Shown here: one piece after another, positions 1 to 64,000 of the stretch
Position numbering within the stretch: position 1 is the stretch's first letter
How the letters are laid out: each line of letters begins with the position of its first letter
Virus record (IMG/VR): IMGVR_UViG_3300037067_012889
Location: 224,001 to 288,000 of that record
From: a virus
Taxonomy: Duplodnaviria; Caudoviricetes
Reading direction: 5' to 3' (one strand)
Length of the DNA stretch: 64,000 bases
Notes under the pieces: generated by a model
Databases searched by the model: none
Seen by the model: only the letters and a program-made list of their open reading frames with translations
What the model was told of the DNA's origin: nothing
Position numbers and translations under genes: made by a program

Positions 1-942
1 AACGCTGTCACTGTCGATGCTCAAGGTGACTTCGGGCTGGAAGGGATTGGCTTCGAGGTCGTACTCGTAGTTAACACGAGCAATGGCGTCGGCTGGCAAA
101 GGAATGCCGCCACCCATTGTGACCTGAACCGCACCGGTTGTGTGGCTGAAAACTGTAGCACCAGGAGTTGTGGTGTCAACAGAAATCGTACCCATCGTAC
201 CGCTGCAGTCACCGACGACCACAACATCGGGATCACCAGAGGCGTCGAAGCTGACGCGGAGGCAAGGAACGGGATTGTCGCAATCGGGGCCAGCGGCAGC
301 CAGATTGTCATAGACTTCGACAACAACCGTCCCGGCGAGGACTGGCCGGTGAGCCAACGTCTGGGTGATGACCATTCCACCGGGCTGAATCGTCGCGTCT
401 TCGCCATGAACTTCTTGCGAAGAGTAGTACGGATCCAACGCCCATCCGTTCTGCTTCGCATAGGCTTGCGAAGTGTTCTGACGCATGATCTGGGTACCAG
501 CGATTGTCTGGCCCTTTGTCATGGCGTACTTGTAGCGGATGTAGAAAATCAAGCTGGCAGGCTGGCTCATGGGCTGCACACCAACGAGATTGTCGGCAAT
601 CAGCTTCGGGAAGCTCTTGCGGAGCAAAGGCAACGCAAACCGTGTAAAGTCGGCGATGTTGCCGGTGGTCGTCTGATCTTCCAAGATCAGCGAGCGGCCA
701 GACGGATTCATGTGCTTGTGCTGATTCTCGAAAATGGCCGCCATCAAACCCATCTTGCTCTGACGGATTTCGCGGCATTTGTTGAGAACCGGAGCCCAAC
801 GCTGAACCATGGGGTTCTTGTTCGACTCATACAACACTGTAGCGCGATGCGGATCGGACGCTTCGGTGATGGTTTGGCGGTTGCGGGATTCGGTCAAATG
901 ACGACCCTGAACTCGGGTCTTGTTCTGGCGAGTTGCCAACAT
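1..942 (-). CDS. Major capsid protein, T4 gp23-like (3' end outside window)
   Basis: Not in the ORF track. Manual translation from ATG at 942 (AAGGAA SD) gives MLATRQNK...FALPLLRKSFPKLIADNLVGVQPMSQPASLIFYIRYKY...EVTLSIDSDSV, matching the gp23 'RR..PNLIA.D..GVQPM..P.G.IF' motif. The N-terminus has LTE/ITE/ILE-type cleavage motifs. Confidence 0.93.
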   Translation of the reverse strand, partial: MLATRQNKTRVQGRHLTESRNRQTITEASDPHRATVLYESNKNPMVQRWAPVLNKCREIRQSKMGLMAAIFENQHKHMNPSGRSLILEDQTTTGNIADFTRFALPLLRKSFPKLIADNLVGVQPMSQPASLIFYIRYKYAMTKGQTIAGTQIMRQNTSQAYAKQNGWALDPYYSSQEVHGEDATIQPGGMVITQTLAHRPVLAGTVVVEVYDNLAAAGPDCDNPVPCLRVSFDASGDPDVVVVGDCSGTMGTISVDTTTPGATVFSHTTGAVQVTMGGGIPLPADAIARVNYEYDLEANPFQPEVTLSIDSDSV

Positions 943-1033
943 ATGCAGATTCCTTATGTGAATGATGCGTATCCAGAAGTTAGATCACAAACCTAAGTGG
1001 TTGCGTCTTGGCTATCTAGATATCGAAAATTGT

Positions 1034-1720
1034 TCAGACCACCTCGTCCATGGTCGATGCCACTTCAGCTGGGCTGCGTGGCGGACGCATGGTATTGACT
1101 GGTGCTTCTTGCTTTTCAACGGTGGTCGTCTCAACATTCTCCTTAAGAGTACGCTGAGTTGTCCGTCGTTGAGCTGCATTACGAGAAGCATCAATCCTGG
1201 TGACGCCATTGCTTGGTGCGACTTTTCCTTCGGTCAAAGTGTGCTCTAAAGCACGGTTACGCTTTAGAACCCGCTCAGAAATCTGGATGCATCGCTTGGC
1301 TTTGGCGTTCGCCTTGTCGCGTTCCTCTACGAGATGCTCGGCTAGCTTTTTGAACTTTTCGATTTCGGTCTTAAGTTCACTGTTCGACTGGCCATTAAGC
1401 TCAATGCCCTCTAAGAGAGCATAGATTTTTTCGAGCTTGGCGACAGCTTCAGTTTCCCTATTGGCCGACTGACGCATTACGAGCTCTTCGATAGTAGAGT
1501 TCTTAGCTTCCAAGAAGATTTGGAGCCGACGAGCAAGTTCAGCCTTGTGGGCTTCAACTTCCTCAAAGCACACCTTCTTTGCCTTCACAAGGCGTGCCTG
1601 GAATTCAGTGTCCGACTGCTCCTTCAGCTCATTTGCGTGGTTGTCGATGGCTTCGCATAGTTGTGCAGAAACCTCAGCTGACAAACCACATTTTTGCAAA
1701 AGCTGTTTGATCTTATCCAT
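1034..1720 (-). CDS. Prohead scaffold/core protein (gp22-like)
   Basis: Coiled-coil, Glu-rich, directly upstream of the MCP. Start moved from GTG 1744 to ATG 1720 (GGAG upstream). Confidence 0.7.
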   Translation of the reverse strand: MDKIKQLLQKCGLSAEVSAQLCEAIDNHANELKEQSDTEFQARLVKAKKVCFEEVEAHKAELARRLQIFLEAKNSTIEELVMRQSANRETEAVAKLEKIYALLEGIELNGQSNSELKTEIEKFKKLAEHLVEERDKANAKAKRCIQISERVLKRNRALEHTLTEGKVAPSNGVTRIDASRNAAQRRTTQRTLKENVETTTVEKQEAPVNTMRPPRSPAEVASTMDEVV

Positions 1721-1794
1721 TGTTAAGTCAACTCCATGTTTCACTGTGAACTAATCGTTCTGATATTATTTTTGACCAAAATGCAACAGTACTA

Positions 1795-2055
1795 CTACTG
1801 TTGCATCACATCGCACATATCTCCAACCAACATCCACTTTGCTGGTTTATGGCAAATGACACATTCTCCAGGGGAATCTGACGGTTCTTTATCACCTTTC
1901 TCAATCCGCCCCCCATTTTCAAAACCGCATGCCGGATCAGTGCAAGCACGGGTCCAAAGATTACCCTCGGCGAATCCGACATCCATATATCCAGTATCTT
2001 TACAATGTGTACAAGGCTTCTCACCATTCAGACAAAAAACGCATTTTGCTTTCAT
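1795..2055 (-). CDS. Small Cys-rich (multiple CxxC) hypothetical protein
   Basis: MKAKCVFC..CTHC..C.DPAC..CVIC. Probable start is ATG 2055 inside track ORF 1795..2169. Confidence 0.55.
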   Translation of the reverse strand: MKAKCVFCLNGEKPCTHCKDTGYMDVGFAEGNLWTRACTDPACGFENGGRIEKGDKEPSDSPGECVICHKPAKWMLVGDMCDVMQQ

Positions 2056-2188
2056 GTGGTTTATTCTTCTGTTTCTTCTTGCCCCATTTGATGAATTTAT
2101 CTCTGTCCGATGGACACAGCAACATCGACATCCGTTTTGTCGGGTCAGCTTTAATCCAATGTCCTTCACTAAGCTTTTTCAGTTTCAT
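2021..2188 (-). CDS. Small basic protein with MKLKKLSE N-terminus (possible head-packaged protein)
   Basis: Internal ATG 2188 of track ORF 2021..2254, preceded by a CAAAATTA motif at 2197-2204. Confidence 0.5.
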   Translation of the reverse strand: MKLKKLSEGHWIKADPTKRMSMLLCPSDRDKFIKWGKKKQKNKPHESKMRFLSEW

Positions 2189-2236
2189 ATGTATAATAAT
2201 TTTGTAGAAACATAATACAGCCACAGAGGGACAATA

Positions 2237-2446
2237 ATGGTTGAATGTGAACATTTACAAGAATTTCTTGATTGTGAACTTGACGTCATTAAACGACATC
2301 TAGCAAGGCATAAATGGTTCAATGCGATCCCAGATGAAGGAGAAGGAATCGCCGACTTTATCAAGAAGTATGGTTGGCTAATGCGTGAGCTATATTGCGG
2401 CTATGCATGTAAAGATAAAGATGTATGTACAATAATGAAGCACTGA
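2237..2446 (+). CDS. Hypothetical protein
   Basis: 69-aa ORF with AGAGGG SD and an HKWF..ADFIKKYG motif. Confidence 0.6.
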   Translation: MVECEHLQEFLDCELDVIKRHLARHKWFNAIPDEGEGIADFIKKYGWLMRELYCGYACKDKDVCTIMKH

Positions 2447-2473
2447 CAAATAGAATTATATTGGTAGAAATAA

Positions 2474-2866
2474 TTACGGTGTAGGAGGTAATGTGTATTG
2501 TCCTGGGGTGCCCGGCGCACCGATAGTTACACCAGTATTAGTTATCATTCGCAAAGCGGTCATCATTATACTAGAAACAGTAATCCCAGATCCAAATCCA
2601 ACCACCATCTGTTCTTTGCCAACGACAGAGCCATAAACTATTAGTGCTGTTCCAACCACTAATAAAGCAATACCAACTACTAGCGTCTTGCTCTTATACC
2701 ACACTTTACCTCCACGATCCTCGTTTACCGCATCTGCAAATCCTTTTGCCCATTCTCTTCGTTGCTTTGGATCACTATAAGTACACTGTTTATGTAGATC
2801 AAAAGCCTGCCATCCCTCCCAATATTCTACAGATTTTGAAAGACCAGTGCTGAAAAGTGTAAACAT
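2474..2866 (-). CDS. Membrane protein with holin-like C-terminus
   Basis: KVWYKSKT followed by two hydrophobic helices; GAGGTG SD. Confidence 0.6.
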   Translation of the reverse strand: MFTLFSTGLSKSVEYWEGWQAFDLHKQCTYSDPKQRREWAKGFADAVNEDRGGKVWYKSKTLVVGIALLVVGTALIVYGSVVGKEQMVVGFGSGITVSSIMMTALRMITNTGVTIGAPGTPGQYTLPPTP

Positions 2867-2878
2867 ATTATTGCACCT

Positions 2879-3325
2879 CTATCGCCGTCGTGTCCTTCTA
2901 TGGATAGTTTTGGCCGTGGTATTCTGATCTGAAGAACTATCAACACTAACCGTGACCTTATCTATCTTCTTGTCGCCTGTTGGCTCCGGTAATGATGGAA
3001 CCAATTCCCATCCATTTGCATCAACTGGAGTATATTGCTTTGGTTTTGTCTCTACTCCGCATGAGCATTCTGGCCCGGTGCATTCTGTGCTGGTGCATTC
3101 TGGTTCATTGTTTGGTATAACAACTGAATCTGTCCCCTGGCTACCAGGACTACCCGGATCCGGATCTGGTTTCGGCTTGAATATGTGCGGCCGTGGCTTT
3201 ACTGGCTCAACTACATCTGGTGGTGTTGGTACTTCATTAGCACCGGCATCACTCTTAAAATAAAATAGCAGCCAAATGCCGATAGCTAAGAACACTAGAG
3301 CGACGACAGGTAATACATTCTTCAT
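2879..3325 (-). CDS. Membrane-anchored Pro-rich hypothetical protein
   Basis: N-terminal TM/signal, Pro-rich linker, xxECT repeats; GGAG SD. Confidence 0.65.
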   Translation of the reverse strand: MKNVLPVVALVFLAIGIWLLFYFKSDAGANEVPTPPDVVEPVKPRPHIFKPKPDPDPGSPGSQGTDSVVIPNNEPECTSTECTGPECSCGVETKPKQYTPVDANGWELVPSLPEPTGDKKIDKVTVSVDSSSDQNTTAKTIHRRTRRR

Positions 3326-3328
3326 TTT

Positions 3329-3589
3329 TTACGCTCCTGTGTCTGCGATTAGAACCTTATGTTCCTCACGCAAAGGATATCTGAGTGGAAACCATTCCGT
3401 TGCTCCGCAACCTCTTTTATCAAAGCCAGCATCAAAGAACACACAATGATGCTCGTGTTCGTATGCATTGCCAGCAAGACGAACAGCCCCATTACCAACC
3501 ATATTTCCTGTACCGCACTTGCATAATATTTCGTGCTGAATCGTTTTTATCTCATAAAGTTTCAAACGTTCTTTAATAACATCGGACAT
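3329..3589 (-). CDS. Hypothetical Cys/His protein
   Basis: 86-aa ORF packed in the operon. Confidence 0.6.
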   Translation of the reverse strand: MSDVIKERLKLYEIKTIQHEILCKCGTGNMVGNGAVRLAGNAYEHEHHCVFFDAGFDKRGCGATEWFPLRYPLREEHKVLIADTGA

Positions 3590-3591
3590 GA

Positions 3592-4275
3592 TTAAAACCT
3601 ATAGAGATTAGGTAATGTAAATTTTTCGTGTGTTACGCCTGATGTTATAAGCTGATCACGCCAAAAAGCACTGCCGTCATCACGTGAATATTTTTTCAAT
3701 GGATGTTGCCATTTTTCATCATCTGGGAGATAACCGTACTTCCGTGCGATATCCCCGGACACAATTTGCAAACCGCCTATAGCACGCTTTATTGATATCG
3801 GCGTAAATTGTGTTTTGTCGATATCAAGTATATTTGGTGTTACCATTTCACACTTAATAATAGTGTTTATAGCATGTATTGTGTAACGTCTCCCACAAGC
3901 CAAAAGCGTATTGGGGTAATATATACCATCACCGGGAAACGGATATAATGTGTCAAGACAATTATCACCGAATATATGATCACAATCAGCAAACCATACA
4001 ATATCAGCATTCGTCAATCTTGCTGTAATATTGCGACCAATTGGCCTCTGATATACCATCTGGGCGGTCATCGGTATGAAATTCCATCTTATCCACGGTC
4101 TATCTATTTTCTTGAAATATTCAAGTATAATCTCGGTGGTATGATCTCCTGCAATATAGATTATAGTCGCAACGACCGTAGTCTTCCTGGTCTCATTAAG
4201 AACGAGAGAGCTAAGATGGTAATTCAATAGGGATGCATATTTTGGACCAAAACAATGGCTTATAATTTCAATCAT
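3592..4275 (-). CDS. Glycosyltransferase, GT-A/GT2-like
   Basis: GRN..ARLTNADIVWFADCD (DxD motif), GGLQIV; adjacent to gmd/fcl. Confidence 0.7.
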   Translation of the reverse strand: MIEIISHCFGPKYASLLNYHLSSLVLNETRKTTVVATIIYIAGDHTTEIILEYFKKIDRPWIRWNFIPMTAQMVYQRPIGRNITARLTNADIVWFADCDHIFGDNCLDTLYPFPGDGIYYPNTLLACGRRYTIHAINTIIKCEMVTPNILDIDKTQFTPISIKRAIGGLQIVSGDIARKYGYLPDDEKWQHPLKKYSRDDGSAFWRDQLITSGVTHEKFTLPNLYRF

Positions 4276-4442
4276 TTTTGATAAATCTCAATCGTTCTAC
4301 CGCACGCACAGCATTCAAAGTAATCAGGATTTGAGTTCTCAAATAAATGCGTCGGATCTTTACATATATGAAAACCGAACACACAGAATATCTTACCAAT
4401 AGCTGGAAATGCACCAGAAAAACATGCAACAAAATGGTTCAT
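4272..4442 (-). CDS. 56-aa small protein (C..FGFH...C..CG; DUF1660-like pattern)
   Basis: Below track cutoff. MNHFVAC...IFCVFGFH...[14 protein letters not shown], with ATGA overlaps to both neighbours. Confidence 0.55.
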
Positions 4443-5380
4443 TTGTGGCTATTCCACCATTTAATTGTTTGCTCTAGTCCTAAATCAAACGGTGTCTCTG
4501 CTATAAATCCGAATTCGTTTAGTGCCCGCTGTACATTCAAACATCTACGCGGCTGCCCGTCCGGTTTAGTGAGATCGTGGTATATTTCTCCATCAAATCC
4601 GATTAACTTGGCAATTTTAACAGCCAAATCATATACCGTGATTTCAAATCCTGCACCTATGTTAACTGGTTCTGGGTGATCATATGAGCGTGTCGCCATA
4701 ACAATCGCCCTTGCACAGTCCTCAACATATAAGAATTCGCGACTAGCTTTACCACTTCCCCATATGACGACTCGATCTTCGCCCTTGTCTTTTGCTTCTT
4801 GGAATTTGCGAATTAGAGCTGGTATAACATGTGAACTGCCCGGATCGAAATTGTCGCCTGGACCGTATAAGTTGACTGGCAGTAGATAGATACCATTCAT
4901 ACCATATTGCTGCCGGTAAGCTTGCAACATTACCAGCAATGTTTTCTTTGCAATCCCATAAGGTGCATTTGTTTCTTCTGGATAGCCGTTCCATAAATCT
5001 TCTTCGCTAAACGGGATTGGTGTTAACTTGGGATAAGCACATATCGTACCTATTTGTACGAATTTCTTAATTTTATTGCGGCGTGCATGCTCTATGAGAT
5101 GCGTCCCCATTATCAAATTGTGATAAAAGAACTTGCCCGGATTATCTCTATTAGCTCCGATACCACCGACCAATGCGGCTAAATGTATGACTACATCTGG
5201 CCTCAATTCCTTATACATTTTCGCTACATTAGTCTCATATATTAAATTGTAATTCTTAGTCCCGATAGCAAACAGATTATGATCTGGGACTCCGGCAAAG
5301 CGTAGCATACTTTGGACGTTCTTACCAACAAAACCAGAACCACCAGTCACAACAATACGATCGTTTTTGAGGTCAACCAT
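4439..5380 (-). CDS. fcl: GDP-L-fucose synthase
   Basis: [54 protein letters not shown]. Start ATG 5380 overlaps the gmd end. Confidence 0.95.
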
Positions 5381-6380
5381 GTTTTGCGTCCTGTAACATT
5401 TTTTCATCTGTTGCCAAACGCATGTCATTGTCCACCATCATCGCAACAAGTTGCTTAAACGTTACTTTTGGCGTCCACCCAAGAACATTTTTAGCCTTCG
5501 TCGGATCGCCGAGTAAAAGATCGACCTCTGTCGGCCGAAAATAGCGTGGATCTATTTCGACATATTTATTCCAATCCAAATCAAGTAATGAAAACGCTTC
5601 TTCTACAAATTCTCGAACTGATCTGGTCTCACCTGAAGAAATTATATAATCGTCCGGAATACTACGCTGTAGCATAAGCCACATAGCTTCAACATAATCA
5701 CCAGCATATCCCCAATCTCTCTTGGCATCTAGATTACCGAGAAACAACTTATCTTGTGTGCCAAGCTTAATGCGAGTCGCCGCTCGCGTTATCTTCCTTG
5801 ATACGAATGTCTCGCCGCGTCTTGGGCCAGTGTGATTAAATAATATGCCGTTACAGGCGAAAATGTCATAAGCTTCTCGATAGTTGATCGTCTGCCAATA
5901 TCCGAATACCTTTGCGCATCCATATGGGCTTCTCGGATGGCAAGGCGTTTGCTCTGTTTGCGGTGTTTCAATCACCTTGCCATACATCTCACTACTAGAA
6001 GCTTGATAGAATTTGATGTCTTTATCTGCAATTCTAATTGCTTCAAGTAGTTGTAACGTTCCTATAGCTATCGATTGCGTTGTATAAACAGGTATATCGA
6101 AACTAACACGCACATGAGATTGTGCTGCAAGGTTGTAGACCTCATCTGGCATTACCTTCTTGACCAGATCGGACAAGCCTATACCATCAGTCATATCGCC
6201 ATAATGCAGAAACATCTGTGCATTCTTAACGTGTGAATCCTGGTATATCGATTCTATACGTGCAGTATTAAAACTGCTGGATCTGCGTATCAATCCATGT
6301 ACTTCATAACCCTTAGAGAGCAATAGCTCACATAACATCGATCCATCTTGGCCGGTTATACCGGTTATAAGCGCTTTCAT
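5373..6380 (-). CDS. gmd: GDP-mannose 4,6-dehydratase
   Basis: [54 protein letters not shown]. Confidence 0.97.
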
Positions 6381-6393
6381 ATTGCCTCGATTA

Positions 6394-7164
6394 CTAGGCA
6401 GCGTCAGCTAAATTCACACTGCGCAATACAAACGATCCCATAGATGGAACAGCTTTCGAGCCGCCAATCCATGCATCGTTTCCAGCACCGTGCGAATTTG
6501 GGGTATGGACTTCGATCCTTCCGTTCTTGACACGCAACATATCAAGAAATACTGCGTGACTCCACCAATCATAACCAACATAACAACCCCATCCCTGCAA
6601 TAACGCTGTAACTGTCTCAGCCCAGACATTCTTGCCTCCGAGATCCCACCATTCAAGCGGCATATAATTCTTCCGCTCATCATCGTATCTCGGATCCCAT
6701 TGTGACTTCTTAATCTTATGTTGTGGTACAGTCAACCTAGTCGCGATGCCGTGTGCTGATGCATATTCAAGCGCTCGATCTAGATAATATCCACTATTAC
6801 TATAATCAGTGCATTCAGCAAGAGATTCCGGAGATAGTTGAATGAACGGCTGGTCCATTGTTGCACGAACGGCCATTACTGATTGGCTCAAACTATATGC
6901 CCAACAAAACCCAAGGCCGTTTTGATAGTCCGCCTTTGTGTCACTAATCCATCGTTGACCAATAAATGAGCCAGATGACGTCATCTGATCGATACGGCCG
7001 TTCCATTCACTTTCTGGAATAATCGGTACGTGCTCAGCAAATACTGCCGCACACGCAAGACCGCCGATTTCTGTCTGCCGTGGTAATGCACCAGCCAAGA
7101 ATCCGGCACCTTCACTCTCAGACACAACATCGAGATAGTTGTCGTCATTGATATATAAACTCAT
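6394..7164 (-). CDS. Papain-like (C1-type) cysteine peptidase
   Basis: [11 protein letters not shown] (Gln/Cys), WSHAV (His), PNSHG (Asn). Confidence 0.75.
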
Positions 7165-7547
7165 TTGCCGACTTCCTTTTTAAGTGCGTCTAGTTTTGTT
7201 GGACATGGCATAACAGTAATTTTTCCATTGATCCATTTTTTAGCTAGCACTGGTAGATCTATCTTGCTAGCAGTGATAGCATCAAGATATGGTTTAGCTT
7301 CTGCAGATTCCTGCTTATCTTTACCAAGAACATTAGCATCCCATACAGAAATATCAAGTGATGGTGCCTTTGCATACAACTCGACCATATCTTGTGACAA
7401 CGGTTTTTGGGTCGATGTTTCACGAACAATCACTGCTTTAGAAAGTGCACCAGATCCAAATGGTATTAGATCTGGCCTTGTGGTCATAACTAGACCAGTT
7501 GCCAGAAATAACACAATGAGAATTGGCGGTAATACTTTCTTCGTCAT
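7161..7547 (-). CDS. Membrane-anchored hypothetical protein
   Basis: N-terminal hydrophobic helix; ATGA coupling. Confidence 0.65.
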   Translation of the reverse strand: MTKKVLPPILIVLFLATGLVMTTRPDLIPFGSGALSKAVIVRETSTQKPLSQDMVELYAKAPSLDISVWDANVLGKDKQESAEAKPYLDAITASKIDLPVLAKKWINGKITVMPCPTKLDALKKEVGK

Positions 7548-7939
7548 TGTACCGGCACCTCCACAACAATGCCATCAGTAGTTGTGACTTTCACAGTTTT
7601 TGTAGCTGCCGCTTTCGCCGCTGATGCTATTGCAGCAACAGCATCTGCTTGTGTTGATTTCCATTGCTGTATTGCGTTCTGCCAAAGCGTATCAGCAATG
7701 ATATCACATGCTTTTACAGCATCGGGTGATATCATAATAGCATTAATCTTGCTCAATGACTCGATATAACTCAGGTCGGTAGCCAATTGTGTAGTGTTAA
7801 TTGTAACACCCTGAGTAGTTGTCGTTGCTGTTGTCGTTGTGGCAGTTGTCGCCGGTGTCGTTGTCCATAGATATCGTACCCATATGATGAGTGCGATTAC
7901 CGCAGCTGCAATAAACCCGAAACCTAACATTTGAACCAT
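7544..7939 (-). CDS. Membrane-anchored Thr/Ala-rich hypothetical protein
   Basis: N-terminal TM followed by a poly-Thr stretch. Confidence 0.65.
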   Translation of the reverse strand: MVQMLGFGFIAAAVIALIIWVRYLWTTTPATTATTTTATTTTQGVTINTTQLATDLSYIESLSKINAIMISPDAVKACDIIADTLWQNAIQQWKSTQADAVAAIASAAKAAATKTVKVTTTDGIVVEVPVQ

Positions 7940-7994
7940 GACATTACCCTTTGCTGGTTAAAAGTCGAGTGAAGTCATTTCTAGGCAACGACCA

Positions 7995-8633
7995 TTATTT
8001 CCAGACACCAAGCTTTTTCTTCTTTGCTTCATCTTCAAAGGCTTTCCATGCCTTTGGAGCTTCTGGTAATAATTTTGCCATGCCAAGCCGCACCTGCTCT
8101 GTATTCAAGCACTGTCCAGAATTGCCATATATTACACCCACAATCAGCTGCGCTTCTGCCGGTTCTTCTGCTGATTCTTCATCACTTGATTCTACAATAT
8201 CTTCATCCGACTTTAATTGTTTTTCTAGTTTGATTTCTTCATCAGTAGTTGCGAATATACCCTGACGTTGAACTCTAATCGAAGTACCAGCCAGACGTTC
8301 TAAAGAAGTACGACTTTGTTCAGCGAGTGCTCCATCAGATGGCGAACAAATATTTATCAAGTTTATTGTTCTTACTCGTCGTTGACGTTTACCGAGACGA
8401 GATTCTATACTGGTACCAGTAACAACTTTAGAGACTGTATACTCACTCCATTTAATTGGACGCGGCTTTGGGGTTCTACTACAAGCGAAATCACGGCACG
8501 AACCGCCGTGAAAGACCCATCCACCAAATAAGAAAATTGCTATACTGACCCATACCCACCACGGTATGAATTTTACAGCAGCAGCTATCTTATCGGCAAT
8601 AGCGGCCAGAATTGCACTAATTGCAGTTAGCAT
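7995..8633 (-). CDS. Membrane-anchored thermonuclease (SNase)-like protein, catalytically degenerate
   Basis: C-terminal LNTEQVRLGMA...EDEAKKKKLGVW is the SNase signature; the DGDT, R.IGID.PE and YGR motifs are replaced. Confidence 0.7.
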   Translation of the reverse strand: MLTAISAILAAIADKIAAAVKFIPWWVWVSIAIFLFGGWVFHGGSCRDFACSRTPKPRPIKWSEYTVSKVVTGTSIESRLGKRQRRVRTINLINICSPSDGALAEQSRTSLERLAGTSIRVQRQGIFATTDEEIKLEKQLKSDEDIVESSDEESAEEPAEAQLIVGVIYGNSGQCLNTEQVRLGMAKLLPEAPKAWKAFEDEAKKKKLGVWK

Positions 8634-8772
8634 ATAAACCTCAGATAGTTAACTTTGATTTATTTACTATCTGAATTATCTACTATATCTTAAGAAAGCA
8701 AATTCATGTCTTATAATTCGTCATATGAATCGCCACAGACGTCTTCACTATGAGTATGAATGGTGTTTGATA

Positions 8773-8806
8773 TAGATCACTTACGCATTGATGCGTAAGT
8801 GATCTA
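8773..8806 (-). terminator. Perfect 16-bp inverted repeat, probable terminator
   Basis: tagatcacttacgcat-tg-atgcgtaagtgatcta, 40 nt downstream of the 8846 stop. Confidence 0.6.
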
Positions 8807-8845
8807 AATTACCGGCTAGATAACCTTCCGTGGCATCACATAAAC

Positions 8846-11800
8846 CTAGATTCGATTTTCGCCGGTCTTGACAGGCTTGAGATCGGGTGCCGATTTTGTA
8901 CTAACATCGACTTTGCCGTTCGTATCGAACCCCTCTAATTCCTTACCTTTGCCCTTTGGCTTCTGAGCGCCCTTTTCCTTTGGGGGTTCGCGATGATCCT
9001 GCTTTGTCGTATCATAGTCCTTACTTTTTGGATCGGTAATATCCTTGTCTTCCTGAATTTTCTCAGCACCCTCTTCGACTTCCTCATTCTCTTCAGGTTC
9101 GGGAGTATTGCCAGCCTCAAAGTTAGGCATTTCATCGGCATCTGTCTCCGGGGTTTCTGGCTCTTCTGGCTCGATCGCTGGTTCGGTCACGGGTTGCATT
9201 TCCCCTTCCGGCGCACCGACATCACCAATACCGGACACATCGCCAGTACTTCCAATCTCAAATTCATGCTCTCCGCCCTCGGCACCGGTGTCGACTGAAA
9301 CCGATACTGATCCATCGCTTCCAGCGGTAATTGTAGCTACCGCCTCATCGAGCATGCGATCTTCTTCTTCAGAGATTGGTCTGAATTGCTCAATACCGTC
9401 CGCCAACCACCGTGAAAATGGTTTGCTGTCACCCTTCTTAATTCCGGCAGCGGCCAACGCACTCTCAAACAAGTTTTGCGGAACCGGCACATTCACACTG
9501 CCATCTTCACTAAGTATTACGAACGGATCAGCATAATCAAGAATGAATCGAACTCCATCAAGATCACCCTTCATGCCTTTACCAGATTCATCGTGCTCAA
9601 GCCACACAACATTTCGACGAACTTTCGATTCGTTGGTTGGAGCATTGCCAGTAAATCCAGCATCAGCTTCCGGCGCTTCGCCATCAATTTCAGAAACACT
9701 ATTACCGCTTGGCTTCTTACGTTCAGTTTTGTTCAAACTAGAGCGACGAGGATTGCGCCGACGCATCAGAGTGCCGCTCTTATATTGGTCTTCTGCAATT
9801 TCTCTGAATTGCTCGACAACTTTGTCAACTGTAGCATTGATCCTGTGTTCGGGAATGCGAATTCCAGACGCAGCAATGGCTTCCAATGCTAACTTATGTG
9901 CATCGACGTCATCAATGTCGGCTTCTTTCGATTCCACCAGCTTAAACATTTGGGAAACAACATCCGACATCTCATCACGGAGTATCGATCTGCCATAATC
10001 AGCACCCATATTCGAGACAAAATCAATCGATTCGCCCATGGCGTATGGGTCGTCACATTCAGTCTCGCATTCCTCTTCGGTTTCACACTCTTCGTCCTTG
10101 TCGTCTTTCTTTCCTTCCTTTTCGGCAATCTTCTTCTCTAGCCATTCCTTATCTTCAGAAATTCCAAGGGCTTTTCGCGTCAGACGTTCAGCTAACGATC
10201 CCTTGCCTTTCTTTTGCTTACTATCGAGGTTGATATTAACATCCTTGTCTGCCTCTTCCTCTTCATCACCAAGACCAAGTTCGTCCAAGTCCTCGTCACC
10301 TTCGTCTTCGTCGCCAAGACCGAGAGCTTCTAAGTCTTCTTCTCCACCCTCTTCTCCGCCCTCTTCATCCTCAAATTCATCTCCACCGAGATCTTCACCC
10401 CCAAGTCCTGCATCTTCTTCTGGTGCGGCACTAGAAGTTCCGCCAATCTGAATTAGCGGAGAATTGATGACGATATTCGGTTGACCCGGAGTACCACTGA
10501 GTTCTTGGCCAAGATCATCCCCTACCTCCTCGCCAAGCTCTTCTCCAGCATCGATACCGGCGTTTGTCTCGGTACCTTGAGTATCGTAATCATTCAAAGT
10601 ATCCATAGCTTCAAGCTCTTTATGTGCAGAAGCTAATGTTTCGCGGACCAAATAAACAGTAGCGTCATCGACTTCCGATTCCGACAGTTTATTGATCAGT
10701 TCGTCAACCTTTTCCTTTAACTCCACATCCTCTTGAATCTTCGGGCTATCGCGGAGTAGTCCAAGCGCAGTACGATAGGCTTTCACCTCTTCATCGCGAG
10801 GCGACATAGCTTCATTGAATGTCATATTCAAGAATTTGTCATAATCGCCATCGAAATCCTTCGTGTGCTCAAGAACGGAAACATTTTCAAGCAACGTTGG
10901 GTGCTGTGCCTTGGTAGCTGTTGCACGCCATTCTTTGATAATCGTATCGCGGTTGATTTTCAGATTCGTGCGATAGAACAAAGTAGCCGTATCATCGCAA
11001 AGCTGCTGGTTCATAACAGCTTTCGCCGCCAAGGTGTTCTCAACTAGAGTCTGGCACTCTTGACGTGTAAGTAAGCAAAACTCTTGCTGCTCAGCCAAGA
11101 AGCTCTTAATACCTTCAACGGCTTCGGCAATCTTGTCGTTATCAATCAGTTTTGCAGTCTGATAAATCCGCTTTTGGAAGCCACTAGACTTGAAGGCTTC
11201 CTTTGCGGTCTCTCGCATATGAGTTCCGACAACTTTTCGGCACGTCCATTCGCTGACTGGTAGTTTCTTGCGACGATCATCGTTGAAAGTAGCACTAACA
11301 ATTCTACCACTTTCAAGTACCACAGAATCAGACAAACTCTCAACCAAAGCTCTGACCAACTGCTGCTTCTGATGGTCGGTCCATACCTTAGATGTTGATT
11401 CTACCCTGAGCTTTCTAACGACACCATCACGAGTGCGGACGACACCAGATGTCGGAATCGTATGTGGCGAGAATTTTTGAGCAGCCAAGTTGTTGAACGT
11501 AGTACGCATTGCTCGTTGGTCATTGGCCTCGATAGCGCTGACCAGACCACGGCAATTTTGCTCAAACAACGACTGTTTCTGTCCCTCGACGATTTTCACA
11601 GGGCGGATATTGGTGATATTGATCTTGCCACCACGCAGATGTTGATGATCGGCAACGTAGTAGGATCCGTTTGACGTATCTTCGATGAATAGGTTGCCGT
11701 CGTTAAGAGCAGCAAGACGCCATTGAGCTTTGATACGCTGCCCAAGCCGACCTACCAGTGACTCATAAATAGCCACTCTACTCTGGGCGGAATTGTTAAT

Positions 11801-11854
11801 TGTTCCAAGAAATTTCCGGCTATCCAACACAAGGCAATCGGCTTTGGTGGCCAT
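8846..11854 (-). CDS. Large acidic protein, probable prohead core/internal head protein
   Basis: 1002 aa directly downstream of the portal gene, with D/E/G-rich tracts and many (I/L/V)xE motifs; GGGAG SD. Confidence 0.55.
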   Translation of the reverse strand: MATKADCLVLDSRKFLGTINNSAQSRVAIYESLVGRLGQRIKAQWRLAALNDGNLFIEDTSNGSYYVADHQHLRGGKINITNIRPVKIVEGQKQSLFEQNCRGLVSAIEANDQRAMRTTFNNLAAQKFSPHTIPTSGVVRTRDGVVRKLRVESTSKVWTDHQKQQLVRALVESLSDSVVLESGRIVSATFNDDRRKKLPVSEWTCRKVVGTHMRETAKEAFKSSGFQKRIYQTAKLIDNDKIAEAVEGIKSFLAEQQEFCLLTRQECQTLVENTLAAKAVMNQQLCDDTATLFYRTNLKINRDTIIKEWRATATKAQHPTLLENVSVLEHTKDFDGDYDKFLNMTFNEAMSPRDEEVKAYRTALGLLRDSPKIQEDVELKEKVDELINKLSESEVDDATVYLVRETLASAHKELEAMDTLNDYDTQGTETNAGIDAGEELGEEVGDDLGQELSGTPGQPNIVINSPLIQIGGTSSAAPEEDAGLGGEDLGGDEFEDEEGGEEGGEEDLEALGLGDEDEGDEDLDELGLGDEEEEADKDVNINLDSKQKKGKGSLAERLTRKALGISEDKEWLEKKIAEKEGKKDDKDEECETEEECETECDDPYAMGESIDFVSNMGADYGRSILRDEMSDVVSQMFKLVESKEADIDDVDAHKLALEAIAASGIRIPEHRINATVDKVVEQFREIAEDQYKSGTLMRRRNPRRSSLNKTERKKPSGNSVSEIDGEAPEADAGFTGNAPTNESKVRRNVVWLEHDESGKGMKGDLDGVRFILDYADPFVILSEDGSVNVPVPQNLFESALAAAGIKKGDSKPFSRWLADGIEQFRPISEEEDRMLDEAVATITAGSDGSVSVSVDTGAEGGEHEFEIGSTGDVSGIGDVGAPEGEMQPVTEPAIEPEEPETPETDADEMPNFEAGNTPEPEENEEVEEGAEKIQEDKDITDPKSKDYDTTKQDHREPPKEKGAQKPKGKGKELEGFDTNGKVDVSTKSAPDLKPVKTGENRI

Positions 11855-11934
11855 GTACTAACTCCCTATTGACTGCAAAAGCCTCCGACACTCGGAGAGT
11901 TCAATTGGCTTATATAATAATGTTTGCCTAGAGC

Positions 11935-13863
11935 CTAAACGGGTAGATCCTCTTGACCAATATCAGTATCAACATTCGTCATAACTGGCTGATTTTTGAT
12001 GATACTCCTAATTTCAGATATAACTTCGTCGCGATCTATTTTAGGCACAGACCATGCAACTAATAGCCCCTTATCCTCTACGTCTTCTGTCAACAATTCT
12101 TCATCTTTTTTAACCGTTTTCGTCAACCCGTCCAATTCTTTAGATTCCAATAGATATTGAAACGGACTAGAAAACGTTTTTGCGCGTCTAGACATCTTGA
12201 TAAGATTACTATATCGTTTCTTGCGATAGGCATCTCTACGTATCTCAAGAATCACTTTGTGCTCTTGCCGTTTATTTTCTAGTGTAAATTCCTCTTCACC
12301 TTCTTCCTCTTCACCTTCTTCACCGCCGCCTTCTTCTTCACCACCCTCCATACCTTCCAAATCCTCATCACCACCAAGATCTACATCCTCACCACCCATT
12401 TCCAGATCTTCATCCCCGCCAGCTCCACCGGCCATTCCACCAAGTCCGCCAGCACCACCGCCCTCCTCGCCTTCCTCGCTACCACCTTCTTCCTCCTGCA
12501 TCTCCTCCATTTCTTCAATCTCGTCTGGCGACAGATCGGTAAATCTGGTAACAATCCACTGTTTTGGAAACCAGCCGATTTCTTTAAGATCGGCCATTAC
12601 ACCGACCCTAGTTGCCCATGTCTCCATTCTATAGAGATCATCAAGTGCAGAACTCGATGCTAACGATAAACTAAATCCCTTGATATCTTGAACAGAATAT
12701 CCACGTAGAGCGAGATGTATAATTCCAATCTTCTGTAAACTCAATGCTATTTCAGATTGCACCCACTGCACGGCCTTGGCAAATTCTGCATCTGATTGTG
12801 CTAATGACTTTTCATTAGGTTCACCAGCACCTTCGCCAATACCTACACGAGCAAACGGAATCTTCAACGGAGAAATCATTTTCTTCTTAAAGTACTCGAT
12901 ATCAGATATCTTATCCATATTCTCACCACCTGGGAGAATATCTATATCTGGCCCAGTACCATCTGGTCGCATTGGTAAAAAGAAATCATCCTCTTGAACG
13001 ATTGGCGAAAATCGTTCGTCGAATGTCCCTGTGGTGGGATTATAAAATCTCTGTCGCTTAAACATCCTTGCGATGCTCAACAAATATTCCGGAACCTCCT
13101 TGGGAGGAATCATTCCGACAGGAATCTTATATTTCCGCTTTTCCGGGCCTCTTGTAATACGATAGATTAATGAAGCATCTTCCATCAGCCTCAATTGTTT
13201 GAATGGTTTTCTAGAACCATCTATTATAGCTCTACCATATGGCGCATAAACCGACTCAAAATTCGTAAGACGCATATGCATACACGACCAGGGATGCATA
13301 AATACTGGTTCTGGATACATATCATCTTGATAGAAAAATCCCACCAAATCACCAAATCGCGTCTCAATTCTGGTGAAATTATAGATATTCATAAATCGTA
13401 ATGATGCTACGCCTGTGCGATTTCTGTCTGTTACTACCTCAAAAGCAGCATCACCAAATTTACACAAATATCTCGCCGCTGGTCTTAACCATCTGTCGAC
13501 TAGTAATGTGTCAAAGAATAATTCCTCTAGTTCTGCTTTAATTCTCCTATTCGCGGCCCTAATAATCAGCCCATGCTTATATTCTGGATCTATAAGCGAA
13601 CATTCATCCGAGTAGAGATCTAATGCCAGACTGATCTCACCGGTTTGGTCCATCTGCTCATAGTCTTTATATCTCTCCAAGCGGTTGATCTGAAGATTTG
13701 TTTGTTGAAGAATCGCGTTCTGGCTAGAAAAATCTAAGAAATCTCCACCGACTGCCAATTTATCTATAGATGATTGATCTTGTAGAATCCGTTCTTGCTG
13801 ATATATACGGTTAGATCGAGTAAATTCTCTGATGCGGTCCCAGACTAACCAATTGGCTGGCAT
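11935..13863 (-). CDS. Portal protein (T4 gp20-like)
   Basis: KQLRLMEDASLIYRITRGPEKR, EDDFFLP, IDILPGGENM..ISDIEYFKKK..LKIP are gp20 signatures. Confidence 0.93.
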   Translation of the reverse strand: MPANWLVWDRIREFTRSNRIYQQERILQDQSSIDKLAVGGDFLDFSSQNAILQQTNLQINRLERYKDYEQMDQTGEISLALDLYSDECSLIDPEYKHGLIIRAANRRIKAELEELFFDTLLVDRWLRPAARYLCKFGDAAFEVVTDRNRTGVASLRFMNIYNFTRIETRFGDLVGFFYQDDMYPEPVFMHPWSCMHMRLTNFESVYAPYGRAIIDGSRKPFKQLRLMEDASLIYRITRGPEKRKYKIPVGMIPPKEVPEYLLSIARMFKRQRFYNPTTGTFDERFSPIVQEDDFFLPMRPDGTGPDIDILPGGENMDKISDIEYFKKKMISPLKIPFARVGIGEGAGEPNEKSLAQSDAEFAKAVQWVQSEIALSLQKIGIIHLALRGYSVQDIKGFSLSLASSSALDDLYRMETWATRVGVMADLKEIGWFPKQWIVTRFTDLSPDEIEEMEEMQEEEGGSEEGEEGGGAGGLGGMAGGAGGDEDLEMGGEDVDLGGDEDLEGMEGGEEEGGGEEGEEEEGEEEFTLENKRQEHKVILEIRRDAYRKKRYSNLIKMSRRAKTFSSPFQYLLESKELDGLTKTVKKDEELLTEDVEDKGLLVAWSVPKIDRDEVISEIRSIIKNQPVMTNVDTDIGQEDLPV

Positions 13864-13870
13864 AGTATTC

Positions 13871-15259
13871 TCACAGATATCTTACAAAACACAATTTTTC
13901 ACCACCATATTTTTTAATGTAGCCGTATTTATCAGCGAACTCGTTTTCTTTTAATCCCATTTTCAGAGCTCTATTATATAATGTCTTTTTATGCATAACA
14001 TGACCAGAAACATCTATATACCAATAACTTGCCGCTACTCTATGGTGTAGTTGGAAATTGCTAGCTTTATAAATCGTCCCAACATGACCGACAGTTGTAT
14101 CGGAATAAGCTACTACGATTTTGCATGATAATTTTTTAAGACATTTCGCAATAAACCAACTTGCGAAATTCTTTTTTTGATATGATGGATGTATACACAA
14201 TCTGGATAGTTCACGAACTTCGCCATCTACTAACCCAAATTGACCCGCTGTATTTTGCCGAAGTGGTGAACTGAAAACAGCACATGCTATCATTTTTCCA
14301 TCGTATTCTGCACTAATACAAAATCCGCCGCGACCTTTACCAATATAATGGTATGAATCCAGAAATAAACGGACATCATTCGTTGGTGGATTAAGTCTAA
14401 GCGATATTTCTGAAAAATCAAAATCCACATCTTGCGTATTTATACCCAGTCTTGATTTTAACTTATCAGCTACCTTATCCTTACAATAAAACTCGTGTTC
14501 CCAAATATATAACATTTCATATTCGGGAAAATATTCAGAAATATATGTAAATTTAGCCCTATCTCGGCTAACAACTCTAGCAAGCTCATGCCAATAATCA
14601 CCCTGACATTCAATAAGAATTTTATGTTCGCCATATGTTATTAGGCAATCGAAGCTATAATAACCAATTCGAGTACCAGGTCCTTCTCGCTCGTAATTGA
14701 TATTTAAAGTGTCAAGTATGTCATATAAAATCAGTTGTATAGAACTATGTGGTCTGTGTTGAGCAAATGATTTGGCTATTGCTATTTTATAACGTTCAGA
14801 TGCTTTCACATCGCGCAATTTATCCTTCGACGCAGCAATAGCAGATAATGTCTTTAATTTATAGTCACTATCACGCCATAACGCTTTTACTGACTCAGAC
14901 GCCTTTTGTGTAAGTGGACTATTAGAAAAGCTATGTGTATTCCTTTTTAGAGATACCTTATGCTTCTCTTTAAATATTGGATCCCTCAACAATTCCGCTG
15001 TACTTGCAACCCTATCAGCACGGTATTCTTCATTTTCCCATTGTTGCTTCATTCTAGCAGATATAGCTGCAGACTCTTTTTTCTTTACACATGATGGACA
15101 CAACCAAGGCATCTGATTATCGACTACTTCATTCTTAACTCTAATAGTTATTATCGCCAATTTTCCGCAATTATCGCAAGAACATATAACTTTGGGTCGT
15201 CTACATCCAGGTAGAATATCATAGCCATACTTGTCTGATGTTGCTTGCCAATCGATCAT
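13871..15259 (-). CDS. Zn-ribbon/helical repeats + Vsr/DUF559-type endonuclease + Mom-like GNAT acyltransferase fusion (copy 1)
   Basis: YSFDC..ILIECQGDYWH..D..K..WEHEF, then YHY.G..AVFSSP..ELSRLC..KNFASWF..AYSDTTVGHVGTIYKASNF. Confidence 0.75.
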   Translation of the reverse strand: MIDWQATSDKYGYDILPGCRRPKVICSCDNCGKLAIITIRVKNEVVDNQMPWLCPSCVKKKESAAISARMKQQWENEEYRADRVASTAELLRDPIFKEKHKVSLKRNTHSFSNSPLTQKASESVKALWRDSDYKLKTLSAIAASKDKLRDVKASERYKIAIAKSFAQHRPHSSIQLILYDILDTLNINYEREGPGTRIGYYSFDCLITYGEHKILIECQGDYWHELARVVSRDRAKFTYISEYFPEYEMLYIWEHEFYCKDKVADKLKSRLGINTQDVDFDFSEISLRLNPPTNDVRLFLDSYHYIGKGRGGFCISAEYDGKMIACAVFSSPLRQNTAGQFGLVDGEVRELSRLCIHPSYQKKNFASWFIAKCLKKLSCKIVVAYSDTTVGHVGTIYKASNFQLHHRVAASYWYIDVSGHVMHKKTLYNRALKMGLKENEFADKYGYIKKYGGEKLCFVRYL

Positions 15260-15285
15260 ATCTTATATACAATACTGAATCGTTC

Positions 15286-16200
15286 TCACTTCGGATAATG
15301 TTCCACAGACTCATATAACAAGGCCGTAGGGTCGATAAGACCAAACCCACTGATGATATTCTTACCAGTCTGGCCAATACTTATTGTCGATTGAGATAAC
15401 AAACTGACTATCTCGTCTCTGGTCAACACAGATCTGCCATCTTTTTTACGTTCTGAAGCTATAAGAGCTATAATACCAGCGACAAAAGGACATGCCATAC
15501 TTGTCCCACTTAGCATTGCCATATTATTTGGTGGCCAGCACGATATGATTTGATCTCCTGGTGCTACTATATCGACACGATCACCACGAGACGAATAATT
15601 TGGGACATGTCTATTACGATCAATAGCACCAACACCAATCGTTTCAAGATATCTGGCAGGATAATTAACAGAATCTAATGCCGGTCCATTATTACCAGCA
15701 GCGCAAACAATGCATGCCTTTTTAGAAACTGCAATAATGGTGTTATGAAGTATGTCTGTCGACATCTTTGTACCAGCACTTATTGAAATGACATCGGCAC
15801 CGTTCGTCATCGCCCACCCAAGACCATTTATTACTGCTTGATCTTGGCATAAATTATTATCGGCCACAACTTTACATATCATCAATTGGCATTCAGGTGC
15901 AACACCAACCACACCAAATTTATTACTGCGTGCGCCAATAATACCAGCACAGTGGGTACCATGCCCGATTTTATCTTCAATGCCATTTGTGCTTCCTGTA
16001 AAGTCAATACCCTGAACTACAGCACCAATAAGATCTTGGTGATGTTGTGCTATTCCAGTATCTAGAATAGCTACTTTTATACCTTGGCCCTTCGTTATTT
16101 TCCAAAGATCTGGGATACCTTCACATATCAAACCCCAGTTCACAGTCTCTGAGAGTGTTCTGTCTACGACGAATGGAGGTATATTAAAGGTATCTTGCAT
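15286..16200 (-). CDS. Subtilisin-like S8 serine peptidase
   Basis: ILDTG, HGTHCAG, AAGN and GTSMACP catalytic motifs. Confidence 0.95.
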   Translation of the reverse strand: MQDTFNIPPFVVDRTLSETVNWGLICEGIPDLWKITKGQGIKVAILDTGIAQHHQDLIGAVVQGIDFTGSTNGIEDKIGHGTHCAGIIGARSNKFGVVGVAPECQLMICKVVADNNLCQDQAVINGLGWAMTNGADVISISAGTKMSTDILHNTIIAVSKKACIVCAAGNNGPALDSVNYPARYLETIGVGAIDRNRHVPNYSSRGDRVDIVAPGDQIISCWPPNNMAMLSGTSMACPFVAGIIALIASERKKDGRSVLTRDEIVSLLSQSTISIGQTGKNIISGFGLIDPTALLYESVEHYPK

Positions 16201-16225
16201 AACGCTTACCCAAGATATCTTTGTG

Positions 16226-18157
16226 CTATCTTAGTATTAGCGTATGCTTCTTATTTGCAACAGGAGGTGCAGATTCTATAGTAATTGGTAATGCGCCGAG
16301 CTGCTCTGCAAATCTCAATATCTCACCAGATACACTGATGTCTGGCGACATCTCAACATATCCAGATACCGGGGCTAACATTGTGGGATCAAGTTTAATA
16401 TGACTATTATCTGAGATATTCAAATCGGCTTGCATCGATTCTTGGAACGGAATCAAACCACCAACAATCTGTGTGGCAGCGTCATTAAGGCCAATCATCG
16501 CTAAACCGAGACTAATAACTAAATCGTCATGATTACCAGGGCCGTCTTCTGCCTCCGTTTTATTTGTATCGCGCCCCGATCGATCCTTCTTGCGAACATA
16601 AATCTGCAATTGCTTCAACAAACGGCGGCTATAAATCTTATAACCACCTTGCGGTTGCAGATAGTCTATCAACGCCTTATTTAATGTTGGTTTCGATGCT
16701 TGCCCGGTGTAGAAACCATATTCGGCAAGTTTGATGTGATTCTTTTTATTTGAGGCCGATGGCTTATCGTTTATATCTTTCTTACGCCACAAATTTGGAT
16801 ACATAAGATCATATCGCATATCATCTATAAAAGCATCACCACCATTATTGCGCTCGATAACCATCAAAGCATTATTGTACCAGCGACCAATATAATCTGC
16901 TAAAAGCTTGAAATGCTTCGGCAGAGTTCGTATCATCATCTCGGCCACTTGTTCTTGGGCATCTATATCAAGAACTTGTAAACCGAAGTAATCACGCCCC
17001 TTACCGGTCGCTATATCGATTCCTATTGAATATCGATGTGGCTGTTCACCCGGATCTATAAGACGCCTACCCTGATATGTGGGCCGAGTACCATGTACTG
17101 GTTTTTTCCATATCCATAAGCCCTCATCTTTATCCAACTCACGTTTGTTCCCGTTAAAATCAAGCATTAAATGCTCATTTTTAACGGGATGCACATATGT
17201 CTGTGCTCCCTTGACACGCTTATATGCGTCATTAACTGTTGTTGAGAAGTAGGCCAAAACTTTGAGATCGAGGATCGTATCGCCAGATCCGACAAATTCA
17301 GCTAATATTTCTTGTCTGAACTTCCATGTCTCACCGCGCTCTTGAAGACCACGATATTGTTCTTCCAACCACGGAGACCATTTTGGACCATATTTTTCTA
17401 TCTCTTCGGGAGTTACGCAGTCGCGAATACCGGCAGTTGGCGATATAATCTTCAATTCACCAGTCATATCATCGCGATAGCGGATCTCCCAATCCATATC
17501 CCACCAATCAATATTGATTGGATGAAAGTCATTAAATCCGGCAACTGCGTCCGTCCATGTGCCCCAATACCAACCACCAACACCGGATGTCGTCGAGACT
17601 ACTATAACACTACCACCATGTATCAACGTAGGTTGACCAGCTGCCCACATCACACCCATATTTGGAATAAACGCAGCTTCATCGATAATATTCAATGACG
17701 AAGCATTGGACCGCAATACGTCTGGGTTTGAAGTCAGCGATCTAATACGAGATCCGTTCGGAAATTGTACTTCGTGTTCATTCTCTTTTACCGGCTTCCA
17801 GGCATCTTGCATCCATTGAGGCAAATACCTAAATAAGAAGATTATGTTCTCACGAAGAAAATTGATAGCATCCTCGTCAGTACGAGATACTATCAATATA
17901 GTCTTATTTGAAAAGAATAATGCAAACCATAACGCAAAAGCACCAGCTATTTTACTAGCACCGGTTTGTCGCGATTTTTTGAAAATATTGAACCGATATT
18001 TGCGAAAAGCATGCAATGCCTTAATTTGATATTTAAAAGGATCAAACGGCAATATGCCAGCTGTTGGATGCTTCGTTTTGCCAAAATTCTTAAGAAAGAA
18101 TATAGTCGATTTTTGGCATCGGCGCACAACTGCAGCTTGTGTTGCTGTCAAACCCAT
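16226..18157 (-). CDS. Terminase large subunit (gp17-like)
   Basis: KSRQTGAS Walker A region, IIDEAAF Walker B, STTSG, FRQE, GIDIATG, HDDLV nuclease motif. Confidence 0.93.
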   Translation of the reverse strand: MGLTATQAAVVRRCQKSTIFFLKNFGKTKHPTAGILPFDPFKYQIKALHAFRKYRFNIFKKSRQTGASKIAGAFALWFALFFSNKTILIVSRTDEDAINFLRENIIFLFRYLPQWMQDAWKPVKENEHEVQFPNGSRIRSLTSNPDVLRSNASSLNIIDEAAFIPNMGVMWAAGQPTLIHGGSVIVVSTTSGVGGWYWGTWTDAVAGFNDFHPINIDWWDMDWEIRYRDDMTGELKIISPTAGIRDCVTPEEIEKYGPKWSPWLEEQYRGLQERGETWKFRQEILAEFVGSGDTILDLKVLAYFSTTVNDAYKRVKGAQTYVHPVKNEHLMLDFNGNKRELDKDEGLWIWKKPVHGTRPTYQGRRLIDPGEQPHRYSIGIDIATGKGRDYFGLQVLDIDAQEQVAEMMIRTLPKHFKLLADYIGRWYNNALMVIERNNGGDAFIDDMRYDLMYPNLWRKKDINDKPSASNKKNHIKLAEYGFYTGQASKPTLNKALIDYLQPQGGYKIYSRRLLKQLQIYVRKKDRSGRDTNKTEAEDGPGNHDDLVISLGLAMIGLNDAATQIVGGLIPFQESMQADLNISDNSHIKLDPTMLAPVSGYVEMSPDISVSGEILRFAEQLGALPITIESAPPVANKKHTLILR

Positions 18158-18726
18158 TATTCATCGCCCGCTGCTGGCTGATCTAGTATCTTCTGTAATT
18201 CAATATCAGTACCAGTTATTGATATGTTGTTTTGTGTATTGCTACCAGTACTTTTAGTAGCAGATAACAGTTTAGAGCGTGAATCTAACAACTTTACTGC
18301 ATGTCCATTCGTGTCAGCGAGAACAGCAAGTGCTTTGACCAATGACATAGTGTCCGTTTCTGCATCGGCATTATTTCTCACTCGTGCTAATAATATGTCG
18401 ATCACAGTATCGATTCTTTTGCGATCGCTCTTTAGATTAGCTTGAACCTCTGTATAATCTTTATCGAATTTGTCGGCTATTATCTTAAGATCGGATAATA
18501 CCATTGGCGTCGATTCTATTGGAAGAAGATCTGGTTCATCTTCTTCCATATCAATCTTCGCATCACTCATTTCCAGATCTGGAATAACGATATCGGTCGA
18601 TGAATTTTCCACTATATCTGGTGGTAGATCTTCAGATATATTCTCTACAACCGAATCTTCTTGCTCTAAATCGCTTAATAGAGACTGTAGCTCGTCATCC
18701 ATACCTTGTACAGCGTCGTCGCTCAT
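18157..18726 (-). CDS. Probable terminase small subunit
   Basis: Coupled directly upstream of TerL; helical core and a NTQNNISITGTDIELQKIL tail like gp16 'NNI.VGST.EL.K.L'. Confidence 0.6.
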   Translation of the reverse strand: MSDDAVQGMDDELQSLLSDLEQEDSVVENISEDLPPDIVENSSTDIVIPDLEMSDAKIDMEEDEPDLLPIESTPMVLSDLKIIADKFDKDYTEVQANLKSDRKRIDTVIDILLARVRNNADAETDTMSLVKALAVLADTNGHAVKLLDSRSKLLSATKSTGSNTQNNISITGTDIELQKILDQPAAGDE

Positions 18727-19760
18727 TAATTCCCTCGTAAATGCTTAATAAGATTCAACAACCATTCAGAATCGTATTGATTAGGTCTCTGCGATAACCT
18801 TGTTGCTATCCTACATAACGATCCAAGATCAGTCATGCCATTTAATGCATCCTTGCATTCAGATAATAATTTTCCATTATTATTGCACAAAAATTCGATA
18901 GCTTCTCGAAATTGCTCTGGGTGTGCCTTATTATGCTTAATCTGCTTCTGAAGCGAACGTCTACCACGTGATGTGGTAGTTGGATCATTGTGGTCTGCTG
19001 GCTCGTGATCTGTCTTATCATCTACTTTTCTACCAGGACTTGAAATTCGTGGTTCTACTTTCTTTGGTCGTAATTGCCGCTGAACACGCTTATTGATACT
19101 GGTTGGACTGGTTTCAGCGATAAATCGATTGAAATCATCAGCAGTTATAGTTTTCTCATCGATCATTCGAAGTATGTTCTTGACTGATTCACTAACAGGT
19201 GCCGGGGACCACCAGCCACCACCACGTTGTTCAAGTTCTCTTTCAGTCAGAGAAAATTCATTCGCGCCTTCCCAGGCAGTCATTGCGGCCTTCAATAGGT
19301 ATTCATCCCCAACAACTCTATTCAGTGTCTCATCTTGTTGCCAGTTAGCACTGTGTGTCTTGCCGTTATAAATAACCAATATTGACCCACTGACATCGTC
19401 CGGATTTTCTGTTATCGACACCCTGATTGGCTTTGTCTCAGTACTTTCACTTACCGATTTCTCGTCTTTCTTAATCTCTTTTCTGACTTCCTTCTCACCC
19501 TCTTTATAATGTTCAGTCTCATCTGGGGCGAGTTCGTGAAGTATTTTTAGAAATTCGCCAGCATGTACACGCTCTTCGTCAGTCACACTAGTCAGTACCT
19601 TTCTCACAAGCTCGTTATCTGTCGCTTCCACAATTTGCATATACATCTGTGCCGCCTCATATTCTGCGGCTATAACAAACCTAATAGCTCGAATAAGTTC
19701 CTCGGCAGTCAATTTCCTACCATTCAAAGGCTCCGAAAATGGCGATGCGAAGTTTGGCAT
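18726..19760 (-). CDS. Ferritin-like (rubrerythrin/encapsulin-cargo type) domain fused to an unknown C-terminal region
   Basis: LIRAIRFVIAAEYEAAQMY...DEERVHAGEF is a di-iron half-site motif. Confidence 0.75.
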   Translation of the reverse strand: MPNFASPFSEPLNGRKLTAEELIRAIRFVIAAEYEAAQMYMQIVEATDNELVRKVLTSVTDEERVHAGEFLKILHELAPDETEHYKEGEKEVRKEIKKDEKSVSESTETKPIRVSITENPDDVSGSILVIYNGKTHSANWQQDETLNRVVGDEYLLKAAMTAWEGANEFSLTERELEQRGGGWWSPAPVSESVKNILRMIDEKTITADDFNRFIAETSPTSINKRVQRQLRPKKVEPRISSPGRKVDDKTDHEPADHNDPTTTSRGRRSLQKQIKHNKAHPEQFREAIEFLCNNNGKLLSECKDALNGMTDLGSLCRIATRLSQRPNQYDSEWLLNLIKHLRGN

Positions 19761-19933
19761 TATTCTTCATCCTGCACTGGAAATGTCTTTGGAAATTTAA
19801 ATGGCTTATATAATCTGTCCTTAAGATGCTCCATATCAGTATCAGTTTTCAAATCGTCTGGACTAAGATCTGGGTCGATATCAGGGCCTTGCTGGATATT
19901 TGAAGGCCGCTTTGGAAAGAAATAATCATCCAC
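19760..19933 (-). CDS. 57-aa hypothetical protein
   Basis: Below track cutoff. GTG start overlaps the upstream TAG and its TAA overlaps the downstream ATG, filling the gap exactly. Confidence 0.55.
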   Translation of the reverse strand: MDDYFFPKRPSNIQQGPDIDPDLSPDDLKTDTDMEHLKDRLYKPFKFPKTFPVQDEE

Positions 19934-20967
19934 TACTCTTCATCCTGACAAAGGAATTGTTTCCTCAGTTGTTTGTCATGTTCACCTTCATGACTTAATG
20001 GCGAATCTGTAAATTCATGACTCCGCAACCTTAATAATTTGATAAAACTATTGACCTGCACGCGTGACAACCCAGAATGCTCAACCAATTTACCAATTAA
20101 TCCATCATATGGTTTGTCGTCTTTCTTAATTATGTGATATAATGCCCGCACACATCTCATATGATCCGCATTATATTTGCAGATTTGAGACGCCTCTATA
20201 AAAAATCTCTTTAGACGGTCTTCGTCTACCCTGTTTGTATTACACAAATGGTCTTTATATGCCGACGCGTTTTTCCTATCGCGTCCTTCCTTTTTTACAA
20301 ATGCTAAAATCACGGTGCGGCTGACCTGCGACCACATATTAAAGACTTTAGAATTACCTCTAAATAAAATCGTCTTGGAACCGCCGAACGTGCCTTGTTT
20401 TGGTTCTACATCTGGATGGCTGCTAAGAGCAGCACCACAATATGGACATCTGGGAGGATTCTTCCTATCACGATAAATAATAGATTTTTTACTACCCGGA
20501 GGATTATATTTCGGATCAAATAATTGCTCAAACGTTATAATATTATATTCTGATTCTGCTGGGATATATAATGCTGAGCTAATTGGCCTATCGGGATTAT
20601 AGCAAGTTCTACAGTGCGGCTTGGCTCTAAATTTGTACAGTGTCCGTTCAACTTGAACCCATGCCGTTTGGACTAAATCGCCAAAAGCAGATTCCTCCTG
20701 ACCTGGATAGATCATATGCAAATTCTGTTTCCTGATAATCTGTTTTATCAGTTCAGGTGCATGCGTCATTATCGAATCACGAATAGCGACATCTGTACAG
20801 TTGGTCCAGATATATCGACGCAGCTTGTCTTCTACACACTCATTGATGAAATAATGTTTCTTCGACAATAATCCCGGATCATCTGGAAGGACCTCTTCTG
20901 TGTCGTCTTCTGGTATTTCTGATAGCTCTTCTAAATCAGTCGCATCTAAATCGTCTTCAATCAACAT
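19933..20967 (-). CDS. Late-transcription sigma factor, T4 gp55-like, with CxxC..CxxC insertion
   Basis: KHYFIN..., DLVQTAW..LYKF and VFNMWSQVSRTVILAFVKKE resemble gp55 'HYVNN..DM..G.E.C..F..FAYFTQI..AF.R.I.KE'; GGAGG SD. Confidence 0.65.
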   Translation of the reverse strand: MLIEDDLDATDLEELSEIPEDDTEEVLPDDPGLLSKKHYFINECVEDKLRRYIWTNCTDVAIRDSIMTHAPELIKQIIRKQNLHMIYPGQEESAFGDLVQTAWVQVERTLYKFRAKPHCRTCYNPDRPISSALYIPAESEYNIITFEQLFDPKYNPPGSKKSIIYRDRKNPPRCPYCGAALSSHPDVEPKQGTFGGSKTILFRGNSKVFNMWSQVSRTVILAFVKKEGRDRKNASAYKDHLCNTNRVDEDRLKRFFIEASQICKYNADHMRCVRALYHIIKKDDKPYDGLIGKLVEHSGLSRVQVNSFIKLLRLRSHEFTDSPLSHEGEHDKQLRKQFLCQDEE

Positions 20968-21033
20968 AGCTTATCCTCCGAAATTATTTACTCATAGAGG
21001 TATAGTATTTTATTGGTATTTGACTAGACACAA

Positions 21034-22671
21034 TTGAAAGTAATTATGATCGCTAAGATATTAACAAATAAAACTATCCAATTAACCAATATAACAGCAT
21101 GGGAAGAGGAGATAGTAGACAAGCGATTTAGTGCGATGCAGCCGAATGCACGCTTCATCGATTTATCTGGCGGCTCAAGCTGGGATGGTATCTATCGCAA
21201 ATACAACAGAGGCGATAAGACAATAGCTAGACCTTTTCTTGGTGAGCTTCGCGCATTATGCAAAGACAAGGACTTAGTCTTGGTAGTTGAGGACAAAAGA
21301 AAAAGGTCAAAATATAAGCCAATAGATAAATCTTTAATCACCGAAGATTTCTTGCCCGGTATTAAATTAAAACCATTCCAGATCGACGCTATCAAGACGA
21401 TATATAATGCAGAAGTAGGAATTATTAATGTTTCGATGGGTGGTGGCAAAGGCGAATTAATTGCCGGTATGTGCAAAGCACTGCCATGCCCGACAGCCAT
21501 CATCGCAGAACAAATACAAGTCATAGATCAGCTAAAGTCGCGGCTGAAATTGCGCGACGTCTGTAGCGAACCTGGATTATTCTACGCTGGCAAAATGCCA
21601 GCTGGTGAATTAATTATTATTGGCTCAATACAATCGCTTGTCAAGCCAAAGAAACGTCCAGAAAAGCCATTATTAGAGAATTTCAAAAACAGCAAATCTG
21701 GAACTGCTGAAAAGAAATTCGAACACGCACTGGCCAACTATGAAATAAAAATCAAGGCATTCCGAAGTAGGACAAAGAAGGCCGAAGCATTACATAAACT
21801 AATTGGCGCATGTGAAATGATTATCGTCGATGAAGCAGATCTTGCAACATCAACAACATATAAGCACCTATTTAGGTACTGGTTCAAAGGCCGAAGACGT
21901 TATGGGATGACTGGTACTCCATATGATGAAGACAAGCCAGTTGAAAAACTCGTCCTACAAGAACACTTTGGATCTGTAATCTATACACAAAACAGAGAAG
22001 ATGTAGAAAAGGTCGGATTAACAGTACCAGTATCATATTATGCATTAGCATATGGAGAGGATGGTCATAAAGATGAAGCCTCTGCTTTTGATATAGCCAT
22101 CGATGAAATGATGGTACATAGCGAGAAATTTCACAAATTCATCGCAGCGTTATGTAAACGATTCACAGACGAGGGAACACTAATTCTGGTCGAGCGAGAT
22201 GATCTAGGATATGCATTACAAAAGCTTATACCAGATTCCGATTTTATTCACGGCAAGACAACACGGAAGAGAAGACCAGAAATCTTGAAGGCTTTCGAAG
22301 ATCGAAAGCTAAAGGTCTTGATAGGTGGGAAAAACGTCAGGCGTGGCATGGATTTGAAGGGCGGTTGTGAGAATTTAATACTGGCTACTGGTGGCAAACT
22401 TAGTTCAGAGTTTAAGCAGCGAGTAGGTCGCGCCGCCAGATTAAATCAGAAAGGTAGTGCAAGGGTATTCGATATTTATTTTCTATGCAACAAATATCTT
22501 TACGCACACTCGCGCAAGCGAGTCAAGGCAGCAGTAGCAGCTGGCTATGTTTCGAAGGTCATATTTAAAGATGGTAGTGTGGATGGTGAGAAATTCGTGA
22601 AATCTAGATTTCGCAAGCCAAAGCCTAAACTAAAGACGAAAGATTTGCCTGGACAAAAGAAGTTATTCTAA
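21034..22671 (+). CDS. SF2 DNA helicase, UvsW-like
   Basis: LKPFQ, MGGGKG, IIVDEAD, GMTGTP, QRVGRAAR. Confidence 0.85.
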   Translation: MKVIMIAKILTNKTIQLTNITAWEEEIVDKRFSAMQPNARFIDLSGGSSWDGIYRKYNRGDKTIARPFLGELRALCKDKDLVLVVEDKRKRSKYKPIDKSLITEDFLPGIKLKPFQIDAIKTIYNAEVGIINVSMGGGKGELIAGMCKALPCPTAIIAEQIQVIDQLKSRLKLRDVCSEPGLFYAGKMPAGELIIIGSIQSLVKPKKRPEKPLLENFKNSKSGTAEKKFEHALANYEIKIKAFRSRTKKAEALHKLIGACEMIIVDEADLATSTTYKHLFRYWFKGRRRYGMTGTPYDEDKPVEKLVLQEHFGSVIYTQNREDVEKVGLTVPVSYYALAYGEDGHKDEASAFDIAIDEMMVHSEKFHKFIAALCKRFTDEGTLILVERDDLGYALQKLIPDSDFIHGKTTRKRRPEILKAFEDRKLKVLIGGKNVRRGMDLKGGCENLILATGGKLSSEFKQRVGRAARLNQKGSARVFDIYFLCNKYLYAHSRKRVKAAVAAGYVSKVIFKDGSVDGEKFVKSRFRKPKPKLKTKDLPGQKKLF

Positions 22672-24230
22672 TGACTAGAAAGCAGATCTTAAATTCATTA
22701 CAATACTTAGACAATATCGATTGGCTTGAAACCAAGAAAAGATTTGGCTATGTAGAGTCGACAAAACTATCCAATAAGCGTGTTGTTTATAAATGTCCGT
22801 CTTGCAGTAGATTATTCGAAATAACCTATAAAGAAATCAAACGCAAGAGCCAGCCAGGATGCAAAGAATGCGCATTAGCTGCAGTAAGACAGCAAATTAA
22901 CGAATCTATCAAAGCCAATTATATTGAACATCCAGAGCTAATACAACAGATAGCCACACGTGCTAAAAGAGATTGGGATGGTGTAAAAACAAAAGTCGCG
23001 GAAGGCGTGAAGCGTATTTGGCAAAGACCAGATTTTGTTGAAAAGAAGAGACAAGAGTGTATATCTAGAAATAAGATAATCTGGTCAGAAGAAAACAGAG
23101 CAACGACAATTCAAAAAATACGCGACGCCTTTACACCAGAGCAACTGTTAAAATCATCTGATAATTCTCTTGCTAATTGGCGCGATCCATCTTACGCTCA
23201 AAAAATCGCTGATTATTGGGATGACTCTAATCGTCAAAAAACGTCGCAAGCATCTAAGAAGATGTGGATGCGTGCCGGACATAGAGACAAAATGGCAGTC
23301 ATTCGCATCACCCAGCCTCGCACATCTTCTATTCAAGAAATATTATATTCTATTTTAGACGATCTGGGTATCCAATACTACAGAGAATACAGCAATAAGC
23401 CAGCAGACAAAGAGTGTCTTGTAGGACCATACACATTTGATTGTGTTATTCCTAGAGGAAATAAGACAACATTATTAATAGAATGCCAGGGAAACTATTG
23501 GCATTCTATTAGCGGAAGGTGCGTACGTGATGAGCAGAAAGCTTCATACATATCAAATAACTTATCCGCACAATATGAATTAAAGTGCTTATGGGAACAC
23601 GAGTTTTCATGCAAAGACAAGATAATCGAGACTCTGAAATATTGGCTCGGAATATCTGCTATAGAGCAAATTGATTTCAACTTCAACGACATATCGATTA
23701 AGCTCGCTCCGCCCGCAGACTATAAGCCTTTACTTGGAAAATATCATTACCTTCCAAACGCAGGTCGTGGTGGCATTGCTTATGGTGCTTATCTTAAAAA
23801 TGAGCTTATTGCGGTTTGTGTGTTTTCACCATTAATCAGACAAAATATTTCAATCCAAGATTATGCAAAAAACGAAGTAAGAGAATTGTCGCGCCTCTGT
23901 CTCCATCCAAAATATCGCAAAAAGAATTTTTTATCGTGGTTTGTTTCATCTTGTTTGAGATTACTGGATAAGAAATATCGATGCATTATTTCTTATTGCG
24001 ACACGACATATAACCACACTGGCGCAATCTATAAGGCGTGCAACTTCATATTAGATAGTGAGGTGCCGCCAGATTATTGGTATGTCTCAACTGATGGATG
24101 GATTATGCATAAGAGAACATTATATGGGCACGCGATAAAGATGTCTATGACTGAATCTCAATATGCAGAACTAAACAACTATCACAGAGTATATGGTGAG
24201 AAGAAATTAAGATTCATATATAGTCGCTAA
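22671..24230 (+). CDS. Zn-ribbon/helical repeats + Vsr/DUF559 endonuclease + Mom-like GNAT fusion (copy 2)
   Basis: YTFDC..LLIECQGNYWH..WEHEF; YHY..CVFSP..ELSRLCLHP..KNFLSWF..SYCDTTYNHTGAIYKACNF; TAATG coupling to the helicase. Confidence 0.75.
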   Translation: MTRKQILNSLQYLDNIDWLETKKRFGYVESTKLSNKRVVYKCPSCSRLFEITYKEIKRKSQPGCKECALAAVRQQINESIKANYIEHPELIQQIATRAKRDWDGVKTKVAEGVKRIWQRPDFVEKKRQECISRNKIIWSEENRATTIQKIRDAFTPEQLLKSSDNSLANWRDPSYAQKIADYWDDSNRQKTSQASKKMWMRAGHRDKMAVIRITQPRTSSIQEILYSILDDLGIQYYREYSNKPADKECLVGPYTFDCVIPRGNKTTLLIECQGNYWHSISGRCVRDEQKASYISNNLSAQYELKCLWEHEFSCKDKIIETLKYWLGISAIEQIDFNFNDISIKLAPPADYKPLLGKYHYLPNAGRGGIAYGAYLKNELIAVCVFSPLIRQNISIQDYAKNEVRELSRLCLHPKYRKKNFLSWFVSSCLRLLDKKYRCIISYCDTTYNHTGAIYKACNFILDSEVPPDYWYVSTDGWIMHKRTLYGHAIKMSMTESQYAELNNYHRVYGEKKLRFIYSR

Positions 24231-24315
24231 AAGACAATTCTAAATTAAGAAATGTAATGGCTCGCGCTATAAAAGATTGATAGGCTGGCGACTTTATTAC
24301 TTTGGAGGGATATAG

Positions 24316-24534
24316 ATGTTAGTTAAGACACTGCAAGACGAGAACAATCTAAAGACGATGGATGATGTTATGGCGTTCTGCATTAAACGAGGTGCCACAG
24401 AAATCATTTTTGAAAAGCGTGATGGTGAGTGGCGTATCGATGTCAACTATTGCCCTAATCCGAACGCCACACACCAAAAATATTATGATGTCGATTTGCG
24501 TCCCCGATGTGCTAAGAATCAGAATAATGGATAG
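24316..24534 (+). CDS. Hypothetical protein
   Basis: GGAGG SD; 72 aa. Confidence 0.55.
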   Translation: MLVKTLQDENNLKTMDDVMAFCIKRGATEIIFEKRDGEWRIDVNYCPNPNATHQKYYDVDLRPRCAKNQNNG

Positions 24535-24727
24535 CTCGTCTAGGTTTCGGCGGTACATACAGTTTTAAACAAGCTACATTGTAGTTTTCTGTATGTTTTC
24601 CATCTGTATCGCTATATATGCATGTAGCTGTTTCGCCATCTTCAGTAAAACTTTCTATCATCATTCTGCGGCTGCCAGATTTAAGAACAACAACATCACC
24701 GACCTCTAATTTTCTTTCTTCAGACAT
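24512..24727 (-). CDS. DUF2158/YodC-like small protein
   Basis: LEVGDVVVLKSGS..M.IE motif. Confidence 0.7.
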   Translation of the reverse strand: MSEERKLEVGDVVVLKSGSRRMMIESFTEDGETATCIYSDTDGKHTENYNVACLKLYVPPKPRRAIHYSDS

Positions 24728-24751
24728 TTCAATTTCTCACTTTCTCGTCAT

Positions 24752-27700
24752 CTAGATCTGGCAAGTATCTCCATCACAAAACTTCGTACCGATAGCATCG
24801 TCCATTAAGTCTTTATCGAAGTTAAGAGGTTTCAACTTCGCATTATATGCAGCAACTTCCTCTGGCGTAGCTGGCTGATATGGCTGCTGCGGGTATCCGT
24901 TATTTTCTATCGGCAAGAAGCTAACACCCTTCAATTCATCGTCAAATGATTCGAGAACAAACGGAATATCTTTTGCTTCTTCCGGTTTGAATTGAATCGT
25001 GCAAGACACTTGATTATCGGCCCAATATCTCTGATAATCAACGGCATTCTTTGTTTGCTGCCAAATCGAAATTTCAGATACTGATGGAACATCTGGCTCT
25101 GATACACCAAAACGAACAACACTAGTCTTGTCGTCAGTAACCGCTTTCTCTACGTGATATCCGGCCTCAAGCAATGATTTAATTAAGGTGCTATCACTCG
25201 CAACACGAACATTTCGCCAATATGATCTAGTTGGTGCGATAGTGAAATGTATACCGGCAGTAGCGCCAGCCAATAATGACACAGATCCACTCGGTTTAAC
25301 ACTAGTACATTTCAGAGATTTACTCACGCACAGCCACTCAGAATAAATCTCATCCCAATGCCGAACAACTTCGTAGCCCTTATTGCAGAAATCTTCTAAA
25401 ACCTGCCGACGACCAAACTTGGCGAATGCTTGGATGATACCACTTTGCGACAGCCCGATGCGCCGATTACGCAAAAGAACAGAGTTTGTCTTTTTGCAAT
25501 GCGTAGGTAGAAGCGTTACCGTTTTGGCATAAAGATAAGCAAACTTCAAAGTGCGATGATAATCAGCAGCATCTTCGTGGTGTGCTGGAAACGTTTCACA
25601 TAAGCAGCAAAGTTCAGCATCTTCTAACGATTGCTCGCCGCAATTACCTACTTCACAACCTTCAACAACAATTCTGTGTTCAGACGGCTCTGTCAGGCAA
25701 TATGTATCACCTTTTCCGATTGGTTCGACAGATACAACATGAGTATATCTGCCCGTATTCGAATTGTTCGAGCCGCGATGCTCTGAGAGCCATTTGCGTG
25801 CTTCAAGCATCTTTTCTGGTTGAATAAATCCGATCTGATCAAGAAATGCTTCTACTTGCTTACGACCAGAGATAATTAACTCCCAACCAGTCTTACAGTC
25901 ATAAAGTTTCTTACCGCCCTTACCATCATTCATCAATTGTTTATGTGTTTCTCTGCGGAATTTAACAGAACTAGCAATACCAAATTGCGAGAGCAATAAC
26001 CGGCAATCAAGCAGCAACTCTCTATTAGCTTGCCAAATTCTGGCAGATATTGTACCATTATCTGTTATATGTATATATCCGTCAGCAGATGCAAAACCAC
26101 GTAAAAACGCAGCAACTGTTTCACGAGTACCACACCAGACTGAATTTGGTACAACATGCTTAGCACCAGAATCAACACCATCGGACCTCAACATGCGGCC
26201 AAGAACGTTCGATCCGATCGTCATTTCATCGTGCTCGAAATATTCTTGCTCACGATGCCATCCAGCATAAGCAGGTGTCTGGTTCGACGACATGTTATGA
26301 GCGGCATATAATTCGAACATCAGACCTCGCAGTTTCGGTAATACTACATCAATATCACTCTCATAGCATGTGCACTGCGCTCGAATTTGACCATCTTTCT
26401 TTGGCGATAGCGAACCATCACCAATAGTCCAACCAGCTAATTCAGCATATGCTGGGTCGTGATATGTACCAAAATGCACAGCGTGATTAAGAGGTATCAT
26501 ATCTCCGATTTTCAGATCACGTAAGAAGGTCCGTTGCTCATCATAATGAACCTTCTTTTGCACACGTTGTCTTGTCAGAGTAATAAATTCGTGTGTAGCA
26601 GTTGCATCGATACTTGATCCATCACTGAATCTGACACGGAAGAGATCGACACCCATACCAGTTCGATATACGTTAGTAGCTGGTACCAGACCGTTCTTAT
26701 TGACAATACGCATTTCTCCATAAATCGAAAGTGGGTCGTTACCAAGACTATGGTATTCATGCTGTCCCGTTGCCATCCATATGTCTTCCAACCTTGCATA
26801 CCCATCGGCTGTTAACAACCGCGTATCGCCAGTAAAGCATGGGTTTGTACCAATAGCTCGCTTGTCGATTCCTTCTTGACGGCCATCAATTGCACGTCCA
26901 TAATTCTGCACATTATCGAGCCATAAACATCCAGGCTCTCCGTTACCAGCAATCTGTTCAGCAACGCGGCGATAATCCATACCAACTTTAGCAAATATTG
27001 AATTATTAGATGCCCAGCGATGAGAATTAAGCTGCTCACTGAACAGCGTTTTATCCTTCATCTGCATGTAATCCCAATCGGCCGGATCACCCAATGCAAT
27101 TTCGCTGCTGCGACGAACGTTACCAGCAACAACACATCTGCCTATAAAGTTCATGAAATCGACGATATCAACACTGGTAATAAGCCGACTTTTGCGTCTT
27201 AATATATTATGAAATTGCTTCGTAACCATTCTATGTAAATCTTTTAAAGTATCCGGACCACTGGCTTTCCCTCCGAATCCTTTAATCTCAGAACCTGCTG
27301 GACGTATCAATGAATAATCAAATCGTACTATCCCAAGCTCCGGCCTAACAGTGAATGATTCAATTAATGCTCGTAGCGAATCAACCCAACCTTCTCGCGA
27401 ATCTTCAATGACCCATTCAGTCTCAAGATCATGCGGCTTAACAGCAGTTACCTTATTTGCACCTCTCGTATCAAATCCGACGCCAACACCGAGCATTGAC
27501 ATATCCATCACGAAACAAAATTGCCATGCCGGATCTTCTGTGATATCCTGGGTACTACAAAAACCACAATTATTTAATGCACTACTACCAACTTTCCACA
27601 TATGTGGTGTGCCCATCACCCACAAACCGCGACCAGGTGGCAAAAATTTGAAGTCCCACATACGTTGGAACATCTCTTGGGCAGATTTCTGTGCCTTAGC

Positions 27701-28087
27701 TCGCGTCCAAGGTAACGCCATACCACCGAACGCAACACCATCTTTCTTCTCTTCACCATCGCTATTCTTCTCCTCGCCGTTCTTTTTCTTCTCGCACCAC
27801 ACCCGTTGTATTTCATAGCAACCTTCTACAACCCGTTGCAGCATATCGACGAATGTTTCTTTTTTACCATCGTCCTTGAGCCGTGAATAAGTGCGATAGA
27901 AGACAAATTCACCAAGTCCATTGTATCCGAATTTCGGCTTCTTGCCAGTGAATTTAGCTATGAACTCTGGGTCGAGTTTGAACGGTGAATTGTCTTTAAC
28001 TGTCTTGCGGCCATTTTTAGAAACCGGATTCCTCATAGCAGTCTTTGGTGTCGGTTTTACTAACGTTTGCACAGCGTCATTCTCCAA
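24752..28087 (-). CDS. nrdJ: Class II (B12-dependent) ribonucleoside-triphosphate reductase containing an intein
   Basis: RTYSR, PPGRGLW, NNC, GVGVGFD, GFGGKASGP, VAGNVRRS, NP|CGEQ, NRRIGLS, TSVKPSGSVS, and C-terminal FCDGDTCQI. Confidence 0.93.
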   Translation of the reverse strand: MENDAVQTLVKPTPKTAMRNPVSKNGRKTVKDNSPFKLDPEFIAKFTGKKPKFGYNGLGEFVFYRTYSRLKDDGKKETFVDMLQRVVEGCYEIQRVWCEKKKNGEEKNSDGEEKKDGVAFGGMALPWTRAKAQKSAQEMFQRMWDFKFLPPGRGLWVMGTPHMWKVGSSALNNCGFCSTQDITEDPAWQFCFVMDMSMLGVGVGFDTRGANKVTAVKPHDLETEWVIEDSREGWVDSLRALIESFTVRPELGIVRFDYSLIRPAGSEIKGFGGKASGPDTLKDLHRMVTKQFHNILRRKSRLITSVDIVDFMNFIGRCVVAGNVRRSSEIALGDPADWDYMQMKDKTLFSEQLNSHRWASNNSIFAKVGMDYRRVAEQIAGNGEPGCLWLDNVQNYGRAIDGRQEGIDKRAIGTNPCFTGDTRLLTADGYARLEDIWMATGQHEYHSLGNDPLSIYGEMRIVNKNGLVPATNVYRTGMGVDLFRVRFSDGSSIDATATHEFITLTRQRVQKKVHYDEQRTFLRDLKIGDMIPLNHAVHFGTYHDPAYAELAGWTIGDGSLSPKKDGQIRAQCTCYESDIDVVLPKLRGLMFELYAAHNMSSNQTPAYAGWHREQEYFEHDEMTIGSNVLGRMLRSDGVDSGAKHVVPNSVWCGTRETVAAFLRGFASADGYIHITDNGTISARIWQANRELLLDCRLLLSQFGIASSVKFRRETHKQLMNDGKGGKKLYDCKTGWELIISGRKQVEAFLDQIGFIQPEKMLEARKWLSEHRGSNNSNTGRYTHVVSVEPIGKGDTYCLTEPSEHRIVVEGCEVGNCGEQSLEDAELCCLCETFPAHHEDAADYHRTLKFAYLYAKTVTLLPTHCKKTNSVLLRNRRIGLSQSGIIQAFAKFGRRQVLEDFCNKGYEVVRHWDEIYSEWLCVSKSLKCTSVKPSGSVSLLAGATAGIHFTIAPTRSYWRNVRVASDSTLIKSLLEAGYHVEKAVTDDKTSVVRFGVSEPDVPSVSEISIWQQTKNAVDYQRYWADNQVSCTIQFKPEEAKDIPFVLESFDDELKGVSFLPIENNGYPQQPYQPATPEEVAAYNAKLKPLNFDKDLMDDAIGTKFCDGDTCQI
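25643..26839 (-). mobile_element. Intein with LAGLIDADG homing endonuclease (399 aa)
   Basis: Begins CFTGDTRLLT, block B ATATHEF, LAGWTIGDG and FLRGFASADG blocks, ends TYCLTEP..HRIVVEGCEVGN before the +1 Cys. Confidence 0.92.
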
Positions 28088-28755
28088 TCATTGCCCAGTA
28101 TGGCCTTTGCTTGCGATGAAAAATCTTCGTCTTTTATCAATTTGATGGCAAGGCAATACAATTCTGAATCAGATGGTAATAAATTACGTTCACTCGGTGC
28201 GACTACAATCAACTTCGACAAAGCCATTACACACGCAGACGACAATGCTATATACGACGTTGTGATATCTCCTGCTTGATACCATTTGACAATATTTCTA
28301 AATGTATCAAATGATTCACGTCCTAGGAGTACACTAACCGTCGATCTATTATTACATCTAGACACGACAAAATCATGTACCACATGAAATCGTTGTATCT
28401 TATTATGTTCATCCGATGAACATGTCTGCATACGATCATAACAAATATCCATCATATTATTCTGAAAAAATACCGACAGACCTTTATGTAGTAATTTCTT
28501 TTCCTTGACATGTTCTACAGCAAATCCAATAAATGCTCTTGCTGTCGATCTATCTAGACCCCATTCATCTATCTTTTGTGCCAGTTTTGTGGCGTAGCGC
28601 CACTGGTATGTTTTCTGAGGACTTGTATTTTTTGGGAATGCTAGTTTTATACCATGTAATGCGAATGCTTCTTGACACCATCTCCATGTACGAGACACAG
28701 TTGTATTTGGTTCTAGTATTTGAGTCATTTTGTCCACCTTGCGATAACACTCCAA
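28060..28755 (-). CDS. Hypothetical protein (weak resemblance to gp59 helicase loader)
   Basis: 231-aa ORF upstream of nrdJ; the gp59 similarity is only an impression. Confidence 0.5.
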   Translation of the reverse strand: MECYRKVDKMTQILEPNTTVSRTWRWCQEAFALHGIKLAFPKNTSPQKTYQWRYATKLAQKIDEWGLDRSTARAFIGFAVEHVKEKKLLHKGLSVFFQNNMMDICYDRMQTCSSDEHNKIQRFHVVHDFVVSRCNNRSTVSVLLGRESFDTFRNIVKWYQAGDITTSYIALSSACVMALSKLIVVAPSERNLLPSDSELYCLAIKLIKDEDFSSQAKAILGNDWRMTLCKR

Positions 28756-28770
28756 TACAAGAAGACACTC

Positions 28771-29064
28771 ATGACAGAATCAGAAAAAACGGGTATCGAG
28801 AAACCACAAGAGATCGTTGCTAATGAAGGCCAACAAAAAGATGCACGAGTAGAGTTTGAACAGCGATTTGACTTTTTTATGACCCAATTCCGCACAGTTT
28901 GTGAAGATGCCGACGCACCACTCGCGATTGCAATTGTTGTAGACGCAAAAAACCCAACAACGCCGTTCGTTTACAGCCATGGCCCTATATACGATCAAGC
29001 ATTGATTTTGACCAAAATCTTACGAGAACTTAAGAATAAGATATTTAAAGAATTATCAGCCTAA
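28771..29064 (+). CDS. Hypothetical protein
   Basis: Probable start ATG 28771 within track ORF 28720..29064. Confidence 0.55.
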   Translation: MTESEKTGIEKPQEIVANEGQQKDARVEFEQRFDFFMTQFRTVCEDADAPLAIAIVVDAKNPTTPFVYSHGPIYDQALILTKILRELKNKIFKELSA

Positions 29065-29474
29065 GGATCGACAAATAACCTGGCTATCTTTGCACGTAGC
29101 GAATCATACGGTATCGCTTCGTAGCATTCTAAAAGCGTCTTACCTATAACATTGTGCTTGTCAATCTCTAGATGATGTACAAATAAATCTAAGGCCGGTG
29201 GGCATCTAAGACTAATAAATGATTGTCCCCATGTCTTATCGATCTGATCTATAATCGGCTTAACTAAAACATCGGAATCTTCACCACACGTACTACGAAT
29301 TGCACCTTCGACGGATGCTAATACTTTATCCTTGGAATTACATATATATGCCCGTGTTGGATCTTGATCAAAGACAATCAACCACAATGGTATGACTTTG
29401 TCATCAAGAACTGGCCAATCATATTTTGTCGTTAATGATTCCACCGGTTGTTCGTCTTTCAATATCGTTGTCAT
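29061..29474 (-). CDS. Hypothetical protein
   Basis: ORF packed in the operon; start uncertain. Confidence 0.55.
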   Translation of the reverse strand: MTTILKDEQPVESLTTKYDWPVLDDKVIPLWLIVFDQDPTRAYICNSKDKVLASVEGAIRSTCGEDSDVLVKPIIDQIDKTWGQSFISLRCPPALDLFVHHLEIDKHNVIGKTLLECYEAIPYDSLRAKIARLFVDP

Positions 29475-29787
29475 CTAATACTACCCAATAAATCTCAATA
29501 GTATCTGTATCTTCTAGAGCTTCAAATTTGTGCCATACACCAGGAGGAATGTCGGTACACATACCATCGGTCAATATGATTTCATCTAACGTATGTTCAC
29601 TAAAAATCGTTACTTTCAACTTCCCTCGAAGAACAAAGAATCGAGAGAACTTACACTGATGAATATGCTCAGAACAATAGCCTTGTGAAATTGGTAGCAG
29701 CCTGTTGACTTCTACCTCATTAAAACTAAATATGCATTGAGTCGTGCCCCACCTCTTACCTTGCACGGGACCCATTGGTATATGCAT
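29419..29787 (-). CDS. Cupin-fold protein
   Basis: K.WG, CSEHIH, FFVLRGKL, IPPGVWHKFEA. Confidence 0.8.
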   Translation of the reverse strand: MHIPMGPVQGKRWGTTQCIFSFNEVEVNRLLPISQGYCSEHIHQCKFSRFFVLRGKLKVTIFSEHTLDEIILTDGMCTDIPPGVWHKFEALEDTDTIEIYWVVLDDNDIERRTTGGIINDKI

Positions 29788-29799
29788 TTTGCGGTTTCT

Positions 29800-31422
29800 T
29801 TATACTCGTGATTTCTCATAAAAGAATTTCACGTTCCTGTCGCCTTCAACAATAATCTCATTTATACCAACGCCAGTCGAGTTACTCGGGTCAGCAAGTT
29901 CGTTTGTTTGCAATATATTGTTTGCGGGGCTAAACAGATCAACGTACGAAACACCATCGACATTTGATACTGTCTCGATGATATCCGAGACGTACAACGG
30001 CTGTCCAATGTCTCTATTATTTACATTAAAGAATGCATCCAAAGCCGCATTGACATTCGTTCTAACAACAGATGCATCAGCATTTCTGTTTACAACAACA
30101 GTCATATCTGTCGATATGGATTTTATTGCTCCATCAAGTACATTTACTGTATCGGTTAGTACATTATATGCGCTAACATAAGTAGCTACCGCTTGTTTTA
30201 GACCCAAGCTTGGTGTGACTAAACCATCGGAACCATATGCAAGTATATATAACTCTACCAAATTAGCGTTTAAATCAGTTCGAATTGTCGCAACACCTTT
30301 TGCAACAGACCCATATACCGGGCTAGCGAAACTACTAACGACTTGTGCGTAATCAGAAGCTGTCGTAATACTAGCTGGTCTATCAGACGCAAATGCTCTA
30401 ACTACGAAATCTCGTGGTGCACGTTTTCTAGCTTGGTCAAGTGTTTCCCTGTCAGTGCCACCAGAACTAGATACTAAATTTCTGAAAGTAATCTGAACGG
30501 GTGCTGTTGCACTAGATGGTGTCGTCGGTGCTATCGATCTAGATTCATTTATAGCATACGCGCCAATTCTGCCCCTTACACCACCACCAATACGATAATT
30601 AACTACTATCTCTTGGCCCGCTAATGGGGCCTTACCGTTCACATTGTCGCCGAACAATAAATCAACTCTATCCGAATAAAAAGTTGCATTTACCACTTCT
30701 GCGTCAGCTGCATACGTCTCCAATGGATTTGTTGTAACTAACCACTGTGTGGGCATGTCACCAGAATAGACATTGACAACAATAGGTTCCTCTAATATAT
30801 CGGTCGCCTTGATGGTATATTGTTGATTAGATCCACCCGGACTATATAATGTGGCTGGCCCCGCAAACTTCCCTTCAATGCCATATCCGATCACACCACG
30901 TTTTCCAGCAGGAATTGTAATGTTGCTTGTGAAATCACCAGGCGCACGAAACAATTCATAATATAATGGTTTCCCATCTGGGCCAGTCATAGTAAATCTC
31001 GTACCGGCCGAAATATCTATGTTGATAGTTAAAGCAGATTGTACAGAAACTTCAATATCAACGACAGCCGGTGTTTGCGATTTTATAGTTTGGTTGATTA
31101 AAGCTAAATGCTCTATCAAAGCTGTTTCGGTTTGGCATGTTGGAAGAAATGATTCATTTGATAGCAGATCTGCTCGAAGACTCAGTTTAGCCGTATTATT
31201 GGCTTGTGTCTCCAAAAGCATCATTATCCCGCTATGTGCGACCCAATCGTTGAAATCGTCGGGATAGTAAGACCTAATATACTCTATAATTGCACGTCTC
31301 GAAGTATCAAAATCCAACGCACTGAAATCAATTCGACGCAACTTGGCCGGTGGCAGCATGACGCTAAACTCGTCAGGCGACAGCGGCAATGTAAACATTG
31401 TGTTTTCTAGTTCATTGCTCAT
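29800..31422 (-). CDS. Baseplate wedge subunit (T4 gp6-like / baseplate J)
   Basis: IDFSALDFDT.R..I..Y..YPDDFND, FGDNVNGKAP, YRIGGGVRG, GGTDRET..R.RAP, ITTASDY. Confidence 0.9.
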   Translation of the reverse strand: MSNELENTMFTLPLSPDEFSVMLPPAKLRRIDFSALDFDTSRRAIIEYIRSYYPDDFNDWVAHSGIMMLLETQANNTAKLSLRADLLSNESFLPTCQTETALIEHLALINQTIKSQTPAVVDIEVSVQSALTINIDISAGTRFTMTGPDGKPLYYELFRAPGDFTSNITIPAGKRGVIGYGIEGKFAGPATLYSPGGSNQQYTIKATDILEEPIVVNVYSGDMPTQWLVTTNPLETYAADAEVVNATFYSDRVDLLFGDNVNGKAPLAGQEIVVNYRIGGGVRGRIGAYAINESRSIAPTTPSSATAPVQITFRNLVSSSGGTDRETLDQARKRAPRDFVVRAFASDRPASITTASDYAQVVSSFASPVYGSVAKGVATIRTDLNANLVELYILAYGSDGLVTPSLGLKQAVATYVSAYNVLTDTVNVLDGAIKSISTDMTVVVNRNADASVVRTNVNAALDAFFNVNNRDIGQPLYVSDIIETVSNVDGVSYVDLFSPANNILQTNELADPSNSTGVGINEIIVEGDRNVKFFYEKSRV

Positions 31423-31862
31423 ACCGCAGCTCCTGGCGCAGGGACTGATGTGATCAATAAAAATTCTTCTGTTGGATCGTAACTCATATTACCAGTTATA
31501 ACGATTTTCAACAATAAATCCTTAGGGACAGTCGTTAGCTGTACTCCAACATTAATTAATCTTGGTTCGTTTTCATTTATTGCTGAAATCATATCAGATC
31601 TTAGATCAGATAACACTCTATCCGTCATTGGTTCGAATACCGTAGAACGCAAAGATGTCCCAAATTGCGGCCTTTGTACGCGTTCACCACGCAACGTAAG
31701 TAATAATTGCAAGACGTCATTCTTTATGAGCCGCATATCGACTTGACGCGGCAATATCCCATGATAGCGATTAGGCTCATTATCTGTCTTACTTGTATTA
31801 GCAGAAGACTGAACGGCACTGAGAAAGGGCGGGTTAAACCCGAAATATGTCGCTTTACTCAT
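31419..31862 (-). CDS. Baseplate wedge protein gp25-like
   Basis: IKNDVLQLLLTLRGERVQRPQFGT..FEP..EPRL. Confidence 0.9.
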   Translation of the reverse strand: MSKATYFGFNPPFLSAVQSSANTSKTDNEPNRYHGILPRQVDMRLIKNDVLQLLLTLRGERVQRPQFGTSLRSTVFEPMTDRVLSDLRSDMISAINENEPRLINVGVQLTTVPKDLLLKIVITGNMSYDPTEEFLLITSVPAPGAAV

Positions 31863-31869
31863 GCTGATA

Positions 31870-32577
31870 TTACCTCACCATCTGTGCGACAGCCATGATG
31901 TTATTTTCTAGATTAGATGCAGTCGTAGCTTGTTCATTTGCTAGTACAACGAGTGCATCCATCTGCACTATAAACTCAGATAGCTTAATTCGTAGCGAAT
32001 CCAACACAGATTGTAGAGAATTATCTTGTTGCACTAATTGTTCTAATGCCGAAATAGCTTTCTTCGTTTCATTCTGATTTTTCTGATTCTCAGTGATATC
32101 CGTTTCAGTATCGATCCTGGCCTGTCTGACGACACTCAATTCCCCATTAAGCTTTGTAAATTGTGTTTCGGCAGAATTATTGATCGCAGTAATATCTGCG
32201 TCTGATACACCAAGAGAAGACAAATCAAGTATGTTGGTATTATGCTGTATTTCTAATGAATTGGCTACAAGCATGGGTTGTAATGTTGATTCAGCTGCTG
32301 TTTCGAATTCTAATATTTGTCCTACTTCAAATTGTTTCTTAGCAGACCCGATAGATGATGCGTTAGATAAAGTATTCGTATAAACACGTTGACCATCTGG
32401 TTTGGTCGTATTTATGGCCGACCGCTGTCTATTTTCTATTGCTGCAGGTAACTTAACCTCCATCAATGTACCATACGGTGGAGCTGTATCACTAATAGTA
32501 TACGTGACATTACCATTATCCGACGCTTGTTGCGGGATTACTGATAAATACAACGCTGTTGGATAAGTTATAATCAC
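31870..32577 (-). CDS. Hypothetical virion protein with C-terminal coiled coil
   Basis: In the baseplate operon; heptad-rich C-terminus. Confidence 0.6.
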   Translation of the reverse strand: MIITYPTALYLSVIPQQASDNGNVTYTISDTAPPYGTLMEVKLPAAIENRQRSAINTTKPDGQRVYTNTLSNASSIGSAKKQFEVGQILEFETAAESTLQPMLVANSLEIQHNTNILDLSSLGVSDADITAINNSAETQFTKLNGELSVVRQARIDTETDITENQKNQNETKKAISALEQLVQQDNSLQSVLDSLRIKLSEFIVQMDALVVLANEQATTASNLENNIMAVAQMVR

Positions 32578-32602
32578 TTTAAGTACCTACAATTCAGATA
32601 TT

Positions 32603-34744
32603 CTACTTTATATCTTTGTTGAGTTCAAGCGCCTCATTATACCTAGTGCCACGATTAGTAGGCTTCAATTGTGGCATATCGGCCGCTGTAAGCATCTCTG
32701 GCGGCTCTATCATCGGCGTCTCAAGGACATAACTTGGTAAATGTACTTCTTTATTGACTTTAATAGCATCAGAAGTTATTTCAAGCATACCAGCACCACC
32801 CATTAGTGTTACTTTGCCATTACCGCGTGCTGAGATATTATGGCCAGCATAGACCTTTGCATCGTTTTGAGCAATTACCTCGACATCACCATCGCATGAT
32901 ATCTGGATTTTACCCGATTCAGCATTTCTTATAATTATCTCTTTTTTATGCTCGTCGAACCACCAGCATATTTTGATGGCATCTGGTTGTTGCCTTGCAC
33001 GACATACAGTCAATTTCTCCTTACCAGAAAACCATAGACCACGATCGTCGAGATCGACAAGTTCAGTCCAAGGATCGTCACCATTACTTCCATCTCTACA
33101 TTCTAGACCCTGCTGAACACCCTGGCGTGCTGGCGGATTAACTACATCTCCCCATGGTACGTCATCCGGTGCATTGCCACCTGCAGTCTTAAATCTGATA
33201 TATTCATTATGAAAGTCTAACTTGATGTGATGAGAACTTAACTCTGTGTCGTCGGCAACTAATGGTTCTTCAAGAAATTCGTTATCCTTAATACCGGCCC
33301 ACGGCATTGGATATAACGGCTTCGAACCAACCATGAAATATTGTAATTTGTCGCTAAGTTGGGCTGTTATTCCAAGAGGACTTCCCCAGGTAGTCTGGTT
33401 AAGTTGATCGTGCTCATTGAATTCCCAGTAGAATCCCTTCGGATCTCCTGAAACTTCGGTTCCTTGGGCACCTGGAGTTCGTCGGCCCTTCAACAATATT
33501 CCATAGCCACGTGGATTCTCTTCTGTATCTGCGTTTTTCTTATCTGAACCACGATCATCTAATACGAGCTTTATTCCGTATCTAGTTACATAACGTATCC
33601 AACGTGCATCGTCTTTCCAATATTCGTCTTCTTTTTCAGTCTTAGTTCCTGTCTCATCTAACAGTTTTCGTTTAACGAAAGTATCATCAACGGGATCAAA
33701 TCCGATATCGGACATTTGGAACAGCATTCCACCTTTTGTACGCAATTTTATCCAACGTTCATCATTATCGGTGTCAGATATTTTACATGGTTTACCATAT
33801 TCATCTTCACGAGTTCTATTCCACCCGACATCACGCATCTCGAATTTATGGCCATACCTAGTTAATGACATCATCCTGCGTTGGTCGGCATCTTTTGCGG
33901 CGTCTTCGTTTATTAGCTTCTGAAGATATTGCCAGCGTGCTATCTCCCAATCTTCGTCTTTTTCGACATCACCATAAAATTCGCCATTTTCAGATGTACT
34001 ACCGGGTGAATCGTCCGGCTTTTGCCACAGATATCCCTGATCACCCATCAGTAATATATGGCCATACTTACTGAGTCGCACCATAAATTTACAATCAGGC
34101 TTGTTGACCTCCGGTGGTAAGCTTGTTTGCTTATATGGTGTCTTTTCACCAGTTGTTTTATCTGTGCTGGTTTGCGATTGTAATGCATCGTTGTCAGCAC
34201 CGGGTGGCTTAGCTTTATGTTCTACTGGAAAGAATCCAACAGAACTAATAATGTCTAGGCTTCCATATCGATCTGCAAAACCACTGCTCATCGGCCTCGA
34301 ATCTTTAGGCAGATAATCCTTATTGTAATCATTTGGCGGATCTATCGCGGTCCCGTTCGAGTCAACGGGCAACGGAGTTACACCATATATAGATGGATAA
34401 GGATAAAACTTTCTTCTTGTCGGAGTACAAAAGCCGGTCCATATCGGACCATATGGATGTTGCTTCTCAAACGTTATCCAAACCCAATCACCAATACACG
34501 GGCATACCCAAGAACCAGCGCGTTTGCCACCAAGATGAAACTGCGAAACCGCCCACGGGCATTCTTCTGGCTTCAAATCCCAATCGTGCATCTCGGGGCA
34601 TTTAAATCTGACCCTATGCATATTCAGAGGATCATTTGTCTCTACAACTAGTGCGCGATATGAGCCAGGGAAACGCTGATTTAGTGGGCGCTCTCGATTT
34701 GATATTAGATGATCTAATCCAACAGTTGCATTATCTTCACTCAT
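32603..34744 (-). CDS. Baseplate hub/spike protein (gp5/VgrG-like OB fold plus repeats)
   Basis: YRALVVETNDPLNMHRVRFKCP..W..P.IGDWVWITFEK..P..PIWTG; repeated T.YGH.L.M.D motifs. Confidence 0.85.
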   Translation of the reverse strand: MSEDNATVGLDHLISNRERPLNQRFPGSYRALVVETNDPLNMHRVRFKCPEMHDWDLKPEECPWAVSQFHLGGKRAGSWVCPCIGDWVWITFEKQHPYGPIWTGFCTPTRRKFYPYPSIYGVTPLPVDSNGTAIDPPNDYNKDYLPKDSRPMSSGFADRYGSLDIISSVGFFPVEHKAKPPGADNDALQSQTSTDKTTGEKTPYKQTSLPPEVNKPDCKFMVRLSKYGHILLMGDQGYLWQKPDDSPGSTSENGEFYGDVEKDEDWEIARWQYLQKLINEDAAKDADQRRMMSLTRYGHKFEMRDVGWNRTREDEYGKPCKISDTDNDERWIKLRTKGGMLFQMSDIGFDPVDDTFVKRKLLDETGTKTEKEDEYWKDDARWIRYVTRYGIKLVLDDRGSDKKNADTEENPRGYGILLKGRRTPGAQGTEVSGDPKGFYWEFNEHDQLNQTTWGSPLGITAQLSDKLQYFMVGSKPLYPMPWAGIKDNEFLEEPLVADDTELSSHHIKLDFHNEYIRFKTAGGNAPDDVPWGDVVNPPARQGVQQGLECRDGSNGDDPWTELVDLDDRGLWFSGKEKLTVCRARQQPDAIKICWWFDEHKKEIIIRNAESGKIQISCDGDVEVIAQNDAKVYAGHNISARGNGKVTLMGGAGMLEITSDAIKVNKEVHLPSYVLETPMIEPPEMLTAADMPQLKPTNRGTRYNEALELNKDIK

Positions 34745-35070
34745 ATTAATTCACTTGCGACTAATGATCTCAGTGGGACAGTGATTGTAGTACCAGCTCT
34801 TGGCCAGTTGAGTGATTCTGTTGCATTGTTCATAGCTATCAATAGCCAATCAAGCGATGCGTTCCCATATAATTCATATGCGATAAGATCTGGCCTGCCT
34901 TCATGCGCATTGTTTACTACATATATACTAGTGTTATTAGTCAACGTATCTGTTATAGGGCTTTTCCATCTACCATATGTCTCGTTATTGTCATATAGCA
35001 CTCTATCAGTGTTGTTGAATCTTGAGTACGCATATTGTGTTGTTGTATCCATGCTAATCCTCATTGCCAC
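34741..35070 (-). CDS. Baseplate wedge gp53-like (LysM-type) protein
   Basis: GRPDLIAYELYGNASLDWLLIAMN..G..I.VP. Confidence 0.85.
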   Translation of the reverse strand: MAMRISMDTTTQYAYSRFNNTDRVLYDNNETYGRWKSPITDTLTNNTSIYVVNNAHEGRPDLIAYELYGNASLDWLLIAMNNATESLNWPRAGTTITVPLRSLVASELI

Positions 35071-35696
35071 TCTGTAGGAACTGCACCCAGTAGACCTTTA
35101 ATATCAATTTTATCACTAGTAGTAGTTTTCCCAGATGCATCTGTACGTTTATTAGTCTCGGCCTCTGTGGCGTTCCCTCTAGTCCACAATTGCATATCGA
35201 CCTTTATGTTAGTCACAACTGGGTGTGCTCGATCTAGCTGATCGTTGGTGGGTTCTGAACCATCATTTGGTATATATAATGCTTTGCCATGCGAAACATT
35301 TATTGCACCGAGTCGGCAAGTCATCTCTTTATCGCCGCCGAACTTCCACATCTTAAAAAACACGATTAAATCATCAGCAGTAGCCGTTGGGCCTTTTCTA
35401 GTATAATAATTACGCAATTTTATAATCTCGCCTCTAACTTTCTCAGTAGACCAGTTATTCACACCGATTATATAAGTCCATTCTAATACAAACTTCCTAG
35501 CACCAGATGTTTTCCATATCTGGACCGGCTGATCTCCGGGGATCTCCGCCTCAATCCAAGTTCCAGACCGATTATCGGATAAAATTTTCGGTGGAAATTG
35601 GAATTTAATTGTATTAGCATCACCAGCATCGGTACCGATCTTGAATACGACTCTGTTTGCAAGATTAGTGTCGGTCGACAATAAGTTTGCTGCCAT
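35061..35696 (-). CDS. Tail tube initiator / baseplate-tube junction protein
   Basis: FQFPP..SDNRS..W....PG..P....SGAR pattern, located between tape measure and gp53-like genes. Confidence 0.55.
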   Translation of the reverse strand: MAANLLSTDTNLANRVVFKIGTDAGDANTIKFQFPPKILSDNRSGTWIEAEIPGDQPVQIWKTSGARKFVLEWTYIIGVNNWSTEKVRGEIIKLRNYYTRKGPTATADDLIVFFKMWKFGGDKEMTCRLGAINVSHGKALYIPNDGSEPTNDQLDRAHPVVTNIKVDMQLWTRGNATEAETNKRTDASGKTTTSDKIDIKGLLGAVPTEWQ

Positions 35697-35697
35697 G

Positions 35698-38600
35698 TTA
35701 CGACCAATTATTCATTCTAGTACCTAGCTTGGATGGCGATTCACCAAGTTTCGGTAAGTGTTCTTCCAACAAGCCCCTGATTACACCAACATCCTCAACA
35801 TTACCTTTTGTCAACGAAGTGACAGCACCAGCAATCACACTCATCAAGTCAATTTGCTGCTTCTGCATATCCTCTTGTTGCCAACGTGCTGATAAAACGC
35901 TCCCACTGGTCTCTGTTTTAACTTGAATCGTCGATATTGTCTCAGCTGCTACTCTCTTTTTATCTGTTGCTTCGGTCGATCCGATTGGAACATCGAACTT
36001 AGATGATATTGATTCCAATGCTGCAAAAGAAATTTTCAACTCATCAATTTGCGATTTAATCTTCTCCTGCCCCGACTGGATCGCAGAAGCTATGAGGCCA
36101 GTAATATACTCTATTACTGGAATTGATGGTATTAAACTATAGAACGCACCAACAATATCGTCAATCCTTAATTCAGGTATTCTACCAACCGATTGCATAA
36201 GTACTGATAATGCGTAGCTCACAGACAATAATGCCGCAGCATCAATTGCAGACAAACGTTCTAAACCGGCCGCCAATCCGCCCATCCCCTTAGCGAACAT
36301 AATACCGAAACCAGCAGCTGCAGTAAATGCCATGATGCCCGGTGCGACAGCTGCTAATGCGTAGCCGAAATTAGCTAAAGTACCATCACTAAGTGTTTTC
36401 ATTTTAGCAACAGCGCTATCGCTAAGCAAAAACATCGCAACACTTAGCCCGCCCATGCCGAGCCCCAATGCAATAGAAGCAGCGAGCATGGCTGCACCAC
36501 CTATACCTATGGTTATTGCTGCGACAATCAACTCACCTCCAAATATTATCAATGCACCTCCAAGAAGCAAGAGATCTGCACCAGAAATTTCAGATATTCT
36601 TAAAAGACTGTCTGTAGCCTTCTCAAATGCTAATGAAAGAACATATGCGGCACCGGCCGCAAGCATCGCCGCACCAGCAATAACTACCAAAACAGCGGCT
36701 AACGCGACAGCAGCTAAAGCACCAACGCCGGTTGACATGCCCAGTACAGCCAATGCCAATATACCAAATACTACAGCAAGTGCACCTACTGCACTCCAAA
36801 GTTTTCCATAATCAAGATCTGCTAGCATCTTAATCGCATATGCGATGGCGAGAATTCCGGCACCAACAGACAATGCCGCTGCGGCAATAGCGAATAATTT
36901 CGGTGCGTTTGTAACTCTCATGAACACATACCACAAACCAATAACTGCTGCAGCGCCAGCAAATGCTAAAAATATTGCACCAATGCCAGCAGCAACAAGT
37001 GTTAATCCTTTTTCTAAAGGACCACAATGTGACCATATGGTCGACAATATATTCCCTAGCCAGCCAAGACCAGTAACTGCAGGTTTAGCTGCTTTGTTCA
37101 GTTCATCTATAGCACCAGCCGCCGCTTTTGCTGGTGGTACAGTTCCAGATAAAACACTCATAAACCAAGCAACATTTTCGATGATAGGCGTTAAAACACT
37201 ATCAAGAAACCACCTCATAGTTGGTTCTATTGCGATAAATATATCTTGCCACGCAGCTTGCATTTTGCCCCATAATACTTCAAATGTTTTCGATAATGAA
37301 TTGATCGAAGAGCCGTAAAGATAATTCCGTTTAGCATCGCCGGTCAGTTGTTCAGCAGCTGCATCTTCTGCATCTTTTACCAGTTTTAACGCCTTTACCA
37401 AATCGCCACTAGAGGCTGTGAATACGTTGATTGGCTTGTCGCCAGCTTTCAAAGTCTCATTAATACGCATCTGTGCTCTGATAAACCCATCAGCAGCTTC
37501 CCCAGACATATGTGTAGCTTCTTTGAAAGCATCTAACATTACTGTATATGCAACACCGCGCCCACCAGTTTTCTTATATGTTTCTGCTAATTGGTTGACT
37601 TGCTTATTAAGACCGTCAGTGGCTCTAGCCATATCGGTCGCAGCCTTTTGTTGCGTTATATCTAATTTAGCGATACGTGCTGCGGCCTCTTCTGAAACCT
37701 TACCCATCCCAACAAAATAGCTCGAAGCATATGGATCTGTAAATATCTCATTTAGTGATTTCTGCATGTCAGAAACTTGATTAGCGGGTAAATTTAACGC
37801 ATTACCCAATCCAGCCATATTTGTCTGCATTTCATTTATAGCACTGGTCCCTTCTTTGCCCCATAACATATTAAGTCGTGCCGCTTTATTAGCTTGATCA
37901 CCAAGAATACCGGCTACCTGTTGGGCTGATAGTCCTAATCTTTTCATAGACTCTGATTGTCTCAACAATAAAGAGTCTGCTTCCTTACTAGTCAGGCCGA
38001 CTCCCATCATAGCACGCTGCCAAGCAGCAAGGTCTTTTTGATTCACACCGAGCATATTAGAATACATCGCATTGGTGGCGACCATTTTGCTCAAATCATC
38101 TTTATTTGTGCGTACAATGGCCGCAAGCTCGGTATATCCAATCATACTCTCTTTAAACATCAACTTATTTGCGGTAGTCGTCTTTCCAACTTGTCTCAAT
38201 ATGTCAGATTGTGTACCATAGATACGATAATTCAAAGTATTAAATCTATTTTGGCTATCTACAAAGCCAGTAAAACCCACTTTGAACGCTTCTATGCCTA
38301 TGAGCATGGAGGCAAAACCAGCGACAGTGTCTACTATGGCTTTTTTAGTACTTGTCCACGCAGCAGCTACTTGGTTGCCAGCGGCACCAAGTAAGCTAGA
38401 TTGTCCAGCGGCACCACCAATAGCATTATTAACATTAGTCCATGCGGCAGCAACTTGGTTGCCGGTCGTTACGTGTTTTCCTCCTTGGGCAGAGACCGCA
38501 TTGCTCGATTTACCAATATCATGCCATACTGCATTAATCTCTTCACCAGTATCGACTTGCTGTGTGATACTATCTATCAGCGCATCGCTATCAATATTTC

Positions 38601-38958
38601 GACTTTTTACTACTTGATTCAAAAGCTTTTGTTGCTTTAATTGTTTTTCCAGCTCTGTCGTTATAGTATGATAATTTTTAGATGTTAGAGATATTGTTTT
38701 ACTTGCCTTGGTAAAATCGGTATTGAGTTGTGTTGTCGTGTCGGAAATCTTTTCAGTCGAAATAGATATTTGTTCGAATTGGTCTTGGATCGTAGTTAGC
38801 GTTTTAGTGACTTTGTCGGATAGAATCTGCCCAACTTTTTCTATCCCATTTCGGATATTTGTGATAGCATCAAGCACATCACCAAAACCAGCGATAGCTG
38901 GTTTAGTTTGTACGTTGAACGCCAGGTTCAAGGCATAACTATTAATGTCGTCTGCCAT
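35698..38958 (-). CDS. Tape measure protein
   Basis: 1086 aa, Ala/Gly-rich and helical, with a long hydrophobic segment; in the tail module. Confidence 0.8.
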   Translation of the reverse strand: MADDINSYALNLAFNVQTKPAIAGFGDVLDAITNIRNGIEKVGQILSDKVTKTLTTIQDQFEQISISTEKISDTTTQLNTDFTKASKTISLTSKNYHTITTELEKQLKQQKLLNQVVKSRNIDSDALIDSITQQVDTGEEINAVWHDIGKSSNAVSAQGGKHVTTGNQVAAAWTNVNNAIGGAAGQSSLLGAAGNQVAAAWTSTKKAIVDTVAGFASMLIGIEAFKVGFTGFVDSQNRFNTLNYRIYGTQSDILRQVGKTTTANKLMFKESMIGYTELAAIVRTNKDDLSKMVATNAMYSNMLGVNQKDLAAWQRAMMGVGLTSKEADSLLLRQSESMKRLGLSAQQVAGILGDQANKAARLNMLWGKEGTSAINEMQTNMAGLGNALNLPANQVSDMQKSLNEIFTDPYASSYFVGMGKVSEEAAARIAKLDITQQKAATDMARATDGLNKQVNQLAETYKKTGGRGVAYTVMLDAFKEATHMSGEAADGFIRAQMRINETLKAGDKPINVFTASSGDLVKALKLVKDAEDAAAEQLTGDAKRNYLYGSSINSLSKTFEVLWGKMQAAWQDIFIAIEPTMRWFLDSVLTPIIENVAWFMSVLSGTVPPAKAAAGAIDELNKAAKPAVTGLGWLGNILSTIWSHCGPLEKGLTLVAAGIGAIFLAFAGAAAVIGLWYVFMRVTNAPKLFAIAAAALSVGAGILAIAYAIKMLADLDYGKLWSAVGALAVVFGILALAVLGMSTGVGALAAVALAAVLVVIAGAAMLAAGAAYVLSLAFEKATDSLLRISEISGADLLLLGGALIIFGGELIVAAITIGIGGAAMLAASIALGLGMGGLSVAMFLLSDSAVAKMKTLSDGTLANFGYALAAVAPGIMAFTAAAGFGIMFAKGMGGLAAGLERLSAIDAAALLSVSYALSVLMQSVGRIPELRIDDIVGAFYSLIPSIPVIEYITGLIASAIQSGQEKIKSQIDELKISFAALESISSKFDVPIGSTEATDKKRVAAETISTIQVKTETSGSVLSARWQQEDMQKQQIDLMSVIAGAVTSLTKGNVEDVGVIRGLLEEHLPKLGESPSKLGTRMNNWS

Positions 38959-40331
38959 TATATTCCCTTACCAACATCTTTTGCTGAAGCATTCCTGTCA
39001 AGCCTATAGCAATATAAGTCCGTGATCCAGCTACCAGGTTTATAGATATGATGAAATCCATAAACAATCCAGTTACCTGCAACAAAATATGGCGGGCCAC
39101 CATCGACAGACGATGATAATGTAATATTTATAGTATCGGCACCAAGACCCTCAGAACCAGACCATATATAATGGCCCATAACACGAAATCGTATACGTAA
39201 CAGTGTCGAGCTGGACGACAGATAGATACCACGCGCTATGCCATCGATATATTCATGATATCTCAGCCCCATATCACCAGCAGAAAATTCTGGTATCGAT
39301 GCAACATCGCTCCAACCTACACATCCATCATCAGTTGGATCAGCATTAGCATTTGGCTTTATATATGATCTCTTAAGTATGTTGTTAGAAACATCGACTT
39401 TTGGTTTGAATTTATTACTAGTCTGATTATCTCCAACAAATACTACGTCTTTATTCTTTTTATATTGTGATTGATCAAAATATGCACCAGACACAGCCGA
39501 TATGCCGCTTGTAACCAATTGATGCTGTATCATTTGCAATGCATTATCGCCAATAAATTCCCAATCGATTATGTCACCGGTTCTAGCATCTTGTGTTCCT
39601 GAATAACCTCTCCATTCATAAGTTGCTCTATATTGCGATTCCATAGAAGCTTGTTCTTTGATTATCAGCTTATCGCCATCTGGATATAGCAACCATCTCG
39701 TTTTGTTCTCTGATAACGAAGTAGACCATTCTAACAAAGACATTATGAATGTCTTTGGATCCATCCTCATTTGCCACCATCTATTGAATTTGTTGTCTTG
39801 TGTCTCGCTATCAAAAACCACCTCACATCTACTTTTACTATATTTAGTGACAACTTGTTGTATGACAGAAGATATATTTCCTTGATAACTCGCACCGCCA
39901 GCATCACCACCAGCAAGAATATATGATGGATAGTCAACAGCTAGAAATTCTATCTCTGAAGCATTCGTATTTCCACTTGGTGCCATTGTAACAAGTGCAT
40001 GGCTTTGCGTTTCTGTCTTAACATTAGAACTAGTATTCCATTTTATGAGACTTTGGATCTCTACTGGTGCCATTACTTCTGAACGACTATAATCAAAATA
40101 TTCATTACCAACAAAATTTTTGTAGATCGTAAAATATGGATCTAGAAATTTGGCACGTACCTGCTCGCCACCATTAAGCATTGCCATGAATTCATATTTA
40201 ACACAACTACCTCCGACATCTACACCAACAGATGACGGCATAGAAGGCGTGCGTATTTTCACAACAACGATTGGCGATGCGCCTACTTGTGCGATACTAT
40301 CGTCAATTAAGCGCTTACTACTAGTAGCCAC
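38958..40331 (-). CDS. Baseplate hub protein (gp27/late-control-D-like)
   Basis: SYQGNISSVIQQV, WWQ..DP..FI, and C-terminal GNWIVYGFHHIY..G.WITDL. Confidence 0.6.
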   Translation of the reverse strand: MATSSKRLIDDSIAQVGASPIVVVKIRTPSMPSSVGVDVGGSCVKYEFMAMLNGGEQVRAKFLDPYFTIYKNFVGNEYFDYSRSEVMAPVEIQSLIKWNTSSNVKTETQSHALVTMAPSGNTNASEIEFLAVDYPSYILAGGDAGGASYQGNISSVIQQVVTKYSKSRCEVVFDSETQDNKFNRWWQMRMDPKTFIMSLLEWSTSLSENKTRWLLYPDGDKLIIKEQASMESQYRATYEWRGYSGTQDARTGDIIDWEFIGDNALQMIQHQLVTSGISAVSGAYFDQSQYKKNKDVVFVGDNQTSNKFKPKVDVSNNILKRSYIKPNANADPTDDGCVGWSDVASIPEFSAGDMGLRYHEYIDGIARGIYLSSSSTLLRIRFRVMGHYIWSGSEGLGADTINITLSSSVDGGPPYFVAGNWIVYGFHHIYKPGSWITDLYCYRLDRNASAKDVGKGI

Positions 40332-40601
40332 ATGAAACTCCTCTTTATCAAGTTTGACCCCGTCAAGAAACCGGCATTATTCCTCCTAATGGATGACGAT
40401 GGCAAGAGACTGGCACTGTTAAAACACCAGGCAATGGATAAATCGGAAATACCGATAATCCGAGCAGCGTTTCCGAAGTTAAAGAGAATGTCGCTGCCTG
40501 AAAAAATGGCATGGTTTCGGAGGCTACGTTCGTGGAAGATTGCATATAGACAATTCACTAAAGCAAAAGTTACCATTCTCTCGGAGTATACACCAAAGTA
40601 A
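40332..40601 (+). CDS. Hypothetical basic protein
   Basis: 89-aa ORF, back-to-back with the 40331 gene. Confidence 0.5.
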   Translation: MKLLFIKFDPVKKPALFLLMDDDGKRLALLKHQAMDKSEIPIIRAAFPKLKRMSLPEKMAWFRRLRSWKIAYRQFTKAKVTILSEYTPK

Positions 40602-40660
40602 TACTATATCTACCGACTTCACAAAATTTAGCTGGTGCCGTCGTCGTGCTATAATAAGAT

Positions 40661-41017
40661 ATGATGAAATATAAACAGCTTAGACAGAGATATATAGATT
40701 ATCTCTCTGTAACCACAGAATGTCGTGATCTCAAAAGTAGAGTTCGCAATGGTGAGTTGTCTAGCGCCCGCTTGACTGCTTGCGAATCAGAAATAGCACG
40801 ACTATCAAAAGAAATAGATGATTACGAGGCATTTTTCACACACCTCGAAAAGATTGGCGATCCGGTATGGATTAAAATGGCAAAAGAATTAGATATGGAA
40901 TTCGAGAACGATAATCCGAGCCCGATAAGTTTCTGGCAAATAATGAAAAAATTCATCGGGACAGTATCTATGCTGATTGTTGGTATGTGGGTGATTGATC
41001 GCCTACGAAGAAAATAA
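40661..41017 (+). CDS. Hypothetical protein (coiled coil plus C-terminal TM)
   Basis: 118-aa ORF. Confidence 0.55.
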   Translation: MMKYKQLRQRYIDYLSVTTECRDLKSRVRNGELSSARLTACESEIARLSKEIDDYEAFFTHLEKIGDPVWIKMAKELDMEFENDNPSPISFWQIMKKFIGTVSMLIVGMWVIDRLRRK

Positions 41018-42103
41018 TCATACCAACAATTTAGGCTTCGGCGCGGCCGTAAGCTGCTTCAACCTGTTTTCTAGATATAGTCGTTGTTGCAGGTTGTACG
41101 GCTTAACACTTTTCTCAAAAATGCTCCTAATTGCCGCGTCGTCTTCCACTTTAGTTAGATCATTCCAATCGTTACTCATTTTGCCATCTGGAAGTTTAAT
41201 AATCGGTGGCAACGCATAATAAAGCTTATACTTGAGCGGCTGCAACATTAAAGCGTTGTGGAATATGCTCTCGATTCCAGCTTTATCGTGATCAGGGGCT
41301 AAAATTATCCCATCTTTAGGACCAAGTAACCGTATTTTCTTGGCCTGAGTATCCGTAAGTGATGCACCGCCTGTTGCTAAACATTGGTCCTCTAATGTCA
41401 AGCAATTAAAGATAGATTCAGTGATGATTATAAAACTAGCTGGCTCTATTTGGTCAAAAGCATAAAAGAATTGACCCTTTGTCACTCCGACGCTTTCAGG
41501 CGGAAAACGAAAAATCTTGTTTATTCGCGATCTGCTTTGCCAGTAAACAAGATCGTCATATTCATAATATGGCCACACAACATTCAAACCATTGTACATT
41601 ATCCTATATTTCTCGATTTTTCTCTTACCGACACCTCTACTTTCTAACCAAGTAATCAAACCAGCAACCAGTTTTGGTTGCGATTTACCGAACTCTGTCG
41701 TACCGCTTGGGAGTTCAAGAGATGCAGTTTCTTTTGATTCTGATAAAAGACGTGTTCTGTGCCATTTTAATAGCGACAAAGCACCAGAAGACACTCCCAA
41801 AACGTCTTGTAATGCTTCAGAAAACGAGCATCGGCCTCGTTGTTGTATTAAATATTGCTGGACGAATCTTATGAACGTCCTACTATTCATACCACCGGTA
41901 TTTAGACTATAGCCAGACCAAGCAGAATCACCTCTCCAATCATGGACGCAACCCTTGGTTATACTTATATTGAAATGATAACCAGAGTCGCCATTAAACG
42001 GATTGTTAATCCTTAATTCTTCACCATCTTTCCTTGGTTTACAATCAGGAAAATTCTTATAGACCCAAGCTGCTATCTTATCTGGTGGTAGTGGTATTCG
42101 CAT
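41018..42103 (-). CDS. DNA primase-like protein (DnaG/gp61 TOPRIM)
   Basis: WLESRG, VVWPYY..LVYWQSR, IIITESIFN, ATGG, APDHDKAG, NDWND. Confidence 0.75.
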   Translation of the reverse strand: MRIPLPPDKIAAWVYKNFPDCKPRKDGEELRINNPFNGDSGYHFNISITKGCVHDWRGDSAWSGYSLNTGGMNSRTFIRFVQQYLIQQRGRCSFSEALQDVLGVSSGALSLLKWHRTRLLSESKETASLELPSGTTEFGKSQPKLVAGLITWLESRGVGKRKIEKYRIMYNGLNVVWPYYEYDDLVYWQSRSRINKIFRFPPESVGVTKGQFFYAFDQIEPASFIIITESIFNCLTLEDQCLATGGASLTDTQAKKIRLLGPKDGIILAPDHDKAGIESIFHNALMLQPLKYKLYYALPPIIKLPDGKMSNDWNDLTKVEDDAAIRSIFEKSVKPYNLQQRLYLENRLKQLTAAPKPKLLV

Positions 42104-42124
42104 ATGCCGTGAAATACCGCAATA

Positions 42125-45100
42125 CTACGTTATCTTAAATGTCGTACTGGCGTGTGAGTAATATGTAGTACTAGTGTCCTCGTTAAAGATATATCCCATC
42201 ATATAATAAGTACCGGCCGCTACTGGTGTCGTGTCCCAGTCAAACGTCCAAGAGCCATTAGCCCCAGAAATCAAGCCAAACGACGCCCAGCCGGCTGCCG
42301 TATAGCCTGTTTTACTAGTAGTGTAACCGAGATTCACTTTATATGTAATACCTGGCTGAAGACCGGAAGCAGTCCATGTAACCGTGATATGTGTGCCTCT
42401 AGCATAACTTCCAGATAGCGGAGCTGTGATTGTGAATGTTACGGTCGGCAATGGCGTCCCTATTACTTGCGAATGCCATATTCCCACTATACCGCCAGAT
42501 GGGGCAACTCCTTGATAACCGCACCATGCCGCAACCCATTTTCCAGTACTATTATTACGTGCAACGTCGGGCCAATATTGATTGTCAATACCACGATGTG
42601 CTAGATTTGGATTATTAACAATATATTCATCTGTTGTCGCCACACCAGCAGCAGTAAAGCTTCTAGCAAGAATACCATATTTAGAAATGTTAGCAATCGG
42701 ATCGTCTGGAATATATGGATTATCCCATATGACTGTAAAATTGCCATCACGATCACACGCGATGCGATTGACATTCTGACCATAGTCACGTTTAGCTGTG
42801 TTAGCTAAAAATGGTACAGCCAATGCTGTGCCAGAACTATTATAACACCGGGTCCAAGTAGAATAACCACTTATTGTGCTACTATAGGCAGACCATATAA
42901 CAGTGAAAGCGCCAGATGCAGCCACTGCAACGTCAACACTAGCATTACTGCTACCTATCACTTCGTTTACAGTGTTAGTGTTAAATTCTGCTGCATATGG
43001 AACACCAGTAGATTTATATCTTCGGCACCAAGTAGAAGCATTGGCAGTAGTTGTTTGGTATGACCAAACAATAACAAAATCACCAGTCTCAGCAACACCC
43101 ACAGAAGGAAGTGTGCAATACCAATCACTTCCAGATGCATCGGATGTAGGAGTATTAACCTCGAAGTTGCTAGCAACCATGGTGCCAGCACCATCATAGC
43201 GCTGGCATTCGATATCTTGATACCAATTACCCGGAAATCCTGGTTTATTTGTAAGCCATAACCTTTCCCATACAACAATAAAGCTCTTATCAACTTGGTT
43301 CATCGAGATAGCTGGATTATAAAACCACGAATATGAAATAGCATTAACGCGGAATTGATTTCCAAGAGGTGTGCCGTTAGCACTATACATTCTTGCTTGA
43401 ATACCGCTACGTACAACAGCATCCGCTGTGTAATCAATATCCGGACCCGCCCACACAATCACAAAGGTGCCGTCTGGTGCCATAGCGATATCGGGAAACG
43501 AACTTGTTTGATCGCTGTACGACGGCACCACAAATTGTGGCGTCGTAGGATTGCCATTAGCATTAAAACATTGTGCCATTACGACTGGAACATTGTTGTT
43601 ATCATAATTGGCCCAAGTTATAGCAAACCGGCCATCATCGGCTGCATCTGAAACACGTGGATAAAGGTCATTGTGTGTTACTGGTTCTGGCGAAATCGGC
43701 TCTTGCGATTGTGATGGCGACGGTGATATTGAAGGCGATCTTGAAAGCGACGGCGATATTGAAGGCGATCTTGAAGGCGACGGCAATGATGGTGATGTAG
43801 AAGGCGACGGCAGCGATGGCGAAGGTAATGGCGAAGGTACTGACAATGAAGGTGTTGGCGACGGTGCTGATGGTGATACAGAAAGAGACGGAAGAGAAGG
43901 AGATACTGAAAATGAAGCCGACATCAGAGGAGAAAACGACAACGATGGCGACAACAAAGATGCAGAAGGAGATGGCGATGGTGATGGCGTTGGCGACAAT
44001 GATTGTGATGCGTATGAAGAAAGAGATAAGCTAAGAGATGGAGATGGCGGTGGTGGTAGTGGTGTAGGTGTTGGCGGCGGTGGAGGAGAAGGAGGCGGTA
44101 GTGAGGGTTTACAATCTTCTATAAATTCACCAAAATATGTCAATTTTCTCGGACATGTAGCAACAGCACTAAACCACATTTGTGATATTACATCGCCAGA
44201 ACTATCTAATCCTTTAATAAGCCATAATCTCTGAGTCCCCTTGGGGTGTCCTTCAACTTCAAGTGATCCAGATGCAGCGAAACTACCATAATAAACGCCT
44301 TCACAACCAGAGCAACACAAATCTCTACAATATAGCTTCGTACTGACAATATCGGTAGAGTCAGAAAACCATTCTAAAGTATATGGTGTACTTGCTCTTA
44401 CATATGGCGTATTGTATCCAGATGCACGCAAGTATTGGTAACCAGGAACTGAAAATGCAACAGTAAGCTTCTCGATATAAGTAGGGACAAAAGGATTGCT
44501 ATTGCCAAACATCACATCGTGCGTAAAATATTCTCCAAGATTTATTGTTGTTCCTGTCGATCCTAAAACCAACCCACCACTCCAAACATCACCTTTTTCT
44601 GGAACATTAAGCCCGGAATATTCTAATTGATGTGTGTACCAAGTTGCATATTGTGTCGTAAAGATAGTATGATCTATATCTGCGATTTCTATCGGCTGTG
44701 ACACCCATTGATTTGTTTCAAGATCGGTAACAGTGCAAGGATATAATATTGAAGCTTCATCCAAGAAAGCTGTGTAAGGTATTATATTTGGCCATCGGCA
44801 AATACGTAAGAGTGCCAAAACTGAATTCAATGTAGCTTCGTCATATGCGACTGAAATGTTGTCCTGATTGAGGCTCTGTAATTCTCTATTGATTCTCGTT
44901 ATCACGCCTTTGGTATCTGTTGATAACAAGCTAGCTATAGTGACGTTACCCCACATGTTCACGAACGGCGTGCCGGGCATCAGACTAGCATTTACAAAAC
45001 CAGTCAACATATATCTATTATCAAATGATATTGTATATTCTGGCGTTCCTGTTGACGAGGCCGTCGATAAGCTTATCTTGTTTGTTGGCACAAATTCCAT
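42125..45100 (-). CDS. Large virion-surface/adhesin-like protein with Pro/Ser stalk and beta-repeat domain
   Basis: Start ATG 45100 (GGAG SD). SPS-rich linker, repeats of P.(I/V)A...G.F.(I/V).W...(Q/R).Y...G...EF.VN, Ig-like C-terminus. Confidence 0.65.
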   Translation of the reverse strand: MEFVPTNKISLSTASSTGTPEYTISFDNRYMLTGFVNASLMPGTPFVNMWGNVTIASLLSTDTKGVITRINRELQSLNQDNISVAYDEATLNSVLALLRICRWPNIIPYTAFLDEASILYPCTVTDLETNQWVSQPIEIADIDHTIFTTQYATWYTHQLEYSGLNVPEKGDVWSGGLVLGSTGTTINLGEYFTHDVMFGNSNPFVPTYIEKLTVAFSVPGYQYLRASGYNTPYVRASTPYTLEWFSDSTDIVSTKLYCRDLCCSGCEGVYYGSFAASGSLEVEGHPKGTQRLWLIKGLDSSGDVISQMWFSAVATCPRKLTYFGEFIEDCKPSLPPPSPPPPPTPTPLPPPPSPSLSLSLSSYASQSLSPTPSPSPSPSASLLSPSLSFSPLMSASFSVSPSLPSLSVSPSAPSPTPSLSVPSPLPSPSLPSPSTSPSLPSPSRSPSISPSLSRSPSISPSPSQSQEPISPEPVTHNDLYPRVSDAADDGRFAITWANYDNNNVPVVMAQCFNANGNPTTPQFVVPSYSDQTSSFPDIAMAPDGTFVIVWAGPDIDYTADAVVRSGIQARMYSANGTPLGNQFRVNAISYSWFYNPAISMNQVDKSFIVVWERLWLTNKPGFPGNWYQDIECQRYDGAGTMVASNFEVNTPTSDASGSDWYCTLPSVGVAETGDFVIVWSYQTTTANASTWCRRYKSTGVPYAAEFNTNTVNEVIGSSNASVDVAVAASGAFTVIWSAYSSTISGYSTWTRCYNSSGTALAVPFLANTAKRDYGQNVNRIACDRDGNFTVIWDNPYIPDDPIANISKYGILARSFTAAGVATTDEYIVNNPNLAHRGIDNQYWPDVARNNSTGKWVAAWCGYQGVAPSGGIVGIWHSQVIGTPLPTVTFTITAPLSGSYARGTHITVTWTASGLQPGITYKVNLGYTTSKTGYTAAGWASFGLISGANGSWTFDWDTTPVAAGTYYMMGYIFNEDTSTTYYSHASTTFKIT
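43680..44110 (-). repeat. Low-complexity Pro/Ser coding repeat, including a 30-bp tandem duplication near 43717-43780
   Basis: Unit gcgacgg(t/c)gatattgaaggcgatcttgaa(a/g) x2 within the SPS-encoding tract. Confidence 0.8.
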
Positions 45101-45101
45101 A

Positions 45102-47408
45102 TTACGCTCCGCCTTGTAACACAGTGAACCAACAAGCATATTGAGGCGACGTCAAAACACCCTCGCTATTTATAGCAATGATAGCATAATTGTGTAATCC
45201 AGCAGTGCATTTTCCTATCGATACTGTGAAATCCATGCCACCAATAGTTGTGTTAGCGATCGGCCCAGTTGTTATCGCTAATTTCACACCATCAAGCCAC
45301 AACGACGCAGCATAAACACCTTTAGCATCATATGCATTAAAAGTGATTAAAAGATCTTGATTTGAATATAGGGTTGTCTGTGACTGACCAGCTGTTTTGA
45401 ATACTGCTGTCGTTCTTTCATCGGAATTGTATTGTGTAATGATGACATTGCGTATTGTCGAATTTGTACTATCAGTTATTACGCAATCAGATGTCGCAGT
45501 CGTCTCTTCCGTTACCGGCATCGGCAAGAACCCATTTACCGCAGTAATGTTAATCTTGTAATATCGATATGAGACGCCGTTAGAGAACGTAAACCATTCT
45601 GACCAGTTATCCATACCCGGTGGATCGATGTTGACTCTCGAATCTAACAAAGTCCAATTACTACCATCGTTAGATCCCAATAGCACGAAATCTTTAGGAA
45701 AGCCGTTTCCACTATCGTAATTCTGCTCATAGATGATTTCATTATTCGCAACGGTTGTACCATTATAATTCTGCTCTTGTATAGCATATTTATTTAATGG
45801 TACCGCATATCCTTCACCAAAATCATAAATAATATACCATGGCGGTACCGACGATGAACTTATCCATCTATCTGATTCACCACTATTAGTACTACTAAAT
45901 GCTTTCCATGCTGAATAGTTCGTAGCACGATAACTTGAATAATATTCGCCACTTGCAGTAACTACATTTGGAACCGGAACATTATCAGATGCCATCGTTG
46001 CGGCGCACGTTGTTGTATTTGTGTTATCTGCACCATCTATCGACGCACAAACTAACTTAAGTTCTGCGATGCTAACATATGTGACACTACCAACTACAGC
46101 AGTCACATTCAATCTATAATAACGATATGCTATACCGTTATCGAAAGTAAAGTATGAAGACCAAAGAGCAGGTCCTGGTGCATTAACACTTGTTCTTGTG
46201 TCTAATATCGTCCAAGTGCTATTGTCATTAGAACCTTGCAACGTAAAATCTTTCGGGAATCCAAGATAATTTGGTGAATTCCGTTCTTGTATTGCATACT
46301 TATTCACAATTACTGCAGTATTAAAATCATACTGCAAATAATGTGGAAGAGCCGTAGCCGCACTTAACCACCGATCATTTTCATCAGTGCATGTACCATT
46401 AAATGCCAGCCATGCCCCGGCTTGTTCACTATCCGCACTAGCTATATATGGAGACGGTGTTACGTCGGACGTCATAATAGTAGTACAAGTCGTGGTTGAT
46501 GCATTATTGGAACCATTCGTTTGTGTGCGAACGAATTTTATCTCACCAATAATTGCACAAGTAGATGGAAATGGATCTAATATAACTGTAGCGGGTGACG
46601 ATACTTCAACTGTAGTCGTTTGTTCAGCGTAAACTGTGGTGGTCGTTGTCTCAGCTATTACTTGTTGAACTGGCAATTCGCTCGTATCCATGCCGGGCAT
46701 CGGGAGTCCTGCACCAGCGACAGAAATAGCACCAGTAGCACCGGCAACCTTGTTAAATCTGATTGGTAATATTTCGCTCTGTGATATTCTCGATTTTATT
46801 ATGTTAAAAATGCACGAGTCATTATAACATCCTGGTGTATATGGATGTACTGGCATAATTACATCCTTGTTGACAAACACTATACTACTGCGAGATGCCA
46901 CAGCCGTGCTATATGTTATTTCCGTCAATTCATTCGTCGACAAATTCCGCGAATAGACCAAATAATCGTTTGTTGGAAATATGTTTTTACAAGAAGCAAC
47001 ATCTTTAACTGTCGATACCGCACTCGGATTTATTAAATCACGTTCGATTTTAATATCTGAGACGTCATATGATGTAGTTGCTGTTGTATCTATTACTTTT
47101 TTACTCTGCAAATATGCCAATAATTGATTGGCGTCCTGCATAGTAACGCTACCATCACCATTCACATCAACATATGGTGAACTTGTTGGTTTGTTCCTGG
47201 GTAATGTACCACTACCATGAGCAGATATGTAGTTAAGTATAGCATTGTAATCATCTATATCGACTACGCCGTCAGACAATACATCAAAACGATTTCCAGG
47301 GTTTTGCCATCTAGATACTCCAAGTATAACATTGCTAGTACTGAAGCTACTTATCAACGGCGTAATCTGGATTACTTCTACATAGGTTGTTAGTCCAATT
47401 TGTGCCAT
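45102..47408 (-). CDS. Virion-surface protein: dockerin-like domain plus two F5/8 type C (discoidin) domains
   Basis: WQNPGNRFDV..DG...YVDVNGDG.V...DA; two copies of AW.AF..W...YDF...NKYAIQE..GFPKDF.L.GSND...WT.LD.R...YRYY. Confidence 0.75.
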   Translation of the reverse strand: MAQIGLTTYVEVIQITPLISSFSTSNVILGVSRWQNPGNRFDVLSDGVVDIDDYNAILNYISAHGSGTLPRNKPTSSPYVDVNGDGSVTMQDANQLLAYLQSKKVIDTTATTSYDVSDIKIERDLINPSAVSTVKDVASCKNIFPTNDYLVYSRNLSTNELTEITYSTAVASRSSIVFVNKDVIMPVHPYTPGCYNDSCIFNIIKSRISQSEILPIRFNKVAGATGAISVAGAGLPMPGMDTSELPVQQVIAETTTTTVYAEQTTTVEVSSPATVILDPFPSTCAIIGEIKFVRTQTNGSNNASTTTCTTIMTSDVTPSPYIASADSEQAGAWLAFNGTCTDENDRWLSAATALPHYLQYDFNTAVIVNKYAIQERNSPNYLGFPKDFTLQGSNDNSTWTILDTRTSVNAPGPALWSSYFTFDNGIAYRYYRLNVTAVVGSVTYVSIAELKLVCASIDGADNTNTTTCAATMASDNVPVPNVVTASGEYYSSYRATNYSAWKAFSSTNSGESDRWISSSSVPPWYIIYDFGEGYAVPLNKYAIQEQNYNGTTVANNEIIYEQNYDSGNGFPKDFVLLGSNDGSNWTLLDSRVNIDPPGMDNWSEWFTFSNGVSYRYYKINITAVNGFLPMPVTEETTATSDCVITDSTNSTIRNVIITQYNSDERTTAVFKTAGQSQTTLYSNQDLLITFNAYDAKGVYAASLWLDGVKLAITTGPIANTTIGGMDFTVSIGKCTAGLHNYAIIAINSEGVLTSPQYACWFTVLQGGA

Positions 47409-47412
47409 CGTT

Positions 47413-48288
47413 TTATGATATTGTTAGACTAAATTTTGGACTGCACCGCGTTGTTCCATCTGGCAAAATTGCCGTGATCCTATATTGATACGTGCCTTTC
47501 AAAAACTTCGATGTATCGACCATATATCTAAAGACATACGGATTAGAACGATATGAACCCTGCCGTAAACCAATTGTCAATGGCTCCTCGTCTACTAAAA
47601 TTTCATTGTTTTCAGTAGAAACCATAATAGTGCCAGTCAAGTATGGCAATATTGGTGCGACTAAATTAAAATCATAATCATATAACGGTAACGGCATAAT
47701 CCCAATTTCAAGCGGCCTAATCTCTGGTTGATTGTATTTCTGATCGAGAGGCTCAAAACCAAGCCTAATTGCTGTAAGTGAATCTTGTACATCCCAATTG
47801 TCTGAATAGACCCAGAATTTATTACAAGATTGTAATATTAGACCGCTAATTTCCGGATCATCTAAATCCTGATATTGAGTGCAGCCAGAAGTATCAGTTA
47901 CACATTTACCAGCATATTCTTCCATCTCACATGGATTTGTCGGTATGTAACTCCAAACGTCAAAATAAACATCTGGAACTGACGCATCGGGTGGTATATC
48001 AAGCAATAATCTATATTCCCCTGGAACTATAACACCTTCTTGGCCTTCTGTACCGCATGGACCACATTCGGTATTAGTTCTGATATATTCAACAGGGGAA
48101 GGATAATTTGGATCGCATGGATCTACAACAACAAAGGAGGCAATCAGATTAGATGGTAATATCTGAGTTTTATAAATATCAACTTTGCGGATTGCGTATG
48201 GTGCGGTCGCCACACCACCACGCATAAATCGTGTATCCAATTGCACGATATTTCCAGCTCTAGCAGATATTCGCTGATATGTAGCCAT
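47413..48288 (-). CDS. Hypothetical (probable structural) protein
   Basis: GAGGTG SD and CAAAGATA motif; heads the adhesin operon. Confidence 0.6.
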   Translation of the reverse strand: MATYQRISARAGNIVQLDTRFMRGGVATAPYAIRKVDIYKTQILPSNLIASFVVVDPCDPNYPSPVEYIRTNTECGPCGTEGQEGVIVPGEYRLLLDIPPDASVPDVYFDVWSYIPTNPCEMEEYAGKCVTDTSGCTQYQDLDDPEISGLILQSCNKFWVYSDNWDVQDSLTAIRLGFEPLDQKYNQPEIRPLEIGIMPLPLYDYDFNLVAPILPYLTGTIMVSTENNEILVDEEPLTIGLRQGSYRSNPYVFRYMVDTSKFLKGTYQYRITAILPDGTTRCSPKFSLTIS

Positions 48289-48307
48289 ACATTCACCTCG
48301 GTTTCCA

Positions 48308-48315
48308 TATCTTTG
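48308..48315 (-). promoter_or_regulatory. Putative late promoter CAAAnwTw (representative copy, CAAAGATA)
   Basis: The motif also occurs at 1767, 2197, 11919, 16216, 49626, 50822, 51480, 56009 and 63076, each upstream of a gene start. Confidence 0.55.
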
Positions 48316-48330
48316 CTAGGCAAGAGATTA

Positions 48331-48513
48331 TTATCGTTGTAGATTAGATGGCATTGAACTGGATTCTTTTTTCCTGCGTTCTTCTGCGACCTTTTCTAAT
48401 TTTCTATACCACCAAGCACGCTCTTCACCAGTCATTGAATTCTGTTCAAAAAGCGTAATTTCTCCGGTGCCACCAACACCACATCGTAATGCAAATTGCT
48501 GTTCCATTTGCAT
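48331..48513 (-). CDS. Small baseplate/tail assembly protein (gp51-like or chaperone T-segment)
   Basis: EQQF.L.....MT.EER.WW..KL, directly after the gp26-like gene. Confidence 0.55.
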   Translation of the reverse strand: MQMEQQFALRCGVGGTGEITLFEQNSMTGEERAWWYRKLEKVAEERRKKESSSMPSNLQR

Positions 48514-48526
48514 TTCCCATTCTTTC

Positions 48527-49567
48527 TCACAGTTCTCGTGAGACCTGTGGACGAAAAAATGATTCTGTTATTGGGAGCATCGCACGATATGTCTCATTAC
48601 AAGCACCGCATTGGATCTCGATCATCGTCTCAATGCTTGGTGTATTATCAGATAACCATTCCCTAATCACAGCAATATCGGTTGACTGCATTTTGTTGAC
48701 TATATTCCTGATCTTCATTCTATCAGTGCAGCCCATAATATCGACGATTACGGTCTCAATATTTTGAGTTACCAAGTCATCTATAACTATTTCGTCGTGG
48801 CTGTGATCTATAATCTGTTGTGCACGTTCACGCGGCTTTATCTTGGCTCTAGATCCGCCAACTAGCATATTCTTAGCCTTCTTGGCTCTCTGTATACCGT
48901 TCACGTCACGAACACGCAGAAACCTAATACCAGCCGCAATATTCCTACCGGCTTCTTTGCTTAGATATGGTAAAGTAATCTTAAATGGCTCAATACCTAG
49001 CGACTCATCGGCCCATACTATAGTTCCAACAAGTTCATTAAGGTCAATCGTATGTGTTGCGACATTTTGACATTGCTGATTTGGACAAGTCGATGCAAAC
49101 TCATATATGTTTCCGTGGGTAATACCGCGAAGATAATATAATAGATAAACCTGATCGCCAACCAATAAATCTTGAATATCAAAACCGCTTGGGAAGCGAC
49201 AACACTCTTTGAGCATATAATCAATTGACTGTCCTGTTTGTGCCAGCCTAGCGGTAGCTAAAATCTTGTCAATCTTTGCCGACCACGCTCTTACCTCTAC
49301 TACACCAGAGGTCCATCCGTAATAGAGGCCCTTGCTTGGTAAGGTGGTCTCTTCCCATGGAATTAATTGGTCTTGTGATGCCCTCGATATGATGTCTACG
49401 ATATCGAGGTCCGACGTGGCATCACTAATGAGTTTAGATAATTCAGAAGTCTGTCCTTTATCTAATTTCTTCGCTTGCGGTTGCGATTGTGGTGCATGAC
49501 TGCGATTGTCACCAGAAAGATTAACTTCTTCTTCTATGTGATCTGACATAATGTTATCCTTGATCAT
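48527..49567 (-). CDS. Baseplate hub assembly protein (gp26-like) / tail assembly chaperone
   Basis: LPSKGLYY, DLLVGD..YLLYYLRGITHG..Y...CP..C..IDL, C..C..LPITESFFRP. Start may be 49549. Confidence 0.75.
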   Translation of the reverse strand: MIKDNIMSDHIEEEVNLSGDNRSHAPQSQPQAKKLDKGQTSELSKLISDATSDLDIVDIISRASQDQLIPWEETTLPSKGLYYGWTSGVVEVRAWSAKIDKILATARLAQTGQSIDYMLKECCRFPSGFDIQDLLVGDQVYLLYYLRGITHGNIYEFASTCPNQQCQNVATHTIDLNELVGTIVWADESLGIEPFKITLPYLSKEAGRNIAAGIRFLRVRDVNGIQRAKKAKNMLVGGSRAKIKPRERAQQIIDHSHDEIVIDDLVTQNIETVIVDIMGCTDRMKIRNIVNKMQSTDIAVIREWLSDNTPSIETMIEIQCGACNETYRAMLPITESFFRPQVSREL

Positions 49568-49666
49568 GAAATATGGCCTAGAATATATCTACTAAATGAC
49601 AATTCTTCCTATGTGCAATGATGGATATATTTGAGGATCCCATATAGGATCCAAGGTAATTATAGG

Positions 49667-50269
49667 CTAATATATATATGAACTAGATCTTCCGACGTTT
49701 TCGCTTTGGCTAGTCTGACTTGTAGTCTGCCCTTGCGTCTCGTCGTCTTGTAATGCCCAATCATATGCGATAATCACATCAATAACTTTAATTTCTGTCG
49801 CAGTATATGTCAAATCGCCTTCCTTGACTGATTGGGGCCAGCTACCACACAATGTCCATTTTGTAAAAGTTTCAAAATCCAAATCATATACTTTTATTAC
49901 TGAATCTTTCTTATAGTCGGTTGGACTTCTTAGACCGGTCTTCGCACTCCATACTCTATCACGCCAATCCTTAATGATTTGTGATGCCTTATATGAGCTA
50001 ATCACAACATCGTAGAAAGTGATCCGTACGTCTTCCCAGATCACCATCCCGGCATATTTATAAGTAAGAGATGCACCATCTGTAGTCTCTTTCGTGATAG
50101 TGAATGTTGGTAATGTAGCCTCTTTCGCCAATAATTTAGTCGGAAACAGATTGCGCGAATCTTCAAATAGATTAACTATTTCCCATGTGTACGAATATAC
50201 AGGTTTCAGGCTACCATCTGTGGCAGCTACACCGGCACCGACATTATTAGCGACGATGAAACCAGGTAT
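49667..50269 (-). CDS. Tail tube-like protein (gp19 paralog 3) with probable ATA start
   Basis: WEDVRITFYD, W.L.G.WP..V..GDL.Y...I.YDWA. The frame is open upstream of 50131 to ATA-CCT-GGT-TTC behind AAGGAG. Confidence 0.75.
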   Translation of the reverse strand: MPGFIVANNVGAGVAATDGSLKPVYSYTWEIVNLFEDSRNLFPTKLLAKEATLPTFTITKETTDGASLTYKYAGMVIWEDVRITFYDVVISSYKASQIIKDWRDRVWSAKTGLRSPTDYKKDSVIKVYDLDFETFTKWTLCGSWPQSVKEGDLTYTATEIKVIDVIIAYDWALQDDETQGQTTSQTSQSENVGRSSSYIY

Positions 50270-50280
50270 GATATTTCTCC

Positions 50281-50793
50281 TTAAGTCACCGCAACTGCTT
50301 CTTCTGTCGATTTGTCCATTTCAAGCGTAAACGTAACTTCACTTATTCTGGTCGATACATAATCTAACTCATCCGGTGTTATTTGCGACGGCCAACACCC
50401 ATACATTGTATATCTATAAACTGCGGCACCCCTGCCATTCAACATTTCAAGAGTGCACGTATATTTGGTTAGATTGATTACAGACGTAGCAATGTTGACG
50501 ACATTTACTGACCACCATTTACGAATAGTACCGGCTACATCATTATCGATAGACTGATAGAAACTTATATCTATTGGCGACCATTTCTCCTTACCTGGAA
50601 AATAAACACAATCTTGTTGATGGTGCAACGTAGCCTTGTCGATCGTTACCTTTGGCCTACCAGATTTATGTGCATATATTAGTATGTCCTTCAATGGATC
50701 GAGAGTAGCAAATTTCCAACGATGCTGGCGTGCTACTTCTATCTTAGCACTAGGCTGCGTCGTCTGATTATTATTGATATTAAATCCTGGCAC
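50281..50793 (-). CDS. Tail tube-like protein (gp19 paralog 2)
   Basis: MPGF..RQHRW.F..RP..YFPGKEKW..LEML..YGCWP..LDY. Confidence 0.85.
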   Translation of the reverse strand: MPGFNINNNQTTQPSAKIEVARQHRWKFATLDPLKDILIYAHKSGRPKVTIDKATLHHQQDCVYFPGKEKWSPIDISFYQSIDNDVAGTIRKWWSVNVVNIATSVINLTKYTCTLEMLNGRGAAVYRYTMYGCWPSQITPDELDYVSTRISEVTFTLEMDKSTEEAVAVT

Positions 50794-50857
50794 TACTGCA
50801 CCATTGTTAAGAGTTATATTGTAAGTTTGATACAGACCAATTATATACTATAAGCCA

Positions 50858-50890
50858 CGACCCCTACCAATCTTGAATTGGTAGGGGTCG
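50858..50890 (-). terminator. 14-bp stem hairpin, probable terminator after the main tube gene
   Basis: cgacccctaccaat-cttga-attggtaggggtcg. Confidence 0.65.
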
Positions 50891-50912
50891 GTATGTCTGT
50901 GAACTTTTGAAA

Positions 50913-51419
50913 CTAACTCTTCATGGCACGGTCATATCGTAACGTCGCCTCGATCGTTGCGATGTCTGTCGCCGTATAATCGAGGTCACCCCAGTTCACT
51001 TCCTTGGGCCACGCATTGCACATGGTCCAAGTCTCTGTTGTGTTACCAGCAGCACCAATCATTTCGAGTGTCGCTTGCTGCTTATAAACAGACGGAGCAT
51101 ATACTATTGCTGTTGGGATGTCAACAACAGTATTCAGCCAAGCATATATCGTAGCAGAAATGTCTGGATCTTGCTCGACATCATACCACTTCATGCTGAC
51201 CGGTTCCCAAGTCTGCTTACCGGCAAAGTAAGCAACTTCCTGGTCATGGTGCATTTCTGGTTCTGCGAACTTGAAATTTGGTCGTGATGCCGACTGCAAC
51301 ACAAGCAATGCAGCAGAACTAATATCGCCTAGGGTCCTAAAGACCCAACGATGTTTTCTGCGGGTTTCTAGATTGGCGGCTGGGCCATTACCTGATCCAC
51401 AAATATTAAATCCTGGCAC
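50913..51419 (-). CDS. Tail tube protein (gp19-like, probable major tube subunit)
   Basis: RRKHRWVF, ASRP, YFAGKQTW, YKQQATLEM, NAWPKEVNWGDLDY..I.ATLRYD; strong AGGAGG SD. Confidence 0.9.
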   Translation of the reverse strand: MPGFNICGSGNGPAANLETRRKHRWVFRTLGDISSAALLVLQSASRPNFKFAEPEMHHDQEVAYFAGKQTWEPVSMKWYDVEQDPDISATIYAWLNTVVDIPTAIVYAPSVYKQQATLEMIGAAGNTTETWTMCNAWPKEVNWGDLDYTATDIATIEATLRYDRAMKS

Positions 51420-51536
51420 TAAACCCTCCTTCGAGGCTCATCGGACCACCAAATTGATGGGTATCCTCGGTATAATTTTAATGTTTGTGGAAATGTATTT
51501 CACCATTGGACATCCATTTTCACCATCAGGTGCATT

Positions 51537-52544
51537 ATGAAAGATCGCAAAGTCGAATATCATCTCCAGCGCCGACATCGTATCTCCAATAACTTATGTT
51601 TGATGTGTGGCGGTCCCCGCGATTCAGAAAAGTCATCCTGCTCTAAATGTCTTACTAGAAGAAGCGAACGCCGCAAGGCTGCTCGTAAAGCCAGACAAGC
51701 TATTGGCATTTGCTTGTGTGGCCGAACAATTTCAAAAGGGAAGATGTGCGACAGATGCAAAGAAAAGGGCAAAAAGGAAAGAGTGACACACGATAAACGC
51801 CGGATTGCTAAAGGGCTTTGCCCGAGATGTGGTAAAGCTCCGCTTCCTGGTAAGATTTATTGTGCTGCTCACGTTACTTATCAGACGTCGGCTGTCATGA
51901 AACGCTATAATTATCGCAGACTAAATAATCAATGCACTGTTTGTGGTAACAATTTGGTTATTGGAGAATCAGTACGTTGCAAATCTTGCAACGATATCCA
52001 TGTGGAGGCTAGCAGGCGCAAATGGCACAGAGATCGAAAGAAAGTTTTAGACCATTATGGCGCAAGGTGTATGTGCTGCGGCGAAACAACTTATGAATTC
52101 TTGGAGGTAGACCACATTAATGGCGACGGTAAGCAACATCGTCAAATAGTTGGTAGCCATATGATGAGCTGGATTGTAAGACATAAATTCCCAGCAGATT
52201 TTAGGATATTATGTGCTAATTGTAATCGTGGTGTTGCGCATTATAAAGTATGTCCACATAACAAAGCAGTTATACCATATAGTAAAAAACATAAGACGCG
52301 GCTAAAAGTTATTTCCCACTACGGTAGCAAATGCGTTTGTTGTGGTGAATCGAATTGGGCTTTTCTAGAATTCGATCATATCAACAATGATGGTAATATC
52401 CATAGAAGAGACGTGAAAATTAATGCTGCGTGGATTATCGCAAATGACTATCCAGACTACTTACAGTTGTTATGTGCAAATTGTAATAAAGCTAAAGGGC
52501 TTTATGGTAAATGTCCACATAACAATCTCACAAGCAATCAATAG
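51537..52544 (+). CDS. HNH endonuclease with tandem HNH domains and N-terminal Cys repeats
   Basis: Two copies of HYG..C.CCGE...FLE.DHIN.DG..HR...LCANCN...CPHN. Confidence 0.85.
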   Translation: MKDRKVEYHLQRRHRISNNLCLMCGGPRDSEKSSCSKCLTRRSERRKAARKARQAIGICLCGRTISKGKMCDRCKEKGKKERVTHDKRRIAKGLCPRCGKAPLPGKIYCAAHVTYQTSAVMKRYNYRRLNNQCTVCGNNLVIGESVRCKSCNDIHVEASRRKWHRDRKKVLDHYGARCMCCGETTYEFLEVDHINGDGKQHRQIVGSHMMSWIVRHKFPADFRILCANCNRGVAHYKVCPHNKAVIPYSKKHKTRLKVISHYGSKCVCCGESNWAFLEFDHINNDGNIHRRDVKINAAWIIANDYPDYLQLLCANCNKAKGLYGKCPHNNLTSNQ

Positions 52545-52649
52545 ATTATCGATATTTTTGGTGAGCCGGTCGTAGAGAGCCATCTGACAAGTATTTTAAG
52601 AAAGGTTAAATTAACCTTCACGAAATCTTCACGAGCAAGGAGAAGAATT

Positions 52650-53048
52650 ATGGAACGTGAACCCATCTATTGGAGTCCAAAATACAAAGCATTCCTGGAA
52701 TCTTTTGTTGAGTCTAGCAGCTTTCCAAAGATGACTAAAGCCGCAGCAGTTTTCAACGTGATGACAACAACACCACGCCCAAGTGATCCGGAGATGACGA
52801 TGTTAGATCAGGCTATTGTTTGCGACAAACTGCATGATGGCGAGCCAGCCGTCATCTACCACGAATTAGAGAAGCGCTGGCCTGATTTCTTTGCTGGTAT
52901 ACCAATTAAGCAGGGCGGTAGGCTTACAGATACCATAAAAGGTCAATTTATCAGTCGGTTCATAACTATCTATTTATATGGCGGCATATCTAGATATATA
53001 AAGGAAAAGCGTCGCAAACATCAAGCTGATGTTATGGCTATATCCTAA
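52650..53048 (+). CDS. Hypothetical protein
   Basis: AAGGAG SD; 132 aa. Confidence 0.65.
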   Translation: MEREPIYWSPKYKAFLESFVESSSFPKMTKAAAVFNVMTTTPRPSDPEMTMLDQAIVCDKLHDGEPAVIYHELEKRWPDFFAGIPIKQGGRLTDTIKGQFISRFITIYLYGGISRYIKEKRRKHQADVMAIS

Positions 53049-53086
53049 ATATGACAGAGGCCAGCTTTCGCTGGCCTCTGTCATAT
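53049..53086. terminator. 17-bp stem hairpin between convergent genes (probable bidirectional terminator)
   Basis: atatgacagaggccagc-tttc-gctggcctctgtcatat. Confidence 0.75.
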
Positions 53087-53100
53087 AACTGATAATAGAA

Positions 53101-55974
53101 CTATCTACCGCTAGTCACAACGCCACCAGCAGCCAAGATTTCCTCAGAACTAAAGGAAGCCGAAGACTGCATCACGACGAGGTTAAGTACGATGAACTCA
53201 ATCGTCCGAGTTGGCTTGATGAAAATCGACACCCACAATTGATTGAGATCTCGTCTTGCAGCTGTATTATTCGTCTCATCGCAAATCACATTGTAAGCAT
53301 CAATTCCGCGTCGTGCTTGGATATCTGCCATGAATGGATTAATGAGAGTTCGAACCTGAGCCCATGTCGTAGAATCATTTGGTTCAAAAACAAATGATCG
53401 AAGTGTCTCGACCAAGTTCTTTTTAAGGTAAATGAGCAACATACGTACATTGACTCTATCGAGTGCCGTGTCCGTGCGCTGTAATGTACGCTGGCCGAAG
53501 ACCACAATACCATCCTTCGGGAATGATACTAGTGGATTGACGGCATTGCCACTACCATACAACAAGTCACGTTCACCCTGGCTAGGATTATATTCTACAG
53601 CCAACGGTGTTGTCAAAACACCACGGTTGATGCCAGCCGGAGCATACCATTGCTCTGCAACGTTTGCAGTCTTGGCGAAAACACCGGCAACATAACCAGA
53701 AGGCGGAACCCAAATGTTCTGCTTGCTGAACTGATCATAAATTTCGAGCCAGCTCCAGTACAAAGCACCATAGCTGCTGTTAATCGCGTGCGACAAGTCG
53801 GAAAGCAACATCCCATTATGCCAATCAACCACTTGCTGCGGCCTAAGACCGAATGGAGGATCGACTATGAACAGTGCATCACCGCGACTCTCACACAATT
53901 GCAATCCCTGACCAATAACAGCACCAGATGTCATGCCAGGAATAACCAGCAGGTTGATATCGTATGTCTCGGAATTCTGTACACCATACATGCCGCTCGA
54001 TTCTTCCGCATTGCCGATGATGGCGGCATCTAGTTCGCTAGAATATGCCGGATCAGTCGGAATGCCGTTAGCACCACCGCTGAATGCGTGTTTCGAGAGT
54101 TGGGCTGGTTGACGAACCTCGTAAGTGCTTACATCCGATTCATCATTATTAAGGAATGCTGGACGATCTTCCCAGTTGATGAAGTCGTTTCCGTTCGTCC
54201 CACCATATGTTGTACCTGGATTCAAGACATTACCGATATATCGAGCATCAGTCTTATCAAAACTGATGTTTTGAATATTATCGGCAGTAGCACCGTCTGG
54301 ATCTGTGATGACTATTTGATATCGCGCGGCAGCATTACCTGCGATCTGCGTCTGCAACGACAGCGTCAACGTGTAATCATCAAGCCATGTTCCGGCACTC
54401 GTAGCCACAAACCACCCAACAATGCCTTGGAAATATGCAGTGTCCAATGCACAATCGGGACCACTCGGATCTGTCTCGCATGACAGTGGGACAGACGGAG
54501 TTATTTCGCCAGTAGCGGGCAACGACACGCGGCTGTCATAGAACCCGCGATAGGCTTTGGTATAAGGAGAGAGGATTCCAACCTCCTCGGCAAACGTCAA
54601 CGTCTTTAGATTGGAGTAATTAGCCTTTAAATATAGCTGATCTAATTTATGCGATGCAGACGTCGTGCTACCGGCTACAATAACAATATGCGGGATGCCG
54701 CCAGGAGCTGTTATTGCAAACGATGTGAAATATGTGTCGCCAGCATAGATCCCGTTGCCATTGATTGCGGCTGCGAGTGTTGCAGCTGTCAAATTCGTTC
54801 CAGTTGGTATAGTGAAATTGAAGCTCACCGTATCACTTCTATCTGCCGGAATGACATCGATCGCAACACGGTTGCTCTGGCTGTTAATAAAGAATGGTTC
54901 TGCGTCAGACCCGTACAGATAACTGCGTGGAATATCGTACGAGTACTGTGGTAGCGTACCACCTCCGACTTCCTCAGCAAAAGCACATGTTCCAACAAGT
55001 TGGATACGATCACCAGCTACTTTTGTGCGGAATTCTGGATAATCTACACCATTCGTCGTTATGACCACGGCGGCATAATCTTCGACTGCAATGAGTGCGT
55101 TAATCGCAACAATGAGATCGTCGGCCGAAGTATATGTCGCAGCGGCCATCGTATATGTGCCGCCGACACCATTGACCTGGACTTCAAACTCTCTGTTGTT
55201 CGGTCTGGCTGTGAAAGAGAACATGTCGTTCGTATCTAACCGGCCATCAGTAACAAGAATGTTACAAACGAGACCGTCACCGATATCGATATTATCGCTC
55301 GTACCAGCAATTTTCTCGGTCAATGTACCGCTAACCATCATCGCGTTATCAGATGCGCGATATAGCTTAAAAGTCGCACCTTCGATAGCAAATCCGTCAT
55401 CAGACTTACCAGTGATAAACAACGAGTAAACGTCATCCGAACAACCGGTATAGTCGTCGCTCAAATCGGTTTGGCCAGTGAACTGCAACGTCGCAGCAGT
55501 TGGGCCATCAGTGATCGACACACTAACATCGGTATATGTGATATCTTCAACACCGGCGTCGTGAAATACGACTGGCGAAGTTGAAGATACAGCTCGCATA
55601 ACCAACTCACCATAATCAATACCGGTGAAAATCGGTATGCGGTTCCAGCCATTGATTCGATCCCCAGAGGTATCGATACAAACAGCACTTAGCTCGTCCG
55701 CCTGCCCGTCCTGGCATTCAATGCCAACACGAATGACATATGCTTGGTTGCTTTCCTCTAAGTAGGCAAGCACGGCATACATCAAATAGCTCTCAACAAA
55801 CGGCTCGCCAAATATGTCAATTGCTTGCTGGGCACCACTCACAAAAATCGGAGTGTTCATAGGCCCTTTTTTGGCCGTGCCAACAAATGCCGCACGTAGC
55901 GGCCCGGTATTGCCGGTGACTGCACTAAGGTCTATTTCCCTTGGATAAACACCAGGGCTCAGATATGTGGGCAT
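53101..55974 (-). CDS. Tail sheath protein (gp18-like)
   Basis: YLSPGVYPREIDLS, VPPSG, WYAPAGINRG, RDLLY..VNP, VFGQRT, RVNVR, FEPND..T. Confidence 0.96.
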   Translation of the reverse strand: MPTYLSPGVYPREIDLSAVTGNTGPLRAAFVGTAKKGPMNTPIFVSGAQQAIDIFGEPFVESYLMYAVLAYLEESNQAYVIRVGIECQDGQADELSAVCIDTSGDRINGWNRIPIFTGIDYGELVMRAVSSTSPVVFHDAGVEDITYTDVSVSITDGPTAATLQFTGQTDLSDDYTGCSDDVYSLFITGKSDDGFAIEGATFKLYRASDNAMMVSGTLTEKIAGTSDNIDIGDGLVCNILVTDGRLDTNDMFSFTARPNNREFEVQVNGVGGTYTMAAATYTSADDLIVAINALIAVEDYAAVVITTNGVDYPEFRTKVAGDRIQLVGTCAFAEEVGGGTLPQYSYDIPRSYLYGSDAEPFFINSQSNRVAIDVIPADRSDTVSFNFTIPTGTNLTAATLAAAINGNGIYAGDTYFTSFAITAPGGIPHIVIVAGSTTSASHKLDQLYLKANYSNLKTLTFAEEVGILSPYTKAYRGFYDSRVSLPATGEITPSVPLSCETDPSGPDCALDTAYFQGIVGWFVATSAGTWLDDYTLTLSLQTQIAGNAAARYQIVITDPDGATADNIQNISFDKTDARYIGNVLNPGTTYGGTNGNDFINWEDRPAFLNNDESDVSTYEVRQPAQLSKHAFSGGANGIPTDPAYSSELDAAIIGNAEESSGMYGVQNSETYDINLLVIPGMTSGAVIGQGLQLCESRGDALFIVDPPFGLRPQQVVDWHNGMLLSDLSHAINSSYGALYWSWLEIYDQFSKQNIWVPPSGYVAGVFAKTANVAEQWYAPAGINRGVLTTPLAVEYNPSQGERDLLYGSGNAVNPLVSFPKDGIVVFGQRTLQRTDTALDRVNVRMLLIYLKKNLVETLRSFVFEPNDSTTWAQVRTLINPFMADIQARRGIDAYNVICDETNNTAARRDLNQLWVSIFIKPTRTIEFIVLNLVVMQSSASFSSEEILAAGGVVTSGR

Positions 55975-56128
55975 TGTTGATCTCCGTTGTCTAATAACCG
56001 AACTATGATAAATTTGCCGACAACCGCAAGAAACGCGGCAAATCTCAATTTCTCTTTATCGATTATGCATTACAAAACCGATAGGTATTCTTCTATATAT
56101 TTAGTTCGATATATATGGCGACCAACAA

Positions 56129-56392
56129 TTATACTATATTGTTATTATTAGAGTTATCAGATTTCTCACTATCATGCAAGATCTTTATGATTCGCTTCGA
56201 TGTCAAGTTAGAGATCTGCGATTCATTTAAGAAGCTCTTAGGTAAACGGACAGTCTTTCCTGGATTCAGATAGATAGTTTGCTCGTGTAGAAAAAAGTCG
56301 CCAGCAGGTGGCCTGACAGAAATAGGAACCATTTGCTTACTACAATTGTAAATCTGTACAACATAATTGTGCTCTTTAATATTCTGTTTCAT
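56129..56392 (-). CDS. Hypothetical protein
   Basis: AAGGTGG SD; AGTAAATA upstream. Confidence 0.6.
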   Translation of the reverse strand: MKQNIKEHNYVVQIYNCSKQMVPISVRPPAGDFFLHEQTIYLNPGKTVRLPKSFLNESQISNLTSKRIIKILHDSEKSDNSNNNNIV

Positions 56393-56450
56393 AAACCACC
56401 TTAATCGCTAGATGTTAATATTAGCCATAGAGGTATTTACTTCTCAAATA

Positions 56451-57299
56451 TCACGATTCAATAAACAATCTAGTTGTATCGCCACGTCCAACTGCCAGTG
56501 TGTTATTCGAAATAGATTCCTTTATAGCTGTGACGTGGCCAAGTATTGTAGGTACTATTAATTCGGGTAACGGCAGCCAAGCTTCGGCTGTCATCGAAAA
56601 TTCATATCGCGTTTTAGCCTTTTGATCGAAACCGGCTTCTTTTTCACTGGCATCGGTCGATCCATCATATCTAAGCTGCACACTACCTCGTAAATGTTGA
56701 TCGCACATAACAAATTCAGCTAACGGATTAAATCGCGGCAAAATCTGTTCAAGAGCATAATCAGCATCTCTCTTCCAAGAAGCCCATACTGTTAAAGTAT
56801 ACTTAACCAAGAATGGAACCGGCCTTCTGACCAAAGCGACACGGTCCATTCTACTACTTGTATATCTTCTAGCCATTGGTAGCATCGGTGTACTAAACTT
56901 CTGCGGGTTAAATTCATGGCTAATTCTACTAATAGCCGCGACAGGTAATTTTACTCTGCCATCTTTCAGTTGATCGCGCCATATGAGGATGCTCTTATCA
57001 CCACCAGCTATCTTAACTCTCATGAACCGATATGCATCTTTTGTTGGTATCCTGATCCCGGACCAATAAGTTTTCATGGCTTCGTCAAGGGCACGAAAGC
57101 CTGGCATTATAAATTCTTGAATAAACTCGGGCTGCGTCCCGAGAGGATCACCAAGCTTAGAACGACCTCCTTGAACATCGCTACTCTGTGCTACACCTGT
57201 CGGTATTCGATCGATATGTGGGTTAAGCTCAGGACCTGGAACAGGGCGAGATGTGCGGGCTTGTTCTAATACATCATCTTTAAATTCATGGATAGCCAT
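56451..57299 (-). CDS. Tail terminator / sheath stabiliser (gp15-like)
   Basis: LPVAAISR, PVPF..Y.L.VW....DA...EQILPRFNP. Confidence 0.75.
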   Translation of the reverse strand: MAIHEFKDDVLEQARTSRPVPGPELNPHIDRIPTGVAQSSDVQGGRSKLGDPLGTQPEFIQEFIMPGFRALDEAMKTYWSGIRIPTKDAYRFMRVKIAGGDKSILIWRDQLKDGRVKLPVAAISRISHEFNPQKFSTPMLPMARRYTSSRMDRVALVRRPVPFLVKYTLTVWASWKRDADYALEQILPRFNPLAEFVMCDQHLRGSVQLRYDGSTDASEKEAGFDQKAKTRYEFSMTAEAWLPLPELIVPTILGHVTAIKESISNNTLAVGRGDTTRLFIES

Positions 57300-57652
57300 T
57301 ATGTGCCCTGATTCAGTAGTGATACTAAATTATTAGGAATAGAACCACTACAAATTCCTGTTGTGGTGGCACCAATACGATCCATTAAATCTTTGAATTC
57401 CTCTTCTATTCTCGTCCGTTCCAATTTATCAACCCATTCCTCAATCTTCAAAGATATCGACGATCCATTCGGTGTCTGTTTTATTGATACGCTTACAGTA
57501 TCCTTGCTACCCAATTTTTCTAATTCTTTACGAATAGCAGTACGAAAGATATTGCCTACTCTACCAGCCTTAGCTTCTAAGTCGAGGCTAATTTGACCTA
57601 ACAACTCTCGTGGGTCTGAGAACGTCTTCATGACTTCAATCGTTTCATCCAT
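57299..57652 (-). CDS. Hypothetical protein
   Basis: Coupled ORF in the neck operon. Confidence 0.6.
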   Translation of the reverse strand: MDETIEVMKTFSDPRELLGQISLDLEAKAGRVGNIFRTAIRKELEKLGSKDTVSVSIKQTPNGSSISLKIEEWVDKLERTRIEEEFKDLMDRIGATTTGICSGSIPNNLVSLLNQGT

Positions 57653-58250
57653 TCACCTCGTCAGTATAATCATCGATAGTGTGTATCATATCTTGCGCTG
57701 GTCGTATGTTAACATCACCAACTATTAATGTCGTATCACATCTAAGATACAACCATGTATATCTAAAATTACCAACTTCTGATGCATTGTCAATCATGAA
57801 GTACTTAGGGTTCTGTTGCGATTTTGAATCCATCGGAAGTTCTATAAGATCACCTGGGCGGAATAATCTCCTAGGCGAAACACTGACTACTTGCTCAAGT
57901 GCAAATGTGATAACTTGTTTATTAGCACAATCGACACCCCATTGCATTAACTCATATTCCATTGGATTAGGAACAAAAAATCCTTTAAGATGCAATGGAC
58001 TCCAATATGTCGGGTCTGCATCTTCATCGAAAACTTTATCGTGATCCATATTATTTGTGCGGCGGTGTATCACTACAGCCGCACCATCTACTTGGATCAT
58101 CTCCAATGCTACTTTCTTAGCTAATGCTATGTCTGGTGAATCTACATCATATACTTGATATAATGGATTACTTTGTTCGACATCACTGCGGAAGTCTGCT
58201 AAGCCAGGTGTTGCTGGTGTTCCATCGAGAGTACTAAAATTATAAATCAT
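57645..58250 (-). CDS. Neck / head-closure protein (gp14-like)
   Basis: E.IQ..G..V, D.VF.ED, L..WG.D, RPGDLI.LP pattern, plus position. Confidence 0.65.
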   Translation of the reverse strand: MIYNFSTLDGTPATPGLADFRSDVEQSNPLYQVYDVDSPDIALAKKVALEMIQVDGAAVVIHRRTNNMDHDKVFDEDADPTYWSPLHLKGFFVPNPMEYELMQWGVDCANKQVITFALEQVVSVSPRRLFRPGDLIELPMDSKSQQNPKYFMIDNASEVGNFRYTWLYLRCDTTLIVGDVNIRPAQDMIHTIDDYTDEVNG

Positions 58251-58257
58251 AAGTTAC

Positions 58258-58782
58258 TCACATTGATAAAGGAATATCATCGACAGGACTGTCTCGTGGA
58301 TCATTACCATAATAGTATGGACCAAACAATAATGATGGAGTGATTCCAAAAATTTCACCTTCTGGAACATATCGTTTTACAGGCGGAGGCATTTGTTCTT
58401 GGAAATTCTTCGTCGATGGGCACCAACCTTGATTCAAAACGGCGCAATCCGGTGGCTGCCGTGGCATTTCTTCATTTCCGCCAAGACTACGAAGAATACT
58501 ATAATAATCGGGCATTGGCGTACATGGGCAATTTATATAATATGGGGGCAGTACGAACCATTTCTTACTAGATCCATTTGATTGCCCATTATTTATTTGC
58601 CATTCTATGGTAGAACCGGGAATGGCAGCCAACGCAACGGATAATTTTACATATGTGCTCTTGCAATTACGGAGAAAAGAAAGACTTGAAGTAGTAAAGG
58701 ATGCCTCTGGTTCGCATCCCGGAATAGCTACACTATCTTGCCCGACCACTTCAAGCTTATTAGCTATGTAGATCTGTCGCAT
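58258..58782 (-). CDS. Hypothetical Pro-rich protein
   Basis: 174-aa ORF whose start is overlapped by the end of fusion copy 3. Confidence 0.55.
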   Translation of the reverse strand: MRQIYIANKLEVVGQDSVAIPGCEPEASFTTSSLSFLRNCKSTYVKLSVALAAIPGSTIEWQINNGQSNGSSKKWFVLPPYYINCPCTPMPDYYSILRSLGGNEEMPRQPPDCAVLNQGWCPSTKNFQEQMPPPVKRYVPEGEIFGITPSLLFGPYYYGNDPRDSPVDDIPLSM

Positions 58783-60089
58783 TTGTAAATAAACCTATGT
58801 TTTGGACCACCATATATTTTAATGTAGCCATATTTCGCAGCATACTCTGCTTCGCCTAATCCCATTTTACATGCGTGGTCCCATAAAGTCTTTTTATGCA
58901 TTACATATCCTGCATCAGACACATACCAGTATGACGGTTTAGTATTGCCATCATACCGCCAATTTGATGCCTTGTAAATTGTACCGGTATGATTATATGA
59001 ACTATCGGAGAACGCAATGATAGTAGTTACTAATGGTTTATCAGACCGAAGCATCTTAACACACCGTGCAAGAAACCAGCTGGCAAAATTCTTTTTATGA
59101 TAAGATGGATGAATACAAAATCTTGTCAATTCAATCAATTTACCTTTTGGTAGCCCTAATCTTGTTGATGATTCATTTCTAGTGGGCGAGTCGAAAACAC
59201 ATACCGCGATCACGTCATCTCCTAACATAGCGGCATATCTAATACCAGACTTATTAATTCTACCAGCGTAATGATACTTCCCTAAAAACAATTCAGATTC
59301 TAACCTATCTATTGATACCAATTTCAATTCATGTAATTCAAATTGGACAATGTCCAGTGTTTTGCCAGTCCAATATGCCAATAAATCAAGTATTCGTTGT
59401 TTACATAGGAATTCATGTTCCCATAGATATTTAAGAGTATATTGTGGAAAGTTTTTTAAGTACGTAGCCTTCTGTTGGTCTTTGATTATCGCCTGCGGAC
59501 GCTGGTGCCAATAATCGCCCTGGCATTCTATTATTATATTATGATCTGGCAAAAAACAATCATATGACCAGAATCCAATTAATTTTTCTGGTTCATAGGC
59601 GATATTTAAATCGTCGAGAAATGAATAAAGAGTCTTCTGTATGTTCGATATTCTACCGAGCTGGTTTGCGGCCAAACACGCCATTTTCTCTTTAATAGAA
59701 GCATAATTGCCACACATTTTTTGCCGATATTTAGCATCAGACCATTGTCTATGCATTTGCTCTGAAATTTTAGCTGATCTAATTAGCCCAGCTTGACTAT
59801 AACTACGTACTTTAATATCAAACTTTTTTAGCAATTTCCCTATAGATGGTCTGTCCAAACCAATAACTTTCGATATCTCTTCTGTAGACAAGCTCTGTTT
59901 ACAATATAAATCATATAATTGTTCTTTAGTGACTAGAGATGTACGACTTTTTCTACGTATAACATTAAACTCTTTTAGCAACTTACAAACCATAGCGGCA
60001 GAACAGTTAAATCGCCTAGCAAGATCACATACCCTAGATCCAGCATTATATTGCTCAACGATTAACTCTACGTTATTTGTAATGTTCAT
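58764..60089 (-). CDS. HTH repeats + Vsr/DUF559 endonuclease + Mom-like GNAT fusion (copy 3)
   Basis: WSYDC..IIIECQGDYWH..WEHEF; FLGKYHYAG..CVFDSP..ELTRFCIHP..KNFASWF..AFSDSSYNHTGTIYKASNW. Confidence 0.75.
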   Translation of the reverse strand: MNITNNVELIVEQYNAGSRVCDLARRFNCSAAMVCKLLKEFNVIRRKSRTSLVTKEQLYDLYCKQSLSTEEISKVIGLDRPSIGKLLKKFDIKVRSYSQAGLIRSAKISEQMHRQWSDAKYRQKMCGNYASIKEKMACLAANQLGRISNIQKTLYSFLDDLNIAYEPEKLIGFWSYDCFLPDHNIIIECQGDYWHQRPQAIIKDQQKATYLKNFPQYTLKYLWEHEFLCKQRILDLLAYWTGKTLDIVQFELHELKLVSIDRLESELFLGKYHYAGRINKSGIRYAAMLGDDVIAVCVFDSPTRNESSTRLGLPKGKLIELTRFCIHPSYHKKNFASWFLARCVKMLRSDKPLVTTIIAFSDSSYNHTGTIYKASNWRYDGNTKPSYWYVSDAGYVMHKKTLWDHACKMGLGEAEYAAKYGYIKIYGGPKHRFIYKCDRST

Positions 60090-60093
60090 ACGT

Positions 60094-60101
60094 TATTTAC
60101 T
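60094..60101 (-). promoter_or_regulatory. Putative promoter AGTAAATA (representative copy; T4-late-like)
   Basis: Also at 8661, 20985, 56434 and 62256; GTATATA variant at 15264. Confidence 0.55.
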
Positions 60102-60124
60102 GTATGAACTAGTGGCGACTTTCA

Positions 60125-60580
60125 CTAATCAAGATTTTCACTTTCACCTATATGGCCAGCAGACATAGATCCACGTAATTCTTTGCGTGACATCAATTGA
60201 TCTGCTTTCTTTTTAATATTCTTTAATCTGGCGATAGCCTCACCTACTGAACTAGTAATAAAGAAATCATCTATACCAAGGATATCTGCTAAACTCTTTT
60301 TCCCAGACTGACTAATATCACTGGGAATTTGAATTCTTACACGATCATCATCCTCAATCGTGACCATAATTGTCTGCGACTGAGGCGTCAATGCGTTTTG
60401 TCCCGCTTCTATATAAACAATAGCATCATCTGTTGGATCTTCTGCTGGCTTCATACTTGGCTTGCGAAAACCAATTCGTCCCAAAACACCTACTAATTGA
60501 TCTGCAAGAGAATTCTTTAATCTAGTAATATCTCCAAGTTCTGAAGAGGCGGTACCTTCTGACAATAATTGTAATCGCAT
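60125..60580 (-). CDS. Hypothetical protein with MRLQLLSE N-terminus
   Basis: 151-aa ORF. Confidence 0.6.
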   Translation of the reverse strand: MRLQLLSEGTASSELGDITRLKNSLADQLVGVLGRIGFRKPSMKPAEDPTDDAIVYIEAGQNALTPQSQTIMVTIEDDDRVRIQIPSDISQSGKKSLADILGIDDFFITSSVGEAIARLKNIKKKADQLMSRKELRGSMSAGHIGESENLD

Positions 60581-60582
60581 GA

Positions 60583-60846
60583 TTAACTCGATGGTTCGAC
60601 AACATCAAAAAATTTCTTTATCGCACCAGATAAAGTTTTGGCCGACTGATAGCAACGATGTGTGTTACAATAATAGTATGTTTCACCACGTATAACGGAC
60701 TTCTTAATAGCCGGAGATGATTTGCGACTTTGCCAAACTGCTTTGGCTTTCACGACTCGATCACGTTCTTCGTCGGTCAGCTTAACCTTGTTTTTCTCCA
60801 AGGTATCAAAATGCGGACCAGATTCATTAAGAAGACATAATTGCAT
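60583..60846 (-). CDS. Hypothetical protein with MQLCLLNE N-terminus
   Basis: 87-aa ORF. Confidence 0.6.
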   Translation of the reverse strand: MQLCLLNESGPHFDTLEKNKVKLTDEERDRVVKAKAVWQSRKSSPAIKKSVIRGETYYYCNTHRCYQSAKTLSGAIKKFFDVVEPSS

Positions 60847-60854
60847 ATTTTAAG

Positions 60855-61244
60855 CTATCTTTGATACGATAAAGGAACAAGAAAAAGAACATGTGTCGGT
60901 TCACCAGATAAGAATGTATTATCCGGATGCGGATCAAACACATAATCAAATCCATTCCTTGAAGTCTTAGCTATAACGCTATGCAATCGTCCCATTTTTC
61001 TTGGGCTTTTACCTGTCAATATGCAAATACATCCATTTGACCAAATTAAACATTTAGGTTCTAATCGAACCTCGATTGCACATAATCCCCTTTTCATCAG
61101 CCAGTTCTGAAAACCTTCCCACCAATCTGGCGATAGACTACAAAAATCGGGTATATTATTCAATGGTAATTCAAATATGGACGCTACACAAGCAGCAAAA
61201 CAATTACCACGATCGCCAAACGTGGTTTGTTTGGTCTCGATCAT
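60855..61244 (-). CDS. Hypothetical protein, possible C39/papain-like fold
   Basis: Q..GNCFAACVAS...HSVI...FDPHP. Confidence 0.55.
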   Translation of the reverse strand: MIETKQTTFGDRGNCFAACVASIFELPLNNIPDFCSLSPDWWEGFQNWLMKRGLCAIEVRLEPKCLIWSNGCICILTGKSPRKMGRLHSVIAKTSRNGFDYVFDPHPDNTFLSGEPTHVLFLVPLSYQR

Positions 61245-62251
61245 CTAAAATATCCATCTATAGTTGATAAATCAACACCTTTGCGATCACCACCAACTAC
61301 GAAATAATCCCAACCAAGCTTATCACAAAACACCTTCAATGCATTTATCTTAGCAATGTTCTGCGGATGTTGTTGTAATTTAGTCGGCTTTACTTCTACA
61401 ACAGCGGTCTTTGATAATGTCCGAATTACGAAATCTGGGAAATACATATGATAATTCCCAAGATAGATGTAATCAACTTTAATACCTTCTTTGCTGAATG
61501 AAATTACAGCGTCCAGTGAATCTAATCTCAATGCCACCGCCAATTCCCAACTAGAATGGCAAAACACCTTACCCGCCTTTCTAGTATCGATCCACTCGCC
61601 ATGTCTGGATCGCATCCATTTCCTACACATCTCTTCGCACCCAATCTCACAGCCATATTTTGCGAAGAAACCAGCTCGAACAGCAGCAAGTTTTGATACT
61701 TTGGACTTTAATAGCTTATGCTTCTTAGTCCAACAATGAACACAATGTTGAGAGACACCACATATCCCGGCTATCTGTAATTTACTAAGATTCTTGGTGA
61801 TATAGTGTTCATACATCCAATCGTAATTGTCTAGCTTACCGACAGCATTAGTAGGCACATTCTGTAAGAAGCCGCGCCTAATTTGCGCCTCTTTGTTTTT
61901 GTTGACTCCAGATTGAATTGGTACCTTATATCGGCGTAGTGCTGTGGTAACAGCCTTCTTACCGCAACTAATTTCAGATGCTATTTGTCTAGTCGACTTG
62001 TTCTGGATAATATACTGGTCTCGAAGCCACGTTTCATCATTGAGTAAAGAAAACGCCTTCGTCCCTATTTGTGATTCCAAATTCGTAGCTTTTGAAAATG
62101 AAAAACCACTACTTTTTAGCTTATACTTCCTGGCACGTCCCACAACAACAGCACGAGAGCACCCAAGAATCCGTGCTATTTCACTGAAGGAATGGTTCGG
62201 ATGAAGTCGAAGAACATCTTCGTCCTTGATATTAGATTTGTTGTGTTGCAT
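61241..62251 (-). CDS. HTH-repeat + TnsA-N-like PD-(D/E)xK endonuclease (homing-type)
   Basis: SSWE...LD, YFPDF, VEVKP, K..A...C; three HTH-like N-terminal units. Confidence 0.8.
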   Translation of the reverse strand: MQHNKSNIKDEDVLRLHPNHSFSEIARILGCSRAVVVGRARKYKLKSSGFSFSKATNLESQIGTKAFSLLNDETWLRDQYIIQNKSTRQIASEISCGKKAVTTALRRYKVPIQSGVNKNKEAQIRRGFLQNVPTNAVGKLDNYDWMYEHYITKNLSKLQIAGICGVSQHCVHCWTKKHKLLKSKVSKLAAVRAGFFAKYGCEIGCEEMCRKWMRSRHGEWIDTRKAGKVFCHSSWELAVALRLDSLDAVISFSKEGIKVDYIYLGNYHMYFPDFVIRTLSKTAVVEVKPTKLQQHPQNIAKINALKVFCDKLGWDYFVVGGDRKGVDLSTIDGYFR

Positions 62252-62288
62252 ATTCTATTTACTTTACAACACAATCTAAAGAACCGCT

Positions 62289-63053
62289 TTAGCCTGCCTT
62301 AATTATCGGGAGTGGCTCTCCAAGATGTATAGCTTTTTCTATTATGGCTGCTTTTTCTTCTTTGCCTTCACCAACTAATGCTTCGCCATCTAATGCAAGG
62401 CTTCCGCCATCTGGCATTGGCACACCAGCGATCTTTCTGCGTGCGGCTCCGACCATTATTTTGGTCTCTGCCAACAGCATTTCATTGGCCAATAATCGTG
62501 CCTGGGGACTGCGAAAATGGCTGACTGTCGGATAATACAACACAGTAACGGGAAAAGCACCTTTTGGTGTTGGGTATAATCTAATCAACTGGCGCGTTGG
62601 ACCATCTCCACCTTCGTTCAGAACATCCCAATGTCCAATAGTTCCAAGTATCTGCTGTGAAGATCGCCTATATGCCTGCAAAAGGTAATAATCTGTAAGA
62701 ATGTTTTGGATACCAGATATGTTTCCTATGTTGAACAGAAAACTCTCGGCCCCGAACACATCATCTATTCTTGTTGTAACTGGATCCCATTGAACTTCTT
62801 GGATCCAATAGGCATCATCTGGCATTGGATATGTAGCGACCAATGGTTCTGTATAAAACAAGGCAAGTTTTTGTTCTCTTGGAAAATAGCCAGCTATAAA
62901 GTCACCAGTAACTCGTAACGCTATTTCGAACTGTTGCTCAGTTATTTCTACAGCAACACCTGGACTTCCGAGTTCGGCCAAGCAATATGCCTTCATCGGA
63001 TCGGAAGCAACCTTCATGACAACAGGCAAATCGTTTGGGCCAATGATAGCCAT
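62289..63053 (-). CDS. Neck protein (gp13-like)
   Basis: YCLAELGSP..AVEITEQQ, LYPTP, A.TK..VG.AR.K..G...PDGGS..LDGEAL..EG. Confidence 0.85.
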   Translation of the reverse strand: MAIIGPNDLPVVMKVASDPMKAYCLAELGSPGVAVEITEQQFEIALRVTGDFIAGYFPREQKLALFYTEPLVATYPMPDDAYWIQEVQWDPVTTRIDDVFGAESFLFNIGNISGIQNILTDYYLLQAYRRSSQQILGTIGHWDVLNEGGDGPTRQLIRLYPTPKGAFPVTVLYYPTVSHFRSPQARLLANEMLLAETKIMVGAARRKIAGVPMPDGGSLALDGEALVGEGKEEKAAIIEKAIHLGEPLPIIKAG

Positions 63054-63090
63054 GTACAGCTCCTAGTTCTTGCAATATATTTGAATTATC

Positions 63091-63642
63091 TTATGGCGGT
63101 TCTTTAGATGCTTTATTCCAGAGCACCAGTGCTGTCCGTTGTTGCATTTTAGATAATATCGGGAAAAGTTCTGTCTCTATATATTCTTTACTTATTTTAC
63201 CACGTTTTATCAACTCAATAAAATCAGCTCTGTCTTTGGCCCTATTCATACCAGCTTCCATCTTCATCTTGAGTAGTATTTTTAGGCTTATCACGTTCAA
63301 GCCATGACTACTTGACGAAGGCTTCGGAAAAATAGTGTCGCCGACTTTCAATCCATCGTAACATATCTGGATTTGATAATTATTAAGCTCGAATCGATTA
63401 TTCTTACCTAGAGAGAACCCGCCAGTATTAATAATCGCATTCGCAAGTACATCGTAATTACTTCTATCAATCAATAAATCTATATCTTCGGTATAACGCT
63501 TATAGCCATAATATTGAAGAGCAACGCCACCTATTAGATCTGCAGCGACCTTAATCTGTTTTAAAATCTTGTCGAGCAGATCAATAATACTTTGGCGTTC
63601 TTCCAAAAGTACAAAATCCCTTGATAATCTCTTTAGATCCAA
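63091..63642 (-). CDS. Pol-beta-superfamily nucleotidyltransferase (DUF6036/AbiEii-like)
   Basis: IGGVAL..YG..R.TEDIDLL, L.MK..AG.R.KD..D; TTG start with GGAGG SD. Confidence 0.8.
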   Translation of the reverse strand: MDLKRLSRDFVLLEERQSIIDLLDKILKQIKVAADLIGGVALQYYGYKRYTEDIDLLIDRSNYDVLANAIINTGGFSLGKNNRFELNNYQIQICYDGLKVGDTIFPKPSSSSHGLNVISLKILLKMKMEAGMNRAKDRADFIELIKRGKISKEYIETELFPILSKMQQRTALVLWNKASKEPP

Positions 63643-63665
63643 TTGAGCCTCCGCTCAATTACATA

Positions 63666-63956
63666 CTAAGCTGGAAATGTCTGCCCAGCATCGCCATATA
63701 TTATATTCTTATATGTGAGCCTGAATAATTCCGGCTGCTCACCTGAATCATCGGTAATAGCTGATGCGGCAGTGTTTAAAAGTCCGCGCAGAGTAGACAC
63801 CTCTGCGGTTACTGCAGCAGTAGGATAACCAGTCGCACCGTCCCATAACCGTGGACCTCTCGGACCAGTCAACACTTCATTAGAATGTATCAGTGTCAAT
63901 GGTGGAGCTGGCTGGGCACTAGCATTACTGGTTGCAGTATAAAATCCCTCAATCAT
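63666..63956 (-). CDS. Hypothetical protein
   Basis: 96-aa ORF. Confidence 0.55.
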   Translation of the reverse strand: MIEGFYTATSNASAQPAPPLTLIHSNEVLTGPRGPRLWDGATGYPTAAVTAEVSTLRGLLNTAASAITDDSGEQPELFRLTYKNIIYGDAGQTFPA

Positions 63957-64000
63957 AAGAAGTGAGGGATTATTACCAATCTGTGGTCGTACGCCTGCAC
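63953..64000 (-). CDS. C-terminal end of a gene starting beyond the window
   Basis: Open frame ...VQAYDHRLVIIPHFL* ending in an ATGA overlap with the 63956 start. Confidence 0.35.
   Translation of the reverse strand: MQAYDHRLVIIPHFL

Follow-up and report, generated by a model that had tools for sequence, protein, structure and literature searches.

Three dispersed nuclease-Mom fusion genes in an uncultured jumbo phage resemble free-standing Hef-type homing endonuclease genes

Hef-like genes, Mom-REase fusions, and their nearest described relatives

Hef-type enzymes are members of the Vsr-like EDxHD family (PMC3239194), and the hef gene of phage U5 cleaves nrdB, near its own locus (PMC2988022). 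Genes annotated as "Hef-like homing endonuclease" occur in RaK2, AR9, PA5oct, phiR1-37, LIMEstone1, Campylobacter phages, and the T4-like phage 133. As in the three genes described here (hefA, hefB, and hefC), their products place a GNAT/Mom-like domain behind a Vsr-like nuclease, with variable N-termini; the genes stand alone next to essential ones, and a genome often has several. The same architecture was reported as the Mom-REase "momylation" fusions of group 2 jumbo phages (Iyer, Anantharaman, Krishnan, Burroughs & Aravind 2021, Viruses 13:63; PMC7824862), which were predicted to shield the DNA of the phage and to act against other DNA; PA5oct, with five momylating enzymes in that account, also carries a member annotated as Hef-like. 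The first-pass annotation suspected that its architecture might not be new, as related ones are annotated Hef-like, and RaK2, AR9, PA5oct, phage 133, and others bear this out. The nuclease-Mom architecture was already described in jumbo phages, and the idea that such a gene modifies its own site and cuts a competitor is likewise not original, having been predicted by Iyer et al. The readings differ in that Iyer et al. envisaged restriction-modification-like conflict systems using acyl-CoA, whereas the hef loci here show homing-endonuclease turnover. The likeness to fused types of restriction-modification system is one of domain pairing only.

Each half also has a described counterpart. I-Bth0305I (3r3p) shares with hefC the catalytic positions D196/D177, N208/Q190, H213/H195, and D222/D204 (I-Bth0305I/hefC), and an extra conserved Glu (E188); it has an N-terminal modular DNA-binding region, for which the hef N-termini are putative counterparts. 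It is intron-encoded with a C-terminal nuclease and no GNAT/Mom domain, whereas in the hef proteins a Mom domain of 190 aa comes after an internal nuclease. Mu Mom (PF25680; 8bv8), an adenine N6 modifier, shares the GNAT fold with its HTH-like insertion and has conserved equivalents of H58, Y59, R111, N121, S124, D149, Y159, and H183. Unlike Mu Mom, the hef Mom domain is joined in one protein with a nuclease and a putative targeting module; E150 as well as R151 gives way to Thr/Ser, and a near-invariant new His (hefC H367) lies three residues past the R151 position. No com-like regulator was noticed beside the hef genes.

Three paralogs with a common core

The window, a 64-kb stretch of a 363,885-bp (364-kb) uncultured jumbo phage represented solely by metagenomic data, contains three ORFs exactly where the first-pass annotation had placed them (Table 1), and these are the only hef-type genes in the whole phage. 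Their paralog matches within the genome, at E 1e-80 to 1e-83, are not due to chance. The proteins are 40-43% identical in pairwise comparison (40-41% to hefA), with 100+ invariant columns in the alignment. All motifs originally quoted are among these columns: SxIQ, FDC, IECQGxYWH, WEHEFxCK, and YHY, and further ELxRxCxHP, KKNFxSWF, GxIYKAxNF/W, YWY, and MHKxTL. The conserved core is real, and its size is nearer 335 aa (hefC residues 105-441) than the 290 aa first claimed. At E<=1e-30 the family comprises 412 cluster representatives, and in almost all of them this C-terminal core is joined to varied N-termini.

Each gene is single, co-oriented, and tightly packed amid conserved essential genes, and at their 3' ends the hef genes run into, or stop right next to, the start regions of downstream essential genes. 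The surroundings of hefA are the portal, S8 protease, and large terminase genes, and those of hefB are the helicase and a convergent ribonucleotide reductase gene. The original picture of single genes beside essential ones holds for portal and helicase, but is not established for the "neck operon" assigned to hefC, where the flanking ORFs, within a late structural block, are without any family match. No tRNA genes lie within the 64-kb window.

Table 1. Coordinates of the hef genes, their predicted domains, and associated features in the window
Feature	Coordinates	Strand	Remarks
hefA	13871..15259	-	462 aa; between S8 protease and portal genes; Pfam Mom 5.6e-18; PHROG 1384/559/3339
hefA N-terminal variable region, aa 1-165	14765..15259	-	Cys4 zinc-ribbon-like motif and helical W-x-D-x-x-Y-x-x-K repeats; weak zinc-finger matches
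hefA EDxHD/Vsr-like nuclease, aa 166-275	14435..14764	-	profile match to 3r3p; conserved D, E, Q, H, D, K
hefA Mom-family GNAT domain, aa 276-462	13874..14434	-	PF25680 at residues 302-440
GTATATA-N4-ATG motif	15257..15270	-	at hefA start; resembles T4 late promoter (putative); kept in L009 ortholog only
hefB	22671..24230	+	519 aa; start overlaps helicase stop (TAATG); Pfam Mom 4.7e-20
hefB nuclease, ~aa 216-332	23316..23666	+	by alignment; weak MTES_1575 REase match at 248-312
hefB Mom-family domain, ~aa 333-519	23667..24227	+	PF25680 at residues 341-517
Segment found only together with hefB	24231..24746		516 bp; small ORFs 24316-24534 (+), 24512-24727 (-)
hefC	58764..60089	-	441 aa; 3' end overlaps start of downstream 174-aa gene by 19 nt; Pfam Mom 9.7e-24
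hefC tandem helix-turn-helix modules, aa 1-104	59778..60089	-	PHROG 8446/12058/7545 at E 7e-10 to 7e-11
hefC helical linker and EDxHD/Vsr-like nuclease, aa 105-250	59340..59777	-	AF2 model pLDDT 93
hefC Mom-family GNAT domain with HTH-like insertion, aa 251-441	58767..59339	-	Mu Mom 8bv8 best PDB match
GTAAATA-N4-ATG motif	60087..60100	-	at hefC start

The N-terminal regions of hefA and hefB are related to each other (E 7e-5), and their Cys4 motif and helical repeats are without a significant family match; that of hefA is presumed to be a DNA-targeting module. The N-terminus of hefC matches HTH modules of phage endonuclease PHROGs, with weak matches to Pfam HTH_23 and MarR below cutoff. It is also weakly similar to the N-terminus of a TnsA-like gene.

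The Vsr/DUF559-like character first ascribed to the nuclease is upheld by profile search and structural comparison. The best PDB match of the hefC nuclease-only AF2 model in Foldseek is I-Bth0305I (3r3p; E 2.7e-4, TM 0.81, rmsd 2.9 A over 97 residues), followed by DUF559 3hrl and Vsr 1cw0, and 3r3p is also matched by profile search (E 2e-3). By this model, the nuclease half folds like that EDxHD, Vsr-like homing endonuclease. PHROG 559/3339 ("HNH endonuclease", "homing endonuclease") extend over the nuclease and the greater part of the Mom domain. Conservation was counted, in hefC numbering, across 79 diverse family members of ~40% identity. D177 is kept in all 79, H195, D204, and K207 in 78 each, and E188 in 77. 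The composite catalytic motif (Glu, Asp, Asn/His, His, Asp) is present as Q151, D177, Q190 (Q/N/H), H195, and D204, plus E188; its first position is Gln rather than Glu in all three window proteins, with Q in 51 and E in 19 of the 79 members.

Similarly, the assignment of the second domain to the Mom family of GNAT folds is borne out. Pfam PF25680 scores the three proteins at 65.8, 72.6, and 84.6 bits (gathering cutoff 27.1). An AF2 model of the hefC core (pLDDT 95.1, pTM 0.86) retrieves Mu Mom 8bv8 first in Foldseek (E 3.6e-12; chains A and B, 201-203 columns), and 8bv8 is also matched by PDB profile search. Finally, hhalign aligns the Mom and fusion families with a probability of 98.7% (E 2.5e-16), extending into the Mom-specific HTH-like insertion (Mom 174-187), where the equivalents of H183 and T186 are conserved. 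H273, Y274, R323, N334, S/T337, D362, and Y372 are each kept in 78 of the 79 members (S in 69 and T in 9 at position 337). Six of these (H273, Y274, R323, S337, D362, and Y372, corresponding to Mom H58, Y59, R111, S124, D149, and Y159) are invariant among the window proteins. Mom R151 is absent from its aligned position, which holds Thr in 65 and Ser in 6 (71/79), so that the invariant Mom motif DERCG becomes D-[TS]-T-x-x-H; the Mom dimer residue W48 is likewise not conserved in hhalign. Both folds are confirmed, and, Mom R151 apart, each domain keeps its catalytic residues.

Cultured-phage members are distant. The window proteins share only 21-26% identity with them, and tblastn matches in the Campylobacter and phiR1-37 Hef-like genes span 57-73% of the query. 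Homology was tested directly with phage 133 Acj133p179, RaK2 hef, AR9 g188, PA5oct gp328, phiR1-37 g171, and Campylobacter F352_087. The A2 profile matches six proteins annotated as Hef-like at E 2e-29 to 6e-18, and in a separate comparison phage 133 scores E 1e-21. The window subfamily has a much better kept Mom signature, above the Pfam cutoff, whereas the phage 133 copy falls below it and is no longer detected as Mom. In these distant proteins, Y59 drifts to L/I and D149 to N (phage 133) or Q (PA5oct), but most Mom active-site equivalents persist.

Turnover of hef genes at three sites

In syntenic loci of related phages, hef genes at the three sites are variously present, missing, replaced, inverted, or decayed; all three sites are polymorphic, and the genes are not fixed in all relatives. 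At the hefA site, flanked by the S8 protease and portal genes, relatives carry a hef gene, an inverted one, a truncated copy, or none, and every "empty" allele retains a decayed piece of a hef 3' end. The hefC site (p151-p174) is empty, filled otherwise, or holds a hefA-like gene of another lineage, and several of its alleles likewise retain a decayed hef 3' end. At the hefB site (helicase-RNR), the gene is missing from five related loci, and the other two yielded no hef gene. The block missing from relatives (22672-24746) comprises hefB and its 516-bp companion segment, and blastn alignments to L085-L089 break at 22671/22672 and 24747-24753; its edges are clean and without a scar in five relatives. 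The copy number and position of hef genes also vary among related contigs. No pristine target site was recovered in relatives, and two of the three sites have hef 3' remnants in their "empty" alleles.

Different hef lineages, either orientation, truncations, and scars at the same sites form the pattern of free-standing homing endonuclease genes, and the genes do behave, as had been suggested, as free-standing mobile endonuclease genes. We therefore read hefA, hefB, and hefC as free-standing Hef-type homing endonuclease genes that combine a variable, putatively DNA-binding N-terminal module, an EDxHD/Vsr-like nuclease, and a Mom-family GNAT domain, with a probability of roughly 0.7. Homing itself is very likely. 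The N-terminal module and nuclease would cut near the insertion site in co-infecting phage genomes that lack the gene, and recombinational repair would then transfer a copy of the hef gene, along with markers on its flanks, to the cleaved genome.

The Mom domain and competing explanations

Between hefA and its ortholog, dN/dS is highest in the N-terminus (0.16), lower in the nuclease (0.05), and lowest in the Mom half (0.03), which is under strong purifying selection. The Mom domain is probably a working part of the enzyme and not a relic; most likely, it would still bind DNA and flip an adenine. The odds are about even that it also acts as an aminoacyltransferase with a charged tRNA as donor, by analogy with Mu Mom. 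As to purpose, we tentatively favor self-immunity, in which the domain would mark the resident genome's own target, though we consider this doubtful; alternatively, it may couple target recognition to cleavage. In the 2005 work of Sandegren et al., U5 Hef reportedly cut its own DNA and hef-less DNA alike in vitro. Such behavior disfavors self-immunity based on sequence and does not address immunity based on modification.

A possible, if less probable, alternative is that the Mom domain was exapted as a DNA-binding, base-flipping, or dimerizing module that transfers no group to DNA. Mu Mom R151A has no detectable activity (PMC13219725), and the replacement of this residue throughout the hef family, together with the loss of W48, would count against Mom-like catalysis. 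The further drift in distant Hef-like proteins points the same way, and homing endonucleases often recruit accessory DNA-binding folds (PMC3943268). Against exaptation, the near-invariance of the H58, R111, S124, D149, and Y159 equivalents at ~40% identity is more than a scaffold usually needs, most catalytic equivalents persist even in cultured-phage members, and the Mom half is the part with the lowest dN/dS.

Less probable still is the conflict system predicted for Mom-REase fusions by Iyer et al. (PMC7824862), in which Mom would shield the phage genome broadly from host restriction, the REase would degrade unmodified DNA of the host or of superinfecting phages, and patchy distribution would reflect arms-race turnover rather than homing. 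Both active sites are conserved, as it would have them, jumbo phages carry several copies per genome, as in PA5oct, and copies that differ in their N-termini might address a range of sequence contexts. It is at odds with single, co-oriented genes packed among essential ones, and with the turnover at the intergenic sites, where hef genes of different lineages and both orientations alternate with truncated copies and scars. The nuclease is, moreover, nearest to a proven homing endonuclease, members are annotated as Hef-like, U5 hef cleaves near its own locus, and the length and variability of the N-terminal modules suggest targets that are long and specific rather than short restriction sites.

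Finally, old domesticated residents that no longer home, are now lost mainly by deletion, and are kept for an advantage to the phage, for instance through marker exclusion or regulation of neighboring late genes, would be consistent with the strong purifying selection, the 3' ends that overlap or abut essential gene starts, and, at two sites, the hef remnants in "empty" alleles, which also fit ancient residence and repeated loss, but this is quite unlikely given the scarless hefB block, the inverted and other-lineage genes at the same sites, and the copies elsewhere in related contigs.

The clean hefB edges, same-site replacements, and other copy positions indicate continuing gain as well as loss. 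For the Mom domain, an acyl-CoA pocket, first proposed as its mark, is the wrong criterion, and a test for it is obsolete, because the donor of Mu Mom is Gly-tRNA(Gly), not acyl-CoA (PMC13219725). By analogy, the donor for any DNA modification by hef genes of the Mom-REase type is now expected to be an aminoacyl-tRNA, and a cut-and-modify function of these genes remains a plausible hypothesis.

Additional members of the Hef-like endonuclease family

The three open reading frames that the first-pass annotation described as fusions of a nuclease with a Mom-like domain, hefA, hefB, and hefC, coincide exactly with those found here (see the table of features). At approximately 40% identity, their alignment has over 100 invariant columns, and these include all of the motifs quoted earlier. 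A common conserved core is likewise present, but its size, previously put at approximately 290 aa, is nearer to a C-terminal region of approximately 335 aa; the N-termini are unlike. HefA and HefB both open with a Cys4 motif resembling a zinc ribbon and continue with helical W-x-D-x-x-Y-x-x-K repeats; HefC starts with helix-turn-helix (HTH) modules in tandem, matching those at the N-terminus of phage endonuclease PHROGs. The window covers bases 224001-288000 of a 363,885-bp source record rated 100% complete, and searching all of that record recovers only these three copies (paralog E-values of 1e-80 to 1e-83).

The reading of the core as a Vsr/DUF559 nuclease plus a Mom-like GNAT is correct according to Pfam, profile matches to solved proteins, and a fold check by modeling and Foldseek. 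The C-terminal 190 aa of the three proteins belong to the Mom family (Pfam PF25680; 66-85 bits, cutoff 27.1), the sole Pfam matches in the nuclease part, to REase_MTES_1575, are sub-threshold, and PHROGs 559 and 3339 ("HNH endonuclease" and "homing endonuclease") cover the nuclease together with the greater part of the Mom domain. The solved proteins matched by the three-protein profile are Mu Mom (8bv8) and the catalytic domain of I-Bth0305I (3r3p). For a model of the HefC core (pLDDT 95.1, pTM 0.86), the top Foldseek match is Mu Mom (E 3.6e-12), with ordinary GNATs next; for the nuclease part modeled separately (pLDDT 93), it is I-Bth0305I (TM 0.81, rmsd 2.9 Å over 97 residues), followed by a DUF559 protein and E. 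coli Vsr.

This architecture is already established under two names, Hef-like homing endonuclease and Mom-REase momylation system, so that one protein family is treated in two separate literatures, phage genome papers and comparative genomics. The genes reported here are additional members of a known protein type and no new system. The family comprises 412 cluster representatives at E-values of at most 1e-30, and tblastn against cultured phages returns 39 records with matches over at least 80% of the core. Annotated relatives include "hef" of RaK2, the "Hef-like homing endonuclease" of AR9, the "putative Hef-like homing endonuclease" of PA5oct, g171 of phiR1-37, and many Campylobacter phage copies. 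Taylor et al. assigned Hef-type enzymes to the Vsr-like EDxHD family (PMC3239194), and nrdB is cleaved by U5 hef (PMC2988022). Iyer et al. 2021 proposed that momylation shields phage DNA and that the nuclease attacks other DNA (PMC7824862); the modify-and-cut scheme of the first-pass annotation is thus already published.

Features of the window, related phage contigs (L numbers), and Acinetobacter phage 133
Feature	Sequence	Position	Strand	Details
hefA	Window	13871-15259	-	462 aa; site A, S8 protease/portal
hefB	Window	22671-24230	+	519 aa; site B, helicase/ribonucleotide reductase (RNR)
hefC	Window	58764-60089	-	441 aa; site C, 151-aa gene/174-aa gene
Extra block, site B	Window	22672-24746		2,075 bp; hefB plus 516 bp
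Truncated hef, site A	L011	7135-7962		Residues 1-278
hef 3' end, site A	Window	13866-13930		
hef 3' scar, site A	L005, L012, L013, L015, L016, L034	~7945-8000		
hef 3' scar, site A	L011	~7960-8000		
GTAWATA-N4-ATG	Window	15257-15270	-	Start of hefA
GTAWATA-N4-ATG	Window	60087-60100	-	Start of hefC
GTAWATA-N4-ATG	Window	62249-62262	-	Start of TnsA-like gene
TnsA-like gene	Window	61241-62251	-	336 aa
RNR gene	Window	24752-28087	-	1111 aa; insert roughly aa 418-815
Portal gene	Window	11935-13863	-	
Insert	L091	4641-6001		
Insert	L007	3843-5056		
Insert	L071-L077	~8273-8745		
Terminase insert	L035, L043, L046, L048, L049, L063, L079, L083, L084			
Acj133p179	L108 (Acinetobacter phage 133)	1351-2868		Between gp23 and gp24

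Turnover of hef genes at three intergenic sites

Relatives were gathered through three neighboring genes, one per site, and gene-less or differently filled alleles occur at all three loci, which bears out the earlier comparison with free-standing homing endonucleases. At site A, contigs with a 96-97% identical portal N-terminus were compared. L009 carries a hefA ortholog, L007 a 66% relative, and L010, L014, L060, and L061 a hef gene in reverse orientation; L011 retains only the N-terminal and nuclease parts together with a 3' scar, the Mom domain being deleted; and L005, L006, L012, L013, L015, L016, and L034 have no hef gene. At site B, the flanking genes lie approximately 30-200 bp apart in five relatives (L085-L089), no hef gene was found in L090 or L091, and the window carries a clean extra block. 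Site C is empty in five relatives, holds an unrelated filler of approximately 450 bp in six, and contains other inserts in two; the hef gene of L093 at this site is more like hefA (74%) than hefC (47%). Elsewhere in related large contigs, one to four hef copies are present.

Pristine empty targets were not recovered at two of the sites, where "empty" alleles bear hef scars. At site A, the 55 bp before the portal ATG are the decayed last 18-20 hef codons, which are intact in L016 with synonymous differences only, and 40-70 bp from the 3' end of hef survive in several site C alleles. The remnant includes ATTAAAAAATA and possibly signals for expression of the downstream gene; such remnants may persist because they abut the starts of downstream essential genes. 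Overall, the same intergenic points show gain, replacement, inversion, truncation, and deletion of hef genes, which is the life cycle expected for free-standing homing endonuclease genes.

Mobile elements are dense in this phage group. The window has a fourth free-standing endonuclease-like gene, whose product combines the N-terminal domain of a TnsA-like endonuclease (PF08722; 33 bits, cutoff 26.5) with HTH modules in tandem; its N-terminus is weakly similar to HefC's (E 0.002). L105 carries this gene and L098 a remnant of it, and most other relatives lack it. The RNR insert (approximately 350-400 aa) is probably an intein: it contains a LAGLIDADG domain (PF14528; 56.7 bits), gives a weak match to intein splicing, and is present in L091 but absent from L085-L090. 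In relatives, inserts of 0.4-1.4 kb, which may be introns, inteins, or endonuclease genes, split each of the genes for the helicase, S8 protease, portal, and large terminase. The window contains three instances of GTAWATA-N4-ATG, a motif similar to the late promoter of T4, TATAAATA (expected number 0.6; 3 of 100 shuffles reach three); all three lie at the gene starts listed in the table. We do not consider this motif a component of the mobile unit because, among 19 hef copies in relatives, the L009 ortholog of hefA alone keeps it.

The phage has no close relative in culture (best terminase match 29% identity, Flavobacterium phages), and its portal region has no nucleotide match among cultured phages. 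Over its N-terminal 446-460 aa, the portal is 96-97% identical to those of L009-L016 and L034 in protein but only approximately 80% identical in DNA; its C-terminal acidic Gly/Glu-rich tail is unconserved, and flanking genes show 70-86% protein identity. No tRNA genes were found within the 64-kb window. For the phage itself, the result is an ordinary annotation: three mobile endonuclease genes amid several other mobile elements.

Active sites and the role of the Mom domain

EDxHD/Vsr-like homing endonucleases are defined by a set of catalytic positions (PMC3239194). In a 79-sequence alignment (approximately 40% identity) built from a full-library HMMER search, these are nearly invariant (HefC numbering: D177, 79/79; E188, 77/79; H195, 78/79); D204 and K207 are each present in 78 members, and Q190 is Q, N, or H. 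For the second domain, hhalign aligned 35 stand-alone Mom proteins with the fusion family at a probability of 98.7% (E 2.5e-16). The Mu Mom active site consists of H58, Y59, R111, S124, D149, R151, and Y159, and R111A, S124A, and R151A are inactive (PMC13219725). Six of these seven positions correspond to near-invariant H273, Y274, R323, S337, D362, and Y372, and residues equivalent to Mom N121 and H183 are also conserved; the Mom dimer residue W48 is lost. The seventh position, R151, is occupied by Thr or Ser in 71 of the 79 sequences; where Mom has its invariant DERCG motif, the fusion family reads D-[TS]-T-x-x-H, with a near-invariant His, new relative to Mom, three residues after the R151 position. 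By alignment, the active site thus resembles that of Mu Mom without being identical.

When hefA is compared with an ortholog of 93% identity from a related contig, dN/dS falls from 0.16 in the N-terminus to 0.05 in the nuclease and 0.03 in the Mom domain. Because of this last value and the conserved residues, the Mom half is very probably a functioning, required part of the protein. In the branch of phage 133, the second domain is apparently degenerating or changing. The single hef-like gene described for this T4-like phage (PMC2993671) is apparently Acj133p179, as its genome gives no other match. Acj133p179 is recognized by the family profile (E 1e-21) and aligns with HefC over both domains, through the GNAT region; Pfam makes no Mom call and gives only a weak Vsr match, and the D149 and Y59 equivalents are Asn and Leu. 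The family profile did not detect the "hef-like" gene of Acj9. In distant members from cultured phages, where alignment is uncertain at approximately 20% identity, the H, R, S, G, and Y positions are kept and Y59, D149, and the insertion drift.

For homing, we envisage that, in a co-infecting genome without hef, the protein would bind a long site close to the insertion point through its N-terminal module, the Vsr-like domain would then cut, probably as a dimer by analogy with I-Bth0305I (PMC3239194), and repair from the hef-bearing genome would copy the gene into the cut one. We further propose, at a probability of roughly 0.3, that the Mom domain is an active aminoacyl-tRNA-dependent adenine modifier, aimed together with the nuclease by one N-terminal module and marking the resident target site. 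If so, each gene would be a one-polypeptide mobile "home-and-immunise" element, that is, a homing endonuclease with built-in modification-based self-protection. The odds that the domain still moves an aminoacyl group to adenine are about even, and that such transfer serves self-immunity at the enzyme's own target is doubtful. The main reason to question aminoacyl transfer is the replacement of R151 together with the new His, which could signify a different donor, adduct, or chemistry. Alternatively, the Mom domain may act as a base-flipping reader.

The glycine donor of Mu Mom is Gly-tRNA(Gly), without acyl-CoA (PMC13219725). An acyl-CoA pocket, whose absence the first-pass annotation would have counted against its reading, is therefore no longer an applicable criterion, and a concrete assay exists. 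The role of a Mom domain within a homing endonuclease can now be tested directly, in a large family with both active sites highly conserved. Should the Mom half modify the target, a selfish nuclease would have a new means of protecting the genome that carries it, and tRNA-dependent DNA modification would have a second natural example; should the Mom half be inert, it would clearly illustrate how an enzyme fold can be put to new use in reading DNA.
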